Made by a program: the position numbers and the translations under genes. This document shows, piece after piece, positions 1 to 64,000 of a stretch of 64,000 nt of DNA. Location: positions 148,343 through 212,342 of IMG/VR virus record IMGVR_UViG_3300046170_000378; one strand, given 5' to 3'. The notes under the pieces are model-generated. The model saw only the letters and a program-made list of their open reading frames with translations. It had not been told where the DNA came from and did no database searches. Numbering within the stretch: the stretch's first letter is position 1; every line of letters starts with the position of its first letter.

Positions 1-2
1 AC

Positions 3-1280
3 GCAGACGGTGAAGAGTACGAAAAAGCTGACGATAGAGCAGAAGATAATTCAGACGAATTAGAAGATGAAATCGAAGACGGCGAAGAAGGTGCTAAAGA
101 AGTTACTGAAGACGAAGGTGAAGAAGCTGGCAAAGAAGTTGAAGAAATTGAAGACGACGCAGCTGAAGATCTTGGTGAAGATAAAGCTGAAGAAATCGAA
201 GACGACATCAACGACAAAGGTGAAGTTGAAGATCTAGACGACAAAGTAGAAGATACTCCAGAAGAAGTTGATAATGCTGAAGATCACGTAGGCGAAGATT
301 TAGAAGATGAAGTTTCTGATATTGCTAAAGATGAAATCGAAGATCACGAAGAAGAAATGCACTCTAAAGGTGAAGAAGAAGCTGAAGGTGAAGAAGAAGC
401 TGAAGAAGAAGTTGAAGCTGAAGAAGAAGTTGAAGCTGAAGAAGAAGTTGAAGCTGAAGAAGAAGTTGAAGCTGAAGAAGAAGTTGAAGAAATGACTGAA
501 GACGTTGAAGGTGAAGACGCTGGAGAAGAAGGTGAAGAAGTTGTTAAGAAAGGCGAAGAAGAACTAGACAAAATAGGCGATAACTCAGCTGAAGGTGATG
601 TTGATTCTCACAAAGCTGGTGAAGAAGGCGAAGATCTAGAATCTGATTTAGATAACAGTGATCAAGAAATTCCACCAACAGGTAATACTGACGAAGCAGA
701 ACCTGGTGAAGGCGAAGAAGAAGCTGAAGGCGAAGATGGCGCACAAGATCCATTAGAAGCTTATAAAAGCGAAATCTCTGCAAAACTAAACAATTTGATC
801 GAAACAGCTCAAATTAAAGAAAATGAAAATCCATCTTTCTTTAGAGTCGTATCATCATCTACAATAGAAAAGTATAACGCTCTTAACGAAGACGCTAAAA
901 CAGAAGTTAGATCAGCAGTATCTAAAAGAGGTTTTATGACTGAAAGAGAAATTACTTCTATTATTGAATCATCTCAATTAATCGTTGAGAATAAAAACGC
1001 TGAACCATTTTTCCTAGCGGCTATGCCACTAGAATACAAAGAAACATGGGAAAACTTAAGCGAAGCTAAAAAATCTCAAATTGGTGCACAATCTAAGTAT
1101 CACACTTTAAACACTGAATACCAAGTAAGAAACTTTTGGCAAACTAGAGATCTTAGAGAAACTAAGGTTGATTTAAACAAAGTAGCAATGGTTAACGAAT
1201 CTAAGACAGAAGATAAGCCTTCACTTGGATATGATGCATCTAGCTACGCTGACGCGTTTAAGAAAAGATTCAACAAATAA
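3..1280 (+). CDS. Prohead core/scaffold protein (T4 gp22-like), 5' truncated by window
   Basis: Frame is open from base 3. Very acidic, with (I/L/V)xE-type sites (LNEDA, IIESS, LSEAK, VNESK). Lies immediately upstream of the major capsid gene. Confidence 0.75.
   Translation, partial: ADGEEYEKADDRAEDNSDELEDEIEDGEEGAKEVTEDEGEEAGKEVEEIEDDAAEDLGEDKAEEIEDDINDKGEVEDLDDKVEDTPEEVDNAEDHVGEDLEDEVSDIAKDEIEDHEEEMHSKGEEEAEGEEEAEEEVEAEEEVEAEEEVEAEEEVEAEEEVEEMTEDVEGEDAGEEGEEVVKKGEEELDKIGDNSAEGDVDSHKAGEEGEDLESDLDNSDQEIPPTGNTDEAEPGEGEEEAEGEDGAQDPLEAYKSEISAKLNNLIETAQIKENENPSFFRVVSSSTIEKYNALNEDAKTEVRSAVSKRGFMTEREITSIIESSQLIVENKNAEPFFLAAMPLEYKETWENLSEAKKSQIGAQSKYHTLNTEYQVRNFWQTRDLRETKVDLNKVAMVNESKTEDKPSLGYDASSYADAFKKRFNK
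402..491 (+). repeat. 18-bp coding tandem repeat (EEEVEA x4 + EEEVEE)
   Basis: GAAGAAGAAGTTGAAGCT units read directly. Confidence 0.9.
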
Positions 1281-1283
1281 AAG

Positions 1284-1291
1284 GATATATA
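1284..1291 (+). promoter_or_regulatory. GATATATA late-promoter-like motif (capsid gene)
   Basis: The same octamer recurs upstream of structural genes at 2928, 9011, 11047, 13590, 16515, 18654, 35662, 37067, 43540 and 55449 (+) and at 39951 and 43415 (-). Confidence 0.7.
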
Positions 1292-1384
1292 ATAATATAA
1301 TCGACGAAAACGGGTGACAGAAGCAGAAAACCCAAGCATGTCGAGTTTAACTATAAACACAAACAAAAAAAGAACATTTACAAA

Positions 1385-2845
1385 ATGGCAAATTTAATTA
1401 ACGAATCTGAGATCAGAGGTACTTGGGCTCCTATTATTGAGGAAGCAACAGGAATCAATGAATCAGAAAAGCTAGCTTGGATGTCGACTTACTGTCACAA
1501 TCACAAGCTTTATGAAGACGCTCAAATGATGGCGTTAAACCCAGTTTCTCCGGGAACTCAAAACATCGGTGGTATGGGCTCTGTAGTCCTTCCAGATGCA
1601 ACTGCATCTTTCGCAAATCAAAGAGGTTCAGGTGACAAAGCTCCAACTTTATTACCTTTAGCAATGCAAGTTGCTGCTCAAACGATTGCATTAGACTTAG
1701 TACCAGTTGTACCAATGGCAGGTCCTATGGGCTTACTATCTTACTTAGACTTCGTATACGAAGGTGGTAGAATTGACGGTGGTGTTGCTCCAACATTCAT
1801 CAAGTCAGAAGATGCTGACGGTGCTGGTGAAGCAAGCGGTTACAAATTCACTAAATTAGACAAAGCATCAAGAATTGATGGTTTTGCTATCTATGAAGTT
1901 GAAGAAACTGGTGCACACGTTGACGCTAACGGTGCTCCTGTTACTTTACTAGCTGCATTTAGAGCTACTAATGCTGCTGATGATGCTGATATCGAATTAG
2001 TAAAAGCGTTAGAAGACCACATTCCAGGATTCTCTGGTGCTGGTGCATTTAGCGGCGAAGGCGGTGTAAGCAATGTTTATCCAATGTCAAGAGAGACAGG
2101 GGAAAGAACTCCAGACAAATTAATGGGTCTAAGCTTATTCTCTAAGTCAGTTGCTGCTGAAACTTTCCAAGTTGCTGCTGCAGTTACAAGAGAGCAAGTA
2201 CAAGATCTTAAGCAATTCGGTGTTGACGCTGTTGCTCAAGTAGAAGCAGTATTAACTAACGAATTGACTCAGTCTATCAACCAACACATCTTAGCTGAAA
2301 TGAGAAGATTAGCTAAAGAAAATGCTGGTACTGAATTAGCTGCTTCAGTTGATTTCACTACAGCATACGATTTAGGTGGTAACACTTTCGGTGATGTAAA
2401 CAGAAGAGTCCTTACTCACATCTTAGCTCACGCTAACTTCATCGCTAACAAAGGTAGAAGAGGTGCTGGTAACTTTGCAGTTGTTTCTGCAAAAATGGCA
2501 TCAGTTTTACAAGGTGTTGCAGGTTTCGTACCTAACCCAATGGCTAACACAGTTAACCAAGTTGCAGGTGCAATCTATCCATTAGGTTCAGTTGCAGGTA
2601 TCAACATATACACTGACCCTACTCAGAAATTTGAGTCAGGTGACGTATTAGTTGGTAGAAAAGGTGACGGTAACGGTCCTGGTTTAGTATTCATGCCATA
2701 CTTAATGGCTGAATCAGTACAAACTATTGCTGAAGGTACTATGGCTCCAAAGGTAGCTGTAAAATCTAGATACGCATTAGTTGAAGCTGGATTCCACCCA
2801 CAAACTCAATACTCTACGTTCGAGGTTAAGAACATCCAACTATAA
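1385..2845 (+). CDS. gp23: Major capsid protein (T4 gp23-like)
   Basis: PTLLPLAMQVAAQTIALDLVPVVPMAGPMG and FMPYL...PKVAVKSRY match gp23-family motifs; 486 aa, strong codon bias. Confidence 0.92.
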   Translation: MANLINESEIRGTWAPIIEEATGINESEKLAWMSTYCHNHKLYEDAQMMALNPVSPGTQNIGGMGSVVLPDATASFANQRGSGDKAPTLLPLAMQVAAQTIALDLVPVVPMAGPMGLLSYLDFVYEGGRIDGGVAPTFIKSEDADGAGEASGYKFTKLDKASRIDGFAIYEVEETGAHVDANGAPVTLLAAFRATNAADDADIELVKALEDHIPGFSGAGAFSGEGGVSNVYPMSRETGERTPDKLMGLSLFSKSVAAETFQVAAAVTREQVQDLKQFGVDAVAQVEAVLTNELTQSINQHILAEMRRLAKENAGTELAASVDFTTAYDLGGNTFGDVNRRVLTHILAHANFIANKGRRGAGNFAVVSAKMASVLQGVAGFVPNPMANTVNQVAGAIYPLGSVAGINIYTDPTQKFESGDVLVGRKGDGNGPGLVFMPYLMAESVQTIAEGTMAPKVAVKSRYALVEAGFHPQTQYSTFEVKNIQL

Positions 2846-2870
2846 GAGTTAAATAGCAATATTTAAATTA

Positions 2871-2900
2871 AAAGGCCCTCTTTTTGAGGGTCTTTTTTTT
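2871..2900 (+). terminator. Rho-independent terminator after capsid gene
   Basis: GGCCCTC-TTTTT-GAGGGTC hairpin followed by a T-run. Confidence 0.85.
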
Positions 2901-2965
2901 GCTTTAAACTTTAGGCTTATTTAAGAAGATATATAAACCATAGACATTTTAAAAAATATACACAA

Positions 2966-4887
2966 ATGATGAAACTTAATAAAAGAATCAAATTGTATGA
3001 AGAATTTGCAGGAACTGCAATGGATTCTTCAAATAATACGGCACCTGCTTCTAAAACTACGTCTAATTCTGTAGCAGTTGACAAGACTAACGTTAAATCA
3101 GATGATGCTACAAAAAAAGCAGAAGGTGAAAAAGTAAGAGCTAGTGTTATTAAGGATGTAGATGCTATTTTAACAAACTTATCTAAATTATCAGATCAGA
3201 TCAAAGAACATTATATGATCAATGAAGAGGTTTCTATGGAAAGTGTTTTAGCTTCTCTTAAATCTTCTTTCGCTATAGCTAAATGCGAAAGTAAACTAGG
3301 AAAGTATAAAAAGATTGCATTGATGGCAAATAAAGATCAACAAACTGCAGATAACATACAGAGTGAATTTAAAACAATGGCCAAATTTGATAAGCAGATA
3401 GAAGCAGCAGAAGGTGAAAAAAAGGTAAAACTTAAAGAAGCTAAGAAGAATGCTAAAACAGAATTAGATCATAATAAAGAAGTTAACGCTGAAAAATTAA
3501 AAAATGCTCTTCAAGAATTCGAAGATGAACTAGGAGAAGCTGAAAAAAACATAGCTAAAGACAGTCCATTAGGAAAGGTATATTTTAAAAGAAAGGCAGT
3601 TTTAAAGAACATAGTCGCAGAAGAAGGTTTAGAGAATAAGGCTAAGGTATTTAAAGCTATGGGTAAAAAAGAAGCGGCATTAGCTGCAGCTGGAGAATTA
3701 AAAGAAGTTCAACAAAAGGGAAAAGAATTAGCTCAGGCAATAGCAGATGGAGAAAAAGAAGCAAGTGACGATATTAAAGAACTAGAAGGCGTTAAAGCAT
3801 TCCTTCCTGAAATTGAAGCTATTCAAAAAACTTCGGTTGCTATAAAGAAAATCGGAGATCAAGCAGACGCTCATATAAATAAATTAAAGCCTGCTAAAAA
3901 GGAAGAAACAGCTGACGACACCAAGACTGACGACACCGAAGACTGACGACACCAAGACTGACGACACCAAGACTGACGACACGAAGACTGACGACACGAA
4001 GACTGACGACACCAAGACTGACGACACCAAGACTGACGACACCAAGACTGACGACACGAAGACTGACGACACCGAAGACTGACGACACCAAGACTGACGA
4101 GATACCAAGACTGACGATGATACCAAGACTGACGATGACAAGAATAAAATAAAAGAAGAATCTTTGGACATAGACAATGTTGTAGAAAACGCTAAAGTAG
4201 AAGATCTTTATTCTGCAGCAAAGGGTGCTAATGATGAAGGTGCTTTAAATAAGGCTAAAGAATTAGCTTCATCCTTTAAATCGGCAGCTGCAGCTGAAGA
4301 ATTAGCTGCAAAAACCTGCATTAGCAAATAAAATTGCAGGAAAAGAAGTTCCTAAAACTATTATAATTCTAGCAGGTGGAGACGACGAGTCTGCCAAAGA
4401 AGGTGAAGACGGTTATACTCTCGGTAACTTTATTGACAAATACGGAGGCGGATCTTCTATAGTAGGTAAAGAAGATTATTCACCTATTAAAATAGCAGAT
4501 GAAATTTTAGCTAGCGTAGACGATGCAATTGCAAGTGCTACCGGTAAATCAGACGACACTGACACTTCAAAAGATGATGACACTTCAAAAGACGATACAT
4601 CTGATGATGAAACACCAGAAAAGAATTCTAAGAAAGACATGATTGCTAGATACAAAAAATTAATTGACGGCACCGATGATGAAGAAAAGAAAAAGAAGTA
4701 TCAAGATAAAATAGACAAGCTAAGTAAAACAGAAGAATCTAAATTTTTAGATCCAGATTTTATAGCTGTATTAGAAGCTGAGCTATTAGCGTTTGAAAAT
4801 TCAATAAATGAATCAGAAGAACTACCCAAGAAAGTTAAGCTTTATGTAGGTATGTCAATTGCTGATAGATTTAAAGCATTAATGTAA
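2966..4887 (+). CDS. Large K/E/A-rich coiled-coil protein with KTDDT repeats, putative internal head protein (split by indels)
   Basis: ORFs 2966-3946 and 4639-4887 join through one reading path if indels in the repeat (~3937, ~4073, ~4100) and at ~4315 are corrected. Preceded by GATATATA; N-terminus IKLYEEF. Confidence 0.6.
3911..4140 (+). repeat. 15-bp tandem repeat AAGACTGACGACAC(C/G), about 15 units, encoding KTDDT
   Basis: Read directly; two 16-bp units and one shortened unit break the frame. Confidence 0.92.
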
Positions 4888-4889
4888 TA

Positions 4890-5396
4890 TTAAAGAGAGC
4901 GCCTAGCGTTCTTTTTAGCCAACTTAAGAAACTCCTCTCGTTCTGCGAGCAGGAGTTTTTTACATTCCTTGCGAAACTCAATTGAAGATTTAAGTATACG
5001 ACTGTCAATCATAGGAGCGTCTAAAACATCTAAGTATTCTGGATGAATAAAGTTTTCTAGATCAAAGTTCATAAATTTGGCCTTAATTGGTTTTAAGCTT
5101 ATTGCACATAACCAATCTACACTATTATAAGAAGCGTGTAAAGTGTCAATATCAACGACCTCGTTAGTACTATGATCCCAATATAATTTTAAACTACTTG
5201 CAGATTTACTACTGGTTCTGTGCATTCTCAGAATGCAGCCCATAAATTGATCACTATCTGACCATGTTTTAATATGTCTGTGTTCTATTAAGAATTTTCG
5301 ATGATTCTTTTTTAGACAACCTAAAATTATCCCATGTCTATTCCTAGGATTTGGACCATTTGTTCTTATTATTTGTATGTCAACCTTTCTAGCCAT
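4890..5396 (-). CDS. Hypothetical protein
   Basis: 168-aa ORF; GATAAATA variant motif on the minus strand at 5403-5410. Confidence 0.7.
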   Translation of the reverse strand: MARKVDIQIIRTNGPNPRNRHGIILGCLKKNHRKFLIEHRHIKTWSDSDQFMGCILRMHRTSSKSASSLKLYWDHSTNEVVDIDTLHASYNSVDWLCAISLKPIKAKFMNFDLENFIHPEYLDVLDAPMIDSRILKSSIEFRKECKKLLLAEREEFLKLAKKNARRSL

Positions 5397-5412
5397 ATAT
5401 TATATTTATCTT

Positions 5413-5442
5413 TGAAACTTTAACGCCTTGTGTGTGTATAAT
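5413..5442 (+). promoter_or_regulatory. TGAAAC-N17/18-TATAA promoter-like motif (clamp loader)
   Basis: The same bipartite motif starts at 22628, 34508, 36611, 52232, 52652, 53651 and 58478. Confidence 0.65.
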
Positions 5443-5458
5443 TACCAAAACATATTAT

Positions 5459-6418
5459 ATGCAGTCAATAAATCAACTCTTTACAGAGAAGTATCGTCCA
5501 AAAAATTTAGATGATTTGATTTTGCCAGATAGAGTCATGGCAAAATTTAAAGATGGATTAGTCCAAAACATGTTGTTATCAGGGTTCACCAGGAACTGGT
5601 AAAACTTCATGTGCAAAAGCAATTGTTAATCAGTTTAAGCTACCATATCTTTATATTAATGCGTCTACTGATACTTCAGTTGATGTTATTAGAACTAAGA
5701 TTATAGATTTCTGTTCAACTGTGTCTATTATGGATGCACCTGGAATGTTCAAAGTAGTAATACTAGATGAGGTTGATGGAGTATCAGATCAATTCTTTAA
5801 AGCTTTGCGTGCAACAATGGAACAATTTGCTAGTAATTCTAGATTTATTGCAACATGTAATTACATTAACAAGCTACCAGATCCAATTCTTTCAAGATTT
5901 GAAGTTATTAATTTTGACTTTGATAAAGAAGAAGAATCAGAATTGACAAAGAAGTATATTAAGCGAGTATACCAGATATGTGGTGATGAAGGTATGACAA
6001 TTGAAAAACCAGCATTGGTTGAATTTGTTAGACGTAATTTTCCAGATTTAAGATCAACTCTAAATAAGTTACAAGGGCTATAAAACACAAGGAACTTCTA
6101 ATATTACAGTAGAAGATGTTAAGAAATTTAATTCTGTTTACAAAGATGTATTTGAACTTGTATTTAATGAGACAGATCCAGCTAAGAATTATCAACTTCT
6201 AGTTAGTAATTATGGTAATAAAGGTAGATGACATATTACAAACTTTAGGTGAAGAATTTGTTGAATATATACAACAAGAGAAATTACAACATATTAAACA
6301 CATCCCTCAAATTATCATTACTGTTGCAAAACACCAAGCGCAACGAGTACATGTTATTGATCCAGTGATTACAATGTTAAGTTGTGTGTATGAAATACAA
6401 TCTATTGTTAACTCTTAA
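5459..6418 (+). CDS. gp44: Sliding-clamp loader AAA+ subunit (RFC small / T4 gp44-like), 3 apparent +1 indels
   Basis: EKYRPKNLDD, Walker A GSPGTGKTS (restored by removing one G at ~5583), Walker B ILDEVD, FIATCNY, FPDLR. Confidence 0.88.
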
Positions 6419-6444
6419 AAAATAAGTTAGTATAAATTTTTTAT

Positions 6445-6468
6445 TGTCAAATATTTTTGGTATATTAG
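6445..6468 (+). promoter_or_regulatory. TGTCAA-N7-TGGTATATTAG early-promoter-like motif
   Basis: Nine copies of TGGTATATTAG, starting at 6458, 24289, 25678, 33542, 33844, 45588, 47072, 47656 and 48585. Confidence 0.75.
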
Positions 6469-6492
6469 CAATAAGATAAAACAAATAAAGAT

Positions 6493-7761
6493 ATGAAAGT
6501 GGGAAAACACACACTATTAATCGACGGTAATTATTTTGTATTCAGTAGACTATTCGTCCTACCGAAACCTAAAAATGGAGTGCCATTGCTAGGCGATGAT
6601 AAGCAAAAGTCTCAGTTTATGAGAAAGCTTGCTATTGATTTTGCATCAGAGATGCGTAAACTAAAAATGTTTGTAGATGATGTTGTATTAACAGTTGATT
6701 CTAAATCATGGCGTAAGGACTTATATCCTGAAGCAGATTACAAAGGTACTAGAAAGCAAAGTTCAGATGTGGATTGGACTGCAGTCTACGGAGTCTATGA
6801 AGAATTTCAAAAGATTGTAGCCAAAAAAGGTGTAACAGTACACCAGATCCAAGGCGCAGAAGCAGATGACGTAATTTTCGGATGGTCAACAATGCTTAAT
6901 GCACGTGGCAAATCATGTATTGTATGGTCTGGTGATAAAGATCTTATTCAATTAGTAAACTATTCAAATACTAATGATGCACACACATTGTGGTACTATA
7001 ATACACGAAAGCAATTGTATGCATATAAAGGTTTTGCAGAAGATATGGCAACCTCTGCCGCTGCAGATCTATCAAACGACGATATGTTATTCAACATGGG
7101 CGGTCAAACGATGCTTAGAGATAATTATCAAGGTGACATTACGAATTGGATTACTGCCAATAAGATCTCTATTGAGGAAATAGATTGTGACGAGTTTATT
7201 CTTAAGAAGATCTTAACGGGCGACAAATCAGATAATATTCCTGCATGTGTTACATGGCAAAAAGAAATGAAGACAGGTAAGCTTCGTAATTATTCTTTAA
7301 CAATGAAACATGCTGACACCATATATGATCAGTTTATTAAAGAATACGACAATTTTATTATAGATCACCTGTTCTCTTCTGAATACAAAGATAAGCTATC
7401 TGATATAATTTATCGTGTAGTTGGTCATAGTACGCCCACACTCATTAAAGTAGCACTGTCAACGAATATTGCACTGATGTTATTGCATAATAAAACTATA
7501 CCAGATGCAATACAACGTGCTATCTATGATTCTATTGAAAAGGATTGGGAAGGTGCAATCGAGAATAAGGATTCTATTATGGAAATGGATAAAATATTAG
7601 AAGGCACTGGATGGTTGGATAAAGAAAATAGTTTTGCTCCCGATGCATTTGCAGGTATGGACATTCCAAAAGAAGATAGCAAACCTAAAAGAAAGCCTAT
7701 GAAATTGGTAGGTAAGAAAACTAAAAAAGTAACTAAGGATCCAACTAAAAAGTTATTTTAA
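6493..7761 (+). CDS. rnh: 5'-3' exonuclease / RNase H (T4 rnh, FEN family)
   Basis: LLIDGN, WRKDLY..YKGTR, EADDVI, SGDKDLIQL, GDKSDNIP. Confidence 0.9.
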   Translation: MKVGKHTLLIDGNYFVFSRLFVLPKPKNGVPLLGDDKQKSQFMRKLAIDFASEMRKLKMFVDDVVLTVDSKSWRKDLYPEADYKGTRKQSSDVDWTAVYGVYEEFQKIVAKKGVTVHQIQGAEADDVIFGWSTMLNARGKSCIVWSGDKDLIQLVNYSNTNDAHTLWYYNTRKQLYAYKGFAEDMATSAAADLSNDDMLFNMGGQTMLRDNYQGDITNWITANKISIEEIDCDEFILKKILTGDKSDNIPACVTWQKEMKTGKLRNYSLTMKHADTIYDQFIKEYDNFIIDHLFSSEYKDKLSDIIYRVVGHSTPTLIKVALSTNIALMLLHNKTIPDAIQRAIYDSIEKDWEGAIENKDSIMEMDKILEGTGWLDKENSFAPDAFAGMDIPKEDSKPKRKPMKLVGKKTKKVTKDPTKKLF

Positions 7762-7762
7762 T

Positions 7763-7924
7763 ATGACACTGACTGATTATATTCAAATAGAAGAAATATT
7801 AGCAGAAGCAAATGCACATAATCTAAAGCCAGAAGTTATTGAGCTAGCTAACAAAATAGAAATGCTCCATGATTTTTCAAAAGTAGATGCATATCAACAT
7901 GCATTTAATACACTTATAGGGTAA
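7763..7924 (+). CDS. Small hypothetical protein (53 aa)
   Basis: ATG-TAA frame read manually, abutting rnh. Confidence 0.55.
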   Translation: MTLTDYIQIEEILAEANAHNLKPEVIELANKIEMLHDFSKVDAYQHAFNTLIG

Positions 7925-7953
7925 ACTTTCTTACCTAATAACATATAATAAGT

Positions 7954-8385
7954 ATGCTAGACGAAACTAAATTATTTGACTTCGTAAAGATAATGTTTAC
8001 GAAAAAAAGTCAATACGATAAAATAAAAAATCACAACAAAAAACGCCATCATTTTATGATCAATCGTTTTATGGCTATTAAATATCCAGCGAATGCTCAG
8101 TTGTTTAACGTTAATGGAATTAGTGGTGCTAATGTTGTAGAATCTTGGGCAATGGTAGCTCAAAGATTTAAATCTGTACCAGGGTGGTTTTATACAAAAA
8201 CCAAGAAATCGGCCACAAAAAATAAAGCTGATAAATATATTCCAACAGAACAATCTATTCAAATATATCTTAATAAAAACGAGATAGGAATGAGAGAGTT
8301 TAATGAACTTAAAGTTTTTGCAAAAGAAGAACTTTATTCTGATTTAAAAAAAATAGAAGCCCAGGTCGATGTCTACAGGAAATAG
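7954..8385 (+). CDS. Hypothetical protein, possibly clamp-loader A subunit (gp62-like)
   Basis: FMINRFMAI..P..AQLFN...W..TK loosely resembles gp62; near gp44. Confidence 0.4.
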   Translation: MLDETKLFDFVKIMFTKKSQYDKIKNHNKKRHHFMINRFMAIKYPANAQLFNVNGISGANVVESWAMVAQRFKSVPGWFYTKTKKSATKNKADKYIPTEQSIQIYLNKNEIGMREFNELKVFAKEELYSDLKKIEAQVDVYRK

Positions 8386-9019
8386 AGATAATTTTTCAGA
8401 GGTAATAGATATTACATTACATAAATATAATTCTATTGATCTAAGATTGTGGGGAATAATCTCTAGATTTTCTACCGCTAAAACTTTAGGGGACAACACT
8501 ATGTTGCTTTCAGTAGAAGATCTTAGAAAAATAATTTACAATGCATTTAAATCTGAAATATCTAGGTTTAAAGCAATAAGTGATGTTGCCATTCATAAAG
8601 AAGCCACATCTATTTACTTTATAAATCAAATATTAGATACGATGTCTAATTTGATGTGGGTTAAATTTACACTTAACACTAATTCTAGTTATAGTAGAAT
8701 CGTCAATATCGATCAAATAAAAACTATTAAATTTAGTACAAAAACACTTAGAGGTAGTATTAGACTATTTGATATTTTTAATGAACACGAAGCTGATGTA
8801 GCAGGAATGATTCTAAGAAGGGCTAATCTATTGGGACCTGAAGATCATTTTATGGTCATGAGAGTTAGAAAGTTTTTATCTACATTAGATTTATTCTTAT
8901 CAGAGAATAATACCACTGAAGTTTATAACATAATCAACGCAATCATTCAACGAGTAGAGGTATACGAATCTGATGACCCAGAGATGCTTTTAATAGCTGA
9001 CAAAAAATCAGATATATAA
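8369..9019 (+). CDS. Hypothetical protein
   Basis: 216-aa ORF in operon. Confidence 0.7.
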   Translation: MSTGNRDNFSEVIDITLHKYNSIDLRLWGIISRFSTAKTLGDNTMLLSVEDLRKIIYNAFKSEISRFKAISDVAIHKEATSIYFINQILDTMSNLMWVKFTLNTNSSYSRIVNIDQIKTIKFSTKTLRGSIRLFDIFNEHEADVAGMILRRANLLGPEDHFMVMRVRKFLSTLDLFLSENNTTEVYNIINAIIQRVEVYESDDPEMLLIADKKSDI

Positions 9020-9049
9020 ATAAAAATAGGTCGTAGACTTTAATCGTTA

Positions 9050-10987
9050 ATGGTAACTAATTTTACAGCAAATCAAATCGGTGACTTTATGTTCGCTAAA
9101 CTTGTAGATCCTTATGAGGATATTACTAAAGTTACGGGCTGGAATGTTACTACGGGTGTTTCTACACCAAATACTGTTGGACTTTTATCTATGTCTCTTG
9201 GCGGTTTCAATATCACAGGAATAGACACTAACTTAGATTTAGTTCCAGGTGAAAAAATATTGATTTCTAATTATACAGTTACTGTTGATGCTATAATTAG
9301 CCCTAACGAGTTTACTATTTTAGAAGGAGCTCCGATTTCAACTACAGGAATCAAATTCTATAAAAAACCAGATTCTAATAATCATTTTGAATATTCATAT
9401 AGATGGTCTCAAAATGGTCCTAGTACAGATGGTGGACAAATGTCTCCATCTAGGGTATTAAATATGGGTACTGGACCTAATGATTTATTAGGCCAAACAT
9501 TTGATCCTACAAAGCCGCTTTGGTTAGACGTTAAAGCAGAGGTTAATAGATTAAGTGACTACAACACAATAACATTATTAAGTGTTACATTTGAATTACT
9601 TTCTGAGAACGGTGTAATAGAAAGTTGTCCACAATTTTGTGGGGATTGTGATGACGCATGGTCAATGAGTGGATGTGCTAATATTGTTATAGACTGTGAT
9701 GCACCGTTATATGATCCATATAATTTACAGAGGCCAGTTGATACTTATAGAGATATAAGTGAATTATCTTCAGAAATGTGGGGTCACCCAGTAAAATACT
9801 TTAGAGTAGAACCTGACAAAAGGTCGAGTGATGTGGTGTTAATGGAATATTCGCTGTATAATGTAACAGAAAACGCGGAACTTAAAATAATGGTGCCAGA
9901 CAATGCAATGCCTACCCAAGAATTTCAATATGATATTTTTGGAATGGGGTTTGAAGACTTTGAGGTGCATATTACGCAAGGCCAATTTAAAGCGGCATTT
10001 GGTTTAGGACCAAGTCCTAGATCTAGAGATTACTTATATTTCCCACTAATGAATAGGATGTACGAAGTACGTACGGTTTCTTTCGCAGATGAATTCAATA
10101 TGGATATGACGTATTGGAGAGTAATGCTAACTAAATACGAAGAAAGAACAAGCTCTATACATACCGATACTGCAATTGAACAAGAGGTAGATGATTTAGT
10201 TACGGGAATAGAAGAGGTATTTGGTGAAGAGTTACAAGAAGAATATGCAAAGGTAACTAAACCAGAACAATATAAAACAGTTTTTAGTGAAGTTAATGAT
10301 GGCACTAGATATAAAATACATAATGATTTAACTATCAAAGATACTGAAATTAGAAATCAGTGGACAATCGTAGCCAAAAACTGTTATGATATGTCTAGTA
10401 TTAAAGATGTTGGCGTTGAAGCATTACAATATGTAAAAAAATCACAATTAGCAGTTGATAAAAATCTAGCAATGACACTTTGGTTTAGACCTGGTGATAA
10501 ATCATTTACTTCAATTAATCCAAATATAAACTTAGTAAAGGGTAGAACAGGATCTAAGGGATTAAGCTTAGAAACTTCTAAAGATTCAATTACAATAAAG
10601 TTAAACAACGATACACATACATTTAATTACAATTCTGAATTAGAACACAATGTATGGTATGGTGTTGTATTTAATTTAAGTAATACTTATTTCGGGCTAA
10701 GTGTTGATGTTTATAGATTAGATCCTATGAGCAATTGGCAAAACGGCCAATCAATACAGGATACATTGACTTCAGTATTATCAGAAAAACTAGATAGTAT
10801 TACCCCATATGGTTGGACAACGCCTGACAGATGGTCTCTGATGCCAGGTCCACATGAAATAACAAACATAAGGTTATTTAATAAAGTTATTGGAGATGAA
10901 CAACATATTAATCTTTTACAACAGTATGTCGTTAGAGATAATCAATATGCACATATTATCGACAATGCAATACCTTCTATCAACTAA
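9050..10987 (+). CDS. Neck/head-completion protein (T4 gp14-like core) with N-terminal extension and C-terminal LamG/ConA-like domain
   Basis: SEMWGHPVKYFR and PRSRDYLYFPLMNRMYEV..TKYEE resemble gp14; MTLWFRP..WYGVVF..ITNIRLFNK resembles LamG; late motif at 9011. Confidence 0.6.
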   Translation: MVTNFTANQIGDFMFAKLVDPYEDITKVTGWNVTTGVSTPNTVGLLSMSLGGFNITGIDTNLDLVPGEKILISNYTVTVDAIISPNEFTILEGAPISTTGIKFYKKPDSNNHFEYSYRWSQNGPSTDGGQMSPSRVLNMGTGPNDLLGQTFDPTKPLWLDVKAEVNRLSDYNTITLLSVTFELLSENGVIESCPQFCGDCDDAWSMSGCANIVIDCDAPLYDPYNLQRPVDTYRDISELSSEMWGHPVKYFRVEPDKRSSDVVLMEYSLYNVTENAELKIMVPDNAMPTQEFQYDIFGMGFEDFEVHITQGQFKAAFGLGPSPRSRDYLYFPLMNRMYEVRTVSFADEFNMDMTYWRVMLTKYEERTSSIHTDTAIEQEVDDLVTGIEEVFGEELQEEYAKVTKPEQYKTVFSEVNDGTRYKIHNDLTIKDTEIRNQWTIVAKNCYDMSSIKDVGVEALQYVKKSQLAVDKNLAMTLWFRPGDKSFTSINPNINLVKGRTGSKGLSLETSKDSITIKLNNDTHTFNYNSELEHNVWYGVVFNLSNTYFGLSVDVYRLDPMSNWQNGQSIQDTLTSVLSEKLDSITPYGWTTPDRWSLMPGPHEITNIRLFNKVIGDEQHINLLQQYVVRDNQYAHIIDNAIPSIN

Positions 10988-11071
10988 GACGCTACAATCA
11001 AGCTAGATAAATTAGTAACAAATTAATTTGTTACAATGTTTTATTAGATATATAGATTATAATATAATAAT

Positions 11072-11738
11072 ATGAGCGAAGACAAAAAGAAAAGCATTTC
11101 GGATCAAGCTGATGAAATCAGAAAAGAATTAGATGCTTTAATAGGTGAAAATCAAATGGATGTAGAAACAGATCCGACCGATTTACCAATGATACAGAGA
11201 GAAACTAGTTTAGCTCCTGTAAATTATACCGAATTAAAATCAAGTGCTGCTAAAAAAGCAACAAAAACTATTACGTCCCTGATGAAGTTTTATCTCGATG
11301 CAGATATTATTGAAAAGGACGAATATATTCAAGCAAAAAAGAAAATGGATGAAATGACAATGTCGTCATTGATCTATCAACTACAGGCAGGCGAAAGAGC
11401 ACTTACAACACTATTAGAAACTATAGATTCTGGAGAATTGGCACCAAGGATGTTCGAAGTACTTGCAACTCTACAGAAATCAATGTTAGATATTATTAAA
11501 TCTCAGACCATGTATTTAATGGCTGCAGAAGAATCTACTAAAAGAATAGCCAGAGATATTGAGATTTATAGAAAAAGAGATGATGTTGCAGAAATTGAAG
11601 CAGCCGGTGGAGATTCATCAGAAAGAAATGTACAAAGAGGGTACAAAAGATTTAATGGCTGCAATTCAAGCAGGTATTAATCAAACAAAAGAAGAAGATA
11701 TAGAAGACGTCGATATAGAAGAGTCTGACGAAGAATAA
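11072..11738 (+). CDS. gp16: Terminase small subunit (gp16-like), +1 indel at ~11640
   Basis: PRMFEVLATLQKSMLDI motif; directly upstream of large terminase; corrected stop overlaps the gp17 ATG. Confidence 0.7.
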
Positions 11739-13571
11739 TGAGCGATTACGTAGGAGACAATAAATGGATACCAAAAGAAGACACTGCACAAGCAGCTTCT
11801 GATAGGATTGTTTGGTCTACTAAACAAGTAGACGATCTTATGCTTGCACTTGATCAAGGGTACAGGCCAAAGGTTGCAATGCCATTTTATGAAGGTAAAC
11901 AGTTTCTACGTAAAGGTAATATTGTATTTGAATACACAGATGAAGAAATTACTGAATTAGCTAGATGTGCTCAAGACATCGTTTACTTTGCAGAAAAATA
12001 TGCAGTAGTAATGACAGATGATGGTATTCAACAAGTAAAACTTAGAGAATATCAAAAAAGAATGTTGAGAAACTTTCAAAATGAAAGATTTAACATTGTT
12101 CTTGCATCTCGACAAATGGGTAAAACAGTAACTGCATCAATATTTAATGCGTGGTATGTTACTTTTAACACAGACAAAAATACACTTTTATTAGCTAATA
12201 AATCTGACTCGACAAAGGAAATTATAGATAAAGCAAAAGGTTGTAGTTGAAAATTTACCATTCTTCATGAAGCCTGGTATTATCAAATATGACGTGATGA
12301 ACGTGAGATGTGATAATGGTTGTCGATTAATAGGACAATCAACTACAGCAAAATCAGGTATTGGTTTTACAATTCACAACCTATACTTAGATGAGTTTGC
12401 CCACATTCACCCATCGATAGCCGATACTTTTTATGAAAATGTATATCCAACGCTATCGTCTTCTAAAGTTTCTAGAATTACTATTACTTCTACACCAAAC
12501 GGATTTAATAAATTTTATAATATTTATGCCGCTGCAGAACGAGGTGATAACGAATACCATGCAATGCGTATTGATTGGTGGGAACACCCAGACAGAGATG
12601 ACGCATGGTATGAAAGAGAGCTGGCAAATTTAGGTACTATTGAGGCATTTAATAAACAATATGGAAATGAATTTGTTTCGTCTTCAAACCTACTTCTAGA
12701 TCCAGTCGATATGAAGAAAATGCGTAAGCGTATGAAAAAATATATTCATAACGAGTTTGATCAATTTGATTACATTAGTATTGATGTAAAAGACTATTTA
12801 ACATGGGACCCTGAATTTGATATTGAAACATGTAAAGATGGTGGCAATTTTTGGTTATTTTCGGTAGATATAGCAGAAGGAAATGGAGGTGATTATTCAG
12901 TGATTAATATTTTTAAAATAGATCACATGAATGAACAAGAAATAAAAAACGTTGTAAATCCTGGAGCGATGTATGATTTCTTTAAATTTAAACAAGTTGC
13001 AGTCTTTAGGTCTAACGAACATGTTATTGAAGATTTTGCTAAAATACTATATACACTAAGCGTTGATATTTTCAATCCAGAGAATGTTAAGATGGTAGTA
13101 GAATACAACACATATGGTACTGTACTTTTCCAATACTTAGGAACTGTGTTTCCGCAAAGAAACGATTTTGATGAAGAGATGATTGTTAGATTTAAGCACA
13201 GACATGATAGTAAAACACTAAAACCAGGAATAAAATTAAAAACAGATAATAAAGCAATATTTTGTCAGAATTTTGCAAAATTATACAAGATAAATAGATT
13301 AGATTTGACAGATGAATCAACGATAGTAGAAGCTAGTTTGTTTGGTACATTAAGAAATGGAAGTTACGGAGCTCAAATGGGAAATGACGATACCATTATG
13401 ACAGCGATTACCGGAACAGAATTTTTTAATACCACAGACTATGCAGATTATATTGAGGAACTCTTAGATGTCATTGACCCTGATGTCCACGATGCAATGG
13501 AAAGAATCTTATTTAAAGATAACTCTGAGCAAGGGGATTTACAGTTTGACATTTATGATCTGCTTAAATAA
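11738..13571 (+). CDS. gp17: Terminase large subunit (gp17-like), +1 indel at ~12240
   Basis: LREYQK, ASRQMGKT, LLANK, LYLDEFAH, ITSTPNG, VDIAEG.GGDYS, DDTIM. Confidence 0.95.
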
Positions 13572-13629
13572 ATTTACTAAACGGAAACGGATATATAATA
13601 AAAGAACAAAAAAATAAACTAGAAAAATT

Positions 13630-16506
13630 ATGGCATTAAGTCCTCAATTACAACAGTTCAAAAGCTCAGGCGTATATCGTCTAGAGTTTGACAAATCACA
13701 AACTGTTAACATTCCAGCTGAAACTATTAGATTAGTTGTAGGTAGATCTAAAAAAGGTCCTTACAATACTCCAGTATTCATTGAAGATGTTGAACAGTTT
13801 ACACAAGTTTTTGGCGGTGTAGATAAGTCTTTAGAAAAGAAAGGAATGTTTTTCCACAGATCTGCAATCGAAACTCTATCAAGAGGCCCAATCTTGGCAC
13901 TAAACTTAACTGAAGCGGATATAGCTGACAAAGTAGCAATTGTATCTCCTTCAACTAATTCTAGTCAAGAAGGCGGAACGGCAATAAACTTAGAAGCACA
14001 ATATAGCGCAGTTTTCGATACAGATAAATTCTGGAATCCAGCTGACTATAAATTATTAGCTGCTGCAAATAATGAAGAAGAGACTTCTGATAACGCAATT
14101 TCATTTGTAAATATCAAGCAAGATCCTATTACTATCATTATTAGACAAGCTGCTAACACTGAAGGTTTCAACTTAACAGCAAGAGAATGGTACGGAGAAG
14201 CTAACATTCCAGAAGGAATCGAAGAATTAGAATACGTATCTGACTACATGGTAGATGTAATGATCTTTAAAGGTAAGTTTGATGCAGCTGCATTAAACAA
14301 TGACCCAACATATGGTGAAATGTTTGAACAAAGCGGTCTTAAAAGATCTGAGCTTTCAAAATTTGCTGCACTAAGAGAAGTTACTTTATTAGCACAATAC
14401 ACTGGATCACTTATTCCTGACTTTATGGATAATGAAGGTCGTCAATTATACATTGAGACTTTAATTAATCTTGAAGCTAGAAGAACTGGTTTATTCTGTG
14501 CAATTAATGAAGAAGCATTAGAAAGAATCGATCTAGTAGGTAAAAACTTTAATATCTACCAAGATTATCAAGTACTTTCACACAGAGTTGACCAAACTGT
14601 AACATCAGATGACGTTGCATTTGGTAAAGTAATGATCGTTGATGGTAATGAATTAGAAGTAGCTGATTTATCTGCTGCAGAATTAGCACTATTATCAACT
14701 CCAGTTGTACCTGGTAAATTCTTAAACTCATCAGTTTCAGGAGAATGGTTACAAATCTCATCTGTTGAAAACAGAGTAGACGGATCTGGCAACATTATAG
14801 GTTCTACTATTAAAACCTGAAGAAGGTACTTTTGACAAAGTTGAATACGAAGCATATGACAGTGACGCTGCAAATGTTGCACCAGGCTACATGGGTAAGC
14901 AGGCGTAGATATTACAGTTGATGTTGATGGTTCTCTTATCATATCAAGTAACGCATGGACACAAGGTCAAGTATTAGAAGGAAACTTCTTACCAAGTGCA
15001 TCTAATGGTGAATTTGTTGCTATTTCAGCAGTTGATGTTAATTATGGTCAAGACGGAGATCAAATTAGAATCGCACCTGCAGGTGGAGAAGCATTCTCTG
15101 CATCTTTCAACGGCTTAACAGGTATTACTACATTACAAGCTTCAGTTAGAAAAGCAACCGAAACAGGCATTAGTATCTGTAGGTTGATCCTAACGACAGA
15201 GCGGTATTATTACCAAACGTTGGTTCAGGATGGAGCTTTGATGATATGGGTGCAGGTAAAATTATTTACTCTTACACTGGTACAGAACTAGATCCATTTA
15301 ACTGGGCAGACGTTAAGGTTGGAATGTACATTCCTACTAAAAGCGGAAACTTAGCTAAAATTCAAAGAAAAGTAAAAGTTGTAGATGGTACAACTACTAA
15401 ATATGAATTCCAAGTTCATAGAGATGTTGAGAACGAAAGACCTGGACATGCTCTTAAGAGATACGAAGAATCTACTGAACTTTATACAATGTTCCCATTA
15501 AATGGCGCAACACATACGCCTAAGAAAATTGCAGAATTAATGGCAGCAATTAAGCCAGGTACTGGTTTAGGTAATGCATTAGTAGACAAAGATAACATTA
15601 CATTTAGATATGTTGTTGATACCTTTTGGATCATTAGAAGATGGTACTATCTTAAATAAAGAAGAATTAACACTTCTTTGTAAAGAAAGACAAAACGCAT
15701 CAGCTATCCTAAATGCACCAATGGTAAAAGAATTGAAGAAATCAACAAATCCTTCATTCTTAAATACTTTATCTGGAGCATTTGATGTTAACACAATAGC
15801 AACTGGTGGTAATTTAGATTTAAATCCATCATTATTGTATACACTACCTTCAATCAACGAAGGTGCTAACTACGGATTCTACTATGGTCCTGGTTTAAAT
15901 GTACTTGAGAACGGTAAAACGTTGGTAATTCCACCAGCAGGTTACGTATCTAACAACTACATTGATAAGTATACAAGTGCTTTACCATGGTCAATCATCG
16001 CAGGACCAAGAAGAGGTGTTGTTGGTGGTACAGGTGTACAAAGTGTTGAATTTGCATTCGATAAGAATGACAGAGATGTACTTGAGCCATTTGGTTACAA
16101 CCCAATCGTATTCGAAAGAGGCGTTGGTCTTACAATCAAAGGTAACAAAACTGCACAACAAGGAATTCAATCAGCATTATCTTCTGCACACGTTAGAGAA
16201 GCAATGATCTACATCGAAGATGGTTTAGCTGAGATATTGAAGAACTACTTGTTCGAGTTTAATACTGCTCAAACTAGATTAGAGATTAAAACTTTAGCAG
16301 ACAACTTTATGGAGTCAGTTAAGAAAGATCAAGGTGTTTACGATTACAGAAACATCATGGACGGAACTAACAACACTAACGAAGTTATTGACAACAACAT
16401 GGGTATTTTAGATACTTACGTTGAGCCAGTTAAAGGTCTTGAAATCTTAGTATCGAGAGTAACAATCTTGAATACAGGAGAAATCGCAACAGGTAACTTT
16501 GCATAA
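13630..16506 (+). CDS. gp18: Contractile tail sheath protein (gp18-like) with inserted domains, 6 apparent +1 indels
   Basis: SSGVYRLEFDKS N-terminus; PWSIIAGPRRG, YNPIV, GNKT, HVREAMIYIE, FEFN C-terminus. Removing bases at ~14816, 14885, 14902, 15166, 15182 and 15622 gives one frame. Confidence 0.9.
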
Positions 16507-16543
16507 GAAAACTAGATATATAAAATAAACAAAGATAAAAATT

Positions 16544-17101
16544 ATGGCTTTACCACATTATTCAGAGGATCAAACTCAAAAGAAAGGTAGAAATTTTGAA
16601 GCTGTACAGGCTAACCTGTTCGAAGTAACAATCTTACCACCAGACGGTGTAACAGGACAAGGAATGTTATTACAGCACATTAACTCTATCTCAGGACTTG
16701 ACACTCTACACAGGGAAGTAGCTGCGGTTGAACAAAAGTACAAGTTTGCTACCAGATCATTTGCTGGTATGCCTGACGGAACTGCGATTGACGTAACAGT
16801 TAACTTTACATTAAACCTAAACGATTCTAACCAAGCTTACTTATACAAGACTATAAGACAATGGTACAGATCTCAATATAATCCAGAAACTGGTGAAATG
16901 GGTCTTAAAAAGAATTACGTAGGTACAATTGTAATCGTACAATTCAACAGAGAAGGAGATATTTACAGAAAGGTAACACTTGATGATTGTTTCATTACTT
17001 CTGGAGTTGGTTTCACAGGTGAATTAAACTATGAAACTGCTGATCCACAAACATTAGAGATCACTTGGAGAGCTGATGTTTGGGCTGAAGAACTAAACTA
17101 A
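16544..17101 (+). CDS. gp19: Tail tube protein (gp19-like)
   Basis: NLFEVTI, YNPETGEMG.KKNY.G..V.Q.NREG, position after sheath. Confidence 0.8.
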   Translation: MALPHYSEDQTQKKGRNFEAVQANLFEVTILPPDGVTGQGMLLQHINSISGLDTLHREVAAVEQKYKFATRSFAGMPDGTAIDVTVNFTLNLNDSNQAYLYKTIRQWYRSQYNPETGEMGLKKNYVGTIVIVQFNREGDIYRKVTLDDCFITSGVGFTGELNYETADPQTLEITWRADVWAEELN

Positions 17102-17110
17102 GATAAATTT

Positions 17111-17143
17111 AAAGGAGAGGATGCTTCTGTATCTTCTCCTTTT
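17111..17143 (+). terminator. Terminator after tail tube gene
   Basis: AAAGGAGAGGAT/ATCTTCTCCTTT stem followed by T-rich tract. Confidence 0.75.
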
Positions 17144-17188
17144 ATTTTGCACAGAAAATATATTATATTATTAACATATCAAAATATT

Positions 17189-17411
17189 ATGAATAACAAT
17201 AAATTAACCAAAAAAGCTCCAAGTGCTTCTAACAGAAGCCGAAGTACGAGAGGTTAATCGGGTTATTTTAAATGAAGCATTAGAAACAGAAACTCGCCCA
17301 GTATCAGTAAGTGCATGGATACGAGATCTTATTCAAAAAGAGTTATCTTTAAAAACACCCGATCAAAAATCAATTTTAAAACAAACACTTAAAAACCTAA
17401 AAGACAAATAA
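17189..17411 (+). CDS. Small ribbon-helix-helix-like DNA-binding protein (indel in A-run at ~17215)
   Basis: KKLQVLLTEAEVREVNR...SVSAWIRDLIQKEL: beta-helix-helix pattern. Confidence 0.5.
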
Positions 17412-17412
17412 T

Positions 17413-18408
17413 ATGAGTGACGAATTAAACAAAAAAGAAGAAGCGGCTAAAAGGGCTCTAGAGTCAAAGGACGCTATTAATCAATCTTCTGTTCCAGAAA
17501 ACACAGAAGAAGTTTCTAACATGGAAGCCGTAATCGATAGTCAAGGATTAGGTAAAGTTAATATGGGTTCATTTAACCCACCAAAAGCTGCACCTTCTGA
17601 TGATCTATTAGGATGGCATGTTGAGAATTTAGATAATTTGCCTTCAAAGGGTAAATTCTATCCAGCAGATACTATTATTAAGATTAGATCTGCAAAGGCA
17701 GCAGAGATTAGACATTTCTCTACAATGGACGATAACAATTATATCGACATGGAAGAAAAGCTAAACGCTATTGTAGAATCTTGTGCTAAAATCATGTCAG
17801 GTGATAGAAGATTATCTTACAAAGATATTTTAGAAGAAGACAGAATTGTACTTCTTTTGAGTATTAGAGACTTAACTTTCCCAGAACCTGAAAATAAGTT
17901 AATCCTAAAGGGTAAAACTAAAAAAGGTAAAAAGACAGTTGAAATTGAATTAGCAACTAAAAACTTAGTACCTACTGTGATTGAACCAGAAATTGAAAAA
18001 TATTACAATTCTGGAGAAAGAATCTACACAATCCAAACTAGATCAGCTGGTGAAATCAGAATGAAACCACCTACAATTGGTGTAATGGAAGAAGTAACTG
18101 CTTACTTAAAAGATCGTCAAGAAAAAGAGATCGAAATGGATAAAGCATTTATTCAAGTTTTACCATATATTGTTGGTGATTGGAGATCTTTATCACTTCC
18201 TAAGATATTTCAATTAGAAGTTGATTATAAAGGTTGGGATGATAGAAAATACATGATCGTTTATAGATTAGCAGAAAAAATGAGAATTGGTGTACAAACA
18301 ACACTTGAAACAGAAATCGATGGGGAGATCGCAACGGCCCCTCTTGACTTCCCAGGTGGCATCAAAAGTCTTTTCATTATTTCAGATCTCTCTGCAGAAC
18401 TACTTTAA
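17413..18408 (+). CDS. Baseplate hub / tail assembly protein (T4 gp26-like)
   Basis: LPSKGKFYP..IKIRS..EE..DRIVLLLSIR; lies between tube and tape measure. Confidence 0.6.
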   Translation: MSDELNKKEEAAKRALESKDAINQSSVPENTEEVSNMEAVIDSQGLGKVNMGSFNPPKAAPSDDLLGWHVENLDNLPSKGKFYPADTIIKIRSAKAAEIRHFSTMDDNNYIDMEEKLNAIVESCAKIMSGDRRLSYKDILEEDRIVLLLSIRDLTFPEPENKLILKGKTKKGKKTVEIELATKNLVPTVIEPEIEKYYNSGERIYTIQTRSAGEIRMKPPTIGVMEEVTAYLKDRQEKEIEMDKAFIQVLPYIVGDWRSLSLPKIFQLEVDYKGWDDRKYMIVYRLAEKMRIGVQTTLETEIDGEIATAPLDFPGGIKSLFIISDLSAELL

Positions 18409-18652
18409 GACTAAGTTCTACCTGGGTATACATCTTAGAATGCAGCCCTCGGAGATTGAAGAAATGTACTACTATGAATATTGGTATTATGTTCAAAATC
18501 TTCAAGAGTACATTAAGGCTAAGAATAAACAAACATCGGAACAACAAGAACAACAGGAGAAACAATCGGCCGCTATGAGATCGCAGTCCTCTCCTAAGAT
18601 GCCCAAAGTTCCATCAATGAAAGCACCTTCGTTTAAGATGCCGAAATTGTAA
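18360..18652 (+). CDS. Small tail assembly/hub chaperone (gp51-like), no own ATG, +1 frame to upstream gene
   Basis: SLQNYFKTKFYLGIHLRMQPSEIEEMYYYE resembles the SLE.YYKTNF.L..H..EIENM..E pattern; start is uncertain. Confidence 0.5.
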
Positions 18653-18728
18653 AGATATATAGTATGAGAGACGGTGTGCTGGTCTAACGATCAGTACACC
18701 ACATACTTAAAAAATATTTCTCTAAAAC

Positions 18729-21700
18729 TTGAATTTAAATTTCATGAAAAACGCCTTCGATAGAATGGGGGCGCAGAGCAAGGCGATTGAAGAACTCAAT
18801 GAATCAGCTAAAGTAACTGCTGCGGCAGTTTCAGTAGGTGGAGATTTGTATTCTAGAATCGACGCTCTAGTAACAGTATTAGAGGATATGGCTTCCGGTA
18901 AATCTAGGCGGCGGAGGCAATAAGACAAGCATTAAAGAAGCTATGGCCATGGCTATCATGGCACCTACGCTAAAGCCAATAGGTACAGGTTTAGGTTATA
19001 TAGTAGCAGCACTTAACAAATTAGGACCTGACGGTGAGAAAAAGGCTAAGGCAATGGAAGGTATTGCTGGCGCTTTATCAAAACTTGGTGCAGTCGGTAA
19101 GTCTATATTCGCATTCGCAGGGGTATATGGCACTTTCAATTCCACTTTTAATAATAACAGCAATGGCATCGCCCTTTAATAGCGATAGCTCTTTTTGCGA
19201 CAATTGGTGCAGTGATGTTAGTGGCCAAAATACTAGATAAAAAGAAGTTAAAGGCATTAGCACAGCTTAAAAAAGTAGGTTTAGCCCTTTTAGTTTTTGC
19301 TGGATCACTGGCTTTAATATCTTTATTTATAGGACCTGCAATTAAAGGAGCTGTAGGGGTTGCTATTATGTTAGGTATAATAGGTATAACTCTAAAGGTG
19401 CTTGAGATGTTAGGTATCCTAGACGGTAAAAGATTAAAAGAATTTGGAACGGGAATGATGTTATTGGGTCTTGGTATATTAGCCATGGCTGTTTCATTCG
19501 CATTAGTTCAATTAATAATGCCACAAGCAATGAAAGGTGCTATATGGGCACTAGGTATTATATTAGTAATGGGATTAATGTTCTGGATGCTAGATAAGAT
19601 GGGAGTTGACAAAAGCATGCGAGAAGGTATTATGGCAATTGCCATGGCAGGTATCGCCATTGTTGGTTTAGGTCTTGCATTCGCAATATTTAAGTATTTA
19701 ATTCCAGATATGGAAACAATTTGGGCAGCTATTAAAATGTTAGCAATTATTGGTGTAACATTTGCAATAATAGGGGTGTTCCAAAAACCAATCATGACAG
19801 GTGCTAAAGCTCTATTATGGGCTTCATTGGCGATAGTAGTTGTAGCATTAGCATTTCTAATCTTAAATGCATTAATTCCACCTGGAGAAATGACACTCGA
19901 ATCATTTATGCCTCTTTTAGTAGTAGCAGGAATAGCAGCTGCATTCGTAGTTATAGGTTTAGGAGCTAGTTTAATTCAACAAGGTGCTATCGCAATGATT
20001 TTAGCAGGTGTGTCTATAATATTAATAGCGCTTGCAGTAAGAATGATCCAAAAGCCACTTGAAAAAGGAGGTTGGGAACTTATCGGTCAAATAGGTGCTT
20101 TAGTAGCGATGATAGCCGTAGAATTCGGTTTACTTGGTTTAGCATCTCCGTTTATATTGGCAGGTGCCGCGGCAATGTTAGTTTCTGGTGTTGCATTGAT
20201 CACTGTTGCAGGTGGTGTTGCAGCCATGGGCGCAGCAATGGATAAATCTAAAAAGTTATTAGCACAACACCCATCTGGTGATGGGACAAATTTAGGCGTA
20301 CTAATGAGTCAAATTGGAGATAGTTTCAATATGTGGCCATGGGAAGCAGCTGGTATATTATTAGGATCAGCAGCAATGTTAACCGCAGGTTTAGCATTAA
20401 TATCAATTGGTATAGGTATTAATAAATTCCAAAAAATATCTGAGAAGGCTGATTTACCTACGCTAGCTGAAAATATAGCGTTTATGGTCGGTTCATTAGC
20501 AGTTCCTTTTAATTTAATAGGTGGAGGTGGAACGCTTACTGTTAAGGATCCAATGACTGGGAAAGACACAGAAATTAAATTCACTGGTGGTGGAGGTGGT
20601 TTCTTCGGCTTAGGTGGTAGTAATCCAGTAGCTATGGGTATTTCTTCTGTACATGGTATGGGAGCTGCATTAACTGGTATTGCTAAAGGTGTTCAAAACA
20701 TGGCAAATCTTAAATTCCCAACAGGGTTTGATAAAGAAGGTAATGCTACAGGATATGAAACACTATCTGGAGATATTTGGAAAACAGTTATTGAAAATAC
20801 AGTAACTATGGTCGGTTCATTAGCAGTTCCATTTGCTATGATTGGTAACGGTCTTACAATAACAGATCCAGAAACTGGTCAACAAATTAAATTACCAGGT
20901 GGTGGTAAAAAAGGACTTTTAGCTTCTATATTTGGTGGAGGTGAATCTAATCCAGTAGCAGACGGTATTTCTTCTGTACAGGGTATGGGTGAAGCTTTAA
21001 CTGGTATAGCAATGGGTGTACAAGCTATGGCAATGCTTAAAATGCCAACAGGTTTTGATCCAGAAACGGGCGAACCAACAGGATTTGAGGTTTTTAATTT
21101 AGAGCATGCTAAAACAGTTACAGCAAACACTAAAACTTTGATAACAGCACTATCAGGTACTTTTGCACAAATAGGTAATTCGCCTAATGCCAAAACTAGT
21201 TGGTGGGGAGGAAAGTCTACAATACAAAAAGGTATTGATCTAGCACAAGGCATGGGAACACCTCTTAAAAACTTGGCAACAGGTGTTCAAGATATGGCTA
21301 ATTTAAAATTTGCTAAAGGATATGATGCTGAAGGTAAAGCCACTGGATATTACACTATTTCAGATCTAGATAAAATTGTACCTAAGATTGAAAAAAATTC
21401 ACAAATGCTAATTAAGGCATTAACAAACGTATTTACTACTATTGGTGGTAGTGAAGCTGCTAAAGGTAGAGGATGGTCATTCTGGAAACCTACCAAGTTT
21501 GAAAAGGGTATTGCTCTAGTTGAAAAAATTGCAGATCCATTTAAGAAATTAGCGGGAGCTGCAAAGAACGCTGCAAATATAGTTAAGGATATTTCGAACG
21601 CTCAAGAGGTTCAAGAAAAGGTTAAAGCTATGATTCAAGCTATTACTGAAGCTGGTGGAGAAAAATCACAATCAGAAATAGAAACGGCAATTAGGATGAT

Positions 21701-22613
21701 AAATGCCCTAGGCCACAACTACGATATATTTAGTTATGCTATACCCAAAATAGTAACCGCTGTAAATGGGTTCGAAGCTAAAAAGGGTAAAGCATTTATG
21801 AGTATTTTTGGTGGTGAATCAACACCGAAAACTTTAGTTCCTAAACTAATGATGTTAAAGGGACTTAGTACAGCATATGGTAAAATGTCATGGGCAATTC
21901 CAAAAATGACTGCAGCTATTAACAGTTTAGTAAAAGAACAAATGGATTCGTTTGTTAAAGTAATTGGAGGTAATGCTTGGAATCCTGCATTGGCAGGAGC
22001 CAAAATGGCATTATTTATGACAGTTGGTACCACATTTGGTATAATGGGTAATTCTATTCCAAAAATTACAGCAGCTATCAATGGTTTAAATCAAGTCAAC
22101 GCAGTGACTATGAAGGAAATGTTCATTGGTCCTGTAAGCTACCTAAGACCTATCGCAGGATACCGAGCTCAAGCTGAATTGTGGAATGCTATCGGCAGAA
22201 ACATGACTGCTAACTCTTCTGCATTCCCTAAAGTTGCTGAATCTATTAATTCAATGGATCTTACTAAACTTAAAGAATCCAGACAAATGTTTGAAGCACT
22301 TGCGGTTCTTGCAAGCGGAGATAGTCCAGATGATATACTTGCTGCAATGGGAGAATCTTTAGAAGATGCATTACAGAATTTAGCAGATATGATTGAGCAA
22401 TTTAAAACTTCGGTCGGTGAAGGTAATGCAGAAAATGCAAGTATTCTTGAAAAAGCAGCAGGTGGCATCGGTGGTGCCATTGGTGCATTTAAAGATGGAA
22501 TCACCGGTGGTGGTGGCGGAGACTCTGCTCAAGTAGTTGCAGCCGTTAATACATTAACTAAAGTATTAGTTAGAAGTGGTGTTAAGATTAGTAATATTGA
22601 CGACTTAGTCTAA
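18729..22613 (+). CDS. Tape-measure-like protein, 3 apparent +1 indels
   Basis: A/G/I/L/M-rich amphipathic sequence with internal ~100-aa repeats (MVGSLAVPF..SNPVA.GISSV.GMG.ALTGIA). ORFs 18729, 18943 and 19212 merge after removing bases at ~18907, 19121 and 19173. Confidence 0.75.
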
Positions 22614-22672
22614 TAAATAATTTATTTTGAAACCTTTTATACACGACGCGGTATAACTACTAAACAAAATAA

Positions 22673-22969
22673 ATGAGAACATCAACAACTTCACATTATA
22701 ATAGTTCTACTTTAACATCAGCTGAATATGATTTTAAAGAAAAGACATTAATTGTAAATTTTAACCATGCTAGTTACATGTATGAGGGTGTAGAGCCTGC
22801 AGACTTTAATGCCTTTGATCAAGCCGATTCTCAAGGTAAAGCACTAAACGAATTTATTAAAGGTAAATACGAGTATGATAAATTAGTTGATGAGAATATA
22901 GATACTAAATATCCAAAGGGTAGTCTATTAAATGAATTACCACCCGCGGATTATCAACTAGATAATTAA
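22673..22969 (+). CDS. KTSC domain protein
   Basis: SS.LTSAEYD..EKTLIVNF...Y.YEGV....F.AF..ADSQGK.LN..IKGKY. Confidence 0.8.
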   Translation: MRTSTTSHYNSSTLTSAEYDFKEKTLIVNFNHASYMYEGVEPADFNAFDQADSQGKALNEFIKGKYEYDKLVDENIDTKYPKGSLLNELPPADYQLDN

Positions 22970-22980
22970 TATATCAAATC

Positions 22981-23172
22981 ATGACAAAAGCAAGCATTGT
23001 ACAGAGATTGCTAGATGAAAAAAGAATTACAGCAGAAGAAGCGGTAATTTTGTTACAGTCAGAAACTGTAAATATTCCAATGTATACACCTAATCCTTAT
23101 TACACTAGACCAGATTGGTCATCACCACCACCAGTTTGGTGCGAAGATAACACAACAAGTAACATCGATTAA
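22981..23172 (+). CDS. Hypothetical protein
   Basis: ORF track. Confidence 0.6.
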   Translation: MTKASIVQRLLDEKRITAEEAVILLQSETVNIPMYTPNPYYTRPDWSSPPPVWCEDNTTSNID

Positions 23173-23183
23173 ACTATTTACTA

Positions 23184-23342
23184 ATGAAGAAGCGTAAACT
23201 ATCGCGTGAGGATATTAATCCCGAAGATCGTAAACGTAAACTCAACTTTAAAAAGAAGAGACAACGTAATCAAGAACCAACTTTTGACCACCGTAGAGTT
23301 AGAAGTTTAAAAGATTTAGATGACTATGAAGAAGAATTCTAA
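23184..23342 (+). CDS. Small basic hypothetical protein (52 aa)
   Basis: Manually read ATG-TAA frame. Confidence 0.5.
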   Translation: MKKRKLSREDINPEDRKRKLNFKKKRQRNQEPTFDHRRVRSLKDLDDYEEEF

Positions 23343-23429
23343 ATGGAATTGGACCATGATAATCACATGGTCTATTCTTATGACAATATCATATGCACTT
23401 TGGTCAACAATATTTAAAGCTGTTCTAAC

Positions 23430-23636
23430 ATGAATGGATATTATATAAGTGATGAGTATAGAACTAATTCAAAAAGTCTTGTTCCAGGAGGATGGGATGT
23501 TGAAGTAGAATTTCACAACAATGAAAAGAGAATTTACTCAAACATTAAAAACACAGAAGCATACGCTAAGCATATATTGGCAAATGATAAAAATGTGAAA
23601 TCAGTAACAGTAATCGGAGAAAGTAAGACGCAATGA
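23430..23636 (+). CDS. Hypothetical protein
   Basis: ORF track; ATGA overlap with next gene. Confidence 0.6.
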   Translation: MNGYYISDEYRTNSKSLVPGGWDVEVEFHNNEKRIYSNIKNTEAYAKHILANDKNVKSVTVIGESKTQ

Positions 23637-23842
23637 AAGAAGAAGATTTTATACACAGACACATTGAGAGCATATTAGATGTTCCTGGTGATCTTAGTTC
23701 TGGAATCAACGGTTGTATACTCGCAACTGCATTCGACAGAGCATGTAATATCCTAGAAGCTAATGGATCTAAAAAACCCAGAGTCGTGCAAGTAATAGAT
23801 GATCCAGAGTGCGAACTCACATATTTGGTAGAAAATGAATGA
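23633..23842 (+). CDS. Hypothetical protein
   Basis: ORF track; translational coupling. Confidence 0.6.
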   Translation: MKEEDFIHRHIESILDVPGDLSSGINGCILATAFDRACNILEANGSKKPRVVQVIDDPECELTYLVENE

Positions 23843-23907
23843 CGATATGATATTTTGGGACGATATGTGGAACATGTCGGATAAAAAATTAAAAAAAATA
23901 ACAAAAC

Positions 23908-24240
23908 ATGAAGATACTTCAGAAGATAGCGTGGAAGACACGCAAGTGGAACCTAAAGATTAACCTATTTGATTTATTCCTCCATGATGGCGATGGCTGT
24001 TGGGGATTTGTTTTGTTTGAAATAGTACATAATTTCGAAACAAAGTCATTGTTGGCTTTTGAGTTTAGATTACCAAACGGAGGCAATGTTAAAGAATTCA
24101 CCATTGATAACTGGGATTTCTTATTCGTTAGAAGTTATATGTATAAGCAATGGGCAAAGTTAGACGACAGAAAGATGTGGTCTGGACCTCTTTCTAGATG
24201 GGATGAGATTAAATTGAAGGTGCTTGAGAAAATACTTTGA
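23908..24240 (+). CDS. Hypothetical protein
   Basis: ORF track. Confidence 0.6.
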   Translation: MKILQKIAWKTRKWNLKINLFDLFLHDGDGCWGFVLFEIVHNFETKSLLAFEFRLPNGGNVKEFTIDNWDFLFVRSYMYKQWAKLDDRKMWSGPLSRWDEIKLKVLEKIL

Positions 24241-24335
24241 TTTTTTTTGAAAATAGTTTAGCCCAGATTTTTTTATGTCAAAAGAATTTGGTATATTAGT
24301 AGAGTAATTAATAGTTAAACTAAAAAAAACAAATT

Positions 24336-24710
24336 ATGCCTTACATTAGTAAAGAACAAGTAAAAGAAAAAAGAAAAGCTCTTAAAGCTGCACTTCCGCA
24401 GTACAAATTATCTATTACCACTGAGCATTATAGCGGTATCAAAGTTGCCATTATGGAAGGACCTACAGATTTTGGGTCTACATACGAGCAGCTTAATCAT
24501 TTTCACGATTACAGAGAAGAAAGATGGAATAGAGACACCGAACAGTATGAATCTAATCCACAAATAGCAGACGTTATGGATGTTATTATGCCTATTTTAA
24601 ACGAGGGCAAAGGTGAAGGATTTGAAGACAGTGATTATGGACATGTGCCGTCATATTACACTTGGGTACATATCGGTAAATGGGACAAACCATATACTAT
24701 TAAAAAATAA
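24336..24710 (+). CDS. Early hypothetical protein (possibly LPD29-like)
   Basis: Follows early motif at 24276-24299; the family guess is weak. Confidence 0.55.
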   Translation: MPYISKEQVKEKRKALKAALPQYKLSITTEHYSGIKVAIMEGPTDFGSTYEQLNHFHDYREERWNRDTEQYESNPQIADVMDVIMPILNEGKGEGFEDSDYGHVPSYYTWVHIGKWDKPYTIKK

Positions 24711-24877
24711 TGAAAAACGAAAAGTTTTTGGAAGCTGTAAATATTTTTGGTAAAGATGTGGTTGACGAGGTTATTGCCATCGTCAATCTCTCTGATCCAG
24801 ATACTGCAGCAATTCAATTTGAAGACGATGATCTAGAGGATCATGTAGCATGTGTAGAATTTATATACTTTAGTTAA
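24710..24877 (+). CDS. Small hypothetical protein
   Basis: TAATG overlap; manually read. Confidence 0.5.
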   Translation: MKNEKFLEAVNIFGKDVVDEVIAIVNLSDPDTAAIQFEDDDLEDHVACVEFIYFS

Positions 24878-25022
24878 TATGAAAAAAATCAAAACAATTA
24901 TTAGAAAAATAGAAGCAACCGACATCTTTTTGATTACGGCATTCGGCTTGTATTTAACTCTTTTAATTTCAAATCTTTTGAAAATGATGTAAATTTTCCA
25001 GAAAGTATGTAATTATACTTAT

Positions 25023-25214
25023 ATGGAAAACAAAATCAAAACACCAATCGTAGAATTAATTGAGCAATTTGAGTCAGAGCTACATCACAGTAGCACTCGT
25101 CAAGGATTACAATATGCGATTGAAATTTCTAAGCGAATGCTTAAGAAAGAACAGAAGATAATGTGCTGGTTTGCTCAAGAGTGGCACGAAATGAAAATTA
25201 AAACAGAATACTAA
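25023..25214 (+). CDS. Hypothetical protein
   Basis: ORF track. Confidence 0.55.
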   Translation: MENKIKTPIVELIEQFESELHHSSTRQGLQYAIEISKRMLKKEQKIMCWFAQEWHEMKIKTEY

Positions 25215-25639
25215 TGCAAGAATTATTTAAAGAAAGAGTTAATTATAACAAATTAGGTGGCAAAGAGCAAGAGGTTTATAATTTTGCTAAAACAGCAGCA
25301 GTACTAGTAGAATATGGATTTGCGTGTTCTCAGATCACAGCAGATAAGCATGGTGCAGACATGATTGCATATCATATAGATACAGCTACTCCATATTCTA
25401 TTCAGCTAAAAGGCTCCAGGGCTACACTGGATCGTAAGTATTCTGGTAAAAACATTTGGATTGCATATACAGATCGTAAAACAAATGAGCTTTGTATTTA
25501 TAATCATGATCAAGCTGCAGAGATATTTGAAAAAACCAAATCAGGTCAATGTGACACATGGAAAAACAAAGGATGGTATAGTGGAATGAGTATGCATAAA
25601 CATTTTGAAGAAATTATTACTCGTTTAAAAATAAATTGA
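25214..25639 (+). CDS. PD-(D/E)XK nuclease-like protein
   Basis: GADMIAY....YSIQLKG fits the D..(Q/E)xK pattern. Confidence 0.5.
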   Translation: MQELFKERVNYNKLGGKEQEVYNFAKTAAVLVEYGFACSQITADKHGADMIAYHIDTATPYSIQLKGSRATLDRKYSGKNIWIAYTDRKTNELCIYNHDQAAEIFEKTKSGQCDTWKNKGWYSGMSMHKHFEEIITRLKIN

Positions 25640-25712
25640 AAATAATTAGTCCCAGATTTTTTTATGTCAATTATTTGTGGTATATTAGTATTGTATTTAA
25701 AAGCTAAAAGAT

Positions 25713-25943
25713 ATGACAATTAAACAATTTTACTTAGAGAACTATCCAAGCGATGATTTGGGTACTGAGATCGATGAAAGCGCAACTTTTGCAGGTTTGC
25801 TAAATAATATAATTACAGCCAACGACGTGTATTCATATATTGGTGTAGGTGATAGTATTATTAGAGAAAGATTATTTTCTAAATTAGCAGAACAATTAAA
25901 CACAAGTTACGATTACGTTTATAATTTATGGTTAAAAAAATAA
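25713..25943 (+). CDS. Early hypothetical protein
   Basis: Follows early motif at 25665-25688. Confidence 0.65.
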   Translation: MTIKQFYLENYPSDDLGTEIDESATFAGLLNNIITANDVYSYIGVGDSIIRERLFSKLAEQLNTSYDYVYNLWLKK

Positions 25944-27238
25944 AAGACATGACAGATTTTCAACTTATTGCAGATTTCGTTGAAGCATCAAATGCTACGA
26001 ACTCTAATTCAGATAAACTAGAAGTTATCAAAGAATATACTCAGTATGATATTGTGTGTAAGGCACTTAATTATACTTACGACACATTTAAACAATATGG
26101 CGTAACTTCTGCTAATTGTAAGAAAAATTCAGATTTGGTAAGTCCTTACCACCAATTTGAAGACTTTTTCTTGTTGTTAGATTATCTAAACGATAGAACT
26201 CTTACGGGCCACGATGCAATTAAATCAGTTAACCGATATGTGTCAGATAATCCGCTTTATGCAGATCTTATTTGGAATATTATCGATCGTAACTTGAAGA
26301 CTAGATCTACTGCATCTATGATCAATAAAGTAAAACCTGGCCTAATTCCTACATTTGATGTGGCACTCGCTCAAGCATATGACGAGAAGACTAAGAAAAA
26401 GGTAGATTGGAATGATGGTTGGTATGCAAGTCGTAAACTTGATGGAGTTAGGTGTCTTGGTGTTATTGATGATAAAGGTAAAGTTAAATTTTACTCAAGA
26501 CAAGGTAAAGAGTTTTTGACTCTTGACAATCTTAAGCCATCGATTGAGAAGCTTGGCCTAACTAACATGGTTTTTGACGGAGAAGTTTGTGTAGTAGATG
26601 AAAATGGTAATGAAGATTTTCAAGGTATTATTAAAGAGATCAAACGAAAAGATCATACTATTGAAAAGCCATTCTATTATATCTTTGATTTATTGACTTC
26701 TAAAGATTTTGCAGATAAAGAATCTATCACTACACTTTCTGAAAGACTTGAAACTGCAAGAGCATATGTAATGAATGACGATTACATTGGAGTTTTAAAA
26801 CAAATTTTGGCAGATGACATGGTAATGGAAACTATGATGGAAAAGTCAAAGCGTGAAGGTTGGGAAGGTCTTATGTTGCGTAAAGATACAACTTACAAAG
26901 GTAAGCGTTCTAATGATGTTCTTAAAGTTAAGAAATTCTTTGATGATGAGTATGTAGTTGTCGATCTAGAAAACGATACACATCGTGTTATTGTCGATGG
27001 CACAGAGGTTGAAGAAGTAATGTTGAAGAATGTTATTATTGAACACAAAGGAAATCGCGTACAAGTCGGCAGTGGCTTTAATCATGAGCAGCGTAGATAC
27101 TATTTCCAAAATCCTAATCAGATTTTAGGAAAACAAATCACAGTTCAATACTTTGAAGAAACAACAAATATGAATGGAACTCACTCACTAAGATTTCCAG
27201 TAATTAAAGCGGTGTATGAAACACCAAGAGACATTTAA
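25928..27238 (+). CDS. lig: ATP-dependent DNA ligase
   Basis: SRKLDGVRC (motif I), FDGEV, YIFDLL, EGLMLRK, LKVKKF, VGSGF, LRFPV. Confidence 0.95.
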   Translation: MVKKIKDMTDFQLIADFVEASNATNSNSDKLEVIKEYTQYDIVCKALNYTYDTFKQYGVTSANCKKNSDLVSPYHQFEDFFLLLDYLNDRTLTGHDAIKSVNRYVSDNPLYADLIWNIIDRNLKTRSTASMINKVKPGLIPTFDVALAQAYDEKTKKKVDWNDGWYASRKLDGVRCLGVIDDKGKVKFYSRQGKEFLTLDNLKPSIEKLGLTNMVFDGEVCVVDENGNEDFQGIIKEIKRKDHTIEKPFYYIFDLLTSKDFADKESITTLSERLETARAYVMNDDYIGVLKQILADDMVMETMMEKSKREGWEGLMLRKDTTYKGKRSNDVLKVKKFFDDEYVVVDLENDTHRVIVDGTEVEEVMLKNVIIEHKGNRVQVGSGFNHEQRRYYFQNPNQILGKQITVQYFEETTNMNGTHSLRFPVIKAVYETPRDI

Positions 27239-27249
27239 ATATAAATAAT

Positions 27250-27474
27250 ATGAGATATACAGTAACTTACGAGGTTTACATTGAAGGCGACAATGACAAA
27301 CATGCCCTTTCTAAGGCAGAACTAATAGCCAAAAATCAAAACGCATTACATCCGAGTCAAAGATGGGATGTACATAAACTACATATCACTCCATTTGCAT
27401 CATTAAATGTAAAAGAAGTCGATATTGATGCTATTAGAACAGAAAAATTACTAAAAGAAGATTTACCATTTTAA
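27250..27474 (+). CDS. Hypothetical protein
   Basis: ORF track. Confidence 0.6.
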   Translation: MRYTVTYEVYIEGDNDKHALSKAELIAKNQNALHPSQRWDVHKLHITPFASLNVKEVDIDAIRTEKLLKEDLPF

Positions 27475-27476
27475 TT

Positions 27477-28331
27477 ATGCCAGAATTAGCCGAACTTAAA
27501 TTAACATCAGATTACGTAAATAATTGCTCAGAAGGAGTAACATATGCTCGCGTAGAAAAGAATCCCCAACACAAAGGTAAGGAGCTAGATATTCCATTTA
27601 AATATTTCAGGCTTAAATCAGAAAGTAAAGGTAAAGAAATTGTACTAACTATTAAAGATGAAGATAGCAAAGATTTTATTCCTATTCGTATTACTATGGG
27701 AATGTCAGGTCATTTTCAACTAACAAATACTGGCCAAGAGCCAAAGCACGCACACCTTAAGTTCCATCGAAAAGACGGCACTACACTATCGTTTGTAGAT
27801 GTACGTAGATTTGGTAAATGGACACAAGGTGTTGCATGGAACGAGGACAGAGGACCAGATCCAACGTCAGATTTCGATGCCTTCTTTTTGAATATTATGA
27901 CTAATCTTACTAAAAGAACATTTCGTAAGCCACTTTATGAAGTTCTTATGGACCAAAAATGGTTTAATGGGATTGGTAATTATCTAAGAGCTGAAATTAT
28001 ATTTAGAGCAGAGAATGTTGATCCATTTCTCCCAGCATCTCAGCAAATTGCTAAGTACCCAAAGATCTTGGAACTATGTAGAGATATTCCGATGTTGGCG
28101 TATGCCAAAGGAGGCGGAAGTATTCGAGACTGGGACAATCCATTTGGATCTGATGCCATCCAAGAAAAATTTATGCTCTGTTATGGAAACAAAACGATGG
28201 ATACTCGTATAGATCCTAAGGGACGTAGATTTTGGTATGATCCTAAATGGAACGCACCGATGCACAGAGACGATTTAAAAGATTGGGATTATTATAGCGG
28301 CTTACCAAGTCCTTCAGCATATAAATCATAA
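27477..28331 (+). CDS. nei: Fpg/Nei DNA glycosylase/AP lyase, NEIL1-like
   Basis: N-terminal MPE, GMSG, HAHL, FVDVRRFGKW, H2TH motif LMDQKWFNGIGNYLRAEI, zincless finger CYG..M...D..GRRFW. Confidence 0.9.
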   Translation: MPELAELKLTSDYVNNCSEGVTYARVEKNPQHKGKELDIPFKYFRLKSESKGKEIVLTIKDEDSKDFIPIRITMGMSGHFQLTNTGQEPKHAHLKFHRKDGTTLSFVDVRRFGKWTQGVAWNEDRGPDPTSDFDAFFLNIMTNLTKRTFRKPLYEVLMDQKWFNGIGNYLRAEIIFRAENVDPFLPASQQIAKYPKILELCRDIPMLAYAKGGGSIRDWDNPFGSDAIQEKFMLCYGNKTMDTRIDPKGRRFWYDPKWNAPMHRDDLKDWDYYSGLPSPSAYKS

Positions 28332-28336
28332 ATAAA

Positions 28337-28588
28337 TTGATAATGAGAAACACAGTTAAATTACCACAGCCACAAAAGGATATTATTGTAAAAGCCTTAC
28401 AAGTTTATCAAACAGCATTAAGAACGTTAGAAGATAAAACTGATGATCAAGAATTTACTGACTTTGATATTACTGCTTTAACTGGAATGTTTAAGGACAT
28501 TGATGTTGATATAAGAATTGAATTAGATGAAGAGGTACACAACTCATTTGTACACCGTCATGGTGTAGATTTTCCAATGTATGTTTAA
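28337..28588 (+). CDS. Hypothetical protein
   Basis: ORF track. Confidence 0.6.
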   Translation: MIMRNTVKLPQPQKDIIVKALQVYQTALRTLEDKTDDQEFTDFDITALTGMFKDIDVDIRIELDEEVHNSFVHRHGVDFPMYV

Positions 28589-28599
28589 CACCAAAGACA

Positions 28600-28749
28600 A
28601 TGGGTAATTACTTAAAGCAAGGATTTGTAAGAGAGTTGGAATGGAAACTCAACAGAGAAGAAATCTCTTACTCTAAAATGGTAGAGTTGATGGAAGAAGA
28701 ATGCATAAAGAACTATAATGCAGAAACCTTTAAAACCAAAGAGAGATGA
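28600..28749 (+). CDS. Small hypothetical protein ending FKTKER
   Basis: Manually read between junction repeats. Confidence 0.5.
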   Translation: MGNYLKQGFVRELEWKLNREEISYSKMVELMEEECIKNYNAETFKTKER

Positions 28750-28904
28750 GACCATTAGACAATGTTCAAATGATTGAAGTCAAAGAAGGGGTAGTAACCA
28801 TCACTTATAAAGATGGTACAACACTTACCACTAAAGAGGATATTACACTTGGACTTGGGTATAAGAATGAGAATGATATACCATTAAATGACCATTGTCT
28901 TTAA
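28746..28904 (+). CDS. Small hypothetical protein
   Basis: Manually read between junction repeats. Confidence 0.5.
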   Translation: MRPLDNVQMIEVKEGVVTITYKDGTTLTTKEDITLGLGYKNENDIPLNDHCL

Positions 28905-28916
28905 CACCAAAGAGAA

Positions 28917-29201
28917 ATGAGTGAAGTAAATCCAAATTACAATCCACAAGCAGATTTTGACAACTTTGGTGAAGAGATGGAACACATCGTTAAGACAACA
29001 CCTAAAGAGGTGCTAAAAAAGGAGTGGGATAAAGTATTAGCAGAATATGGTACTGATACACACGACAAGATTCTATCTATGACTGATGACTTTGTTCAGT
29101 CTAATCGTAGTGAAGGACAAACCTATGCTCATTATCACTATGATATGATGGCAGACTTTGCTCTACATATATTAGAAACCTTTAACACCAAAGAGAGATG
29201 A
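28917..29201 (+). CDS. Hypothetical protein ending FNTKER
   Basis: ORF track. Confidence 0.6.
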   Translation: MSEVNPNYNPQADFDNFGEEMEHIVKTTPKEVLKKEWDKVLAEYGTDTHDKILSMTDDFVQSNRSEGQTYAHYHYDMMADFALHILETFNTKER

Positions 29202-29277
29202 AAGAAGAAAGAATTTATACAATAATTAATATTCTTACAGTGATTGGATTTTTTACTCTAATGATACTAGGATCAAA

Positions 29278-29517
29278 ATGACAGAAGAACAAATTGATAG
29301 AATTATAGAAATGGCTTGGGAGGATAGAACTCCATTTGAAGCGATAGAATTCCAATTTGGTCTTAAAGAGAATGATGTTAGGAAGCTAATGAGGAAACAC
29401 ATGAAAGAATCCTCGTTTAAAATGTGGAGAGAAAGAGTTAAAGGCAGAAAAACAAAACATGCCAAAAATAGCGAAGGTACCAGATTTAAAAGCAAGAATC
29501 AAAAAGCAAATAGATGA
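29278..29517 (+). CDS. TIGR03643/DUF2805 family protein
   Basis: IIEMAWEDRTPFEAIEFQFGL.E..V..LMR...K.SSF..WR.RV.GRKTKH. Confidence 0.8.
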   Translation: MTEEQIDRIIEMAWEDRTPFEAIEFQFGLKENDVRKLMRKHMKESSFKMWRERVKGRKTKHAKNSEGTRFKSKNQKANR

Positions 29518-30137
29518 AAAAATTAGAAAGAATGCAGAACTTGATTGTAGTTGGTCATCCAGATCAAAAATCATTCTGTTACGATGGGATCTTTAAAACA
29601 ATTCAAGAGACGTTATTGTCGCAAGATGGATATTTAAATGAGATCGAAGTAATTGATCTTTACAGAGATGATTTCTCTCAGCCGAGAACAGATCTTATTA
29701 AGAAATATCAAGAACTAGTGACATGGGCAGACAGAATCTATTTTGTATCTCCTGTTTGGTGGTTTAGACTTACACCAAGAACAGAAATCTTTTTTGATGA
29801 GGTGATGACACCTGGTTTTGCATATAAATTTATACCTCTTTTTGGTAACTATGCATATCCTAAGCCATTCTTAAGTGATAAAAAGGTAAGAACGTACATT
29901 ACTCACGGTGCTCCTGCGCTTCCGGTAAAAACACTCTATTTGAACTCAGTTAAACTAAGATTAGTAATGGGAGTATTTACATTTGTGTTCGGATGGAACA
30001 TTTCTAGATGGCTAAAAACTAAACAATTTTGGGCAGTACCATTTGTAAGTGCAGAAAAAAGAGCTAAATATTTAGAAACAGTTAAGAAAGACATCATAAA
30101 AGATATTAAGAAACATCAAATAAAACAAGTAAAATGA
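29514..30137 (+). CDS. Flavodoxin-fold NAD(P)H:quinone oxidoreductase family protein
   Basis: VVGHPDQKSF, WADRIYFVSPVWW, EVMTPGFAY, THGAP. Confidence 0.82.
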   Translation: MKKLERMQNLIVVGHPDQKSFCYDGIFKTIQETLLSQDGYLNEIEVIDLYRDDFSQPRTDLIKKYQELVTWADRIYFVSPVWWFRLTPRTEIFFDEVMTPGFAYKFIPLFGNYAYPKPFLSDKKVRTYITHGAPALPVKTLYLNSVKLRLVMGVFTFVFGWNISRWLKTKQFWAVPFVSAEKRAKYLETVKKDIIKDIKKHQIKQVK

Positions 30138-30313
30138 AAAAGATTAACAAATTCTTTCAGAGCTGGTATCCAGTGATCTTCGCGTTTATGTGTCTACTCT
30201 ATTCAGTAGGTTTGGGATTAGCTGGTCATACAGAAGAGGCCCAATACTCAGCACATTGGCCAGGAACTATCCTCCTTTTTGCGATAGCAATCAGACAAAG
30301 ACGCACATCATGA
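30134..30313 (+). CDS. Small membrane protein
   Basis: Manually read, two hydrophobic stretches, ATGA overlaps at both ends. Confidence 0.55.
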   Translation: MKKINKFFQSWYPVIFAFMCLLYSVGLGLAGHTEEAQYSAHWPGTILLFAIAIRQRRTS

Positions 30314-30588
30314 GTCCAACGTTTTTTCTAGTAGGTGGAATTATTTTCGCAGCTTACATGTATTTTACTATATGGAACATATTCTATAGTTCAAGAAAAA
30401 GCAGAGAAGAAAACTACCCTACTGTGAATAGAGTATCAGATGAAGTGGATATGGATGGCATGGGAAACTTTAGTAGGTTTCCTTCTACTGAACCAGCTCC
30501 CAGAAAAAGAAATAAAAAGAGTAAGAAAAGATCAATTAACGAGATTAGACAAGTTAAAGATTCTGTTTACAAAGCACCTGTAAAATAA
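30310..30588 (+). CDS. Hypothetical membrane-anchored protein
   Basis: Likely start MSPTFF at 30310 rather than the 30190 start in the track. Confidence 0.55.
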   Translation: MSPTFFLVGGIIFAAYMYFTIWNIFYSSRKSREENYPTVNRVSDEVDMDGMGNFSRFPSTEPAPRKRNKKSKKRSINEIRQVKDSVYKAPVK

Positions 30589-31347
30589 ATGAAGTTCGAC
30601 AAGATCTACGTATTAGCAATAAATCATACACAAGAGAAAATTGATTCTATTGTAAAAAAATTATCTGCATTAGAAACAGATGGTGTAACTAACTATGAGA
30701 TTTTGGTCGGACACAATGGTTGGCAAGAAGAGCTACCTGAAGGTGCAAAAATATATGAGAATTGGGGTCAACCTGAAAGTTGGAATGATTTTTGGAAAAA
30801 GGATGTTCAACCCGGAGAAGTTGGCTGTACATTAAGTCACATCTCCGCTTGGAATAAAATAGTAGAAGACGGAGTTTCAAGAGCATTAATTCTAGAAGAG
30901 GACTTTGTACCCAAATTACCACTTTTAGAATTGCCAGAACCCGATGAGAATTGGCCATATAAATGGGACTATCTAAATCTAGGCCGATATATTTTTAATA
31001 AGGAAAATGACATCATGATCAACGATGCATATTGTATCCCATCTTTACACTATAACATGCACGCATATGTGCTGACCAACATAGGAGCTCAAAAATTAGT
31101 AGATTATAATTTACAAAAAAATATATTCATTAATGACGAGTTTATAACGGCGACATATATGAATCACAGGAGATCAGATATAGAAGAATTATATCCAATT
31201 AAAAATATTAATGCATTAGCAACAAACAAAAATTGGATAGGTCAAAACTCTAACGCAGAAACTACAATGGTGAGTGGACACACTAAAACATTTGAAAATC
31301 CAAATAGAGAAAGCCTGTTAAAGGCAAACGAAAAAGAAACAAAATAA
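30589..31347 (+). CDS. Glycosyltransferase family 25
   Basis: GEVGCTLSH..AW..IV...ALILEEDF, WDYLNLGR, HAYVLT..GAQKL. Confidence 0.85.
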   Translation: MKFDKIYVLAINHTQEKIDSIVKKLSALETDGVTNYEILVGHNGWQEELPEGAKIYENWGQPESWNDFWKKDVQPGEVGCTLSHISAWNKIVEDGVSRALILEEDFVPKLPLLELPEPDENWPYKWDYLNLGRYIFNKENDIMINDAYCIPSLHYNMHAYVLTNIGAQKLVDYNLQKNIFINDEFITATYMNHRRSDIEELYPIKNINALATNKNWIGQNSNAETTMVSGHTKTFENPNRESLLKANEKETK

Positions 31348-31367
31348 ACACATTACGTATAAGTTAT

Positions 31368-31841
31368 ATGAAAATAATACTCGTAGGCAAAGCAGCTGCT
31401 GGAAAAGACTTTTTAAAGAATAAACTCTCAGATAGAGGGTTTAAAGCTGGAGTTAGTCATACTACTAGACCACCCAGACAAAACGAAACAAATGGTGTAG
31501 ATTATCATTTTGTCAGTAAAGATGAATTTCTGATTATGATTGATCAGGGTAAGTTTATAGAGTATATGGAATTTAATGGATGGTATTATGGTCAAACAGA
31601 AGAAGATTTTGACGGTGCTGACATTATGATTATGTCTAAAGATGGTTTAGATATGTTACCAAAAAAATACAGAAGTCAATGTATTGTAATATATTTAGAT
31701 CCTTCTAGATTAGAAAGATTAAAAAGACTAGAATCTAGAAATGACTTAAATGATTCTATTGTAAGAAGAATGGACACTGATGATCAACAATTTAAAGGCT
31801 TTAGAGATTATGACATCCGAATCTCTAATGCTGATTTTTAA
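31368..31841 (+). CDS. gmk: Guanylate kinase-like protein
   Basis: GKAAAGKD, SHTTRPPRQNETNGVDYHFVS, EFNGWYYG. Confidence 0.88.
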   Translation: MKIILVGKAAAGKDFLKNKLSDRGFKAGVSHTTRPPRQNETNGVDYHFVSKDEFLIMIDQGKFIEYMEFNGWYYGQTEEDFDGADIMIMSKDGLDMLPKKYRSQCIVIYLDPSRLERLKRLESRNDLNDSIVRRMDTDDQQFKGFRDYDIRISNADF

Positions 31842-31878
31842 TTAGGATAAATAATAAATACACTTAAATATTTTAAAA

Positions 31879-32418
31879 ATGAGTACAGAACAAACTAAAA
31901 CTAATGAGCAATTAATTCAAGAAAGATTTGAGTTAGAGCAAGAAGTAAACAAACTACAAGTTGCTTCAGCTGAACGTAAATTTGAAATTAATTTCTCTGA
32001 TCAAAAGATGATCAAAACAGTAATGGATCACCTTAACAAAGGTTATACTTGGAAAACTGCGGATGCTGCGGTTCTAGTGACGCTTTATGACCAGCTTAAA
32101 AATCAAAATAAAGCATATACTAAAGCTAATGAAGAATTAGAAACGTATACAATTGAACTTAGAGGTCATGAGCTAAACGCACTATATCAAGCGCTTTTAA
32201 ATGTTACAGGAACTGGTGTTGAAAACGCTAGAAGATTTATTACAATGTTAACACACGTCGGTGAAACTGTTTCTATCGCTATGAGTGAGCTTGCAGATCT
32301 TAACACTGAGATCAATGAAATGCACACAAAACTAGCAGAACTTGATGCTACTATTGTTACTGAACAAATTGATGCAGAACTAGAAGAGAATAAAGAGACA
32401 GCAAACGCCGGTAAATAA
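31879..32418 (+). CDS. Hypothetical coiled-coil protein
   Basis: ORF track; GATAAATA at 31846. Confidence 0.7.
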   Translation: MSTEQTKTNEQLIQERFELEQEVNKLQVASAERKFEINFSDQKMIKTVMDHLNKGYTWKTADAAVLVTLYDQLKNQNKAYTKANEELETYTIELRGHELNALYQALLNVTGTGVENARRFITMLTHVGETVSIAMSELADLNTEINEMHTKLAELDATIVTEQIDAELEENKETANAGK

Positions 32419-32429
32419 AACCAGCAAGT

Positions 32430-32966
32430 ATGAAACAAGCTAGTAAAAGTCAGAAAAGAATAGACTTCTTAGACTTAGTCACAGAAGCTATTACTCACGA
32501 AGACATCTTCGGAACAATTGACTACAAGAACAAAAGCGAAGACAAAATCATACAATTCATTTATCCACACCTTGTGAGTTCCTTAACAGAATATGTTATG
32601 GAAACACAGGGCAAGGATAAGGATTCTGCCAAAGACTTCGTTAAGAAAAACCTTAAATGGGAAGGTAATGTTAATACAACAGTAAACCACATTCTATTTA
32701 TGGGTACTCAAAATAGACCAGATATGGTCTTAGAGATTAACGGTTTAAAGATTGGTATTGAATTTAAAAGAGGTCAAAAAGGATCAGAATTAAGAAGTGG
32801 TATTGGACAATCTATGGTCTATGCAACACATTATGATTTTGTACTCTACTTATTTGTTGATACTAGTGATGATAGTCGTATTAAGAATGCCCAAACGGGT
32901 GTAAATGAAACCGAATTCATAGATAATCTGTGGAATCAATATAACATAAAATTTATAGTAGCTTAA
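32430..32966 (+). CDS. Restriction-endonuclease-like PD-(D/E)XK protein
   Basis: RPDMVL....IGIEFK....GIGQSMVY. Confidence 0.6.
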   Translation: MKQASKSQKRIDFLDLVTEAITHEDIFGTIDYKNKSEDKIIQFIYPHLVSSLTEYVMETQGKDKDSAKDFVKKNLKWEGNVNTTVNHILFMGTQNRPDMVLEINGLKIGIEFKRGQKGSELRSGIGQSMVYATHYDFVLYLFVDTSDDSRIKNAQTGVNETEFIDNLWNQYNIKFIVA

Positions 32967-33484
32967 TGGCAATATTTGTAACATCCAATCTCCAGCTCGG
33001 AAGACCTGGTGCAATCAAAAAATATAATAGGAATTACGACAACGTTGATCAAATGACAGAAGATCTTATTCTGAAGTGGAACGAAGTCGTAAAACAAGAG
33101 GATACCGTATATCATTTAGGTAATTTTGCTTGGGATCCAAAGACTGCACAAGATGCACTATTGCGTCTTAATGGTAGAATTTATTTTACAAGGGGTGATC
33201 ACGATAAAGCTTTAGAAGTTTTAGACGAAAAGGGAATGCTTAGAAATAGAGTACAGATGATTGATTGTCTTACTACCCTACCAGAACTCAATCTTAGTTT
33301 AACATATTGGCCATTAAAAGCGTGGCCTAATAAAAGAGGTAAAAAAGCATATAACATTATAGGTTATCCTGAAAAGAAATTTAAATCAGATCCAAAAGAA
33401 AGAATCATTAATGTTTCTACTGATTTATGGAAGAACCAACCACAAGACCTTAATAAATTATTAGAAATATTTTCAGATTTCTAA
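32966..33484 (+). CDS. Calcineurin-like phosphoesterase homolog with degenerate metal ligands
   Basis: SNLQLG, DTVYHLGNF and RGDHD in place of SDxHxG, LGD and GNHD. Confidence 0.7.
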   Translation: MAIFVTSNLQLGRPGAIKKYNRNYDNVDQMTEDLILKWNEVVKQEDTVYHLGNFAWDPKTAQDALLRLNGRIYFTRGDHDKALEVLDEKGMLRNRVQMIDCLTTLPELNLSLTYWPLKAWPNKRGKKAYNIIGYPEKKFKSDPKERIINVSTDLWKNQPQDLNKLLEIFSDF

Positions 33485-33576
33485 TTGTTCGTAACTTTTA
33501 GTAAAATAACCGTCATTTAATTTTTTTATGTCGGTTATTTGTGGTATATTAGTACTGTATTTAAAAGCTAAAAGAT

Positions 33577-33801
33577 ATGATTAGATCAAAACAACCAAAA
33601 TCAGAAATAATTATCGATTTAACAGGACCGCAAGGAAATGCATTTTATCTACTTGGAGTTGCAAAGGATTTTTGTAAGCAATTAGATATGACAAAGAAAA
33701 ATACACAATCAATTCTTGATGAAATGACCAGTGGTGATTACGAAAACTTAATTCAAGTTTTTGATCGTGAATTCGGATCAGTGGTAATTTTAGAAAGATA
33801 A
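33577..33801 (+). CDS. Early hypothetical protein
   Basis: IDLTGPQGNAFYLLG; follows early motif. Confidence 0.7.
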   Translation: MIRSKQPKSEIIIDLTGPQGNAFYLLGVAKDFCKQLDMTKKNTQSILDEMTSGDYENLIQVFDREFGSVVILER

Positions 33802-33882
33802 TTAAAAATAATTCAGCCCAGATTTTTTTATGTCAAAAAGATTTGGTATATTAGCCTAGTAATAATTAAAAAAAGAAAACAT

Positions 33883-34494
33883 ATGTCAAAATCAAAAGAG
33901 TTAAGCTACCGTCAGCTATCAGAGAATTTCATCAATTCTAAATCAGAAAAAGATTATAATGCGCTTTACGTTCGTGTGAAGCCAGGTTTGAAAAACTACA
34001 TTCATAATGTGGTCAAAGATAATGAAGCTACAGATGATATTTTGACAAATACTCTTACGAAGATGTGGACCAAGATAGATCAATATGATCCTAAATATCA
34101 AATCACTACATGGCTTTATCGTATTGCCTTTAATGAATGTCTTGGTTGGATTCGTCAACGTAATCGTAAATATAGCATCGATGCAATGAAAGAATATGGT
34201 ATTGAAATCTCAGAACACTATTCTCATACATCAGCTCATGATCTTCTTATTGAGATTGAGAGTAAAACCGAAGCAGATTTTATTGAAGAAGACGAAGCAC
34301 TTATGAATTCTTATGAATTGGCACTAAAAGCAATTCAAGATCTAAAGCCAATGTATCGAGATATTATCGAAGATCGTCTACTTAACAACATGAAATACGA
34401 AGATATTGCATCAAAGTATGGTGTGCCTCTTCAAACTGTTAAGAATCGTATCCGTAGGGGTAAGATTTTGATTCAAGAATCAATGACAAAATAA
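33883..34494 (+). CDS. ECF-type (sigma-70 family, group 4) RNA polymerase sigma factor
   Basis: Region 2 (DDILTNTLTKMW..IDQYD....TWLYRIAFNEC) and region 4 HTH (LKPMYRDII..MKYEDIA..VPLQTVKNRIRRGK); no regions 1 or 3. Confidence 0.9.
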   Translation: MSKSKELSYRQLSENFINSKSEKDYNALYVRVKPGLKNYIHNVVKDNEATDDILTNTLTKMWTKIDQYDPKYQITTWLYRIAFNECLGWIRQRNRKYSIDAMKEYGIEISEHYSHTSAHDLLIEIESKTEADFIEEDEALMNSYELALKAIQDLKPMYRDIIEDRLLNNMKYEDIASKYGVPLQTVKNRIRRGKILIQESMTK

Positions 34495-34598
34495 ATATCC
34501 CACCAATTGAAACCTTGCAAATAGCGCAAGTATAAAGATAGCAATCAGCAACGGCAGATTGAATGAAGAGCGAATTTGAAATGTAGATAGAAATCAAT

Positions 34599-34687
34599 GC
34601 CGGAATGGTGGAATTGGTAGACACGAGGGACTTAAAATCCCTTGGGCAGTAATGCCCGTGACGGTTCGAGCCCGTCTTCCGGTACCA
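34599..34687 (+). tRNA. trnL: tRNA-Leu(UAA)
   Basis: Cloverleaf with long variable arm; anticodon loop CTTAAAA; encoded CCA. Confidence 0.93.
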
Positions 34688-34748
34688 AGCAGGGAGTTAT
34701 ACAATACATGTTGGAACTATATAACTTTAAAATAGAACCCTGCGATAT

Positions 34749-34822
34749 GGACCAGTAGCTCAGCTGGATAGAGCATCTGCCTTCTAAGCAGACGGTCACA
34801 GGTTCGAATCCTGTCTGGTTCA
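34749..34822 (+). tRNA. trnR: tRNA-Arg(UCU)
   Basis: Anticodon arm TCTGC-CTTCTAA-GCAGA; no encoded CCA. Confidence 0.93.
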
Positions 34823-34830
34823 CTAAATAT

Positions 34831-34946
34831 GGGGAGTTAGTCAAATAGGTACGACGCTCCAGCTATAAGGCCGAAAACATCATACTAGTTACGAGGTGTG
34901 ATTAGGCTTGTTGGCAGAAGTAGGGGTTCGAATCCCCTACTCCCCC
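34831..34946 (+). ncRNA. tRNA-like RNA with ~45-nt insertion in the anticodon arm
   Basis: Acceptor GGGGAGT/ACTCCCC, D-arm GTC..GAC, T-arm AGGGG-TTCGAAT-CCCCT, long hairpin replacing the anticodon loop. Confidence 0.75.
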
Positions 34947-35047
34947 GCTCTTAGATAGGTTTAACAACCGAACAACGAGGCGTCAAATCTCACGCCTACA
35001 AGTCGAAAGACGGAGTCTAAGTGGAGTAATTTAAATATATAAACCTC

Positions 35048-35135
35048 GGAGAGGTGGCAGAGTGGTCGAATGCACTGGTCTTGAAAACCAGCGTACAGCA
35101 ATGTACCGGGGGTTCGAATCCCTCCCTCTCCGCCA
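35048..35135 (+). tRNA. trnS: tRNA-Ser(UGA)
   Basis: CTGGT-CTTGAAA-ACCAG, long variable arm, CCA. Confidence 0.93.
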
Positions 35136-35137
35136 TT

Positions 35138-35214
35138 GGTCTGGTAGTTCAGTTGGTTAGAATACTTGCCTGTCACGCAAGGGGTCGCGAGTTCGAGTCT
35201 CGTCCAGACCGCCA
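35138..35214 (+). tRNA. trnD: tRNA-Asp(GUC)
   Basis: TTGC-CTGTCAC-GCAA anticodon arm, CCA. Confidence 0.93.
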
Positions 35215-35232
35215 AAAAGAAAGAGAGAGAGT

Positions 35233-35658
35233 ATGAGGTTGTTGGTGGCACTTCTTTTTAGTACAATGATGTGGGCACAAGATTGTTCACCATATCATAA
35301 GGTTGATAAGTGGGAAGTAAATGATGATGTAGATTTTACTGCAGCTTGGGTTAGTTGTTTCCACGCATCTGGCTTAGCGTTTTCAATGGATTATAACAAC
35401 ATCTCTTTAGGAACTCATCTGATGGGCGAAGGCCATATGAATTCTGCATACGTGTTCTTGAGCTATCAATATCAACCACTCGATAGAATTAAATTATCTG
35501 CTGGACCTCTGTATAAATTAAATAACAATAGTGGCTTAATGGTTGCACAATATGGTGGAGATATTAAGTTATATAAATCTATCTGGCTCACGAGTAGAAT
35601 TTTGCAAATTAGAACAGATTTAAATTATCTTAACGTAGGACTTAAAATTGTGCTATAA
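35233..35658 (+). CDS. Hypothetical secreted/outer-membrane-like protein
   Basis: Signal-peptide-like N-terminus, beta-rich sequence. Confidence 0.6.
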   Translation: MRLLVALLFSTMMWAQDCSPYHKVDKWEVNDDVDFTAAWVSCFHASGLAFSMDYNNISLGTHLMGEGHMNSAYVFLSYQYQPLDRIKLSAGPLYKLNNNSGLMVAQYGGDIKLYKSIWLTSRILQIRTDLNYLNVGLKIVL

Positions 35659-35689
35659 TTGGATATATAAAATAAATATATGTCCTTAA

Positions 35690-36148
35690 ATGTCATTCAC
35701 AGAATTCAAAAATAAATTCGGTAACGTTATTTTTACAGTTACTGCTATTGGTGCATTGGTTACATTAATTGGTTACATTAGCCCAATTGTTGACTATGCG
35801 TCTGACCTTAATAAATTAGTTAATGAGTACGAGCAAATTCATAAATCTATGCAGAGAATAGAAACTCACATAGATCAATATGAAAGTGACAGAACTAATA
35901 AGAAGAAAACCTTCTCTATCGGACTTAGATCTGATACTGAAAATGGACAAATGATCTATGTAGATGAGAACAATGGAATCTATAGAGCGTTTCTAGACCC
36001 TAAAACTAAAGAATATTTTTATTATGATTCCGATGGACATCCGGTCTATTGTTATTCACAAAGAAAGGTTAATGGCGAAAAAGATCATATAGAAATTAAG
36101 CCTCTAGTTCTACCTGAAATTATTATCCTTACAGACTCTATCCAATAA
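35690..36148 (+). CDS. Late hypothetical membrane protein (TM + coiled coil)
   Basis: GATATATA at 35662; N-terminal hydrophobic helix. Confidence 0.65.
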   Translation: MSFTEFKNKFGNVIFTVTAIGALVTLIGYISPIVDYASDLNKLVNEYEQIHKSMQRIETHIDQYESDRTNKKKTFSIGLRSDTENGQMIYVDENNGIYRAFLDPKTKEYFYYDSDGHPVYCYSQRKVNGEKDHIEIKPLVLPEIIILTDSIQ

Positions 36149-36203
36149 ATCAAATGAAACAGTATTATACTGTATTGTATAAGTATTGGCTGTCAGTCAA
36201 GCT

Positions 36204-36328
36204 TTAGAGAGGTAGTGAAGCTGTAGTTAAGAAGTAGAGTGTATTAATTGTCGAAAAAGGGTTTATAGTAGACAGGCGTTACTCATTGCACTTAACCAGA
36301 AACCCCGAAAGACCCGAAGCCTCTCTAA
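36204..36328 (+). ncRNA. Candidate structured RNA with pseudoknot
   Basis: Closing stem TTAGAGAGG/CCTCTCTAA; crossing helices GTTAAG/CTTAAC and GGGTTT/AAACCC. Confidence 0.45.
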
Positions 36329-36331
36329 TTT

Positions 36332-36403
36332 GCTCCGTTCGTCTAACGGTTAGGACATTAGGTTTTCATCCTAAAAATAGGAGTTCGATTCTCCTACGGA
36401 GTA
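36332..36403 (+). tRNA. trnE: tRNA-Glu(UUC)
   Basis: TTAGG-TTTTCAT-CCTAA; no CCA. Confidence 0.9.
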
Positions 36404-36435
36404 CAATTATATAGCAAGTTTATATAAGTAAACAA

Positions 36436-36508
36436 TGTCCCTTGGTGTAATTGGCAACACGTCTGGTTTTGGTCCAGAAGAGTATAGGTTCGACCCCTGT
36501 AGGGACAA
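36436..36508 (+). tRNA. trnQ: tRNA-Gln(UUG)
   Basis: TCTGG-TTTTGGT-CCAGA; no CCA. Confidence 0.9.
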
Positions 36509-36516
36509 CAATTTTT

Positions 36517-36591
36517 CGGGGTGTAGCGTAGCCCGGTTATCGCGCCACGTTTGGGACGTGGAGGCCGCAGGTTCGAATCCTGCCACCCCGA
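36517..36591 (+). tRNA. trnP: tRNA-Pro(UGG)
   Basis: CCACG-TTTGGGA-CGTGG; no CCA. Confidence 0.92.
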
Positions 36592-36745
36592 CATTTTAAC
36601 ACCATTTCACTGAAACCTTTCAAATCAGCTTAATATAACTATCAAATCTAACAAACCTAGATTTTAAAAGTTATTTGACTTGCTAAACAAATAGATCATA
36701 GATCGAGTCTTGCACCTCTACATAGATTATAGGTGTTTTCAACAT

Positions 36746-36822
36746 GGGGATGTAGCTCAGTTGGTTAGAGCAGGACTCTTATATAGTCAAGGTCGTGGGT
36801 TCGAGCCCCGCCATCCCTACCA
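36746..36822 (+). tRNA. trnI: tRNA-Ile(UAU)
   Basis: GACT-CTTATAT-AGTC anticodon arm, canonical D and T arms, CCA. Confidence 0.85.
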
Positions 36823-36843
36823 AAGGCAACTATGATTTATTAA

Positions 36844-36916
36844 GATCTCTTAGCTCAGTTGGTAGAGCATCACACTTTTAATGTGAGGGTCCAGGGTTCG
36901 AGCCCCTGAGGGATCA
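36844..36916 (+). tRNA. trnK: tRNA-Lys(UUU)
   Basis: TCACA-CTTTTAA-TGTGA; no CCA. Confidence 0.92.
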
Positions 36917-36919
36917 CTT

Positions 36920-37001
36920 GCGGATGTGGTGAAATTGGTAGACACGCTAGTTTTAGGCACTAGTGCTTTATAGCTTGAAGGTTCGAGTCCTTTCATCCGC
37001 A
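36920..37001 (+). tRNA. trnL: tRNA-Leu(UAG)
   Basis: CTAGT-TTTAGGC-ACTAG, variable arm; no CCA. Confidence 0.9.
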
Positions 37002-37023
37002 CGTGTCATGCAAGCGCAAAAGA

Positions 37024-37058
37024 CGGGGTCCCAAACAAAAGACAAGTTTGGGGCCCCG
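37024..37058 (+). terminator. 13-bp GC-rich hairpin closing the tRNA array
   Basis: CGGGGTCCCAAAC / GTTTGGGGCCCCG; lacks a U-tract. Confidence 0.5.
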
Positions 37059-37096
37059 GTAAGAATGATATATAGTATGTAAAATAAACTATTGTT

Positions 37097-38236
37097 ATGC
37101 AAAAATTTAGTAACTTTATGCTTCTTAGAGAAGCTGAAACCAAACTTAAAGTTAATGTACCTTCGGATATATTAGACTTATACAATCTTTTCAAAAAGAA
37201 TGGTAAAGAATTGTATGTGGTTGGTGGTGCAGTACGAGATGCATTATTAGGTAAAAAACCAAAAGACTTTGATTTGGCTACTGACGCATTTCCTGCAGAA
37301 GTTATTGATATTGTTACTAAAGGAGGTTATTCAACAACAGGTGAAGTTGGACACCAATTTGGTGTAGTTATTGTAAACGTACCTTCTGATCCAGCGGGTG
37401 TTGAGATTGCTACTTTTAGAGAAGACATTGGAAAGGGTAGAAGACCAGATGCAGTTGAGTATTCTACTATTGATAAAGATGTACTAAGACGAGATTTAAC
37501 AATCAATGCACTGTTCTATGATATGGGCAGACAAGAGGTTGTTGATTTAGTTGGTGGTTTGGATGATATAAAAAATTCAAAGATTAGAACTGTAGGTGTT
37601 GCAGCTGATAGATTCGCTGAAGATCCTTTAAGAAAACTAAGAGCTTTAAGATTTGCTGGTAGAACTGGATCAAACTTAGAAGAAGAAACTGCTAATGCCA
37701 TTTTAACAGATAATAGTTTAGAAGGTATTAGTGCAGAGAGAATTAGAGATGAGTTTAAAAAATCTATAGTTTCTGCTAAGTCCGCTAAGAAGTACTTAGA
37801 GATGGTCTCTGAATTCAACCTGTGGTCTGTTATGTTTCCTACATTAGAGATCAATAAAAAATTCATAGACACCAATACTTGGCTTGTTCAATTGGGTACA
37901 CTGTTTATTGCCAATGAACATAAAAAAGAAATGAACAAACTTACATTTACCAATGATGAGATTGATGCATGTATTTTCTTAAAGAGAATCATGGCGTTCG
38001 ATGTAAATGACGTGTTTGATTTACATAAGCAATTTAAAAACACCAACATGGACAAGAAAGAAGTTCTTGAATTTGCAAAAATACACAAATTAGATATTAA
38101 AACCTTGAAGGCGTTCTTTAAATATAAACCAACTACTAATGGTAAGGATGTAATGAAAGAGTTCGGCATCAAAGGACCAGAAGTTGCAATAAAGATAAAA
38201 CAAATAGAATCAGATAAATTTAAAAAGACTATTTAA
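37097..38236 (+). CDS. cca: CCA-adding enzyme / tRNA nucleotidyltransferase (class II)
   Basis: YVVGGAVRDALLGKKPKDFDLAT, EIATFR, RRDLTINAL, EDPLRKLRALRF; adjacent to tRNAs lacking CCA. Confidence 0.9.
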   Translation: MQKFSNFMLLREAETKLKVNVPSDILDLYNLFKKNGKELYVVGGAVRDALLGKKPKDFDLATDAFPAEVIDIVTKGGYSTTGEVGHQFGVVIVNVPSDPAGVEIATFREDIGKGRRPDAVEYSTIDKDVLRRDLTINALFYDMGRQEVVDLVGGLDDIKNSKIRTVGVAADRFAEDPLRKLRALRFAGRTGSNLEEETANAILTDNSLEGISAERIRDEFKKSIVSAKSAKKYLEMVSEFNLWSVMFPTLEINKKFIDTNTWLVQLGTLFIANEHKKEMNKLTFTNDEIDACIFLKRIMAFDVNDVFDLHKQFKNTNMDKKEVLEFAKIHKLDIKTLKAFFKYKPTTNGKDVMKEFGIKGPEVAIKIKQIESDKFKKTI

Positions 38237-38622
38237 TGGAATTAATTTCAACACACCCTGTTAAAAAATCAGATTTAGGTTTTCATGGTAATCTTTTCGG
38301 TGGTAAATTATTAGCATGGGTAGATGCAGCTGGCGCATCTTACGCATCTCAGGTATGTGATACGCCAAGAATGGTAACAGTACTTATTGACGAGTGTGTA
38401 TTTAAGAAACCTGCAAAAGAAGGACATTTACTTAAAATTTACGGAGAAGTAGAAACCATAGGTAGAACTTCAGTAATATTAAAGGTTGAGGCTAGATCAC
38501 ATAATGTGTATGATGGAAGGCAAGCTATTATTCTTGCTACAAATATTAAATTTGTTAGAATAGATGAACAAGGGGAAGCAATTCCTATTAGTCAAAGGGT
38601 AAAAGATAAATTTAAGAAATAA
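38236..38622 (+). CDS. Acyl-CoA thioesterase (HotDog, YciA-like)
   Basis: HGNLFGGKLLAWVDAAG, IGRTS..LKVE, FVRID..G..IP. Confidence 0.85.
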   Translation: MELISTHPVKKSDLGFHGNLFGGKLLAWVDAAGASYASQVCDTPRMVTVLIDECVFKKPAKEGHLLKIYGEVETIGRTSVILKVEARSHNVYDGRQAIILATNIKFVRIDEQGEAIPISQRVKDKFKK

Positions 38623-38836
38623 GAGTAATATATACTAGCCATAGTTATTTTAGCCATGGAAAGTAAGAAACAATAATAGCAATGAATAACGAGCAACAAA
38701 ACGGTAACACTCAGTTAAATCAAGACAGAAACGCTTTCAATCAGAAAGTAAGTAAACTATCTATGTTAGGCAGAACTAAGAAAGTTCAATGGTCTAATAG
38801 ACGTAGATGGAGAAACGTGTAAACACATAAAATCTT

Positions 38837-39430
38837 ATGGAATTTTTATTAAACGTCTTAACGGTGTTTTTAACACTGTTCGCTGTCATAGATATGCCAG
38901 GAAACGTACCTTTGATTATTAAGCTACGTAAAGAAAATGGTGAAATAGAATCTCTAAAATCTACAATAATAGCCACGGTTATTATGGTCTCAATTCTATT
39001 TGTAGGGCAAACTTTATTTAGACTTTTGGGAATTGAAACATTTCACTTTGCATTGGCAGGCGCGATGCTTCTCCTATATTTCGGTGTTAAGATGGTACTA
39101 GGGATAGAATCAGAATCTAATTCAGAACCAATGCCAGCAACTATATTTCCAATAGCATTTCCAATTATAGCAGGACCAGGAACCTTATCAACTATCATGT
39201 CACTGACTCAAGATTTAAGTAATATTGAAATTATTTTGGGTATTATATTGAATGCTATAATGATTTACATATTCTTAAAGACAGCACCTTGGATTCAAAA
39301 CAAATTAGGCGTTGTTGGAATTACTATTATGGAGAGAGTCTTTGGAATCTTACTAGTTGCCATTGGAATGAAAATACTAATCAATTCTTTGGTACTAAGT
39401 GTTGTTGCAGCTCAATCAGCGATAGGCTAA
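38837..39430 (+). CDS. marC: MarC family integral membrane protein
   Basis: LFAVIDMPGNVP, GIETFHFALAG, FPIAFPIIAGPG, ERVFGILL. Confidence 0.88.
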   Translation: MEFLLNVLTVFLTLFAVIDMPGNVPLIIKLRKENGEIESLKSTIIATVIMVSILFVGQTLFRLLGIETFHFALAGAMLLLYFGVKMVLGIESESNSEPMPATIFPIAFPIIAGPGTLSTIMSLTQDLSNIEIILGIILNAIMIYIFLKTAPWIQNKLGVVGITIMERVFGILLVAIGMKILINSLVLSVVAAQSAIG

Positions 39431-39577
39431 ATAATGGCCAATGTAAATACAAGTACCATAATTACTACGTAAAGTACTTTAGATATGTCAATTCTTTTTT
39501 CCATGTAATATTTATTTGAAAGCTACAGTGGAAACAAGATTCGGCACATTAATTAATTGTTAAGCAATTATTAAATG

Positions 39578-39946
39578 TTAGTACAGTATTTGTTTAGGAT
39601 ATTTTTCAAATAAGATATATCCGGATCTAATTCTAGCATCTACGTGAGGAGTAGCGTAGTCAACTATTTCTACTATTTTAGATAATTCCACATTGTCTTC
39701 ACCTTCTAATTTAGGATTATCAAAATAAGCATATCTGTTTTTATCAAAAACCTTTTGCATAATAATCCACTTGGAGATAAAGTAATCCATCTCATCTTTA
39801 AGCCTTTCTAAATGTAAAAGATGTGGAGAAACTTTCTTGCTAAGGTAAGATTTATCAACCGATTCCAAATAAGCATATAAAACATATTGCTTATGTTCAA
39901 AATCAACTGGAGCTTGAGAATACCAATCTAAATCTAATAGCTTCAT
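39578..39946 (-). CDS. Late hypothetical protein
   Basis: ORF track; minus-strand GATATATA at 39951-39958. Confidence 0.65.
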   Translation of the reverse strand: MKLLDLDWYSQAPVDFEHKQYVLYAYLESVDKSYLSKKVSPHLLHLERLKDEMDYFISKWIIMQKVFDKNRYAYFDNPKLEGEDNVELSKIVEIVDYATPHVDARIRSGYILFEKYPKQILY

Positions 39947-39958
39947 AATTTATATATC

Positions 39959-39985
39959 AAAAAAAAGAGGGCCGAAGCCCTCTTT
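39959..39985 (-). terminator. Terminator for the minus-strand operon
   Basis: AAAGAGGGC-CGAA-GCCCTCTTT hairpin; the A-run reads as a U-tract on the minus strand. Confidence 0.8.
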
Positions 39986-39986
39986 C

Positions 39987-40259
39987 TTATTGTCCATGTA
40001 CTTCACTTTTTACAATGAAGATATATTCACCAGGTCGTTCGGGATCTGGTTTGAAATCAATATCAATTATTTCATAATTAAATACTAATCTCATTGTCTC
40101 TCCTGGTTTTGCTCTCATAGTCCATGTTGTACCATAAGGATTTGCAAAATAATCTAGAATATCCACATCAGTATTAAAGTAGCGTGGAGATTTGATCTCT
40201 GAATAGTTAGCGCAACCAAATAGAGTTGCGAAGCATAAAAAAGTAAATAGTTTTTTCAT
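39987..40259 (-). CDS. Putative lipoprotein
   Basis: MKKLF...LFGC lipobox-like N-terminus. Confidence 0.6.
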   Translation of the reverse strand: MKKLFTFLCFATLFGCANYSEIKSPRYFNTDVDILDYFANPYGTTWTMRAKPGETMRLVFNYEIIDIDFKPDPERPGEYIFIVKSEVHGQ

Positions 40260-40273
40260 AATTAATTTTGTTT

Positions 40274-42073
40274 TTATCTAAATATGGTTATATGTCCGGA
40301 TCTTTGGTAAACTTCTGGAGAATTCCATTTACGTGCATAGAATGTATATGTGTAAACACCGTCTGAAACATAGCTCGGTCCATTATTAACACTTCCATTC
40401 CAATATGGATATGAATCAAAATCATCACCATATCCATGATAAATCTCACTACCCCATCTGTTAAAGACCCTAAACTCAACATCGACCCAGCAATTTAGAT
40501 CATAGATCATTTTCCATACATCGTTGATGCCATCGTTGTTAGGTGTAAATGTATTAGGTATAAAAACGGTCCATGGCCAGCATTCTTGCATACCGGGATC
40601 ATCAACACATGGCATACCGGTTTCGCAATCTACAGGAATGAACTCAGTTATAGTGTCTGTTAAATACACATACTCTACGACATCAATAAATGTGGTGTCA
40701 TATTGAGTTACATATAATGTATCAGTTATGAACACAGGAACCTCTACCTCAACAGTGTCTATCACATCAATATAAATAGTATCAGTTATGAACACAGGAA
40801 CCTCTACCTCAACGGTGTCTATTATGTTTACATAAACAGTATCGGTTATTGTTATCGTTTCATATTCACATGAACCATCGTCTTCTTCTGCATTTGGGTC
40901 AAAGTTAATTGCACATATATCTGTGCATCCTACTTCTGGCTCACACAGTGGAACAGGCGGTAAGTTCACAACAGTAGTGTTATTACCAGTAACTATTTCG
41001 TCATTAACAGTATTAACTTCTATTACAAATAATCCACCTTCAGACCAACCTTCTGGAAATACAAACTGTCCAGTATTAAATGTTTGACCTTCACCTGGCG
41101 GTATTTGTAAAATCATACTATCTCCACTATCATAACAAAACGTCGCGTCGGGATGCCAAAGTTCTACACAATATGTGTTCATATCAATGTCACCAGAATT
41201 AGTTATAGTAAATTGAACTTGATAATATGGATTTCCAGAGGCATCACAGCCGGTTATGAATTCAACATTTCCGGCTACTTGTGCATCTGTTGAGCCTTCA
41301 GGTGGATAGACACAGCTACCATCATCTTCAGTTGCATTTGGTTCATAATTTAATGCATCGGGATCGGTACAACCTGGAATAACAACAGTTTCGCAAATGA
41401 AATCTTCACCCTGGATCATTGCAGGTCCAGGATTGTCTTCTCTACAAACTGACCATGAATTATCACAATCCATATCTGGATATATTTGCACATTTGAAAG
41501 TGGCTGTTGTCCATCGTCATTAGCACCTAATTCAGCCCAACCTCCACCTGGGGCGTTAGGGCCATCATTTTGATACCATGAGTTTGAATAGTTTATTTGC
41601 CAAATAACAAACTCTACACATTCTCCTTGATCTAGCCAATAATCAATTACTGGAGCAGCACAGCAGCCTATTGCTGGAGAACCATCACAATTACCATTAC
41701 TTGGATTATCTAGCTCTACAACAAAGGTATCTCCAGTGTACAGTGGAAATTCTGAACTAGCATAATTTGATGGAAAATCAGAAGCTGATGGACCATACCA
41801 CCAACCAGGATGATTAGAAGTTGGTGCCATAAAACATGGACCATCGTCGTCTACATCGACAGCTTCATTTTGACCAGGAATATGAAAGCCAATCATTACC
41901 ATATTGACATGATCATTACTTCCATTATATCCAGTAGCTCCGCAGCCCTCGCCGTTAATGACTTCAACTGTAACTTCATAAGTATTTAAATTTACATCTG
42001 TAATTGCCAAATCACATTGACCTGAAATCACAAATACATGAAAAAACGTAAGTAAAAATAATAATCTTTTCAT
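40274..42073 (-). CDS. Secreted protein with T9SS type-B (gliding-motility-associated CHU_C) C-terminal domain
   Basis: Signal peptide; GCTDPDALNY..ATEDDGSC repeats; ITDT.Y repeats with a 60-bp duplication; IPNTFTPNNDGINDVW..VFNRWG..WNG..DGVYTY. Confidence 0.85.
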   Translation of the reverse strand: MKRLLFLLTFFHVFVISGQCDLAITDVNLNTYEVTVEVINGEGCGATGYNGSNDHVNMVMIGFHIPGQNEAVDVDDDGPCFMAPTSNHPGWWYGPSASDFPSNYASSEFPLYTGDTFVVELDNPSNGNCDGSPAIGCCAAPVIDYWLDQGECVEFVIWQINYSNSWYQNDGPNAPGGGWAELGANDDGQQPLSNVQIYPDMDCDNSWSVCREDNPGPAMIQGEDFICETVVIPGCTDPDALNYEPNATEDDGSCVYPPEGSTDAQVAGNVEFITGCDASGNPYYQVQFTITNSGDIDMNTYCVELWHPDATFCYDSGDSMILQIPPGEGQTFNTGQFVFPEGWSEGGLFVIEVNTVNDEIVTGNNTTVVNLPPVPLCEPEVGCTDICAINFDPNAEEDDGSCEYETITITDTVYVNIIDTVEVEVPVFITDTIYIDVIDTVEVEVPVFITDTLYVTQYDTTFIDVVEYVYLTDTITEFIPVDCETGMPCVDDPGMQECWPWTVFIPNTFTPNNDGINDVWKMIYDLNCWVDVEFRVFNRWGSEIYHGYGDDFDSYPYWNGSVNNGPSYVSDGVYTYTFYARKWNSPEVYQRSGHITIFR

Positions 42074-43345
42074 TATCTAATAAATATTTTTCTAGTAATA
42101 ACAATACCACCGATGTATTCTTCTACCTGAATATAAAATCCTGGAGTTAGATCACCATACTCAGAGTATGTTCTACCTAATATGTCCACCCATTTTACTT
42201 CAACTATGTCATCATCTAAGTTTCTCACTAAATTTTTAAGATTACCTGATTCAATCATACCCGCATCTCCAGTATCACATTCAGTACCATAATTGACTAA
42301 AAATAAAGTAAGATCATTAACATCTACGACTCCGTCATAGTTAAAATCTGCAGGCAAACATGCTCCGGTTTGGGTGTGCCACGTCAAATAATCTAAAAAG
42401 TCATTGATATTAATATATCCGTTTCCGTCTAAATCCCATGGACAATTACCTAAATCACATCCACTACATTCATTATTAATAGCTGCAGTTCTACCCAATT
42501 CTAATTGAGCGTGCATTCTATTAATTTGACCAGGAGTAAATAAATCTTGACAATTATCAGGCGCATATGACATATAAGATTCGTCGACCTCATCTATATC
42601 TGGACAAGCATCTTGACACGACCAATCAATTGCAGTTGGGGGCGTATCACAAACCCTATCACCTTCAAGTTCACAATCAACTTCGTTAAGAGCAGTAGGT
42701 ACAAGAATAGTTGTTACCGAATAAGTCTCTAGAAAAAGTGTGAGATAATCCACACCAGTGTCCAGCCTCATGTGTAAATGTTTTAGAATCAGAATCTACT
42801 ACTTCTGTAGCTCTAACCCAAACACCAACATTAGCAGGTGGAAGAGCAGTAAATCCTAAAATTCCACCACTCCATTCACCAATGTAGACTTCCATAATGT
42901 CACCGGTGTTTTCACCTATTTCATTTTGAACTTGATTATAACAATATATTGGGTTACTACACCACGAAGATAATTCCGATTCTTCATAAAACCTAACATC
43001 CTCCAAACAAAAAGAAATATCAGTGTTATTGATTTCAAATTGTTCATTTAGATAATCAAATTCATTTTGAATGTCTAATTCAGTAAAATCATACGTGCTT
43101 TGAATAACGTGTATAATTGTAGGAATTGTTTTAAGTGTATTTTGTTGTCTCGCTAACTTTTTTTCTACAGCGTCCTGTAGAGCAAAGAAGGATCTAGCGA
43201 ACTTCTCATCTTTGAGCTCTTCGCTAGTAGTTATAGCTTGCCCACATTTCTCAACGTGATGTAAGCTCTTTTGTGCAATGGCAGTATTAATAGTCAATAG
43301 ACATACCACGGCACTCATAAAAACAGATAGTTTTTTGAGTTGCAT
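42073..43345 (-). CDS. M43 (pappalysin-like) zinc metalloprotease with dockerin/EF-hand repeats and T9SS type-A-like tail, +1 indel at ~42699
   Basis: THEAGHWCGLSHTF, GDRVCDTPP, YMSY...FTPGQ..RM, DLDGNGYININD, C-terminal VDILGR..GFYI..TRKI. Confidence 0.8.
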
Positions 43346-43587
43346 TTAATAACAGTTTATTTTGATTTCTAGCCCATAGAAGTTTAAATGTCGGCGTTCC
43401 GACAGGGCATACCATATATATCGAAAAAGAAGCTTATTTTTATATTTGTGTTGAGCGTTTTTTAAAAAATATTAAATATTTTTACACTAAACACTATACA
43501 TAATAGATGAATATTTAAATAAATCAGACCAACAACCGAGATATATAGATTAATTACACTCATGTAATAAAAAAATAATCAGATATT

Positions 43588-43830
43588 ATGGCATTTAAAG
43601 ACATATTTAAAGACAGTAATGACATTAATGAAAAAAATGTTGTAGGTTTTGCATCATTCGCAATCATGTCGCTGTTTGCACTGGCTGATTTGGTTACTGG
43701 TTTCTTTGGTGAAACATTAACTATTGACGATACTATTTTTAACTCATTTGTAATTGTTACTCTTGGTTCATTTGGTATCGATGGTGTTACTAAAATCTTC
43801 AAAAAATCTGAAGGTAATAAAGAAGGATAA
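43588..43830 (+). CDS. Small 2-TM membrane protein, possible holin
   Basis: Two hydrophobic helices, charged C-terminus, late motif at 43540, upstream of endolysin. Confidence 0.45.
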   Translation: MAFKDIFKDSNDINEKNVVGFASFAIMSLFALADLVTGFFGETLTIDDTIFNSFVIVTLGSFGIDGVTKIFKKSEGNKEG

Positions 43831-43847
43831 AAAATACAAACTTAATA

Positions 43848-44042
43848 ATGAGAAAGAAGATGATAGCATTGTCGTTAAGTTCAATATTATTATTCGGATG
43901 TGGCGCTAGTAAGCCTGCATCGGACGGATGTTGCAAACAAGAGGCACATTTAACAGAAAGAGCAGCTGATGAAGGAATATTAAATGGTTTATTGTTTACA
44001 TTAATAACTTACGCGATACTTAGTACTTTAAAAATAAACTAA
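43848..44042 (+). CDS. Small lipoprotein-like protein
   Basis: LLFGC lipobox-like. Confidence 0.5.
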   Translation: MRKKMIALSLSSILLFGCGASKPASDGCCKQEAHLTERAADEGILNGLLFTLITYAILSTLKIN

Positions 44043-44055
44043 GAATAAAGAGAAC

Positions 44056-44937
44056 ATGATTTTAAAGAAAGGAACAAGAGGTAAAGAAGTTAAACAACTC
44101 CAAGAGTATTTAGAAATAGGTGCAGATGGTGTATTCGGGCCTGGAACTGAAGCTGCAGTAAAAAAGTGGCAAAAAGAAAATAGCTTAGTAGTAGATGGCA
44201 TCGTTGGTCCTAAAACATGGGAAGCCATGGGATTAGCAACTACGGACGAAAGCGAGCAAGTTTATACAACTGATAATGGTTTAATTGTTAATAGACATTT
44301 CTTACCAAAGGGTGAATACTTAAATGGTCCATCTAAAAAAGAATATTGTTTCTTACACCACACAGCTGGTTGGAATAATCCATATAAAACTGTTAGAAAT
44401 TGGGGTAATGACACTAGAGGCCGCATTGCTACAGAGTTTGTGTTAGGTGGGCAAAAACTCACTAATGGTAACAATGACTACGATGGTGTAATGGTACAGT
44501 GTATGCCAGAAGGAGCATATGGATGGCATTTAGGCAAGAACGGATCACAGTATATGCACAAACATTCAGTAGGTATTGAAGTTAATAACTTTGGTTACTT
44601 AAAGAACGGTAAAGCATATCAAGGTAGTACTGCTCACGAATCTCAAATAGTAGAGTTAGCAGAATCATTTAGAGGCTACAAACAATGGCATAGATATTCA
44701 GATGCACAAATAGAAGCATTAGATAAATGGATTCGTTGGATTGGCGAAAGAGATGGTATTGATATTAGAGCTGGATTGCCAGCATTGGTTAAAGAAAAAG
44801 GTGCAGCGGCATTTGAGTGGAACGCAGACGCTTATTATGGTAAAGTCAAAGGTCTATGGACTCACACTAATACTAGAAAAGATAAGACTGATATGTTTCC
44901 ACAGCAGGAGCTTTTAGATTTATTAACTTCGTTATAA
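44056..44937 (+). CDS. Endolysin: peptidoglycan-binding domain + amidase_2
   Basis: VKQLQ..DGVFGPGTEAAVK.WQ..DGIVGPKTW; LHHTAG, SVGIEV, WTHTN.RKDKTD. Confidence 0.88.
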   Translation: MILKKGTRGKEVKQLQEYLEIGADGVFGPGTEAAVKKWQKENSLVVDGIVGPKTWEAMGLATTDESEQVYTTDNGLIVNRHFLPKGEYLNGPSKKEYCFLHHTAGWNNPYKTVRNWGNDTRGRIATEFVLGGQKLTNGNNDYDGVMVQCMPEGAYGWHLGKNGSQYMHKHSVGIEVNNFGYLKNGKAYQGSTAHESQIVELAESFRGYKQWHRYSDAQIEALDKWIRWIGERDGIDIRAGLPALVKEKGAAAFEWNADAYYGKVKGLWTHTNTRKDKTDMFPQQELLDLLTSL

Positions 44938-45066
44938 GATATGAATAAGAATTGTAAATGCACTTCATGTAAGTGCAACCCTAAACCCGAGCGAGTTAGT
45001 TTGTGGACCAAGTTTAAAAAGAGGTTTATGAGATTAATGAGTTAGATTAAATATACGTAGAAGAAT

Positions 45067-45555
45067 ATGTTGAGGCAGATGAAATTTTTGATAATAATGA
45101 TCTTAATGATCACTCAAATAAAAACAAAAACTAAGCCCAAACCTCAGTCTATTCCTATAAATAATTTAATCTCTATTGATTATAAAACCTGGCAACCTAA
45201 AGATTTTCATAAAGAGTGGATTAGAGATAGTCTACAGCCAGGAATACCTCAAATTCCATGGACAATTAATTGGGAATATCAACCACTAAATCACAGAATA
45301 GCTGGAATTACCAGACACATTGACACACGATACATTCTAATAGATTTAAATCCATTATATGCATATGAATGGGATCATGTTTTTATGCACGAATTAATAC
45401 ATGCTCAGCAAATAATTAGAGGAGATCTTGTACAAGAAGGCGATATATGGTATTGGAAAGGCGAAGTAGTAGATTGGTCAATTTCATGGGCAAATAGACC
45501 ATGGGAGATAGATGCTGAAGAAAGGGCAAAAAGTTTTATAAATAGTAGAAAATAA
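45067..45555 (+). CDS. Putative zinc metallopeptidase (HExxH)
   Basis: FMHELIHAQQ...RPWEIDA. Confidence 0.6.
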   Translation: MLRQMKFLIIMILMITQIKTKTKPKPQSIPINNLISIDYKTWQPKDFHKEWIRDSLQPGIPQIPWTINWEYQPLNHRIAGITRHIDTRYILIDLNPLYAYEWDHVFMHELIHAQQIIRGDLVQEGDIWYWKGEVVDWSISWANRPWEIDAEERAKSFINSRK

Positions 45556-45615
45556 TTGCTTCTAGATTTTTTTATGTCAATTATTTGTGGTATATTAGTA
45601 GTATAATTAAAAGCT

Positions 45616-45777
45616 ATGAGCAAGAAAAGGAAATATGATGATAATTTAAACTTCAATGGAGGGTGGTCCTCTGGTGAAGCAGCACATCACATTTCTAAAA
45701 AAATGACTGAACAGACTGTAAAGTCAAAGAAAGCATATACTAGAAAGAAGAAGCATAAAAATAAAGACGATGAGTAA
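45616..45777 (+). CDS. Small basic early protein
   Basis: Manually read; directly follows the early motif. Confidence 0.55.
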   Translation: MSKKRKYDDNLNFNGGWSSGEAAHHISKKMTEQTVKSKKAYTRKKKHKNKDDE

Positions 45778-46447
45778 AATAGTAGTTGTAGGAGATATTC
45801 ATGGGTGTGACAGGTGGAAAGACCTTGTTCATATGCATTCTGATGCTACCGAGTTTGTATTCATTGGGGATTACTTTGATTCTTTTACCAGAAATCACGC
45901 AGAGTGTATTTATAATTTTAAAGAAATTATCGAGTGGAAAGAATCTACCAACATTAAAGTAACTATGTTGATCGGTAATCATGATTTCCACTATATGTCA
46001 GAATGTGGAGGAAGATATGGTGGATGGAGCGCTTGGCATGCTGCTGAAATTGGAGAATTGCTTAAAGCAAATAAACACCACCTACAAGTGGCATATCAGT
46101 ATGATAAATATTTGTTTACTCATGCTGGTGTTTCTAAACAATGGTACGAAGCCAATTTTCCGGAAGAAGGTGATATTGTAGAACAAATCAATGACCTGTG
46201 GTCATATGATAAGCGACCATTTAATCACAGCGGCATGGAAATGTATGGTAATTATGATGGTGAAGGACCGATGTGGATTAGACCCGCTGCGTTGAGAAGA
46301 AATATGCTTAATGAGTCTATTGTTCAAATCGTAGGACATACCCACATGGAAGTAATCGATTATGATGATAATCACTATTTTATCGATACTCTTCCACATG
46401 AATACATGACAATTGAAAATGGTGTTCCAGTCATTTACGAACTATAA
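45770..46447 (+). CDS. Calcineurin-like metallophosphoesterase
   Basis: GDIHG, GDYFD, GNHD, THAG, GHT all intact. Confidence 0.9.
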   Translation: MSKIVVVGDIHGCDRWKDLVHMHSDATEFVFIGDYFDSFTRNHAECIYNFKEIIEWKESTNIKVTMLIGNHDFHYMSECGGRYGGWSAWHAAEIGELLKANKHHLQVAYQYDKYLFTHAGVSKQWYEANFPEEGDIVEQINDLWSYDKRPFNHSGMEMYGNYDGEGPMWIRPAALRRNMLNESIVQIVGHTHMEVIDYDDNHYFIDTLPHEYMTIENGVPVIYEL

Positions 46448-46449
46448 AT

Positions 46450-47040
46450 ATGGAAATCTACGTAGCACCACCGCGAGGCAAAAAAGAAAAAGAGGCATGT
46501 TTGTTTTGGTTAAACCATTTCGGACATGAGGTTATTTGGTTAGATCTAAGGCGTAAAGTTAAAGGTCCATTATTGCTTTGTGGTGGTGCTGACATAGGAA
46601 AAGATCCAGAACGAGACAAGAAAGAATTTATTTGGATCAAACAAGCACTAGATGGTGGACATAAAATCCTCGGAATATGTAGAGGTATGCAAATATTAAA
46701 CACCTATTTCGGTGGTACAGTAATAGATTTACCAGATATTATAGTTGAAGAACATAAGGCTGCTGACTTTTCAGAGAACATAGATCACAGCGGAAAGCCA
46801 TCACAATTCCATACAGTAGAAGATCTTGATGGTAATTTGATCAATGTTAATTCAAGACATCATCAATACTGTAATATTATAGCAGATAATTTTAAAACAA
46901 CACATATATCATTTCCAATGAACTCGATCGTTGAGGGATTTGAAGATCTAGAAAACCAGATCTGGGCAGTACAATGGCATCCAGAAAAAATGGAGTCAGA
47001 AAACAACGAATATCCTTTAGATAAACTTTTTCGAAAATAA
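46450..47040 (+). CDS. Class I glutamine amidotransferase / peptidase C26 (PuuD-like)
   Basis: LCGGADI, GICRGMQ, VNSRHHQ, AVQWHPE. Confidence 0.88.
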   Translation: MEIYVAPPRGKKEKEACLFWLNHFGHEVIWLDLRRKVKGPLLLCGGADIGKDPERDKKEFIWIKQALDGGHKILGICRGMQILNTYFGGTVIDLPDIIVEEHKAADFSENIDHSGKPSQFHTVEDLDGNLINVNSRHHQYCNIIADNFKTTHISFPMNSIVEGFEDLENQIWAVQWHPEKMESENNEYPLDKLFRK

Positions 47041-47101
47041 TTCACCAGGATTTTTTTATGTCAATTATTTGTGGTATATTAGTACTATAATTAAAAACTA
47101 A

Positions 47102-47617
47102 ATGAGAAAGGCACCAAACACAGTTGATCATCAAGAATGGAACGAACAGTTCTTACCAATTATGTGGGCGTTTGTTCAGAGTTATCAAGCATCTGAAAAT
47201 AGTTTCTTAAAAAAGAAAATCAAAGAAGCACTTAAACGTACTATTTACAAGTGGACAGATTTGCCACCTAAATATGTTTCTACAGAGATCATAAGACTTT
47301 TTGAAGAGAATGGTATCGAAGAAGATCCATTTAATCTTATATACACCGACCGTAAAATGTTGGGTAGAGATGAGAACGGTAGAACTATTATGTTGTGGGA
47401 ACACACAACAACAAATCACGAAACTTATCAAACATTTGTTAAGTGTCAATCTCAAGAAGAATTAAAAGAAGCAATGTCAAACCACACTGGAGTTTGTTGG
47501 ATTACTCGCGAAGAGGACAACAGACTCAATAAGAGTGGATTTAGATCAAATAGAGAAGAAGGCTGGAAAGCGGTTTATGAAAAATGCGGTATAAACGTAA
47601 TTGTTCGTAACTTTTAA
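47102..47617 (+). CDS. Early hypothetical protein
   Basis: Follows early motif; WEH..C...EEDNRL may be nuclease-like. Confidence 0.65.
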   Translation: MRKAPNTVDHQEWNEQFLPIMWAFVQSYQASENSFLKKKIKEALKRTIYKWTDLPPKYVSTEIIRLFEENGIEEDPFNLIYTDRKMLGRDENGRTIMLWEHTTTNHETYQTFVKCQSQEELKEAMSNHTGVCWITREEDNRLNKSGFRSNREEGWKAVYEKCGINVIVRNF

Positions 47618-47697
47618 AAATAAACAGCAAAAAGCTTTCCCCGTTAAAATAAAAGTGGTATATTAGTACTGTAATTAAAAAGCTAAAAATAAAAAAT

Positions 47698-48015
47698 ATG
47701 TCAAACATCCTAACATTCGTACTTAGAAACTCCATGGGAGATTCAACAAACAACGGTCTAACTTCAAGAGAAGACTCAATTATTCTGCACCACGGCCCAG
47801 ATGTCGATTTAGCAGATTTAACTCTAATTCCAGATGATGAATTAGTTTTAGTAGAAAGACAACTATTTGGAGAAGATGCGTTTTATGCAGTTCCTGCCGG
47901 ATTATACAAGAACAACAAACACACAATGTTTGGTGGTAACTTTATCCACACTTCAGATTCTAGATTTCCAGGTAGAGCACCGATTCCAGTTCACGACAGA
48001 GTAGAAAATAATTAA
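47698..48015 (+). CDS. Early hypothetical protein
   Basis: MFGGNF..TSDSRF..PIPVHDR motif; follows early motif. Confidence 0.7.
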   Translation: MSNILTFVLRNSMGDSTNNGLTSREDSIILHHGPDVDLADLTLIPDDELVLVERQLFGEDAFYAVPAGLYKNNKHTMFGGNFIHTSDSRFPGRAPIPVHDRVENN

Positions 48016-48033
48016 TCACTTAAAAATAAAATT

Positions 48034-48219
48034 ATGCAATTATCAGAACTAAAAGCTTACGCTGAAAAATTATCCAACGCATTTCCACAAATGGATGAAC
48101 AAATTAGAGATCTTTATTTTCTAGCAGTAGATGAGGTAGAAAGTGGAGAATCAGAGGCAAACGAATGCGAATTAGCGTATTCAGATATGAATGAATTAAC
48201 GGGCGTTAATGAGCACTAA
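48034..48219 (+). CDS. Hypothetical protein
   Basis: ORF track. Confidence 0.6.
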   Translation: MQLSELKAYAEKLSNAFPQMDEQIRDLYFLAVDEVESGESEANECELAYSDMNELTGVNEH

Positions 48220-48562
48220 AACGTATACATTTCCACCAGATGATTGCTATGGTGATGTTTTCGCCATGGTAAACACTGCTTCGGGTACTTATGTATGCCC
48301 CGGTTGGCATCCAGTACCTAAGGGAACTACTAGGGATCAGATTAAATTTAGTAAGAGTACTAAAGTAGTAAAACCAAAAGCTGCGCCAGTGATCACTAAA
48401 ACTGAGAACAGATCATGGAAAGTAGAGTCATCAAAACCTGGTAAATTCTATGAAGTTACCGAAAGAGATGGAGTTTGGGGATGTGATTGTCCTGCAATGA
48501 ACTTCTTTAGAGGTGACTGTAAACACATTAAGGCTAAAAAAAGTGAAAATATTTTAGCCTAG
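48209..48562 (+). CDS. SWIM zinc-finger protein
   Basis: WGCDCP......CKHI. Confidence 0.75.
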   Translation: MSTKTYTFPPDDCYGDVFAMVNTASGTYVCPGWHPVPKGTTRDQIKFSKSTKVVKPKAAPVITKTENRSWKVESSKPGKFYEVTERDGVWGCDCPAMNFFRGDCKHIKAKKSENILA

Positions 48563-48621
48563 ATTTTTTTATGTCAAAAAGATTTGGTATATTAGTAGAG
48601 TAATAATTAAAGAAAGAAAAC

Positions 48622-48822
48622 ATGGCAGAATTAAAAAACAAACAATATATGTTCACCTTTGAAGGTGGCGGTTGGAACACAGTGTGGGCCAAAACCAAAC
48701 GAGGTGCAATTAAAGCAGCTCTTAAAGAGTACAAAGATTCAGATACTTTGAATCCACGTATTGATTCTTTTCACGTAGCTACCGAAGAAGGTCTTCGAGG
48801 TGCAATGTCTCTTTTTTACTAA
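48622..48822 (+). CDS. Early hypothetical protein
   Basis: Follows early motif. Confidence 0.65.
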   Translation: MAELKNKQYMFTFEGGGWNTVWAKTKRGAIKAALKEYKDSDTLNPRIDSFHVATEEGLRGAMSLFY

Positions 48823-48840
48823 TCTAAAATAAATAATAAA

Positions 48841-49317
48841 ATGAATAAATTACAAGCACTTAAGTGCATCGAGGTTACCTCACAGACACAAGCAGATAAT
48901 GGCAACATATGTTACCATGACCCAATTGCAAATTGCGATTACATTCTTTATGAAAACGGATATGTGCGCAGATCTCTTCCAAGAGTTCGCAACTACTATG
49001 GTAGACTAGATACCACACATGCAATTTATCAATTAAATCCAACTAGAACAGAAAAGCACGTCAGCGAATGGAGTGGCAATATATTCGATAATAAAATTCG
49101 TATTATGTTACCTACACATGAAGAGCGCATGGAATGTGCTGCACGTGGAGTTGTTAATTATCGTAATACTCTTAAAAAGCGAGATCGAGTTAAGCTCATG
49201 AGAGGTGCTATCAATAATATCAAACAACTTATTAATAACCTAGAAGACGAGCATGGACAATATAACCTCTCTAAACTAGATAATACACTAACTGAAATTA
49301 AAACCCTAGTAAAATAA
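48841..49317 (+). CDS. Hypothetical protein
   Basis: ORF track. Confidence 0.65.
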   Translation: MNKLQALKCIEVTSQTQADNGNICYHDPIANCDYILYENGYVRRSLPRVRNYYGRLDTTHAIYQLNPTRTEKHVSEWSGNIFDNKIRIMLPTHEERMECAARGVVNYRNTLKKRDRVKLMRGAINNIKQLINNLEDEHGQYNLSKLDNTLTEIKTLVK

Positions 49318-49322
49318 TCGAC

Positions 49323-49565
49323 ATGAACAAAGATAATCTAACACCATTTGAACAAGAGCTACTTAAAAACCTAAACAAAAAAGCCATGCTAATGGTGAAA
49401 GCTGAAGAATATCTCCGCGAAGCCAAAATTCCATTTACTACCGCTATATTTGACGAAATGTCAGAAGAGGATCTAGAAGCGTTTACAGTTACATGGAATC
49501 CCGAAAACCAAAAAAAGATGAGGGAAAAGTACATTAATAATAGTGAAACAAAAGAGGACAACTAG
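49323..49565 (+). CDS. Hypothetical protein
   Basis: ORF track. Confidence 0.6.
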   Translation: MNKDNLTPFEQELLKNLNKKAMLMVKAEEYLREAKIPFTTAIFDEMSEEDLEAFTVTWNPENQKKMREKYINNSETKEDN

Positions 49566-49574
49566 CATAGAAAA

Positions 49575-49889
49575 ATGGATTTAAACCAAAGAGAAGAATC
49601 TGGGCCAAAACCCATAGTTGTGTACTACCTACACTATTTTGACGATCTCCAACTCGAGCGCGCATTTAATAAACACAAGGACTTCGCAATTTGTGTTATG
49701 GCAGAATCAAGTGCAGAAGCAATTGAAAAGGCCAAAGTTATCGCTCAAAATCCTAATATCAAAATTATGGGCATTGCAAATGGAAAAGAATCGTGGGTAA
49801 ATGAAAAAGCACCTATGGGAACGGGCGAAGAGATCATGCCTCTTGGTGGTTGGGATAAAGCTTGGAGAAATAGGGCCAAGAAATCCTAA
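49575..49889 (+). CDS. Hypothetical protein
   Basis: ORF track. Confidence 0.6.
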   Translation: MDLNQREESGPKPIVVYYLHYFDDLQLERAFNKHKDFAICVMAESSAEAIEKAKVIAQNPNIKIMGIANGKESWVNEKAPMGTGEEIMPLGGWDKAWRNRAKKS

Positions 49890-49899
49890 TATATAATTC

Positions 49900-50730
49900 A
49901 TGGAGAAAGTAAAACTCTTTGAAGATTTCACTGCTAATACAAAAACATATGTCTTTGTTGGTGATATTATGCAACACCCCGAACAGATCAATTATGAATT
50001 AGATCATAACTTTTCTTATAGTGGAGTTTTTGATGAGGTTTTATTTTTATTCAAAGGCGCTGACATGGTTCTAGGAAATCTAGAAACTACAATTTCTAAG
50101 TCTATCGATACAGACGTTGAGGATAGAACAGGAAAATTCAAAGCGCATCCTAATTTTTTAAAAGCTCTCTTGCAAGCCGGATTTTCACACTTAGCCACAG
50201 AAAACAATCACATGCTAGATTTTAAAGAAGATGGTTATAAAGAAACTTTAAAATTAATTCAAGAAGCTGGTTTAATTCCAATTAATAAAAACTCGCAAGA
50301 AATTCTAAATTTCACAACACACATTAACGGTCAAGATAGATTATCATTAGAACAAATTAAGGAATTAATCAAATCATCTAATGACACTTCAGGTATTGCA
50401 TACATTCATTGGGGTGATCAATATAATACAAAACCAACGAACGAACAAATAGAAGTTGCTGAACTTTTACGAGAAGCAGGGTATCCAATCATTATCGGTT
50501 CAGGTACACACACTTACAATGCCACGGTGTATGACGGTAATCTTATAGCTTATTCTCTGGGTGATTTTTTATCTGATCATCAAGCACCAAATACGACAGA
50601 CGTTGGAAAAATACTTGTTGTTAAGACTACTGAAGATAGAGTAACTAAAGTAAAGGAGTATTATACGACTACGAACACAGATCAAGGTAAAAGCAAAATC
50701 GTTATTACGGATTCTAAAGTAATTTTATAA
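49900..50730 (+). CDS. CapA/PGA_cap-family metallophosphoesterase-like protein
   Basis: VGDIM, GNLET, ENNHMLDF, IHWG, IIGSGTH, AYSLGDF. Confidence 0.8.
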   Translation: MEKVKLFEDFTANTKTYVFVGDIMQHPEQINYELDHNFSYSGVFDEVLFLFKGADMVLGNLETTISKSIDTDVEDRTGKFKAHPNFLKALLQAGFSHLATENNHMLDFKEDGYKETLKLIQEAGLIPINKNSQEILNFTTHINGQDRLSLEQIKELIKSSNDTSGIAYIHWGDQYNTKPTNEQIEVAELLREAGYPIIIGSGTHTYNATVYDGNLIAYSLGDFLSDHQAPNTTDVGKILVVKTTEDRVTKVKEYYTTTNTDQGKSKIVITDSKVIL

Positions 50731-50759
50731 ACAATTTTTATTTACATCATATAAGTAGT

Positions 50760-50954
50760 ATGAAAGATAAAAAAACAGACGAAGTCATAGACATTTTAGA
50801 AGGAAGGACCAAAGAGTGGAATCCTAATGATTGGCAAGGTAGATCTAAATCACAAGTAGAAGGTAATTACAAGATTTTAGATTGGACTTTAATGGGTGTA
50901 GGAATATTTTTATTTGGTTGGGTAGTATATACCGCCATCACTTCTTTATTCTAA
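50760..50954 (+). CDS. Small membrane protein
   Basis: ORF track; C-terminal TM. Confidence 0.55.
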   Translation: MKDKKTDEVIDILEGRTKEWNPNDWQGRSKSQVEGNYKILDWTLMGVGIFLFGWVVYTAITSLF

Positions 50955-50958
50955 TAAT

Positions 50959-51165
50959 TTGAGTAAGTTGCCTGAACTAGACGAGCTTAATTACTATCAA
51001 ATGATGGATAGGCTCCACACTACAATGGTAAATATAAACACTCACATTCAACAAAACCCAGTTTCTAAAATAGACACAGAAGTAAAAGATCATGTGTGTA
51101 ATGCAGTAGATCATTTATTTAAGGCATATAAATTAGTAGAAGCTAAATTAAATAATAATGAATAA
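50959..51165 (+). CDS. Hypothetical protein
   Basis: ORF track (TTG start). Confidence 0.5.
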   Translation: MSKLPELDELNYYQMMDRLHTTMVNINTHIQQNPVSKIDTEVKDHVCNAVDHLFKAYKLVEAKLNNNE

Positions 51166-52234
51166 ACAAGAACAATTTTTACATGACTATTTGAATGCTT
51201 ATGCACCAGTAGCTCAAGAAACTGAAGGTCAACAAATATGGTCAGATTATATTAAACCATATTGTGATTTCTTAAAACAAGATGCATATGGAACTAGTTA
51301 TGGTATTTTAAAAGGAAGAACTGGATCTAGAAAGAATTCAAATCGTGTAATCATTGAAGCACACTGTGACGAGATTGCATGGATAATTACACATATCGAA
51401 AAAGATGGAATGATTAGAGTTAGACGCCATGGTGGGTCTGATAATATGATAGCACCATCAAAGTCTGTAATGATCCATACACATGATGGCAAAAAAGTTA
51501 GAGGAGTTTTTGGATGGCCAGCAATCCACACACGAACAAAAAGAGTCGAACAAGGATATGATCAACATGAATTGTGGGTAGATTGTGGACTTAAAGATTT
51601 TGATGCTGTAAATGCAGCTGGTGTTGAAGTTGGAAACCTAATCACATTTGACACACAATTAGAAGAGATTGGAGACTACTATGTCGGTAGATCGTTAGAT
51701 AATAAGATAGGTGGTTACATCATAGCAGAAGCTCTTAGAACTATTTGGGAAAAAGGTGTTGGTTTACCATATGATTTATATGTAGTAAACTCAGTTCAAG
51801 AAGAAGTTGGCCTTTATGGTGCTAAGAAAATAGCTAAAGAACTACAAGCAGATTTGGCACTCGTACACGATGTGTGCCATAATGTTAATACACCAAAAAT
51901 GGACCGAGCTAAGTATGGCCCAGTCGATGGTGGCAAAGGACCTTCATTAGAATACACATCTCAAAATCATAGAGGTATTTTAAATATGTTAAAGGACGTA
52001 GCTAAAGATGCAAAATTACCATTGCAACATCACGTTGGCAGTTATGGTAATGACACTGTTGCTTTCTTTTTAGAAAACACTCCAACTGCAATTCTAGCAA
52101 CACCTGTCAAATATATGCATACTACTGTAGAAATGGCACATAAAGAAGATGTAGAAAATTGCATTAAATTGTTTGTAGAATTCTTAGAGGCACTAACTCC
52201 AGAAAAAATAGATGAAATTAATAATAAGGGGTGA
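51158..52234 (+). CDS. M42 family aminopeptidase
   Basis: AHCDEI, LDNKIG, VQEEVG, HDV, YMHT. Confidence 0.9.
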   Translation: MNKQEQFLHDYLNAYAPVAQETEGQQIWSDYIKPYCDFLKQDAYGTSYGILKGRTGSRKNSNRVIIEAHCDEIAWIITHIEKDGMIRVRRHGGSDNMIAPSKSVMIHTHDGKKVRGVFGWPAIHTRTKRVEQGYDQHELWVDCGLKDFDAVNAAGVEVGNLITFDTQLEEIGDYYVGRSLDNKIGGYIIAEALRTIWEKGVGLPYDLYVVNSVQEEVGLYGAKKIAKELQADLALVHDVCHNVNTPKMDRAKYGPVDGGKGPSLEYTSQNHRGILNMLKDVAKDAKLPLQHHVGSYGNDTVAFFLENTPTAILATPVKYMHTTVEMAHKEDVENCIKLFVEFLEALTPEKIDEINNKG

Positions 52235-52283
52235 AACCTTTAAAAAATAACAAGTATAATACCCGAACAAAAATAAATTAAAC

Positions 52284-52643
52284 ATGTCTTATCAAATTAG
52301 AAAGGTAGAACGTTACACAAACTGGGAAGCTACACAAGCAGTAGATATTGATCCTAGTGATTTTACAGATCTTGCGACATTTCCCTACGAAGGCGATTCA
52401 GAACAAGATTTTGTTGAGTATATTCAAGATCTTTATTACGAAGATTGGTATGAAATTTGTGAAGAATTAGAAAGTTTAGATAGATTGACATCAGCAGACG
52501 CCTTGGCAACTATATTTGAAGGTGAAATGGAAATCTATTCCTCATCTGTAGAAAAAGAAGAGGTTTCGTGGATCGAAGTTGGGGAAATTGACGAATCATA
52601 TAGCAAGTATGGTGGTTTTAACGCAAGTGCTAGCACATTATAA
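52284..52643 (+). CDS. Acidic hypothetical protein
   Basis: ORF track; TGAAAC motif upstream. Confidence 0.65.
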   Translation: MSYQIRKVERYTNWEATQAVDIDPSDFTDLATFPYEGDSEQDFVEYIQDLYYEDWYEICEELESLDRLTSADALATIFEGEMEIYSSSVEKEEVSWIEVGEIDESYSKYGGFNASASTL

Positions 52644-52705
52644 TAAATTTTTGAAACAAAAAAGAGTAATCATATATAATTAGTATTAAACAAATAAATT
52701 AAACA

Positions 52706-52882
52706 ATGGAAGAATTATTAAACCAAATGAACGAGATTTTAGCTGACATCCAAGATGACGCAGTAAAATTTGAAGAAAAAGGAAATAAAGCAGCAGGTAC
52801 AAGAGTACGTAAAGCGATGCAAAACATCAAAGCTGTGGCACAAGAAGTAAGAGTTTACGTAAGCGCTAAAAACAACGCGTAA
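52706..52882 (+). CDS. Histone H1-like (Hc1 family) small DNA-binding protein, 58 aa
   Basis: Manually translated, missed by the track: KFEEKGNKAAGTRVRKAMQNIKAVAQEVR. Confidence 0.75.
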   Translation: MEELLNQMNEILADIQDDAVKFEEKGNKAAGTRVRKAMQNIKAVAQEVRVYVSAKNNA

Positions 52883-52929
52883 GTAAACAAAAGTCTATTC
52901 AGCAATTGAGACTTAAAATATAGATTGTT

Positions 52930-53003
52930 GGGGGATTAGCTCAGCTGGCTAGAGCGCCTGCCTTGCACGCAGGAGGTCATCAGTTCGACTCTGATATTCT
53001 CCA
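52930..53003 (+). tRNA. trnA: tRNA-Ala(UGC)
   Basis: CCTGC-CTTGCAC-GCAGG; G3:U70 pair; no CCA. Confidence 0.93.
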
Positions 53004-53029
53004 CTGAAGACACAGTTCTTTGAAATATT

Positions 53030-53430
53030 GGGAAGGCACATTTGATACTGATCATTGATGATGTGAGTGTATTGCCGAAAAAATCCTGACGGAAAGAGGG
53101 ATTAAGGCACACCAGACACCGAACACGTTTCGGCTTAGTTGCAGAAGTGAGTAACTAAGACTTGGCAAAGTAGATGGTGGTAGATCGAGAAAGATAACAT
53201 AAACTAATCTTTCTAGGAGCATTGCAAGTACCCGAGAGGAAATCTTGCCCAAGTGACCGAATATCCTGTCTTATTAGGGGATAAGGTACAATCAAAGCCG
53301 TTGCGGCGCTACAACGAGATTAACCATCTTGAGTAGAACTTGAAATAATAGTAAAGTTGATTGGTATGCAGTAATCATTACAATAAGTCGATCTTCTAGA
53401 GCTGGTATACTCTAGTACACGATCCTTCCT
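53030..53430 (+). ncRNA. Candidate ~400-nt highly structured noncoding RNA
   Basis: No + strand ORF of 60 aa or more; closing stem GGGAAGG/CCTTCCT; at least 7 internal helices; flanked by tRNAs. Confidence 0.6.
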
Positions 53431-53441
53431 TTTTTTATTAA

Positions 53442-53517
53442 GCGAAAGTAGCTCAGCTGGTAGAGCATGACCTTGCCAAGGTCAGGGTCGCCGGTTCGAA
53501 CCCGGTCTTTCGCTCCA
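53442..53517 (+). tRNA. trnG: tRNA-Gly(GCC)
   Basis: TGACC-TTGCCAA-GGTCA; CCA. Confidence 0.93.
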
Positions 53518-53611
53518 TCAACAAAGAGAAATGTATCCTTACTTCTCTTGAGTTCGAGGACACGCAGCATAAAATTCTAGACAAGCAGAAGTCGTAGGTT
53601 CCCGAACACCT

Positions 53612-53651
53612 AAACCGCCTATCCGATACAGGAAACAGCGGTTTTTTTTTT
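53612..53651 (+). terminator. Terminator after RNA operon
   Basis: AAACCGC...GCGGTTT followed by a long T-run. Confidence 0.7.
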
Positions 53652-53695
53652 GAAACAAACAACCCTTTGTAAATATAATATAAAAGATTTTAGAC

Positions 53696-53917
53696 ATGAA
53701 TATAGAATTATGGATTGACCAATTACAATTAGATCAAATGGTCAAAAATATAGAGAATCCAATTGAAGCTGCTGAAGAGGCATTTGAAAACTTAGTAGAA
53801 TACACAACATTGCCAACATTAGAAGGACAAATATGTGTCTCAGTTAACTATGATACATATATTAGTTTGATTGACAATGACCTATTGTCTGAGTGGACTG
53901 TAAATGAAAATCTATAA
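53696..53917 (+). CDS. Hypothetical protein
   Basis: ORF track. Confidence 0.6.
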   Translation: MNIELWIDQLQLDQMVKNIENPIEAAEEAFENLVEYTTLPTLEGQICVSVNYDTYISLIDNDLLSEWTVNENL

Positions 53918-53919
53918 TT

Positions 53920-54201
53920 ATGAATAAAGAAGATCTTAAAACAGGCAGAGTATTAGTTGATTTTTATGCTAATTGGTGTGGGCCATGCAGAATGCTAAGT
54001 AAACAATTAGATCAATATCAAGAAGAAATTACAGAAGTAAATGTAATTAAGGTTGATATTGAAGTGGAACATGAAATGGCACAAGCGTTCGGTGTTAGAT
54101 CTCTTCCAACACTAGTTTATATGGAAAATGGAGAAGTGATTGACAAGACAACTGGTATGATGCGAGTTAATGAATTAAAGCAATTTACTAAAACAGAATA
54201 A
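53920..54201 (+). CDS. trxA: Thioredoxin
   Basis: LVDFYANWCGPCR, VRSLPT. Confidence 0.93.
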   Translation: MNKEDLKTGRVLVDFYANWCGPCRMLSKQLDQYQEEITEVNVIKVDIEVEHEMAQAFGVRSLPTLVYMENGEVIDKTTGMMRVNELKQFTKTE

Positions 54202-54202
54202 T

Positions 54203-54688
54203 ATGAAATGGTTAACAAGTACCTTTACTTACTGGTACGACTTGTATAAAGATATAAGAATGTGGTGGATCTTTAGAAAAACCGCTAGAGAAAATATTAA
54301 GATGCTCAATGAAGAGCATGAACTTAGAGTCGATTGGTTGGGTAGAATTTACGGTGTGGTTAATCTGCCAGAAGAAGTAAGATCTGCATCATTAGATGTA
54401 CAACAAGCATACGTCTTACAACAAATTACAAAGTATGGTGATTGCATGCTCAAAATAGGATTAGCTGATGTTGTATATCCACAAATAGAAAAAGTCAAAG
54501 ACAGTGCCTCATTCCTAATAGTATTGTGGCCAGTATTTGATGATTTATCATTATTGCCTATTCTGGGTAATATTATTAAAACAACATTTGTTGCATTTAT
54601 AACATTCGTGATCGTTAAATTCACATACGGTAATCTAGATCTAGTTTCAGCTTTGTGGGAGAAAGCATCTAATTGGATTAAATCATAA
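54203..54688 (+). CDS. Hypothetical membrane protein
   Basis: ORF track; C-terminal hydrophobic segments. Confidence 0.65.
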   Translation: MKWLTSTFTYWYDLYKDIRMWWIFRKTARENIKMLNEEHELRVDWLGRIYGVVNLPEEVRSASLDVQQAYVLQQITKYGDCMLKIGLADVVYPQIEKVKDSASFLIVLWPVFDDLSLLPILGNIIKTTFVAFITFVIVKFTYGNLDLVSALWEKASNWIKS

Positions 54689-54692
54689 AAGT

Positions 54693-55457
54693 TTGGAAGG
54701 ATACGAAATTAATAGAGTCCAGGAAAATGGACTAAGATTCTATAGAGTAACCAAAGGTGACGAAGAAGTTGCAAAGTTACCATCTGTAACCACTGTCTTA
54801 GGTAATACCAAAGACATGTCTGGTTTAGAGAAGTGGAAAAAAAGAGTTGGTGAAGCAGAAGCCAACCGCATTTCTACATTGTCTATGAATAGAGGTACTA
54901 TTATGCACAGATTAATAGAACTTTATAAAGGAGAGACTTCGGGTGAACCAGAAGAAAGGTTAGCACAACTAAAGGAAATCTCTAAAGAAGACGAAGAAGT
55001 TAATCAATTCAAAGACGAAGAATTAGGAGCTTTCTTTTTACAACAAGCATGGACATTTTTTTACAAATTCTATTATAATCACGATGTGTACTTCGATAGA
55101 ATAAATGAGGTACTAGAAGCAGAAACTTTTTTATGGACCACTAAAGGTGGTGGATGGGCAGGAACAGTAGATAACATATCTGAACTTGTTGATAATAAAA
55201 TTATGATCATTGATTATAAGAATTCTCGTAAGCCTAAACAAGAAAAATGGATTCAAGATTACTTCTTACAGGCTGCAGCTTATTTTATAGCATATTGGGA
55301 TATGTCAGGTAAAAAGGCAGATGGTGCAGAGATTTGGATTGCTAATGAATTAGATAATTTACCACAAACATTTAGCATCACTCAAAGAGATTTGGAGTTC
55401 TATGCAAAGGAGTTTATGAAGCGCAGGAAGACGTTTAAAGAAAAATTCGATATATAA
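54693..55457 (+). CDS. PD-(D/E)XK exonuclease (Cas4-like phage exonuclease family)
   Basis: LPSVTTVL, GTIMH, AGTVD, IIDYKNS, YFLQAAAY. Confidence 0.85.
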   Translation: MEGYEINRVQENGLRFYRVTKGDEEVAKLPSVTTVLGNTKDMSGLEKWKKRVGEAEANRISTLSMNRGTIMHRLIELYKGETSGEPEERLAQLKEISKEDEEVNQFKDEELGAFFLQQAWTFFYKFYYNHDVYFDRINEVLEAETFLWTTKGGGWAGTVDNISELVDNKIMIIDYKNSRKPKQEKWIQDYFLQAAAYFIAYWDMSGKKADGAEIWIANELDNLPQTFSITQRDLEFYAKEFMKRRKTFKEKFDI

Positions 55458-55479
55458 TACATAAATTAAACATAACATT

Positions 55480-55779
55480 ATGAACAAATTTAATACATTT
55501 TTAGCAGATCACGGTACAAAATTAATTCTTGTATTGTTGGTTTTAACATACTTCAAATCATGCGGAATTGATTCTGAAGTTGAAAAAACAAAGAAAGAAC
55601 TTAGACAAGTTGAGGCAGAAATTGACACACTAAATGCTACATTAATTAACACTATCATTACTGAAGAAAAGATGATAGAATTGATTAAAGAAACTCCAGC
55701 TTGGAAAACTTTAAGAATTGAAGAGATTTCAGATAAAGAAAGAATTTCAATCAACGCATTAGAAGAAAAAGAAGATTAA
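55480..55779 (+). CDS. Late TM/coiled-coil protein (spanin-like candidate)
   Basis: Late motif at 55449; N-terminal TM, KSC, coiled coil. Confidence 0.5.
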   Translation: MNKFNTFLADHGTKLILVLLVLTYFKSCGIDSEVEKTKKELRQVEAEIDTLNATLINTIITEEKMIELIKETPAWKTLRIEEISDKERISINALEEKED

Positions 55780-55784
55780 TTTTT

Positions 55785-56130
55785 ATGTCAAAGGAGAATA
55801 ATCATTCAGAAATAGCCAAAAAATTTGGTATAATTACTCCACCTACAATAAAGACGCCTGATGAACAACCTTCACAGATTAGTCAAATATTTACAGGATG
55901 GGCTAATTATATTAAAGATAAATTTGATAGGCTTTCTCCAGAAGTAAAAGAACTCAGTGAATCTAGGTTAAAATCTTGCGACTCATGTCATATGAGATCT
56001 GGACACAAATGTGATCCTAGTAAACAGGGTAAAAACGTAAAAACAGGCAATATGGTAAATGGGCTGTGGATGTAATATTGCTGCTAAAACCATGTCACCT
56101 GGATCATCTTGTCCTTTAGGCAAGTGGTAA
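55785..56130 (+). CDS. Small Cys-rich protein (CxxC..C..CGC..CPLGKW), +1 indel at ~56062
   Basis: Removing one G extends the frame to CGCNIAAKTMSPGSSCPLGKW*. Confidence 0.6.
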
Positions 56131-56145
56131 ATATACAATAATAAA

Positions 56146-57163
56146 ATGGACAGAAATAAATTAGTAAAAAGATTTGTAATAGGTACGTTTATAACGACTA
56201 TACGCGTTAGTGTCTGTTATTTCTACTATTCACGTAATCGACTTTTTTGAGTTATCTAACCCATATTGGTTAGCAGTTACATTGGCAATAGGTTTTGAAA
56301 TAGGAGCAGCAGCTTCTTTGGCGTCTTTAGTGATTTTAAAGAAGATGAATAAAACTTTAGTTTGGGCATTATTCATTACTATTACATTAATGCAAATGCA
56401 AGGAAACATGTATTACGCATTTATAAATTTAGAAGATTTTGGAAGTTGGGCAGAGTTATTTGACCTGATAGATGAAGATATTATTGATCAAAAAAGAATT
56501 TTAGCATTTGTTTCAGGTGCAATACTTCCTTTAATTGCATTAGGATTTATTAAATCTCTAGTTGATTATATCAAACCAGAAGATGAGGACGAAGAATGGG
56601 ATGATGAAATCCCAGAAGACAGTATGTTAAATGACATTGAAAAAAATCTCGAAGAGGATGTTGAAGAAATGTATGATGCATATGTCGATAGACATGCTCC
56701 AGATCCAATAGATGAAGCTGAGTTTTTTGCAGCACATGATAACGGATTCGATGAGGAGCACGCATTAGACTTAGTACTTAATGATATGGTCGAGGACTTG
56801 ACAGATGAAGAACTAGATGATATTTTTGAAGAAGATTTAGATTTACTTGAAGAAGAACTAGATAAAGCTGAAGAAGAACTAGATAAAGCTGAAGAAGAAC
56901 TAGATAAAGTTGAAGAAGAGTTAGAAGAATTATCTGATAAGTTTGAAGTAGAAAATACTTCAGGAGATGTAGAAGTAATAAAAGTTAATCGTTCTAATCC
57001 ACCTTCTGCAACAGATGGAATGACCCAGTCAGAAATTGAAGCTTGGCAAACATTACACAGAAAGGGTGAAGAAGACTTACTAAAGAAGGCGCTAGATAAC
57101 AAGGCTAATTCAGACATGAAAGATTACATTAAAAAAGATTCAGATGCAAATAACAAATCTTAA
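56146..57163 (+). CDS. Multi-TM protein with acidic coiled-coil tail (indel at ~56195)
   Basis: Four hydrophobic segments; EEELDKA 21-bp repeat x3; upstream ATG at 56146. Confidence 0.6.
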
Positions 57164-57581
57164 TATAGATTTATCTAAAAAATATATTAACGAACCTTTA
57201 CAAAAAGAAGCACTAGTAGAAGTTGTTAAAGGTGGTAGCCATTTTACGGCACATAGGCTATATTTAATAGTTAATGGTTTAAAAGAAAGGTATAAGTTTT
57301 TAGAAGTAGACGATCATGAAAAATATGTTGTTTCGGCATCAGTGTATGTAAAATATGCATACGCAGGTAAAGCTAAACACCAAGTAGATTCTATTTCTTT
57401 TATGAAACCTCTTTTAAAACAGAAGAATGAATATAAGATTTCATTTTATATCACTGAACGAGAAACTAGAAAAGAGTTATTTTCATTTAAACACACAACA
57501 ACAAGCCAACAGGAATTGTGTGATCTGATCAATGATCTCAGAAATAAAACACAAAAGATATGCAATCAAAATACATTGTAA
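57144..57581 (+). CDS. Hypothetical protein
   Basis: ORF track. Confidence 0.6.
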   Translation: MQITNLNIDLSKKYINEPLQKEALVEVVKGGSHFTAHRLYLIVNGLKERYKFLEVDDHEKYVVSASVYVKYAYAGKAKHQVDSISFMKPLLKQKNEYKISFYITERETRKELFSFKHTTTSQQELCDLINDLRNKTQKICNQNTL

Positions 57582-58480
57582 AATTTGGGCAGACCGGTGA
57601 TTTAGTATCTATACTACAAGATGCGTTAGGTGTAAAACAGGATGGTGTTTTTGGGCATGTGACAAAACAAGCGGTTCGTTTATTTCAAATACAACACAAA
57701 TTACAAGCGGATTCAGTAGTTGGACACGTGACATGGCTTAAGTTGGGTATTAATCCACTAGAATTAGATGCAGATACTGACATTACTACTTCTGCAACAT
57801 GGATTGAGCAGTATAATTTACCAGAAGGAGAATACGTTAACGAGATAGATGCTAAGCGATATATTTTTATATCTGTAAATAATGGCCAACATTCGCCATA
57901 TGAAGTTATAGACAGATGGGCTTCTGATCAAAGAGGTAGAGTTGGGGCGCATTATGTTATAGGTGGATTAGCAACGCATTTAGATGTTGATAAATTATCA
58001 GGGTCAGATAGTACATATGACGGTAAAGTTTTGCAAGCAATCAAAGATGAAAACAGAGGGTTTCATTTAGGTCGTATTAAGTCACATAAATTAATTAAAC
58101 ACAGTATAAGTGTAGAGCTGTGTTCTGCAGGGTATTTGAAAGAACAAGGAGGTAAGTATTTTACGTGGTATAATCAAGAAGTACATCCTAGTCAAGTTGT
58201 TAGATTAGAAAAATCATATAGAGGTTATAGATATTTTCACAAATATTCACAGAATCAGTTGGAATCATTAGAAGCATTACTAAAACTATTATGTGAAAAA
58301 CATGAGATCTATAATTATTCCACAGATATTAATAAACTCAGAGTCTCTGGCGTTAATCATTTTGATGATGCTATTGAATCTGACTTGAAAGTTTCTTCAA
58401 GAGACGTTCTAAGAAGCGATACTATAAGTATATCTCCACAAAGTGGATTATTAGATGTTCTTAGTAGATTTACCAGATGA
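57560..58480 (+). CDS. Endolysin paralog (PG-binding + amidase_2-like) lacking Zn ligands
   Basis: Colinear with 44056 gene: DGVFGHVT, LPEGEY, RGRVGAHYVIGG, SVELCSAGYL, RYFHKYS..Q.E.L. Confidence 0.75.
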   Translation: MQSKYIVKFGQTGDLVSILQDALGVKQDGVFGHVTKQAVRLFQIQHKLQADSVVGHVTWLKLGINPLELDADTDITTSATWIEQYNLPEGEYVNEIDAKRYIFISVNNGQHSPYEVIDRWASDQRGRVGAHYVIGGLATHLDVDKLSGSDSTYDGKVLQAIKDENRGFHLGRIKSHKLIKHSISVELCSAGYLKEQGGKYFTWYNQEVHPSQVVRLEKSYRGYRYFHKYSQNQLESLEALLKLLCEKHEIYNYSTDINKLRVSGVNHFDDAIESDLKVSSRDVLRSDTISISPQSGLLDVLSRFTR

Positions 58481-58523
58481 AACTTATAATAGATTTTTTA
58501 TATAACTTTTAAATAATTATAAC

Positions 58524-58760
58524 ATGCAAAAAGTATCTAATACACAACCTAACAATACAGAAGCAGAAGCTCAAGTGCTTTCTTCTCCATTTGAAGAGGT
58601 AAAGAACATGAATCAAGTAATGGCGGTTAATGTTCTTATTCAAGCAGCAAATGCTGCACAAGGCGCAGGAGCACTAAGCGTCCGTGATTCAGTTTTGGTA
58701 GCTAGCGCTGCCGAGTTTTTAACTCAAAGAACTACTGATACCACAAATGAAAAAGCTTAA
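58524..58760 (+). CDS. Hypothetical protein
   Basis: ORF track; TGAAAC motif upstream. Confidence 0.65.
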   Translation: MQKVSNTQPNNTEAEAQVLSSPFEEVKNMNQVMAVNVLIQAANAAQGAGALSVRDSVLVASAAEFLTQRTTDTTNEKA

Positions 58761-58977
58761 AGACATCTCATTAGAAGAGTTAAATCAAAAGTATACCGAT
58801 TTAATTAGACCTACTAATTTTATTCACGTTTTTAAATCAGACGATGAATTTAGAGAATGGGCTAGATTAGGTAGCACTGAAGATTTAGAATGGGCAATTA
58901 AAGAATTTGAAAAGGATGAACTTTTCAAATACTGTAACATTTTAAAACAAATTAAAGATGAAAATAGAAGTATCTAA
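58747..58977 (+). CDS. Hypothetical protein
   Basis: ORF track. Confidence 0.6.
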   Translation: MKKLKDISLEELNQKYTDLIRPTNFIHVFKSDDEFREWARLGSTEDLEWAIKEFEKDELFKYCNILKQIKDENRSI

Positions 58978-59350
58978 CGGAGAAATAATTGACAAGTACA
59001 CAATCCTAGAGATTAAGTTACAAGAAATTAAAAATCCAGCAAAATTAGTTAACGTACAAAATGAGTACGATTCTCTAAAACCAGTTGTAGACCAGATTTA
59101 CAATGACACACACGCACAAGAAGTATTAGCAGAACTAAAAGAAGATTTGCTTAATATTAATAAAACACTTTGGAATATCGAAGATATAATCAGAGATCAT
59201 GAGCGTGAAGATAGATTTGATTCTGATTTTATAGAATTAGCAAGATCTGTTTATTTCACTAACGATGAAAGAGCAGAAGTTAAAAAACAAATTAATGAAT
59301 TAACTGGTTCGGCATTAGTAGAAGAAAAGTCTTACCAAGAATATAACTAA
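58958..59350 (+). CDS. DUF6165-like protein
   Basis: EVSNGEIIDKYTILEIK...N..LW.IED.IR..E..F..FIELARSVY.TND.RA..K..IN...GS..VEEKSY. Confidence 0.75.
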   Translation: MKIEVSNGEIIDKYTILEIKLQEIKNPAKLVNVQNEYDSLKPVVDQIYNDTHAQEVLAELKEDLLNINKTLWNIEDIIRDHEREDRFDSDFIELARSVYFTNDERAEVKKQINELTGSALVEEKSYQEYN

Positions 59351-59351
59351 T

Positions 59352-60320
59352 ATGCGTCATGCCTTGCAGGATGGGCAAAGAGTAGGCCTACTTATAAATA
59401 CACCAGCACTAGGTGATACTATTGCTGCAATACCAACATTGCGTAAACTTTCTAAAGCTTATGACAATGCACAATTGACCGTGTTTACAAGTAAGCCATT
59501 CCTGTTTGAAAATCATCCACTAGTATTTCAGGCATTACCGTTAGATTCAGAATTAAAAGATAACTGTCACTTACATGAGACATTTTATCCAATAGTTGGC
59601 ATAGCAAACGAATTGAGAGGACGTAAAGTAGAATTTAGATATTCTAACATGGATCTTAGACAATTCCATGCAGTTTCTTTGGGATTCACATTAACTGAAG
59701 CAGAGATGGAAATGGATCTCTACATCGAAAGTGAAAGAGAAATAGGATATGAAGACTATGTTATAATTCACCCAACACATACCTGGCCAACAAGAACATG
59801 GGATCAAGAAAAATGGCAAGAATTGACTAATAAGTTAAATGATCAAGGAATTCCTGTAATTGCTGTGGGTAGAGATTCAAAAGAAGTTGGTCATTTTAAT
59901 GTTGAAAAACCAGTAATGGATTTAAACATTAAATTGGGTGTTAATTTACTTAATGATCCTGATAATGATCCCGCTGAATTAAGATGGATGATGAACAACA
60001 AAGCTCGGGCTATAGTAACTATGGACTCAGGTATTTTGCATGTTGCAGGAACAACAGATGTTCATATCATACAATTAGGTAGTTCAATAGATAATAAACT
60101 TAGGGCACCATATAGAAATGGAACTCAAGATTATAAATATGATTTTATTAGAGGTGGATGTGGCATATTTTGTTCAAGTAATATGAAGTATAATATCAAA
60201 ACACATGGTAGTATTCAATCTATCCCACCACAGATAAATTGTTTAGAAAATAAAAAAGAATTCGAGTGTCACCCAAGCGTAGATGCCGTATATGATAGAT
60301 TAGTAAAATTATATGAGTAG
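59352..60320 (+). CDS. Glycosyltransferase family 9 (heptosyltransferase-like)
   Basis: LGDTI, IIHP..TW.TRTW..EKW, VTMDSGILHVAG; C-terminal Cys cluster. Confidence 0.82.
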   Translation: MRHALQDGQRVGLLINTPALGDTIAAIPTLRKLSKAYDNAQLTVFTSKPFLFENHPLVFQALPLDSELKDNCHLHETFYPIVGIANELRGRKVEFRYSNMDLRQFHAVSLGFTLTEAEMEMDLYIESEREIGYEDYVIIHPTHTWPTRTWDQEKWQELTNKLNDQGIPVIAVGRDSKEVGHFNVEKPVMDLNIKLGVNLLNDPDNDPAELRWMMNNKARAIVTMDSGILHVAGTTDVHIIQLGSSIDNKLRAPYRNGTQDYKYDFIRGGCGIFCSSNMKYNIKTHGSIQSIPPQINCLENKKEFECHPSVDAVYDRLVKLYE

Positions 60321-62526
60321 TACGAGAAAGAAAATATTGTATTTAGCTCCACACCTGAGCACAGGTGGAATGCCACAGTTTGTTCTCAAAAGAGTACAAG
60401 CTATGTTGCGTTTAGACGAATATGATATACACGTTCTAGAATATACACAATACAGTACAAATTATATTGTTCAAAGAGAACAACTTCAAGCTATTTTAGG
60501 TGATAGATTTACATCTTTGGGTTATTTAGACTCAATAAAAGAATCAGAAAGATCTGCCAAATTAAAGAACTATCTAAATAATTTAAACCCAGATATTATT
60601 CACATTGATGAGGCACCAGAATCTTTTGATAGTTTTAATAAAATGTCTGAGTCTACCCAAAAATGGCTCTATAATCAAAAGTGGAAAATAGTAGAAACTA
60701 ATCATAATATTTGGTTTGATCCTAAAAACAAAAGATTTGATCCAGATCATTATCAATTCTGTACACCATACCACTTAAAAACATTTAAAAACAGAGACAC
60801 GGATAAATCAGTTATTCAATATCCTGTAGAAAACATGGTAAGATCCAAAGAACTGGCAAAGTCAGATGCCATGGATTCATTAGGGTTTGACCCAAGTAAA
60901 ACACATGTACTTAACGTTGGATTATGGACAACTGGCAAGAATCAGTCAGAAGGCATTGAGATCGCAAGGATTGCTGCGTCAAAGGCAAATAACTTACATT
61001 TCCACTTTGTTGGTAATCAAGCTGAAAACTTTTCTGAGTATTGGCAACCATTAATGGAAAACTTACCACCTAACGTTACAATATGGGGTGAAAGATCTGA
61101 TGTGTCCCAGTTTATGATAGCGTCAGATGCATTTATGTTTAACTCTAATTGGGAATGTAGTCCATTAGCATTGCGCGAAGCACACAGTTATGGCCTTAAA
61201 ACATTTTCTAGGCAATTAGATCAATATGAAGACATGTTTCCTTTCATAATTCCATTCTCTGAGGATTTAGAGAAGAACGCATCGGTATTAATCAAAGAAC
61301 TCACAGAACTCGATATTAAAGGAGAAAACCCACCAAAGGACGATTTTGCCAGGTTCACTCAACAACTCAAAGACGCTTATCACGCTACATTGACAAAATC
61401 CACAACTGAACGCGCACATCAACTCGAAGTTACCTCAGACACTTTTAAAATTCAATGGGTAAATGGACCACGGTTACACGTAGAACAACTAGATCTTGCA
61501 ACATGGCGTGCAGAATTTTGGGACTCTACAGACTTAATCTACAGTACTGGAGAATTGGAAGACAGACACTGGTATCAACCATCTAGAAAATGGTGGACTG
61601 ATTGGACTGTTAAAATATACAGAGACAATCAACTCTACACAGAGCTACAACCAGATCTGGTAAACCAAGATCTAACAGTTATCTTTGATAGCTCATCACT
61701 TGGAGATACCTTAAGCTTTATGGGTCAAATGACAATGATCAAACAACGACACTCTGTTGACAGAGTCTTCGTAAAGTGTCATAAGCCATGGTTATTTGAC
61801 TGGAAAAGATATGCAACACACAAAGTGTATCCACTGGCATGGGACCAACCATCGACATACCATTCACAAACCATCGGAGTCTATTATACCATGGAAGCAC
61901 CATGGCAAAGACACGAGCACAGATATGATTGGCGTCAAATTCCCCTTGGAAAAATCGCCGCAGATCGCCTTGACCTAGAATACTGGGAAACCAGACCATT
62001 TATGGCACCTAGATACCTAAAGGCTAAAACCAAATCTAAACGCGCGCACGTTTGCATAGCAACACAATCAACTGCTCAAGCCAAATATTGGAATCATCCC
62101 ACTGGCTGGCAAGAGGTTGTAGATTGGTGTAATCAAAATGACTTAGAGGTACATCATGCTAGTAAAGAAGGAACTAAACTTCAAGGTGTTCAACAATTAC
62201 CAGAAGCCTTAGAAGAGGTTGCAGACTCTATTGTGACTGCCAAAGGTTTTATTGGAATTTCTTCTGGCTTGTCTTGGTTTGCTTGGGCGCTTGGAGCCGA
62301 AGTTATTATGATCAGTGGTTTTACTGACGAGTATGTAGAGTTTGAAGACATGTGTACTAGAATAATTAATAAACAAGCATGTCATGGATGTTGGGGATGG
62401 GACACCTTTGATAAAGGTGACTGGAACTGGTGCCCTTCATGGAAAGGCACACATAGACAATTTGAATGTAGTAAACAAATACAGCCATCGCAAGTAATAA
62501 ACGAATTAGAAAAATGGAAGACATAA
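60313..62526 (+). CDS. GT4 domain fused to TibC/Aah-like autotransporter O-heptosyltransferase domain
   Basis: HLSTGGMPQ, NVGLW..GKNQ, E.SPLALREA (GT4); SSSLGDTL, STAQAKYWN, IGISSGLSW.AWA, CHGCW..WCP..FECSK (TibC-like). Confidence 0.82.
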   Translation: MSSTRKKILYLAPHLSTGGMPQFVLKRVQAMLRLDEYDIHVLEYTQYSTNYIVQREQLQAILGDRFTSLGYLDSIKESERSAKLKNYLNNLNPDIIHIDEAPESFDSFNKMSESTQKWLYNQKWKIVETNHNIWFDPKNKRFDPDHYQFCTPYHLKTFKNRDTDKSVIQYPVENMVRSKELAKSDAMDSLGFDPSKTHVLNVGLWTTGKNQSEGIEIARIAASKANNLHFHFVGNQAENFSEYWQPLMENLPPNVTIWGERSDVSQFMIASDAFMFNSNWECSPLALREAHSYGLKTFSRQLDQYEDMFPFIIPFSEDLEKNASVLIKELTELDIKGENPPKDDFARFTQQLKDAYHATLTKSTTERAHQLEVTSDTFKIQWVNGPRLHVEQLDLATWRAEFWDSTDLIYSTGELEDRHWYQPSRKWWTDWTVKIYRDNQLYTELQPDLVNQDLTVIFDSSSLGDTLSFMGQMTMIKQRHSVDRVFVKCHKPWLFDWKRYATHKVYPLAWDQPSTYHSQTIGVYYTMEAPWQRHEHRYDWRQIPLGKIAADRLDLEYWETRPFMAPRYLKAKTKSKRAHVCIATQSTAQAKYWNHPTGWQEVVDWCNQNDLEVHHASKEGTKLQGVQQLPEALEEVADSIVTAKGFIGISSGLSWFAWALGAEVIMISGFTDEYVEFEDMCTRIINKQACHGCWGWDTFDKGDWNWCPSWKGTHRQFECSKQIQPSQVINELEKWKT

Positions 62527-62688
62527 CACAAGAACAGGGTTGGGTAGTTGTTAGAGACACTGAAACAGTGTATGAATTTAGAACCTTTGAAAAGGCTTTT
62601 AATTTTCAACTAGTTTTTATGGGACATCTAATGACACAGTGGTATTATGAACACCAATGGAAACCCGATAGATTAAAAAAGAATTAAT

Positions 62689-63575
62689 ATGAAAGCAATA
62701 GTAACCGGAGGTGCAGGATTTATTGGATCACACCTAGTAAAAAAATTAATTAATCTTGGATGGCAAGTAACAGTTATCGACAATTTTAGTACCGGAAGTT
62801 TAGAAAACATTGAAGGATTAGACTGTCAAATAATTGAAGAAGATGTTAATAATATTTCTATTCAAGATTGGCAAATTAAACACAATGCTTTATTTCATTT
62901 AGCAGCACCAGTTTCTGTTGAAGAGAGTTTAAACAATCCTAAAAAATACTACGATCAAATACTTAGAGGTACGGCAAATATAGTTGATTGGTCATTACAA
63001 CAGGGAAATAGAGATGTTATTATAGCATCAACCGCCTGCAATTTATGGAGACTCTGAAGATTTACCATATGTTGAATCAGGATCTATTGATCCTATTAGT
63101 CCATATGCCAAAGCAAAACATATGACAGAATTGCTTTTAAAAGAAGAGTATGAAAAGAGGACCATTTAAAGGCACTGCATTAAGATTCTTTAATGTATAC
63201 GGTGAAGGTCAAAGAAATGAAGGCGGTTACTTAAGTGCTGTTCCTGTTTTCTTGAATCAATATGAATCTTTCGAGCCAATTACTGTTACTGGAGATGGTA
63301 AACAAACTAGAGATTTTATTTATGTAGGTGATGTGGTTGAAGCGTGCATCAGTGCATATACTGACATTTCAGAAAATGGCATTCAAGTTATGAATGTTGC
63401 ATCAGGTCAAGAAACTAGTATTATGGATTTAGCCGAAGCATTTGGCGGTGAGATAATTCACATACCAGAAAGGTTAGAGCCTAAAAGATCAGTAGCAGAT
63501 ATAACTAAAATAAAATCAACACTTAGTTGGAAACCTTTAACTAGGTTACTAACTTGGGTAAAACAAATAAAATAA
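62689..63575 (+). CDS. NAD-dependent nucleotide-sugar epimerase/dehydratase, +1 indel at ~63035
   Basis: VTGGAGFIGSHL, FHLAA, STAAIYG after correction, SPYAKAK, LRFFNVYG, QTRDFIYV.DV. Confidence 0.9.
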
Positions 63576-64000
63576 TGTATCATTATAGAATCATTTTCGC
63601 AGTCATTTGTATCTTCTTTAATACATTACTATATGCACAAGAAGACGAGCTAAGAGTAATAGAAGTTAGAACAGATATTTATGAGATCACATATTCTCAA
63701 ACATATCAACAACCATTAACAATAAATTATACTGTTATTTGTGATGCAATGGCACCATCATATTCTAGACATGGTATGAGATTTGAAAAAGTAGATGGCA
63801 TTAAAACTTCGTCTTCATCTGATTACGTTGATAATATTTGGGACAAGGGTCATATGGCACCCGCAAATACATTCTCATGTAAAGAAGAGTGGTTAGAAAC
63901 TACATTTACTTATGTTAACTGTGCACTTCAACATCAGAATTTAAATAGAGGTGCATGGGCCGCACTAGAGGCCTTTGAAAGAGATTTAGCAGCAATTTAT
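63575..64000 (+). CDS. DNA/RNA non-specific endonuclease (NucA/EndA family), 3' truncated
   Basis: Manually translated: signal-like N-terminus, WDKGHMAPA, YVNCALQHQNLNRGAW..LE. Confidence 0.85.
   Translation, partial: MYHYRIIFAVICIFFNTLLYAQEDELRVIEVRTDIYEITYSQTYQQPLTINYTVICDAMAPSYSRHGMRFEKVDGIKTSSSSDYVDNIWDKGHMAPANTFSCKEEWLETTFTYVNCALQHQNLNRGAWAALEAFERDLAAIY

What the first reader, a model, noticed from the sequence alone, without database searches (positions are those of the whole stretch)
6445..48595. Nine near-identical early-type promoter modules that do not fit the Bacteroidota housekeeping consensus
Seen: (T5-7)ATGTCAA-N7-TGGTATATTAG, often with upstream AAAATAATT..CCAGA. TGGTATATTAG starts at 6458, 24289, 25678, 33542, 33844, 45588, 47072, 47656 and 48585, each 22-45 nt before a start codon of small hypothetical genes, rnh or the sigma gene. 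Known: Bacteroidota primary-sigma promoters are TTTG/TAnnTTTG, which this motif does not match. Inference: it is read by a packaged phage factor or repressor, or it doubles as a recombination homology arm for shuffling early gene cassettes.
Basis: partly seen in the sequence, partly recalled or inferred. Interest (0 to 1): 0.65.

Follow-up and report, generated by a model that had tools for sequence, protein, structure and literature searches.

The report
Portable early-promoter cassettes of marine phages
The nine repeats are real copies of a 70-80 bp promoter cassette in front of early genes of a marine jumbo phage, one base away from the normal Bacteroidota promoter box, shared with unrelated small phages and often found where gene cassettes have been shuffled.

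Summary
TGGTATATTAG occurs exactly at the nine stated sites, far above chance. All nine are intergenic and point at a start codon 17-36 nt after the core.

The window is the last 64 kb of a 212-kb marine jumbo-phage record with about 23 such modules. I collected 119 distinct copies from this record and related metagenomic contigs.

The claim that it does not fit the Bacteroidota consensus is overstated:
- TATATTAG matches TAnnTTTG at 5 of 6 defined positions.
- It sits the right distance from a purine and from the ATG, with a T-run at -33.
- Homologous modules in Chryseobacterium phage MA9V-1 carry the perfect TATATTTG.

The A at -6 is nevertheless invariant. It is not used by a candidate host MAG, which uses TTTG.

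No phage RNA polymerase gene was found. The ECF-type sigma gene lies behind a module. A separate motif, GATATATAA, precedes the structural genes.

Near-identical modules occur in unrelated 25-31 kb phages. Rearrangement junctions between relatives carry a module more often than conserved junctions (12/39 vs 11/95).

Best reading: host-RNA-polymerase early promoters that also act as recombination cassettes, analogous to T4 PeSLs. No transcription start was mapped. New variant of a known kind.

The parts
6416..6483 (+). Module 1 (core 6458-6468; TTGTCAA form). Predicted start about 6473. Leads the 5'-3' exonuclease / RNase H-type gene 6493-7761.
24247..24314 (+). Module 2 (core 24289-24299; N7 = AAGAATT form). 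Predicted start about 24304. Leads the 124-aa LPD29-domain gene 24336-24710. Several relatives lack this module together with the about 7 kb downstream of it.
25636..25703 (+). Module 3 (core 25678-25688). Predicted start about 25693. Leads a 76-aa ORF 25713-25943, then the ATP-dependent DNA ligase 25928-27238.
33482..33567 (+). Module 4 (core 33542-33552; ATGTCGG form). The upstream arm is TAA-TTGTTCGTAAC-TTTT at 33485 instead of the usual A-tract context. Predicted start about 33557. Leads the 74-aa ORF 33577-33801.
33802..33869 (+). Module 5 (core 33844-33854; N7 = AAAGATT form). Predicted start about 33859. Leads the sigma gene.
33883..34494 (+). ECF-type sigma factor, 203 aa (Sigma70_r2 and r4_2). 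The best NCBIfam subfamily is the Bacteroidetes type TIGR02985, below its cut-off. It is a product of module 5 and the inferred driver of a later promoter class.
45546..45613 (+). Module 6 (core 45588-45598). Predicted start about 45603. Leads a 53-aa ORF, then a metallophosphoesterase (45770-46447) and a class-I glutamine amidotransferase / peptidase C26 (46450-47040).
47030..47097 (+). Module 7 (core 47072-47082). Predicted start about 47087. Leads the 171-aa ORF 47102-47617. In relatives L069 and L089 this gene lies next to the homologue of 33577-33801.
47598..47681 (+). Module 8, variant B (core 47656-47666). It has no T-run and no ATGTCAA. The upstream arm is TTGTTCGTAAC at 47601 followed by CTTTCCCCGTTAAAATAAAAG. 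Predicted start about 47671. Leads the 105-aa ORF 47698-48015. The same variant precedes the sigma gene in relatives L090 and L092.
48543..48610 (+). Module 9 (core 48585-48595; N7 = AAAGATT form). Predicted start about 48600. Leads the 66-aa ORF 48622-48822. In relative L092 the homologue of this gene lies directly upstream of the sigma gene.

Best explanation
Each copy is a portable cassette of about 70-80 bp that carries an early promoter of the Bacteroidota primary-sigma (-33/-7) type.

Numbering the box TATATTAG as -12 to -5, the cassette holds:
- an A-tract at -54 to -48;
- a T-run at -36 to -30;
- TGTCAA at -28 to -23;
- an AT-rich turn, then TGG at -15 to -13;
- the -7 box itself;
- a purine at the predicted start, 15 nt after the first base of TGGTATATTAG;
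- a conserved A-rich leader of 13-32 nt without a Shine-Dalgarno sequence.

Inferred mechanism. Unmodified host RNA polymerase with the host primary sigma fires these promoters as soon as the DNA enters. They express small takeover genes, nucleotide, repair and replication enzymes, and the phage's own ECF-type sigma. A later class of promoters (GATATATAA) then expresses the virion genes.

Because the cassettes are long, near-identical direct repeats, homologous recombination between them also moves 'promoter plus gene' units. This happens within a genome and between co-infecting phages.

Shown here: the anatomy, its conservation, its homology to canonical-box modules in cultured relatives, the two motif classes and the genes each precedes, the sharing across phage lineages, and the excess of modules at rearranged junctions.

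For: Fit to the known consensus.
- TAnnTTTG lies at -12 to -5, with no G at -10 or -9 and 4-5 nt to the start (papers PMC6847099 and PMC9723704).
- The module box matches 5 of 6 defined positions.
- Position +1 is A or G in 116 of 119 copies, and T-35 to T-33 are kept in 114-115 of 119.
- Shine-Dalgarno-like words are depleted upstream of genes, 14/299 against 25/299 inside genes.

Host lineage.
- Relatives by protein similarity infect Flavobacteriales.
- The sigma's best NCBIfam subfamily is the Bacteroidetes type.

Homology to canonical promoters.
- MA9V-1 has about 25 modules with the same A-tract, T-run and TGTCAA-N10 frame, carrying TATATTTG or TAAATTTA. One of them stands before its sigma gene.
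- In pT24, TATATTTG occurs 31 times upstream of genes against 1.8 expected.

No phage polymerase or alternative early class.
- Rpb1, Rpb2 and T7-type families are absent from the 212 kb held, and none of the 38 proteins of 326 aa or more scanned against PHROGs is one.
- In G000 only two motifs are enriched between genes: the module and GATATATA[AG]. Canonical TAHHTTTG is not enriched there (22 of 223 copies fall in the 9% non-coding DNA).
- Module-led genes are an exonuclease, ligase, sigma, phosphatases, a nucleotidase, a polynucleotide-kinase-type phosphatase domain and small ORFans.
- GATATATAA precedes the portal, major head protein and tail sheath genes.

A shared reader.
- Three small phage genomes rated 100% complete (24.7-30.6 kb) have their own terminase and portal and no homologues in G000. 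They carry modules 81-87% identical to G000's over 68 nt.
- Their sigma-like protein is unrelated in sequence to G000's (BLASTP E = 1).

Shuffling.
- 12 of 39 rearranged gene junctions carry a module, against 11 of 95 conserved ones (odds ratio 3.4, p = 0.011).
Against: - No transcription start was mapped. The only RNA libraries found are kept as contigs, which cannot show starts, and one contig runs through a module.
- The candidate host MAG uses TTTG. TATATTAG is not enriched upstream of its genes (2 observed, 1.3 expected).
- TGTCAA at -28 to -23 has no counterpart in that MAG's promoters.
- So the cassette is not simply the host consensus, and a helper factor could be required.
- The host is not identified. 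The link to the MAG rests on binning of phage contigs.
- The record is about 76% complete, so a polymerase or another early region could be missing.
- Both phage lineages that carry the module encode a sigma-like protein.
- Most rearranged junctions (27 of 39) have no module, and the loci compared were chosen because they hold a module.
Confidence: 0.6

Rival explanations
1. Host polymerase reads the -7 box only with a helper. A protein that binds TGTCAA at -28 to -23, or that needs A at -6, would act as activator or repressor. It could be host-encoded, or injected with the DNA in the manner of T4 Alt, or work on promoters in the manner of T4 MotA. That would make the module a phage-specific promoter class.
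For: - TGTCAA is strongly conserved and keeps its spacing to the box in MA9V-1, which has another host.
- It is absent from promoters of the candidate host MAG.
- A-6 is invariant and not host-like.
- In the ATATTTG form of the module, CAAATATTTG is a perfect 10-bp palindrome overlapping this region.
Against: - BLASTP found no shared protein other than a protease-like domain between the jumbo and the small phages that carry near-identical modules, so a common phage factor is unlikely.
- Variant B modules lack TGTCAA altogether, yet they precede the sigma gene in relatives.
- No candidate binding protein was identified.
Confidence: 0.17
2. The modules are middle promoters read by the phage-encoded ECF-type sigma, with the sigma gene positively autoregulated. 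The true immediate-early promoters would lie elsewhere, perhaps in the missing quarter of the genome.
For: - Every phage lineage with the module also has a sigma-like gene.
- The box differs from the host's at an invariant position.
- Canonical host boxes are not enriched in G000 intergenic DNA.
Against: - The sigma proteins of the two lineages are unrelated in sequence, while their modules are 81-87% identical.
- The sigma genes lie downstream of modules.
- The architecture is of the -33/-7 type, not the AAC / CGT type usual for ECF sigmas (my own knowledge; CGT box noted in PMC9723704).
- The homologous module before the MA9V-1 sigma gene has a perfect primary-sigma box.
- A second, separate motif already accounts for the late genes.
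Confidence: 0.1
3. The repeat is mainly a recombination or mobility element, a homology arm or the end of a small mobile cassette, and its promoter likeness is secondary or inactive.
For: - Modules are enriched at rearranged junctions.
- They are shared between unrelated phages at higher identity than among the copies within G000.
- RNA-library contigs join one module to the downstream region of another.
Against: - Every copy has a strict orientation and distance to a downstream ATG.
- Position-specific conservation coincides with known promoter elements.
- No transposase, integrase or terminal inverted repeats are associated with the modules.
- Most junctions lack a module.
- The joints seen in contigs may be assembly effects at repeats.
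Confidence: 0.05

Closest known systems
Bacteroidota primary-sigma promoters (-33 TTTG / -7 TAnnTTTG; F. johnsoniae and F. psychrophilum start-site maps, PMC6847099, PMC9723704)
   Same: - The box has the same length and place: T-12, A-11, non-G at -10 and -9, T-8, T-7, G-5.
- There are 4-5 nt to a purine start.
- The turn at about -18 is AT-rich, and T's lie at -36 to -33.
- Leaders are short and lack a Shine-Dalgarno sequence.
   Different: - A replaces the nearly invariant T at -6 in all 119 copies.
- There is no G in the -33 element.
- TGTCAA at -28 to -23, TGG at -15 to -13, an A-tract at -54 to -48 and the first 10 nt of the leader are conserved in addition.
- The whole block is repeated as a unit.
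PeSL cassettes (promoter-early stem-loops) of T4-type phages (PMC2839356, PMC4122927)
   Same: - They are repeated composite early-promoter motifs with an AT-rich upstream part.
- They are concentrated in front of small ORFan genes in plastic regions.
- They are found at insertion, deletion and replacement boundaries between relatives.
- They are proposed vehicles of modular shuffling and horizontal transfer.
   Different: - PeSLs carry an exact sigma-70 consensus and an integral G+C-rich stem-loop terminator. Here the box is one base off the host type.
- No consistent stem-loop is present. Only the left-end subfamily has CCCAGATTTTGGG.
- No terminator-like sites accompany the modules.
- The hosts and the phage lineage differ.
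- Mini-circles were not tested.
Repeated intergenic modules of Chryseobacterium jumbo phages MA9V-1 / MA9V-2 (not described as promoters in PMC10537231)
   Same: - The frame is homologous: TTTGAAAATA.TTGC, a T-run, TGTCAA, 10 nt, the -7 box, then TAyTATAA.
- There are about 25 copies, co-oriented with genes, one of them before the sigma gene.
   Different: - Their box is the canonical TATATTTG, or TAAATTTA / TATATTTA. TATATTAG is not enriched.
- Their sigma is a longer protein annotated as RpoS-like.
- GATATATA[AG] is absent from that genome.
T4 early and middle promoters (extended early consensus helped by the injected Alt protein; MotA box replacing -35). From my own knowledge.
   Same: - Phage promoters are conserved far beyond the host's requirements.
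- An extra box lies about one helical turn upstream of the -10 type element.
- A late class consists of a -10-type motif alone (TATAAATA in T4; GATATATAA here).
   Different: - No MotA, AsiA or Alt homologue was found or sought specifically.
- The sigma type is different.
- The resemblance is functional only.

Membership tests
Bacteroidota primary-sigma (-33/-7) promoter | A -7 box TAnnTTTG with T-12, A-11, T-8, T-7, T-6 and G-5 nearly invariant | tested here: not met
   Five of six positions are met. Position -6 is A in 119 of 119 copies.
Bacteroidota primary-sigma (-33/-7) promoter | No G at -10 or -9 (TAHHTTTG) | tested here: met
   T at -10 in 117 of 119 copies and A at -9 in 119 of 119.
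Bacteroidota primary-sigma (-33/-7) promoter | Transcription starts 4-5 nt after the box | tested here: inconclusive
   A purine stands 5 nt after the box in 116 of 119 copies. The only RNA libraries found are kept as contigs, which cannot show starts.
Bacteroidota primary-sigma (-33/-7) promoter | A -33 element TTTG 19-21 nt upstream of the box | tested here: inconclusive
   A conserved T-run lies at -36 to -30, with T-35 to T-33 kept in 114-115 of 119 copies, but there is no G. The element is weak in Flavobacterium and in the candidate host MAG as well.
Bacteroidota primary-sigma (-33/-7) promoter | Transcribed by host core polymerase with the primary sigma | not testable with these tools
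   This needs in vitro transcription or a reporter assay in a host.
PeSL-type mobile regulatory cassette | A repeated early-promoter motif in front of variable small genes | tested here: met
   There are about 23 copies in G000 and 119 distinct copies in this record and related contigs. They stand before small ORFans and accessory enzymes.
PeSL-type mobile regulatory cassette | An integral stem-loop terminator or attenuator | tested here: not met
   Only 3 of 19 G000 copies (z of -2.7 or lower) have a stable hairpin upstream. No terminator-like sites lie at the modules in 33000-49500. The left-end subfamily is the exception.
PeSL-type mobile regulatory cassette | Lies at indel or replacement boundaries between related genomes | tested here: met
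   12 of 39 rearranged junctions carry a module against 11 of 95 conserved ones, p = 0.011. Caveat: the loci compared were chosen for holding a module.
PeSL-type mobile regulatory cassette | Excised mini-circles formed between neighbouring copies | not testable with these tools
   Contigs join neighbouring modules, but this may be an assembly effect at repeats.
ECF-sigma promoter | A -35 with AAC and a -10 with CGT, 16-17 nt apart | tested here: not met
   No such pair is conserved in the module. One chance-like GTAAC-N15-CGTC occurs at 33485 only.
Promoter of a phage-encoded or virion RNA polymerase (phiKZ, N4 or crAss type) | The phage encodes such a polymerase | tested here: not met
   PF00562, PF00623 and PF00940 give no match in six frames. 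Of the 38 proteins of 326 aa or more scanned against PHROGs, none is a polymerase; another 11 proteins of 350 aa or more were not scanned. Caveats: the record is 76% complete, very divergent enzymes could be missed, and the PF00940 search had no positive control.

The most novel reading that the evidence does not exclude
The invariant A at -6 together with the TGTCAA box marks a dedicated, phage-only promoter class in marine Flavobacteriia. Host genes do not use it, and it works only with a specificity factor or a particular state of the host polymerase. It circulates as a mobile promoter cassette among unrelated phages (a jumbo myovirus and 25-31 kb tailed phages) of the same host. That would be a Bacteroidota counterpart of PeSLs with its own recognition code.
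Probability: 0.2. Interest if true: 0.7.

Novelty: new variant of a known kind. Interest (0 to 1): 0.45.

Why it matters
Transcription signals of phages that infect Bacteroidota are barely charted, and those of marine flavobacterial jumbo phages not at all.

This work gives a testable map for an abundant seawater phage group: predicted early promoters with start sites, a separate late motif, and a sigma factor between them.

It also gives three concrete questions:
- What does the invariant T-to-A change at -6 do to recognition by the unusual Bacteroidota primary sigma?
- What reads TGTCAA at -25?
- Are the cassettes the recombination points that shuffle early genes, and are they passed between unrelated phages?

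The module could also serve as a strong portable promoter for genetic tools in marine Flavobacteriia.

Tried and rejected
- **DNA searches of the phage collection.** Megablast and blastn of 6-10 kb of the window found no match. The module itself finds only the MA9V phages among isolates.
- **Exact scan of bacterial genomes for the module.** 0 hits.
- **Host identification.**
  - An Atlas look-up of the PGA_cap protein gave no useful taxa.
  - The small phages' terminase has no close cultured relative.
  - One accessory gene of a relative led to a Flavobacteriaceae MAG that turned out to hold binned phage contigs. I used it only as a candidate host.
- **Expression.** The six RNA runs found are kept as contigs. 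Laid on 44800-49800 (5,001 letters), they show presence but no starts.
- **Reading TGGTATATT as a sigma-70 extended -10.** Considered and set aside for four reasons:
  - Relatives infect Flavobacteriales.
  - No Shine-Dalgarno sequences are used.
  - The AG after the hexamer is invariant.
  - A binned relative has TCG instead of TGG.
- **The reverse strand.** It reads TTGACA-N16/17-AATTAT. This would point into the upstream gene, and I regard it as a look-alike.
- **TTGTTCGTAAC as an ECF promoter.** Not consistent between copies.
- **An integral stem-loop.** Not found.
- **The 'small phages have no sigma' argument.** I first held it and withdrew it after finding a divergent ECF-like protein in them.
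- **Mutational data on the -7 box.** The paper sought, PMC1828668, is not held.
- **Not used.** The large representative protein search, structure prediction and complex prediction. No genetic code other than table 11 was used.

Full report
**What the window is**

The 64-kb window is the right-hand end (148343-212342) of a 212,342-bp IMG/VR virus record, rated about 76% complete. It has 32-39% G+C, and nearly all genes are on one strand. It carries 12 tRNA genes.

It encodes a portal, head protease, major head protein, terminase, tail sheath, baseplate wedge and collagen-like fibres. One large conserved protein has its nearest cultured relatives in jumbo phages of Tenacibaculum, Chryseobacterium and Flavobacterium. 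More distant matches are Sphingomonas phage PAU and the Lak phages.

Three observations make a host in the Bacteroidota, probably Flavobacteriia, likely but not proven:
- Shine-Dalgarno-like words are depleted upstream of its genes (14/299 against 25/299 inside genes).
- Its sigma factor scores best with a Bacteroidetes ECF subfamily.
- The stretch 44800-49800 of the window is held by 14 seawater or marine DNA runs from as many studies.

**The observation**

TGGTATATTAG is exact at all nine stated sites and at a tenth, 19472. With one mismatch allowed there are 12 matches against 2.0 expected, and no shuffle reaches 12. The longer pattern with ATGTCAA gives 9 matches against 0.19 expected.

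The nine listed copies are intergenic and co-oriented with an ATG 17-36 nt after the core. The copy at 47656 lacks the T-run and ATGTCAA. The copy at 19472 lies inside a 1133-aa ORF without module flanks.

Genome-wide there are 19 full copies plus four diverged ones at the left end, all pointing at a gene. They average 70% pairwise identity over 68 nt, while the flanks are at the random level of 26-29%.

**Anatomy**

I collected 119 distinct copies from this genome and from related metagenomic contigs. I numbered the box TATATTAG as -12 to -5, as in the Bacteroidota -7 element. The conserved blocks are:
- AAAATAA at -54 to -48;
- a T-run at -36 to -30;
- TGTCAA at -28 to -23;
- an AT-rich turn at -21 to -17;
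- G-16, T-15, G-14, G-13;
- the box itself;
- TA at -4 and -3;
- a purine at +1 (116 of 119 copies);
- TAAT at +2 to +5, then an A-rich leader.

Even so, A-11, A-9, T-8, A-6 and G-5 never vary.

Two upstream arms can replace the usual one. One is TAA-TTGTTCGTAAC-TTTT (33485, 47601 and the left-end copies). The other is 'variant B', CTTTCCCCGTTAAAATAAAAG (47656), which is the form that precedes the sigma gene in relatives.

**Comparison with the host-type promoter**

In Flavobacterium johnsoniae the box TAnnTTTG occupies -12 to -5. T-12, A-11, T-8, T-7, T-6 and G-5 are nearly invariant, there is no G at -10 or -9, and 4-5 nt separate the box from the start. The -33 element is weak, and AT-rich motifs lie at -18 and -28 (PMC6847099). 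F. psychrophilum shows the same box with minor variants (PMC9723704).

The module therefore matches 5 of 6 defined positions and has the right geometry. Leaders of 13-32 nt follow if the start is 15 nt after the first base of the core.

Cultured relatives show where the module comes from:
- Chryseobacterium phage MA9V-1 has about 25 intergenic modules with the same frame: TTTGAAAATA.TTGC, a T-run, TGTCAA, 10 nt, the box, then TAyTATAA. Their box is the perfect TATATTTG or TAAATTTA. One stands before the gene that its authors annotate as a sigma factor.
- In Tenacibaculum phage pT24 the most enriched 8-mer upstream of genes is TATATTTG (31 observed, 1.8 expected). It is often followed by TAsTGTAwTT, as in this phage.

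The module is a one-base variant of a canonical promoter family.

**What is really unusual**

The T-to-A change at -6 is fixed.

An accessory gene of a relative led to a marine Flavobacteriaceae MAG. Six of its contigs carry 18 modules of the form TGTCA[AG]-N7-TCGTATATTAG, which means a relative of this phage was binned with a bacterium. In 381 kb of that MAG's bacterial contigs:
- TAHHTTTG is enriched upstream of genes (82 observed, 16.8 expected), with TATATTTG the top 8-mer.
- TATATTAG is not enriched (2 observed, 1.3 expected).
- TAHHTTAG is enriched no more than AT-rich background words.
- The MAG's promoters show no TGTCAA at -28 to -23.

If that bacterium is the host, which binning alone does not prove, the phage box and the -25 box are not host-like.

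Within the phage itself, canonical TAHHTTTG is not enriched between genes (22 of 223 copies fall in the 9% non-coding DNA).

**Who reads it**

Six-frame searches for the Rpb2, Rpb1 and T7-type families found no RNA polymerase gene. PHROG scans of 38 proteins of 326 aa or more found none either. Another 11 proteins of 350 aa or more were not scanned, and the T7-type search had no positive control.

There is one clear sigma gene, of ECF type, and it lies directly behind module 5.

Only two motifs are enriched in intergenic DNA: the module and GATATATA[AG]. The latter has 33 copies, 32 of them on the gene strand and 26 in non-coding DNA. The two motifs stand before different kinds of gene:
- The module precedes an exonuclease, ligase, sigma, phosphoesterase, amidotransferase, 5'-nucleotidase, a polynucleotide-kinase-type phosphatase and many small ORFans.
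- GATATATAA precedes the portal, major head protein and sheath genes.

This is the usual early and late layout.

**Unrelated phages with the same module**

About twenty contigs that hold the full module share almost no DNA (at most 6% aligned) and at most one protein domain with this phage. Three of them are genomes rated 100% complete, 24.7-30.6 kb long. They have their own terminase, portal, protease and long tail protein. Their modules are 81-87% identical over 68 nt to modules of this phage.

I first took these phages to lack a sigma. They do encode a divergent ECF-like protein (TIGR02937, E = 8e-8, below the cut-off). It is unrelated in sequence to the jumbo phage's sigma (BLASTP E = 1). 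In one of them it lies in the operon that the modules head.

Two non-homologous sigmas are unlikely to read the same 70-bp sequence. A shared host polymerase is the simpler reader.

**Recombination**

Relatives at 70-85% DNA identity have the same genes in other orders:
- In L092 the homologue of 48622-48822 sits between two modules directly upstream of the sigma gene.
- In L069 and L089 the homologue of 47102-47617 (95% identical) follows that of 33577-33801.
- Several relatives lack module 2 together with the 7 kb behind it.

Counting distinct gene junctions gives 12 of 39 rearranged junctions with a module, against 11 of 95 conserved ones (odds ratio 3.4, p = 0.011).

Three caveats apply. 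The loci were chosen for holding a module. Most rearranged junctions have none. The joints between modules seen in RNA-library contigs may be assembly effects.

Unlike T4-type PeSLs (PMC2839356, PMC4122927), the cassette has no consistent stem-loop or terminator.

**Verdict**

The feature is real and widespread. It is most likely a family of host-read early promoters that also serve as recombination cassettes (confidence about 0.6).

The rivals, in order, are a required helper at TGTCAA or A-6, reading by the phage sigma, and a mainly recombinational role. No start site, timing or reader was measured. I rate it a new variant of a known kind, of moderate interest.

Noticed in passing
window 1284, 2928, 9011, 11047, 13590, 16515, 18654, 35662, 37067, 39958(-), 43540, 55449: A second promoter-like motif, GATATATA[AG]. 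The genome has 33 copies, 32 on the gene strand and 26 in the 9% non-coding DNA. They lie 4-60 nt before the portal, major head protein, sheath and other virion genes, often right after a terminator hairpin. It is probably the late promoter class. ATATATAA is also enriched in pT24, but the motif is absent from MA9V-1.
   Followed up: partly
G000 4145(-); loci L027, L029, L031, L038, L046, L092 (3194); G006 7194(-): In a sub-family of modules the leader begins TAGTATACTAATGGAGGTTA..ACCTC, a 5' hairpin that hides a GGAGG. It occurs in both the jumbo relatives and the small phages. In G006 the next module follows after 95 nt, so this copy may produce a short non-coding RNA.
   Followed up: no
window 33485-33495 and 47601-47611; G000 5315(-), 3922(-), 3428(-), 1325(-): TAA-TTGTTCGTAAC-TTTT replaces the A-tract arm in some modules, at a fixed distance. 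The left-end copies also have a small hairpin CCCAGATTTTGGG and a box CACGTATATTAG or TATATTTAC. Its function is unknown.
   Followed up: partly
L116:12741-13271 (-) in the small phage G008; homologues in G006 (636-1142) and G007 (9937-10461): The 25-31 kb phages that share the module encode a divergent ECF-like sigma of about 170 aa. It falls below family cut-offs (TIGR02937 E = 8e-8) and is unrelated in sequence to the jumbo phage's sigma.
   Followed up: partly
G011 (MAG 'Flavobacteriaceae bacterium SAT1509'), contigs C10, C12, C26, C33, C35, C39: A species-representative bacterial MAG contains six contigs with 18 modules (TCGTATATTAG form). A relative of this jumbo phage was binned into a bacterial genome. 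That gives a host lead, but it is also contamination of the MAG.
   Followed up: partly
window 19472-19482: A tenth exact TGGTATATTAG lies inside the 1133-aa ORF 19212-22613 without module flanks. The same core is kept in relative G002 at 108239. It could be an internal promoter or coding constraint.
   Followed up: no
window 34831-34946: Rfam gives a 116-nt tRNA match (42.5 bits) in the tRNA cluster that ARAGORN did not call. It may be a tRNA with an insertion or a degenerate copy.
   Followed up: no
minus strand of modules, e.g. window 33836-33808, 45580-45552, 47064-47037, 48577-48548: The reverse complement of the module reads TTGACA-N16-18-AATTAT/AATATT, a sigma-70-type look-alike pointing into the upstream gene. 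It is probably meaningless in a Bacteroidota host.
   Followed up: no
window 44800-49800, RNA-library contigs: Contigs from marine metatranscriptome libraries join one module to the downstream region of another (for example 45612 to 48640, and 47097 to 47599). These are either natural cassette variants in the population or assembly effects at the repeat.
   Followed up: no

What the first reader, a model, noticed from the sequence alone, without database searches (positions are those of the whole stretch)
33831..36639. Phage ECF sigma factor with a matching TGAAAC-N17-TATAA promoter class: a candidate middle-gene switch
Seen: TGAAAC followed 17-18 nt later by TATA(A/T) starts at 5413, 22628, 34508, 36611, 52232, 52652, 53651 and 58478. 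Every copy lies at a gene boundary, upstream of the clamp loader, KTSC gene, two tRNA sub-arrays, the Hc1 gene/RNA operon and the thioredoxin operon. The ECF sigma gene (33883-34494) itself sits behind the early motif. Known: TGAAAC is the -35 element of B. subtilis SigW-type ECF sigmas, while T4 uses MotA/AsiA rather than a sigma for middle genes. Inference: an early > ECF-sigma > late cascade with an unusual hybrid promoter (ECF-like -35, sigma70-like -10).
Basis: partly seen in the sequence, partly recalled or inferred. Interest (0 to 1): 0.8.

Follow-up and report, generated by a model that had tools for sequence, protein, structure and literature searches.

The report
Phage ECF sigma and its promoters
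An uncultured marine jumbo phage, probably of Flavobacteriia, encodes its own ECF-type sigma factor and a strict, widely conserved promoter class (TGAAAC-N17-TATAA) before its replication, repair and tRNA genes; this is most likely a phage-made middle-gene switch, a known strategy seen here in a new phage family.

Summary
TGAAAC-N17/18-TATAA occurs 10 times in the window, all on the + strand, against 0.63 expected. Nine of the ten touch intergenic DNA.

In 60 related phage loci the exact motif occurs 161 times on the gene strand and never on the other. The spacer is 17 bp in 103 unique sites and 18 bp in 22. Only the two boxes survive divergence. A pyrimidine-purine step 5-6 nt after TATAA marks the likely start site.

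33883-34494 is a true two-domain ECF sigma by Pfam, NCBIfam, fold search and best PDB match (B. subtilis SigW). It always sits behind a host-type promoter and is not autoregulated.

Its -35-reading residues match those with which SigW reads GAAAC. The -10 reads better as SigW-like (R)TA than as sigma70-like.

A third class, GATATATA with no -35, precedes capsid and tail genes.

The sigma-to-promoter link and the timing remain inferred, because no RNA data could be laid. Phage-encoded sigmas for middle genes are known (SPO1 gp28, phiEco32 gp36), so this is a new member of a known kind.

The parts
33883..34494 (+). ECF-type (group 4) sigma factor gene, 203 aa. The sigma2 domain spans about residues 28-95 and sigma4 about 147-194, joined by an acidic, variable linker.
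   Evidence: Pfam PF04542, PF08281 and PF04545. TIGR02937 scores 72.1 bits against a cutoff of 42.9, and the best subfamily is Sig70_bacteroi1. The best PDB profile hit is SigW 5wuq at E 1.4e-12. The AF2 model has pLDDT 83.6, and the top 14 Foldseek hits are ECF sigmas. Orthologues of 53-100% identity occur in 60 viral loci.
33823..33854 (+). Class 1 (host-type, presumed early) promoter of the sigma gene. It has a T-run, ATGTC, 10 nt, then GG-TATATTAG. TATATTAG is one mismatch from the flavobacterial sigmaA -7 box TAnnTTTG.
   Evidence: Sequence. Ten GTATATTAG copies occur in the window, all on + (one, at 19474, lies inside the 1133-aa ORF; the rest precede gene starts). A TATATT box lies upstream of the sigma gene in 49 of 50 unique relatives, and a class 2-like site in only 1 of 50. 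The sigmaA -7 box consensus is from PMC9723704.
33521..33552 (+). Class 1 promoter of the 74-aa gene 33577-33801 (PHROG 1933, unknown function) just upstream of the sigma gene.
5413..5441 (+). Class 2 promoter (spacer 18) before the clamp-loader gene, whose ATG is at 5459. The gene is broken by frame shifts in this assembly.
22628..22656 (+). Class 2 promoter (spacer 18) before the KTSC-domain gene 22673-22969.
27217..27244 (+). The ATG lies 5 nt after TATAA, so the transcript would be leaderless.
34508..34535 (+). Class 2 promoter (spacer 17), 14 nt after the sigma stop codon. It drives the tRNA sub-array 34599-35214 (Leu, Arg, an odd 116-nt tRNA, Ser, Asp).
   Evidence: A class 2 site directly after the sigma gene occurs in 17 of 50 relatives.
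36155..36182 (+).
36611..36638 (+). Class 2 promoter (spacer 17), 107 nt before the tRNA sub-array 36746-37002 (Ile, Lys, Leu).
52232..52259 (+). Class 2 promoter (spacer 17) before the 119-aa ORF 52284-52643 (no family found).
52652..52679 (+). Class 2 promoter (spacer 17) before the Hc1 histone-like gene 52706-52882, followed by tRNA-Ala and tRNA-Gly.
53651..53678 (+). Class 2 promoter (spacer 17) before the 73-aa ORF, thioredoxin 53920-54201 and exonuclease 54693-55457.
58478..58505 (+). Class 2 promoter (spacer 17) before the 78-aa ORF and the glycosyltransferase genes 59352-62526.
35662..35669 (+). An example of class 3 (GATATATA, -10-only, presumed late) inside the finding's range. Other copies precede the major head protein (1284), tail sheath (13590), tail tube (16515) and more. 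It is not part of the ECF promoter class.
   Evidence: A set of 232 unique copies shows no conserved -35.

Best explanation
The window is the last 64 kb of a 212-kb seawater phage contig. The phage has a T4-superfamily capsid, and its host is probably a marine flavobacterium.

The sequence supports three promoter classes:
- Class 1 resembles the host sigmaA promoter (-7 box TATATTAG or TATATTTA). It drives small early genes, a ligase and exonuclease, and the phage's own ECF sigma gene.
- Class 2 is TGAAAC(-33..-28)-N17(18)-R-TATAA(-11..-6)-N4-Y-R(+1). The proposal is that the newly made ECF sigma binds host core RNA polymerase and reads this class.
- Class 3 is GATATATA with no -35. It drives structural genes through a different factor, not yet found and probably gp55-like.

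How class 2 would be read:
- Sigma4 reads G-35, A-34 and C-31 through R192, N188 and K187. These are the positions SigW uses on its own TGAAAC.
- Sigma2 reads R-T-A with a flipped A, as in SigW's CGTA.

Class 2 switches on clamp loader, DNA repair, thioredoxin, exonuclease, histone-like, glycosyltransferase and tRNA genes.

Shown: the motif, its geometry, its conservation, the sigma's family and the promoter type in front of it.

Inferred: that this sigma reads class 2, the start site, and the temporal order.
For: 1. Motif statistics. The window has 10 copies on + and 0 on -, against 0.63 expected. The 60 sigma-bearing loci have 161 on + and 0 on -, in 59 of 60 loci. Loci chosen by a class 1 17-mer rather than by the sigma have 61 on the same strand and 12 on the other.

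2. Sigma-type geometry. The spacer is 17 bp in 103 unique sites, 18 bp in 22, 16 bp in 2 and 19 bp in 1. Tolerated variants keep AAAC: AGAAAC 32:1 and TTAAAC 19:1.

3. Footprint. Upstream of orthologues of gene 27477 only TGAAAC and TATAA are kept, while the spacer and flanks diverge.

4. Extra signals not used in the search. R (A or G) precedes TATAA in 90% of sites, with T at 1%. Y occurs at 84% and R at 98% at positions +5 and +6 after TATAA.

5. Position. 56% of 127 unique sites have a gene start within 30 nt, against 4% of random positions. 25% lie fully inside ORFs, against 86% of random 28-mers.

6. The sigma is a two-domain ECF. Its DNA-reading segments are invariant across 53-100% identical orthologues: NTLTK.WTK.DQ..P.YQITTWLY.I.FN in region 2 and LQT(I/V)KNRI.RGK in region 4.2. 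The linker varies. This matches the invariant motif.

7. In the SigW sigma4/-35 structure, R175, T171 and K170 read G-35, A-34 and G'-31 of GAAAC (PMC6713349). The aligned phage residues are R192, N188 and K187.

8. Cellular ECFs with the same K-N helix (PLQTVKNRIFKAR) carry AAAAC in their upstream autoregulatory-type motif.

9. A basic residue at the RpoE K56 position goes with T at -11 (PMC7776599), and the phage has invariant K60. L3-loop swaps show that ECFs read one flipped -10 base and that SigW-type loops redirect specificity (PMC8103513; PDB 5or5 with GTAAAA).

10. The sigma gene has a host-type promoter in 49 of 50 relatives and a class 2-like site in 1 of 50, so it must be made before its targets.

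11. Class 2 does not fit the flavobacterial sigmaA -7 box TAnnTTTG or the CGT box of flavobacterial ECFs. A host factor is therefore less likely.

12. Late structural genes carry another motif with no -35.
Against: - No experiment or RNA data links the sigma to the motif or fixes the timing. The single read-laying run was rejected.
- The usual computational link for ECFs, autoregulation, is absent.
- The -10 lacks the CGT typical of ECF promoters.
- The dominant spacing is 1 bp shorter than in SigW promoters.
- The published specificity code associates Arg at the RpoE F175 position with T at -32. Most phage orthologues have Arg there, yet the motif has A. This weighs less because orthologues with His or Leu at that position (L055-57, L039, L058) keep TGAAAC.
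- Only 64 of 212 kb of this genome were visible, so another DNA-binding factor could exist.
- The co-occurrence of sigma and motif is partly built in by how the loci were chosen.
- The one sigma-less relative examined, PTm1, also lacks classes 1 and 3, so it is a weak control.
Confidence: 0.65

Rival explanations
1. Class 2 promoters are read by host sigmaA holoenzyme helped by a phage activator that binds TGAAAC near -30. This would be sigma appropriation as with T4 MotA/AsiA. The ECF sigma would have other targets.
For: The phage has a T4-superfamily capsid, and T4 middle promoters pair a -30 box with a -10 element (PMC2988021 listed; discussion). Most of the genome was not visible.
Against: - The class 2 -10 (R-TATAA) does not match the flavobacterial sigmaA -7 box TAnnTTTG, which class 1 does match.
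- No hit annotated as MotA or AsiA was returned among the window's proteins by PHROGs.
- TGAAAC is exactly the -35 expected from the sigma's own recognition helix.
- The strict 17/18 spacing and near-consensus stringency are typical of ECF promoters.
Confidence: 0.12
2. A host ECF sigma reads class 2, so the phage borrows a host stress regulon signal. The phage sigma would be a captured copy that reinforces it, or would be unrelated.
For: The -35 has the generic ECF AAC core. Flavobacteria carry several ECF sigmas with overlapping regulons.
Against: - The flavobacterial ECF motif mapped so far has a CGT -10.
- No close cellular homologue of the phage sigma was found. Outside two MAG contigs that look like binned phage DNA (70% and 60% identity), the best cellular hits are at most 27% identical.
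- The motif is invariant across phages whose sigma has diverged to 53% identity and whose hosts presumably differ.
- Depending on a host stress sigma held by an anti-sigma would be a fragile strategy (inference).
Confidence: 0.08
3. The phage ECF sigma is the late factor and reads class 3 (GATATATA). Class 2 would be read by some other phage protein.
For: - No gp55-like protein was found in the sequence available.
- Class 3 often ends in ...TATAA, overlapping the class 2 -10 letters.
- phiEco32 gp36 serves both middle and late promoters mainly through a -10-region motif.
Against: - Class 3 has no conserved -35 in 232 unique copies, whereas the sigma keeps an intact, invariant sigma4 recognition helix.
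- ECF sigmas need both elements.
- T4-group jumbo phages are reported to carry a minimal gp55-type sigma and gp33 (PMC7824862). These may lie in the unseen 148 kb.
Confidence: 0.1

Closest known systems
Bacillus subtilis SigW (ECF01) and its promoters, TGAAAC-N16-CGTA
   Same: - SigW is the best-scoring solved structure by sequence profile (5wuq).
- The -35 hexamer TGAAAC is identical.
- The residues that read G-35, A-34 and C-31 are R, T and K in SigW and R, N and K in the phage.
- The -10 core is purine-T-A.
- The promoters are strict and near-consensus.
   Different: - It is not a SigW orthologue. The NCBIfam SigW models score 57-66 bits against cutoffs of 209-243.
- The C and G of CGTA are not required; the position before T is A or G.
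- The -10 is extended by TAA.
- The dominant spacing is 1 bp shorter.
- There is no anti-sigma neighbour and no autoregulation.
- It is phage-encoded, and the host is Bacteroidota rather than Bacillota.
Escherichia phage phiEco32 gp36 (with gp79)
   Same: A phage-encoded two-domain sigma (sigma2-like NTD, sigma4-like CTD) replaces the host sigma on host core polymerase after the early phase and reads a phage-specific consensus.
   Different: - gp36 is a distant sigma homologue with a motif (AATGTA at -11.5) dominated by the -10 region, and it serves both middle and late genes.
- It needs the co-factor gp79, which also displaces sigma70.
- Here the sigma is a canonical ECF with a strong -35, and late genes carry another motif.
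- No gp79-like partner was looked for.
Bacillus phage SPO1 gp28 (middle) and gp33/gp34 (late) sigma cascade
   Same: The order is host sigmaA for early genes, then a phage sigma for middle genes, then another phage factor for late genes (abstract of PMC13401047).
   Different: The sigma families, the host phylum and the promoter sequences all differ. The cascade here is inferred from sequence only.
T4 middle (MotA/AsiA) and late (gp55/gp33/gp45) transcription
   Same: - The phage has a T4-superfamily capsid and tail.
- There are three promoter classes.
- The middle class pairs a -30/-35 box with a -10 element and precedes replication and tRNA genes.
- The late class is -10-only and A/T-rich, like T4 TATAAATA (own knowledge).
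   Different: No MotA or AsiA was found in the window. The middle -10 is not the host type. A full sigma, rather than an activator with a remodelled host sigma, is the likely reader.

Membership tests
ECF (group 4) sigma-70 family sigma factors | A sigma2 domain (regions 2.1-2.4) is present. | tested here: met
   Pfam Sigma70_r2 at E 1.1e-10, covering residues 28-95. The domain superposes on sigmaE region 2 / -10 DNA structures (4lup TM 0.83, rmsd 2.0).
ECF (group 4) sigma-70 family sigma factors | A sigma4 domain with an HTH recognition helix is present. | tested here: met
   Pfam Sigma70_r4_2 at E 2.4e-9 and r4 at E 2.2e-6, covering residues 147-194. The helix LQT(I/V)KNRI.RGK aligns to SigW and RpoE recognition helices.
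ECF (group 4) sigma-70 family sigma factors | Regions 1.1 and 3 are absent. The protein is about 200 aa with two helical domains joined by a linker. | tested here: met
   The protein is 203 aa with no other Pfam domain. The AF2 model shows two helical bundles, and residues 100-125 have low confidence. The top 14 Foldseek hits are ECF sigmas.
ECF (group 4) sigma-70 family sigma factors | The curated family model passes its cutoff. | tested here: met
   TIGR02937 sigma70-ECF scores 72.1 bits against a cutoff of 42.9. No subfamily or equivalog model reaches its own cutoff.
ECF (group 4) sigma-70 family sigma factors | The cognate promoter is bipartite, with an AAC-containing -35 and a fixed spacer. 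| tested here: inconclusive
   Such a motif exists and is conserved. Its assignment to this sigma is inferred, not shown.
ECF (group 4) sigma-70 family sigma factors | Typical but not defining: autoregulation and a co-transcribed anti-sigma factor. | tested here: not met
   A class 2-like site lies upstream of the sigma gene in 1 of 50 relatives. The gene is followed by a promoter and tRNAs, or by unrelated ORFs.
ECF (group 4) sigma-70 family sigma factors | It binds core RNA polymerase and directs initiation. | not testable with these tools
   This needs in vitro transcription or a reporter assay.
SigW orthologues (ECF01) | The equivalog-level sequence model passes. | tested here: not met
   NF007223 scores 65.8 bits against 209, and TIGR02948 scores 57.1 against 243.
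SigW-type promoters | The -35 is TGAAAC. | tested here: met
SigW-type promoters | The -10 is CGTA at N16. | tested here: not met
   The -10 is R-TATAA. There is no C and G is optional (38%). The T-A core lies 1 bp closer to the -35 in 103 of 128 unique sites.
T4 MotA/AsiA sigma appropriation | MotA and AsiA homologues are present, and the middle promoter keeps the host sigma's -10 element. | tested here: not met
   No such PHROG or Pfam hit was found among the window's proteins, but only the window was tested. The class 2 -10 differs from the host-type -7 box.
Phage-encoded sigma for post-early genes (SPO1 gp28, phiEco32 gp36 kind) | The phage sigma gene is expressed from a host-type promoter, and a distinct phage-specific consensus precedes a later gene set. 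| tested here: met
   Class 1 lies before the sigma gene in 49 of 50 relatives. Class 2 lies before replication, repair and tRNA genes. Timing itself was not measured.

The most novel reading that the evidence does not exclude
A large, abundant family of marine T4-superfamily jumbo phages of Bacteroidota may run a three-factor cascade. The steps would be host sigmaA, then a phage ECF sigma with no anti-sigma, then a gp55-like late factor. In this cascade a canonical ECF sigma would fill the middle-gene role that MotA/AsiA fills in T4. The sigma family has more than 1100 protein clusters at 90% identity, on contigs up to 271 kb. Its promoter would be a SigW-like TGAAAC-N17-RTATAA, invariant over about 50% protein divergence. 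That would give a ready-made orthogonal sigma/promoter pair for a phylum whose primary sigma and promoters are atypical.
Probability: 0.5. Interest if true: 0.6.

Novelty: new member of a known kind. Interest (0 to 1): 0.5.

Why it matters
If the link holds, it gives the first sequence-level model of the transcription programme of an abundant but uncultured group of marine jumbo phages that probably infect Flavobacteriia. The model has three promoter classes, and one of them is read by the phage's own ECF sigma.

It would allow genes in hundreds of related metagenomic contigs to be assigned to temporal classes from sequence alone.

It would also show that T4-superfamily phages outside the Proteobacteria handle the middle-gene switch with a complete alternative sigma rather than by sigma appropriation.

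Finally, it would offer a compact orthogonal sigma/promoter pair for Bacteroidota genetics.

The concept of a phage-encoded sigma cascade is long established, so the surprise for a specialist is moderate.

Tried and rejected
1. RNA evidence. Metatranscriptome runs holding about 10-23% of the sampled words exist.

2. Autoregulatory promoters of close cellular homologues. The genome scan found no close cellular relatives. It returned two probable phage contigs binned into Flavobacteriaceae and Saprospiraceae MAGs, plus ECFs at most 27% identical, mostly Riflebacteria. These were useful only because they share the K-N recognition helix and carry an AAAAC -35.

3. Sigma-less relative as a negative control. 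Tenacibaculum phage PTm1 (complete, 224,680 bp) has no sigma homologue and only 1 exact motif. It also lacks classes 1 and 3, so it is too diverged to discriminate.

4. The nearest GenBank relative with a sigma homologue, LR756500.1 (30% identity, 22% GC). In 40 kb around the gene there is no clear enrichment (2:1), so the result is uninformative.

5. Search for a second sigma or a gp55-like late factor. PHROGs on all window ORFs of 60 aa or more found none. T4 gp55 by phmmer, and the phage-sigma HMM, against 6199 ORFs from about 2 Mb of related loci found none beyond the orthologues. Most of each genome was not sampled.

6. Hairpins in the promoter spacers. Some sites, including the one after the sigma gene, have 5-6 bp palindromes. 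The class as a whole is not enriched (9.9% against 8.2% in shuffles).

7. ESM Atlas look-ups of two unknown class 2-driven proteins gave only unnamed viral clusters.

8. Reading class 1's ATGTC as the ECF -35, which would fit Arg-175 with T at -32. This was rejected because the -10 would then fall 12 nt downstream, not 16-18. TATATTAG fits the host -7 box, and the upstream half of class 1 is replaceable (subclass with CTTTCCCGTT).

Full report
**What the window is**

The sigma gene matches, at 100% identity, a locus on IMG/VR contig IMGVR_UViG_3300046170_000378 (212,342 bp). The coordinates place the window at contig positions 148,343-212,342, the last 64 kb. DNA runs that hold it are seawater metagenomes. 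GC content is about 34%, and nearly all genes are on the + strand.

The major head protein is gp23-like. It is 50% identical to an uncultured 462-kb phage and 35% identical to Tenacibaculum phage PTm1, and it also matches the Prevotella Lak phages. Tail sheath, tail tube and terminase genes are present. There is no nucleotide-level relative in GenBank phages apart from tRNA matches.

Several hints point to a Bacteroidota host, probably marine Flavobacteriia:
- the best NCBIfam subfamily for the sigma is Sig70_bacteroi1
- there are tRNA matches to Cellulophaga and Bacteroides phages
- a 70%-identical sigma lies on a contig binned into a Flavobacteriaceae MAG
- class 1 promoters resemble the flavobacterial sigmaA -7 box (see below)

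**The observation**

TGAAAC-N17/18-TATAA has 10 exact copies, all on the + strand, against 0.63 expected from shuffles with a maximum of 4. Relaxing any one letter adds almost nothing. Nine of the ten touch intergenic sequence, against 15% of random 28-mers (P about 3e-7). The tenth lies in the last codons of the ligase gene, 5 nt before the next ATG.

The downstream features are:
- clamp loader, real ATG at 5459
- KTSC-domain gene
- a 74-aa ORF plus an Fpg/Nei-like glycosylase
- three tRNA sub-arrays
- a 119-aa ORF
- Hc1, followed by tRNA-Ala and tRNA-Gly
- a 73-aa ORF, thioredoxin and an exonuclease
- a 78-aa ORF and glycosyltransferases

**Conservation**

A scan of IMG/VR with the sigma protein returned 60 loci whose orthologues are 53-100% identical. 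The exact motif occurs in 59 of them. It is found 161 times on the sigma strand and never on the other strand, over 946 kb.

Among unique sites the spacer is 17 bp in 103, 18 bp in 22, 16 bp in 2 and 19 bp in 1. Tolerated one-letter variants keep AAAC and TATAA: AGAAAC 32:1 and TTAAAC 19:1, plus to minus.

Upstream of orthologues of gene 27477 only the two boxes and their distance are kept, while the spacer and flanks diverge freely. The ATG follows TATAA by about 17 nt.

A logo of the 106 spacer-17 sites shows two signals that were not part of the search pattern:
- a purine (A 52%, G 38%, T 1%) directly before TATAA
- a pyrimidine (84%) then a purine (98%) at 5 and 6 nt after TATAA, the usual signature of a start site

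Of 127 unique sites, 56% have a same-strand gene start within 30 nt, against 4% of random positions. Only 25% lie fully inside an ORF, against 86% of random 28-mers.

In a second sample of 120 loci chosen by a class 1 17-mer rather than by the sigma, the exact motif is 61 on the same strand and 12 on the other.

This is a promoter class. With the conserved purine taken as +1, the model is TGAAAC at -33 to -28 and R-TATAA at -11 to -6.

**Three promoter classes**

The intergenic regions show two other recurrent motifs.

Class 1 has a T-run, ATGTC, 10 nt and then GG-TATATTAG. A variant replaces the upstream half with CTTTCCCGTT. Class 1 occurs ten times on +. It precedes an exonuclease, the ligase operon, several small unknown ORFs and the sigma gene itself. 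TATATTAG, or TATATTTA in relatives, is one mismatch from the flavobacterial sigmaA -7 box TAnnTTTG at -12 to -5 (PMC9723704).

Class 3 is GATATATA(A/G), 25-48 nt before start codons. It precedes the major head protein, tail sheath, tail tube and a neck-like protein, among others. Two copies lie before the minus-strand genes. In 232 unique copies it has no conserved -35, like T4 late promoters (own knowledge).

Gene content therefore suggests this order: class 1 early, class 2 pre-replicative or middle, class 3 late. One orthologue of the 27250 gene sits behind class 1 in a relative, L010. That fits classes 1 and 2 serving neighbouring phases.

**The sigma**

The 203-aa product has Pfam Sigma70_r2 and r4_2/r4 and nothing else. 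It passes TIGR02937 (sigma70-ECF) but no equivalog model.

A profile of 35 orthologues hits B. subtilis SigW best among solved structures (5wuq, E 1.4e-12). AlgU and RpoE follow.

The AF2 model (pLDDT 83.6) is two helical bundles with a poorly defined linker. The top 14 Foldseek hits are ECF sigmas, and most of the 28 hits at E <= 0.001 are too. Its sigma2 domain superposes on sigmaE region 2 bound to -10 DNA at rmsd 2.0.

The family is large. More than 1100 clusters at 90% identity have E<1e-5, on contigs up to 271 kb, and are auto-annotated as ECF-subfamily sigma. Across orthologues the linker and termini vary. Region 2 (NTLTK.WTK.DQ..P.YQITTWLY.I.FN) and the 4.2 helix (LQT(I/V)KNRI.RGK) are invariant or nearly so.

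In 49 of 50 unique relatives a TATATT box lies within 90 nt upstream of the gene. Only 1 of 50 has a class 2-like site within 300 nt. In 17 of 50 a class 2 site follows the stop codon directly. The sigma is thus made from a host-type promoter, is not autoregulated, and has no anti-sigma neighbour.

**Linking sigma and motif (inference)**

The crystal structure of SigW sigma4 on its -35 (T-36 G-35 A-34 A-33 A-32 C-31) shows three base-specific contacts. R175 reads G-35, T171 reads A-34 and K170 reads the G paired with C-31. The two central A's act through DNA shape (PMC6713349). In the alignment these positions are R192, N188 and K187 in the phage protein, all invariant. They predict GAAAC, which is the motif.

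Cellular ECFs that share the K-N helix (PLQTVKNRIFKAR, mostly Riflebacteria) carry AAAACTTTTT, then about 10-12 nt, then CGGTAT immediately upstream of their genes. This is the position where ECFs are usually autoregulated.

On the -10 side, ECF sigmas read one flipped base in a pocket formed by loop L3. RpoE needs C. Swapping in the SigW loop redirects specificity to SigW's target (PMC8103513). A chimeric sigmaE/SigW region 2 was solved with GTAAAA (5or5). SigW's -10 is CGTA, sigmaE's is GTCAAA, and the phage motif is R-T-A-T-A-A. A basic residue at the RpoE K56 position goes with T at -11 (PMC7776599), and the phage has invariant K60. The RpoE N84 position, which sets -13/-12 specificity, is Gly in the phage. 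That fits the loose purine there.

The -10 is therefore better described as an ECF/SigW-like RTA core with an A/T extension than as a sigma70-like hexamer.

**Points against**

- The same specificity code associates Arg at the RpoE F175 position with T at -32. Most orthologues have Arg there, yet the motif has A. Orthologues with His (as in SigW) or Leu at that position still have TGAAAC sites.
- The dominant spacing puts T-A 1 bp closer to the -35 than in SigW promoters.
- There is no CGT.
- Nothing experimental ties the protein to the DNA.

**What could not be settled**

No gp55-like factor or second sigma was found in the window. None was found in about 2 Mb of related loci either. Those loci sample only parts of the genomes. 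A comparative study reports that this group of jumbo phages carries minimal gp55-type sigmas and gp33 (PMC7824862).

PTm1 lacks both the sigma and the motif. It also lacks the other two classes, so it is a weak control.

**Comparison and verdict**

A phage-encoded sigma that takes over host core polymerase after the early phase is a known strategy. Examples are SPO1 gp28 with gp33/34 and phiEco32 gp36 with gp79. T4 uses MotA/AsiA for middle genes and gp55 for late genes.

This case is a new member of that kind. It has a canonical ECF sigma with a SigW-like promoter, in an abundant uncultured marine jumbo-phage family of the T4 superfamily.

I rate the promoter class as established by sequence evidence. 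The assignment to the ECF sigma is likely, at about 0.65. The temporal cascade is plausible but untested.

Noticed in passing
window 1284, 2928, 9011, 11047, 13590, 16515, 18654, 35662, 37067, 43540, 55449 (+); 39958, 43422 (-): A third promoter-like class, GATATATA(A/G), lies 25-48 nt before start codons of the major head, sheath, tube and other genes. It has no conserved -35 in 232 unique copies across relatives. It looks like a T4-late-type promoter whose factor was not found.
   Followed up: partly
window 6439-6468, 24271-24299, 25660-25688, 33521-33552, 33823-33854, 45570-45598, 47054-47082, 47640-47666, 48567-48595: Class 1 promoters are conserved over about 32 nt, far more than a -7 box needs. 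They come in two interchangeable upstream versions, T-run + ATGTCAA or CTTTCCCGTT. The extra conserved half may be a -33/UP-like element or an operator.
   Followed up: partly
window 34831-34946: Rfam finds a 13th tRNA (42.5 bits) that ARAGORN missed. It has about 44 extra nucleotides in the anticodon-arm region, so it may contain an intron or be otherwise unusual. Its identity was not determined.
   Followed up: partly
window 5459-6418 and 13630-15660: The clamp-loader and tail-sheath genes are broken into several frames, by frame shifts rather than single stops. These are probably indel errors of the assembly, but genuine interruption was not excluded.
   Followed up: no
window 3947-4163: There are about 14 tandem copies of a 15-nt unit (GACGACACCAAGACT and variants) directly after the 326-aa ORF 2966-3946. 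If read in frame they would encode a D/T/K-rich peptide repeat.
   Followed up: no
window 34514-34530; L002 and L013 at about 10627-10645: The spacer of the class 2 promoter just after the sigma gene is a 5-6 bp palindrome whose arms change in a compensatory way between relatives (CTTGC/GCAAG, CTTACA/TGTAAG, TAGATA/TATCTA). It could be a terminator for the sigma transcript or an operator. Spacers of the class as a whole are not enriched in palindromes.
   Followed up: partly
window 27240-27252: At the 27217 promoter the ATG of the next gene starts 6 nt after TATAA, exactly at the predicted start site. That transcript would be leaderless.
   Followed up: no
window 36183-36331 and 53005-53441: Stretches of 149 and 437 nt with no convincing ORF lie behind class 2 promoters or between tRNAs. 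They have no Rfam match at gathering score and might hold unannotated small RNAs.
   Followed up: no
L065-L103 (cellular genome contigs), about 10-45 nt upstream of the ECF genes: A clade of ECF sigmas, mostly from Riflebacteria/Ozemobacteraceae MAGs, with helix PLQTVKNRIFKAR has a conserved upstream motif: AAAACTTTTT, about 10-12 nt, then CGGTAT. This is presumably their autoregulatory promoter.
   Followed up: partly
window 39578-43345 (- strand): This is the only minus-strand gene block in the window (four or five ORFs, one of 599 aa, with no family hit). GC skew is reversed and GATATATA copies lie on the minus strand. No class 2 site is on that strand.
   Followed up: no

What the first reader, a model, noticed from the sequence alone, without database searches (positions are those of the whole stretch)
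34831..34946. tRNA-shaped RNA whose anticodon loop is replaced by a long hairpin
Seen: perfect 7-bp acceptor stem, D-arm and canonical T-arm, but about 50 nt lie where a 7-nt anticodon loop belongs. They fold as ATAAG(G)CC/GGCTTGT and ACATC/GGTGT stacked on a partial CCA/TGG stem. C73, no CCA. The insert is far too short for a bacterial group I intron. Inference: a tRNA with a protein-spliced intron, or a tRNA mimic acting as a decoy for anticodon nucleases, a ribosome or synthetase binder, or a mini-tmRNA-like RNA.
Basis: partly seen in the sequence, partly recalled or inferred. Interest (0 to 1): 0.75.

Follow-up and report, generated by a model that had tools for sequence, protein, structure and literature searches.

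The report
Phage tRNA mimic with conserved tail
The 116-base stretch is a real, conserved gene of uncultured marine phages for a tRNA-shaped RNA whose anticodon arm is replaced by a long arm ending in a self-pairing loop, fused to an even more conserved 80-base RNA domain; it is a new family of non-decoding tRNA mimic whose job is still unknown.

Summary
Window 34831-34946 (+) has a 7-bp acceptor stem, D-arm, canonical T-arm, C73 and no CCA, with 50 nt where a 7-nt anticodon loop belongs. Rfam's tRNA model scores it 42.5 bits; default ARAGORN skips it.

It is not a decaying tRNA and not an intron-bearing tRNA. At least 78 distinct homologues occur in marine viral and metagenome contigs. Every helix covaries, including the inserted arm (92% paired against 42-50% in slid controls; 28 of 33 pairs with double changes). 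The tRNA tertiary core is kept. No consistent anticodon or intron parse exists.

- The apical loop carries a 6-nt palindrome that changes only by paired substitutions, which implies a kissing-loop homodimer.
- The tRNA-like half directly abuts an 80-nt, nearly invariant four-way-junction "tail" (34947-35026). The unit is about 200 nt.

No other Rfam family matches. The tail is absent from about 50,000 phage records and 185,579 species genomes. Metatranscriptome assemblies hold it.

Best reading: a non-decoding, dimerising tRNA mimic matured by tRNA-processing enzymes, with the tail as effector. Its target is unknown.

The parts
34831..34946 (+). tRNA-like half of the unit (116 nt): acceptor, D-arm, long arm, variable loop, T-arm, discriminator C
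   Evidence: Rfam RF00005 at 42.5 bits. Own model R2 scores it 133.9 bits. Pair counts on A4 and A6.
34831..34837 (+). Acceptor stem 5' strand; pairs with 34939-34945. Discriminator C73 at 34946.
   Evidence: 7 of 7 pairs. 5 of 7 pairs show changes on both sides across 67 distinct homologues. Discriminator over the 78 distinct tail-bearing sequences: A 61, C 14, U 2, G 1.
34840..34855 (+). D-arm with A14, A15, G18, G19, A21
   Evidence: U8:A14 is invariant. The Levitt pair 15:48 covaries: A:U 38, G:C 24 of 67.
34857..34917 (+). Long arm in place of the anticodon arm. Basal helix 34857-34864/34910-34917, middle helix 34869-34872/34905-34908, asymmetric internal loop GAAA(A)/GAUUA, apical helix 34877-34881/34895-34899.
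   Evidence: Helices 3, 4 and 5 of A6 have 8 of 8, 4 of 4 and 4 of 5 pairs with changes on both sides. A4.
34882..34894 (+). 13-nt apical loop; self-complementary hexamer ACUAGU at 34884-34889
   Evidence: In subfamily II the homologous hexamer is GCUAGC, ACUAGU, GAUAUC or GAGCUC. Its three self-pairs are 100% complementary, each with changes on both sides. Other subfamilies have UGAUCA or UCGCGA in a hairpin loop.
34922..34938 (+). T-arm (AGGGG / UUCGAAU / CCCCU)
   Evidence: U54, U55, C56, A58 and C61 are invariant in 67 sequences. 4 of 5 stem pairs covary.
34947..35026 (+). 80-nt 'tail' abutting the discriminator. Closing helix P1 (34948-34956 with 35015-35026, 3-nt GUG bulge), hairpin 1 (34958-34969), hairpin 2 (34978-34997), hairpin 3 with GAAA loop (35002-35011), A-rich joining strands.
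   Evidence: MFE fold. 98.9% of cells paired against 29-44% when slid; 7 pairs with changes on both sides. Model R1 scores it 108.8 bits.
34749..34823 (+). tRNA-Arg(UCU), 7 nt upstream; same neighbour in most subfamily I loci
   Evidence: ARAGORN; upstream flanks.
37097..38236 (+). tRNA nucleotidyltransferase (CCA-adding enzyme family) at the end of the tRNA cluster; a possible maturation partner
   Evidence: Pfam PF01743 and PF12627; PHROG 2244. A short paralogue sits directly after the RNA in 13 of 32 subfamily II loci.

Best explanation
The feature is the 5' half of a roughly 200-nt, two-module non-coding RNA of uncultured T4-like phages. The phage in the window is jumbo-sized and probably infects marine Bacteroidota.

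Module 1 (34831-34946) folds as a genuine L-shaped tRNA. Its anticodon arm is replaced by a conserved arm of about 60 nt. That arm has an asymmetric internal loop and an apical loop with a self-complementary hexamer. Two copies most likely join loop to loop into a homodimer.

Module 2 (34947-35026) is an almost invariant four-way-junction RNA. It starts at the nucleotide after the discriminator.

The RNA cannot decode, because it has no anticodon loop. I infer the following maturation:
1. It is transcribed with the tRNA cluster.
2. RNase P cuts its 5' end.
3. RNase Z may cut after N73. That would free the tail with an exact 5' end and leave the tRNA-like half to receive CCA from the host or phage nucleotidyltransferase.

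The tRNA fold would then serve as a processing and stability handle and as a bivalent mimic for factors that read the acceptor/T-arm 'elbow'. The invariant tail would be the effector, binding a very conserved partner.

Shown: conservation, fold, self-complementary loop, module junction, presence in RNA assemblies. Inferred: processing steps, dimer, target.
For: - At least 78 distinct homologues occur in viral and marine metagenome contigs.
- Family-wide pair counts: 92.4% paired against 42-50% when slid, with 28 of 33 pairs changed on both sides and all arm helices included. The subfamily alignments agree.
- The many G-U pairs fit the + strand only.
- Tertiary core: U8:A14, G18, the T-loop and C61 are invariant, and Levitt 15:48 switches between A:U and G:C.
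- Palindrome: 3 of 3 self-pairs show double changes and 100% complementarity. Two of the paired columns are adjacent, so they cannot pair within one molecule. One G.U variant exists.
- Tail: 98.9% paired with 7 covarying pairs. It always begins right after N73.
- Every tail that passed the T-loop filter follows a tRNA-like half. The tRNA-like half also occurs without a tail (L073).
- RNA evidence: many marine metatranscriptome assemblies hold 0.43 of the unit's sampled words, which is about the tail's share of the unit. Two hold 0.71-0.86. One of them (X16) holds only 0.24 of the surrounding 1.4 kb.
- A tRNA nucleotidyltransferase is nearby.
Against: - No read-level data exist. So the ends, the cut at N73, CCA addition and the dimer are untested.
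- No protein neighbour is conserved across all loci.
- The discriminator varies (A, C, U, G) and subfamily II acceptor stems carry a mismatch. This argues against charging but says nothing about the target.
- A crude count of palindromes in hairpin loops did not beat shuffles: 69 of 78 against 51% expected. The dimer claim therefore rests on covariation at one homologous site.
- One relative (L196) lacks the palindromic hairpin.
- The invariance of parts of the tail is partly built in, because the search patterns fixed those bases.
Confidence: 0.6

Rival explanations
1. An intron-bearing tRNA: the roughly 45-nt insert is removed by a protein endonuclease and a ligase, giving a normal decoding tRNA.
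For: The tRNA core is intact. ARAGORN with introns allowed can force a tRNA-Val(UAC) with a 27-nt intron.
Against: The forced parses differ in anticodon, amino acid and intron position in nearly every homologue. The insert is itself conserved and covaries. The 'UAC' becomes UAU in close relatives. The 76%-complete genome has no splicing endonuclease, RtcB or RNA ligase. The insert is too short for group I, and Rfam finds no intron family.
Confidence: 0.03
2. A decaying tRNA pseudogene with a random insertion.
For: Default ARAGORN skips it. The element is absent from the closest relatives L004 and L005.
Against: 78 distinct homologues have compensatory changes in the insert. No normal-length tRNA with this acceptor stem was found in 59 related loci. 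RNA assemblies hold it.
Confidence: 0.01
3. A decoy or sponge for host defence toxins that attack tRNAs. For anticodon nucleases this was the reader's idea. A variant is a decoy for toxins that act on the acceptor or CCA end.
For: It is phage-borne and accessory. The acceptor, T-arm and elbow are kept under selection. A nucleotidyltransferase that could add or repair CCA is nearby.
Against: No anticodon loop is conserved, so anticodon nucleases have nothing to cut. The decoy idea does not explain the invariant tail or the dimer loop. The discriminator and acceptor stem vary.
Confidence: 0.12
4. A cis-acting leader: the tRNA-like structure is an operator in the mRNA of the downstream gene (nucleotidyltransferase in subfamily II, gp32-like in subfamily III) for autoregulation by mimicry.
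For: In 13 of 32 subfamily II loci a 241-aa tRNA nucleotidyltransferase starts about 95 nt after the tail. In subfamily III a gp32-like gene follows.
Against: In the window and all of subfamily I the RNA is followed by tRNAs, not an ORF. The downstream gene differs between subfamilies while the RNA stays the same. An AT-rich promoter-like stretch, seen by eye, lies between the tail and the ORF in L154.
Confidence: 0.07
5. The tail is a self-cleaving ribozyme of a new class. It cuts at its own 5' edge and sets the 3' end of the tRNA-like half.
For: It has about 80 nt, four helices and near-invariant joining strands, and it sits exactly at a processing site.
Against: No match to any Rfam ribozyme family at E up to 10. 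A 2',3'-cyclic phosphate would block CCA addition. RNase Z already explains a cut at this position (established knowledge). Nothing tested.
Confidence: 0.07
6. A mini-tmRNA or a Y-RNA-like (YrlA) Ro60 partner.
For: It has a tRNA-like domain plus an extra module. The host phylum has Ro60: Bacteroides thetaiotaomicron is positive in the control search.
Against: Pair 3:70 is G-C. ARAGORN finds no tmRNA, and no tag frame was seen by eye. No Rfam family other than tRNA matches. No TROVE gene is present in 5 phage records. The ends lie at the acceptor stem, the opposite of YrlA (PMC4201824).
Confidence: 0.04
7. A DNA-level element, such as a palindromic protein-binding or recombination site inside a tRNA-like att sequence.
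For: The hexamers are classic 6-bp DNA palindromes. The element shows presence/absence polymorphism in tRNA clusters.
Against: The palindrome's sequence changes while its symmetry is kept, which fits base pairing rather than protein read-out. A G.U variant exists. Abundant G-U pairs are strand-specific. Metatranscriptome assemblies hold it.
Confidence: 0.03

Closest known systems
YrlA, the bacterial and phage Y RNAs with a tRNA-like domain (Chen et al. 2014, PMC4201824)
   Same: A non-coding RNA made of a faithful mimic of the tRNA acceptor, D and T arms plus a non-tRNA effector module. The Levitt pair covaries. [quoted passage not shown] YrlA also occurs in phages.
   Different: In YrlA the RNA ends emerge on the 'anticodon' side and the acceptor stem is closed by a loop; here the ends are at the acceptor stem. 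YrlA lies within 4 kb of Ro60; no TROVE gene is present here. There is no Rfam match. YrlA has no dimer loop and no tail.
Phage T4 stable RNAs rnaC and rnaD (species 1 and 2)
   Same: Small stable RNAs encoded in the tRNA cluster of a T4-type phage, directly after tRNA-Arg(UCU). rnaC has a T-arm and an acceptor-like stem. By my own knowledge, their function has stayed unknown for decades.
   Different: There is no homology. R2 gives rnaC 14.5 bits, less than it gives ordinary T4 tRNAs. R1 finds nothing. The T4 RNAs carry CCA-like ends. They have no palindromic loop and no tail motif.
GOLLD and ROOL RNAs (Kretsch et al. 2025, PMC12286853)
   Same: Phage RNAs of unknown function found near tRNA islands. 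They form RNA-only homo-oligomers held by kissing loops. [quoted passage not shown]
   Different: They are 580-800+ nt and form cages of 8-14 copies. This RNA is about 200 nt with one self-complementary loop, so a dimer is expected. There is no Rfam match to either.
HIV-1 dimerisation initiation site and similar kissing-loop dimers
   Same: A 6-nt self-complementary sequence in a hairpin loop of 8-13 nt with flanking A/U. Natural variants keep the symmetry.
   Different: The context is unrelated (a retroviral genome leader). The comparison is by analogy only, from my own knowledge.
tmRNA tRNA-like domain with helix 2
   Same: Acceptor stem and T-arm with a long helix leaving the body; no anticodon.
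   Different: tmRNA has G3:U70, no D stem, a tag reading frame and pseudoknots. None of these is here.
tRNA-linked small RNAs released by tRNA processing (MALAT1 mascRNA, gammaherpesvirus TMERs, E. coli 3'ETS-leuZ)
   Same: A tRNA or tRNA-like fold serves as the RNase P / RNase Z signal that sets the end of a neighbouring functional RNA. The tail starting exactly at N73+1 fits this.
   Different: Those systems are eukaryotic, or the released part is an unstructured trailer. Here both modules are highly structured and conserved. Processing is untested.

Membership tests
Canonical decoding tRNA | Acceptor stem, D-arm, T-arm and tertiary core (U8:A14, G18, G19, U54, U55, C56, A58, Levitt 15:48) | tested here: met
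   RF00005 at 42.5 bits. The core nucleotides are invariant and 15:48 covaries.
Canonical decoding tRNA | 5-bp anticodon stem with a 7-nt loop (U33, anticodon, R37) | tested here: not met
   50 nt lie in place of the loop. No conserved 7-nt loop in any subfamily.
Intron-bearing tRNA (protein-spliced or group I) | Removing the insert restores the same anticodon loop in homologues | tested here: not met
   ARAGORN -i gives 12 different identities and shifting intron sites.
Intron-bearing tRNA (protein-spliced or group I) | Splicing machinery (EndA-type endonuclease plus ligase) or a group I core | tested here: not met
   No PF01974, PF01139 or PF09414 in the 76%-complete genome. No Rfam intron family matches. 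The insert is 50 nt.
tmRNA | G3:U70 alanine identity, tag reading frame, ARAGORN/Rfam tmRNA call | tested here: not met
   3:70 is G-C in 56 of 67 sequences. ARAGORN -m finds none. The only Rfam tmRNA hit is 16 bits over the neighbouring tRNA-Arg.
YrlA / Y RNA | Ro60 (TROVE) gene within a few kb | tested here: not met
   No PF05731 in the own genome or in 4 related records. Those records are 56-76% complete.
YrlA / Y RNA | Match to a curated model, and ends on the anticodon side | tested here: not met
   No Rfam family other than tRNA at E up to 10. The topology is opposite to YrlA (PMC4201824).
T4 rnaC / rnaD | Sequence or structure homology | tested here: not met
   R2 gives 14.5 bits on rnaC and nothing on rnaD. 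R1 gives nothing.
T4 rnaC / rnaD | Position in a T4-type phage tRNA cluster after tRNA-Arg(UCU) | tested here: met
GOLLD / ROOL | Match to the Rfam models | tested here: not met
Kissing-loop homodimeric RNA (functional class) | Self-complementary loop sequence kept by paired substitutions | tested here: met
   Alignment A5, columns 61:67, 62:65 and 63:64: 93 of 93 cells complementary, all three pairs with double changes.
Kissing-loop homodimeric RNA (functional class) | Physical dimer | not testable with these tools
   Needs native gels, SEC-MALS or cryo-EM.
Self-cleaving ribozyme (tail) | Match to a known class, or cleavage activity | tested here: inconclusive
   No Rfam ribozyme matches. Activity cannot be tested here.

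The most novel reading that the evidence does not exclude
A protein-independent kissing-loop homodimer of tRNA mimics. Each copy carries an invariant 3' domain that is either catalytic or captures a core host machine that reads tRNA elbows or 3' ends (RNase Z, RNase P, the CCA enzyme or the ribosome). This would be a new class of small phage 'tRNA-island' effector RNA, a miniature counterpart of GOLLD and ROOL.
Probability: 0.3. Interest if true: 0.85.

Novelty: new variant of a known kind. Interest (0 to 1): 0.72.

Why it matters
Phage tRNA clusters are usually read only as codon-usage or anti-defence tRNA sets. This work shows a widespread, strongly constrained RNA family hidden among them that standard tRNA finders skip and Rfam lacks.

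It combines three features in about 200 nt:
- a faithful tRNA body,
- a covarying self-complementary loop, which is evidence for a natural RNA homodimer (few are known),
- an almost invariant 80-nt domain.

That size is small enough for SHAPE, crystallography or cryo-EM and for simple biochemistry with RNase P, RNase Z, the CCA enzyme and synthetases.

It also offers a tractable relative for two old puzzles. One is what the stable non-tRNA RNAs of T4-type tRNA clusters do. The other is why phages place oligomerising RNAs next to tRNAs.

Tried and rejected
- **BLAST against cultured phages.** Only generic T-arm and tRNA hits for the tRNA-like half, and nothing for the tail.
- **First pattern scan.** It had one N too many and found only an unrelated 129-nt RNA, L003.
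- **Supplement of the 10,006-csRNA paper.** Not held, so I could not check whether this motif is listed there.
- **Read laying.** No read ends or junction counts were obtained.
- **Palindrome count.** Palindromes in any hairpin loop, compared with shuffled arms, did not discriminate (69 of 78 against 51% expected). I dropped this as evidence.
- **Conserved protein partner.** Neighbour clustering gave at most 7 of 26 loci per family. The nucleotidyltransferase link holds only for one clade.
- **Promoter and terminator scan.** Around the cluster it was no better than shuffles.
- **Apparent upstream motif 'AGGTTTA..GTATAA' in subfamily II.** It turned out to be the 3' end of a small ORF.
- **K-turn reading.** I considered it for the arm's internal loop and for the tail's GUG bulge. 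I rejected it by inspection, because the GA dinucleotides are on the wrong sides.
- **Loop-E-like reading.** AGUA/GAA in subfamily II stays an untested inference.
- **Pairing of tail loops with the tRNA-like half.** No conserved complementarity was seen by eye.
- **Loose-pattern hits in species genomes.** All six are chance matches.
- **Single-sequence MFE of the 199-nt unit.** It mis-pairs the acceptor stem. The comparative evidence overrides it.

Full report
**1.

The + strand at 34831-34946 reads as follows.
- The acceptor stem has 7 perfect pairs (GGGGAGU/ACUCCCC).
- U8-A9 and a D-arm with G18 G19 follow.
- After G26 come 61 nt.
- A 4-5 nt variable loop and a canonical T-arm (AGGGG, UUCGAAU, CCCCU) close the structure.
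- The discriminator is C and no CCA is encoded.

Rfam's tRNA model aligns end to end at 42.5 bits (gathering score 29), with 57 nt where 13 belong. ARAGORN in default mode calls the 12 neighbouring tRNAs but not this one. The single-sequence fold is more stable than shuffles (z = -2.86). The element lies 7 nt after tRNA-Arg(UCU), inside a + strand tRNA cluster.

**2. Where it comes from**

The window is the last 64 kb of a 212-kb IMG/VR viral contig with 34.6% G+C, estimated 76% complete.
- It encodes a Gp23-type capsid protein and a T4-type terminase.
- It encodes a protein with the CHU_C type IX secretion sorting domain, which points to a Bacteroidota host.
- The nearest capsid proteins belong to an uncultured huge phage, Tenacibaculum phage PTm1 and the Prevotella Lak phages.
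- Seawater DNA runs hold the locus.

**3. It is a family, and longer than reported**

Pattern scans and a search for relatives of the neighbouring sigma-like gene brought in many homologues. Aligning the flanks gave three results.
- Ordinary spacers diverge freely.
- The 116-nt element is conserved.
- The 80 nt that follow the discriminator without any gap are conserved even more.

After removing chance hits, 78 distinct tRNA-like sequences carry this tail. They fall into subfamilies with different arms and lengths of 110-144 nt.
- Subfamily I is the window's type.
- Subfamily II has 113-117 nt.
- Subfamily III has about 133 nt and a branched arm.
- At least two more subfamilies exist.

Every tail that passed the T-loop filter follows a tRNA-like half. 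One lineage (L073, L079, L082) has the tRNA-like half without a tail.

**4. The fold is under selection, insert included**

| Alignment | Sequences | Cells paired | Slid controls | Pairs with double changes |
|---|---|---|---|---|
| Subfamily I (A4) | 9 | 93.9% | 41-51% | acceptor, middle, apical and T helices |
| Subfamily II (A5) | 31 | 94.9% | 40-50% | 15 pairs |
| Family-wide, model-fitted (A6) | 67 distinct | 92.4% | 42-50% | 28 of 33 |

In A6 the double changes cover every pair of the basal and middle arm helices. That alignment is fitted to the model, so it leans towards the structure. The two MAFFT alignments agree with it.

The many G-U pairs are possible only on the + strand.

The tertiary core of tRNA is also kept.
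- U8:A14, A21, U54, U55, C56, A58 and C61 are invariant.
- G18 is present in 65 of 67 sequences.
- The Levitt pair 15:48 switches between A:U (38) and G:C (24).

So this is a real L-shaped tRNA body with an elongated 'anticodon' limb. It is not a broken gene.

**5. Not an intron**

With introns allowed, ARAGORN forces the window's copy into tRNA-Val(UAC) with a 27-nt intron. Across homologues it returns Val, Ile, Phe, Ser, Tyr, stop, Trp, Arg, Pro, Thr, Lys and Leu, with shifting intron sites. No anticodon loop can be restored consistently. The held genome has no splicing endonuclease, RtcB or RNA ligase. No Rfam intron family matches.

**6. A self-complementary loop**

The window's 13-nt apical loop holds ACUAGU (34884-34889).

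In the MAFFT alignment of subfamily II, the homologous hexamer is GCUAGC, ACUAGU, GAUAUC or GAGCUC. Its three self-pairs (1:6, 2:5, 3:4) are complementary in all 93 cells. Each pair shows changes on both sides. Positions 3 and 4 are neighbours, so they cannot pair within one molecule. Symmetry kept while the sequence changes points to pairing between two copies, that is, a kissing-loop homodimer.

Supporting observations:
- One relative has GCUAGU, a G.U variant allowed in RNA only.
- Subfamily III has UGAUCA in a 7-nt loop whose closing stem covaries.
- Subfamily IV has UCGCGA, and L085 has UAAUUA.

Two cautions apply. A crude count of loop palindromes did not beat shuffled arms, so I rest the claim on the homologous-site covariation only. 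One relative (L196) lacks the hairpin.

**7. The tail**

The tail folds as a closing helix with a 3-nt GUG bulge and three hairpins joined by A-rich strands.
- 97.6% (MAFFT) and 98.9% (model-fitted) of cells pair, against 29-44% in slid controls.
- 5 and 7 pairs respectively show double changes. Examples are UUAGA/UCUAA changing to UUGGA/UCCAA and UUAAA/UUUAA. In L097 the hairpin-2 stem changes at four of its five pairs.
- The hairpin-2 loop, which the later scans did not fix, is CAAAUCUC in 68 of 83 tails.

The invariance of GAUAGG, GAACAACGAG and CUACAA is partly imposed by my search patterns.

No Rfam family matches the tail at E up to 10. BLAST finds it in none of 50,697 phage records. An exact 27-mer and a loose pattern find no true copy in 185,579 species genomes.

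**8. Expression**

The word index gives indirect evidence.
- More than ten marine metatranscriptome assemblies hold 0.43 of the unit's sampled words, which is about the tail's share of the unit.
- Two hold 0.71-0.86.
- One of them (X16) holds only 0.24 of the surrounding 1.4 kb.

This fits a stable RNA rather than DNA carry-over, but it is not proof.

**9. Genomic context**

The element is accessory. The closest relatives by the sigma-like gene (L004, L005) go straight from tRNA-Arg to tRNA-Asp. No protein neighbour is shared by all loci.
- In subfamily I the RNA follows tRNA-Arg(UCU) in most loci. The window has a 379-aa tRNA nucleotidyltransferase 2.1 kb downstream.
- In subfamily II the RNA stands alone, with no tRNA in loci of up to 14 kb. 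The whole contigs do have a few tRNAs elsewhere. A 62-72-aa ORF of unknown family ends 8-12 nt before it. In 13 of 32 loci a 241-aa tRNA nucleotidyltransferase starts about 95 nt after the tail.
- In subfamily III a gp32-like gene follows.

**10. Mechanism**

Shown: the fold, the self-complementary loop, the fixed junction, and presence in RNA assemblies.

Inferred from established substrate rules:
- RNase P cuts at G1.
- RNase Z may cut after N73, as it does for CCA-less precursors. That would release a tail whose first bases enter its closing helix.
- A CCA enzyme may then finish the tRNA-like half.

The variable discriminator (A 61, C 14, U 2, G 1) and the recurrent acceptor mismatch in subfamily II argue against a fixed aminoacylation identity. 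I therefore read the tRNA body as a processing and stability handle and as a bivalent elbow/acceptor mimic. The invariant tail would be the effector. The target is unknown. A decoy for toxins that act on the acceptor end is the most concrete rival. A new ribozyme in the tail and a cis-acting leader are minor rivals.

**11. Comparison with known systems**

It works most like YrlA, which is a tRNA mimic plus an effector module. It fails YrlA membership on three counts: opposite topology, no Ro60 gene and no model match (PMC4201824).

It sits where T4 keeps rnaD and rnaC, right after tRNA-Arg(UCU), but it is not homologous to them.

It shares with GOLLD and ROOL the phage tRNA-island setting, kissing-loop oligomerisation and a conserved 3' region with a variable 5' region (PMC12286853). 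It is a fraction of their size and matches neither model.

**Verdict.** This is a real, conserved and apparently undescribed family. It is a new variant within the known kind 'tRNA-mimic non-coding RNA'.

Noticed in passing
L063:329-445, L066:5340-5458, L067:2068-2187, L069:3994-4111 on the minus-oriented strand (also L064, L068, L072): A second kind of long tRNA-like gene (117-120 nt). It has the same acceptor stem GGGGAGU/ACUCCCC and a normal D-arm, a different insert of about 45 nt, and no tail. L069 carries two long tRNA-likes side by side.
   Followed up: no
L003:10485-10612 (-), a 388-kb viral contig: A 129-nt RNA with an acceptor-like stem and T-arm of yet another kind, next to tRNA-Arg(UCG).
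   Followed up: no
window 40277-42073 (-): A 599-aa protein with a CHU_C type IX secretion sorting domain, a Bacteroidota hallmark carried by the phage. I used it as a host clue.
   Followed up: partly
window 33883-34494 (+): A sigma-70-family gene (regions 2 and 4) just upstream of the tRNA cluster. It is conserved at 53-96% identity in 59 viral contigs.
   Followed up: partly
L154:6003-6221 and L154:6519-7244; L204:14213-14401: In subfamily II the RNA is flanked by a 62-72-aa ORF of no known family (30 loci). In 13 of 32 loci a short 241-aa tRNA nucleotidyltransferase (PHROG 24229) follows, with no tRNA gene nearby.
   Followed up: partly
Alignment A5, acceptor pairs 3:70, 4:69, 5:68: Nearly every subfamily II member has exactly one A.A or A.C mismatch in the acceptor stem. 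Its position shifts between lineages.
   Followed up: no
L196 (WLWG01027970.1): A 97-nt relative of L097 that keeps the tail but lacks the palindromic hairpin. It is a natural 'monomer' variant.
   Followed up: no
L096:1409-1748 (phage T4, NC_000866 70908-71247): T4 has the same gene order, tRNA-Arg(UCU) followed by two non-tRNA stable RNAs. The 3' 92 nt of rnaC score weakly as tRNA-like.
   Followed up: yes
window 36746-36822 (+): ARAGORN calls a tRNA-Ile with anticodon UAU. The same tRNA recurs in related loci.
   Followed up: no
window 34599-35214: CCA is encoded in the neighbouring tRNA-Leu, tRNA-Ser and tRNA-Asp genes. It is not encoded in tRNA-Arg or in the tRNA-like RNA. This is seen by comparing the ARAGORN and Rfam ends.
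   Followed up: no
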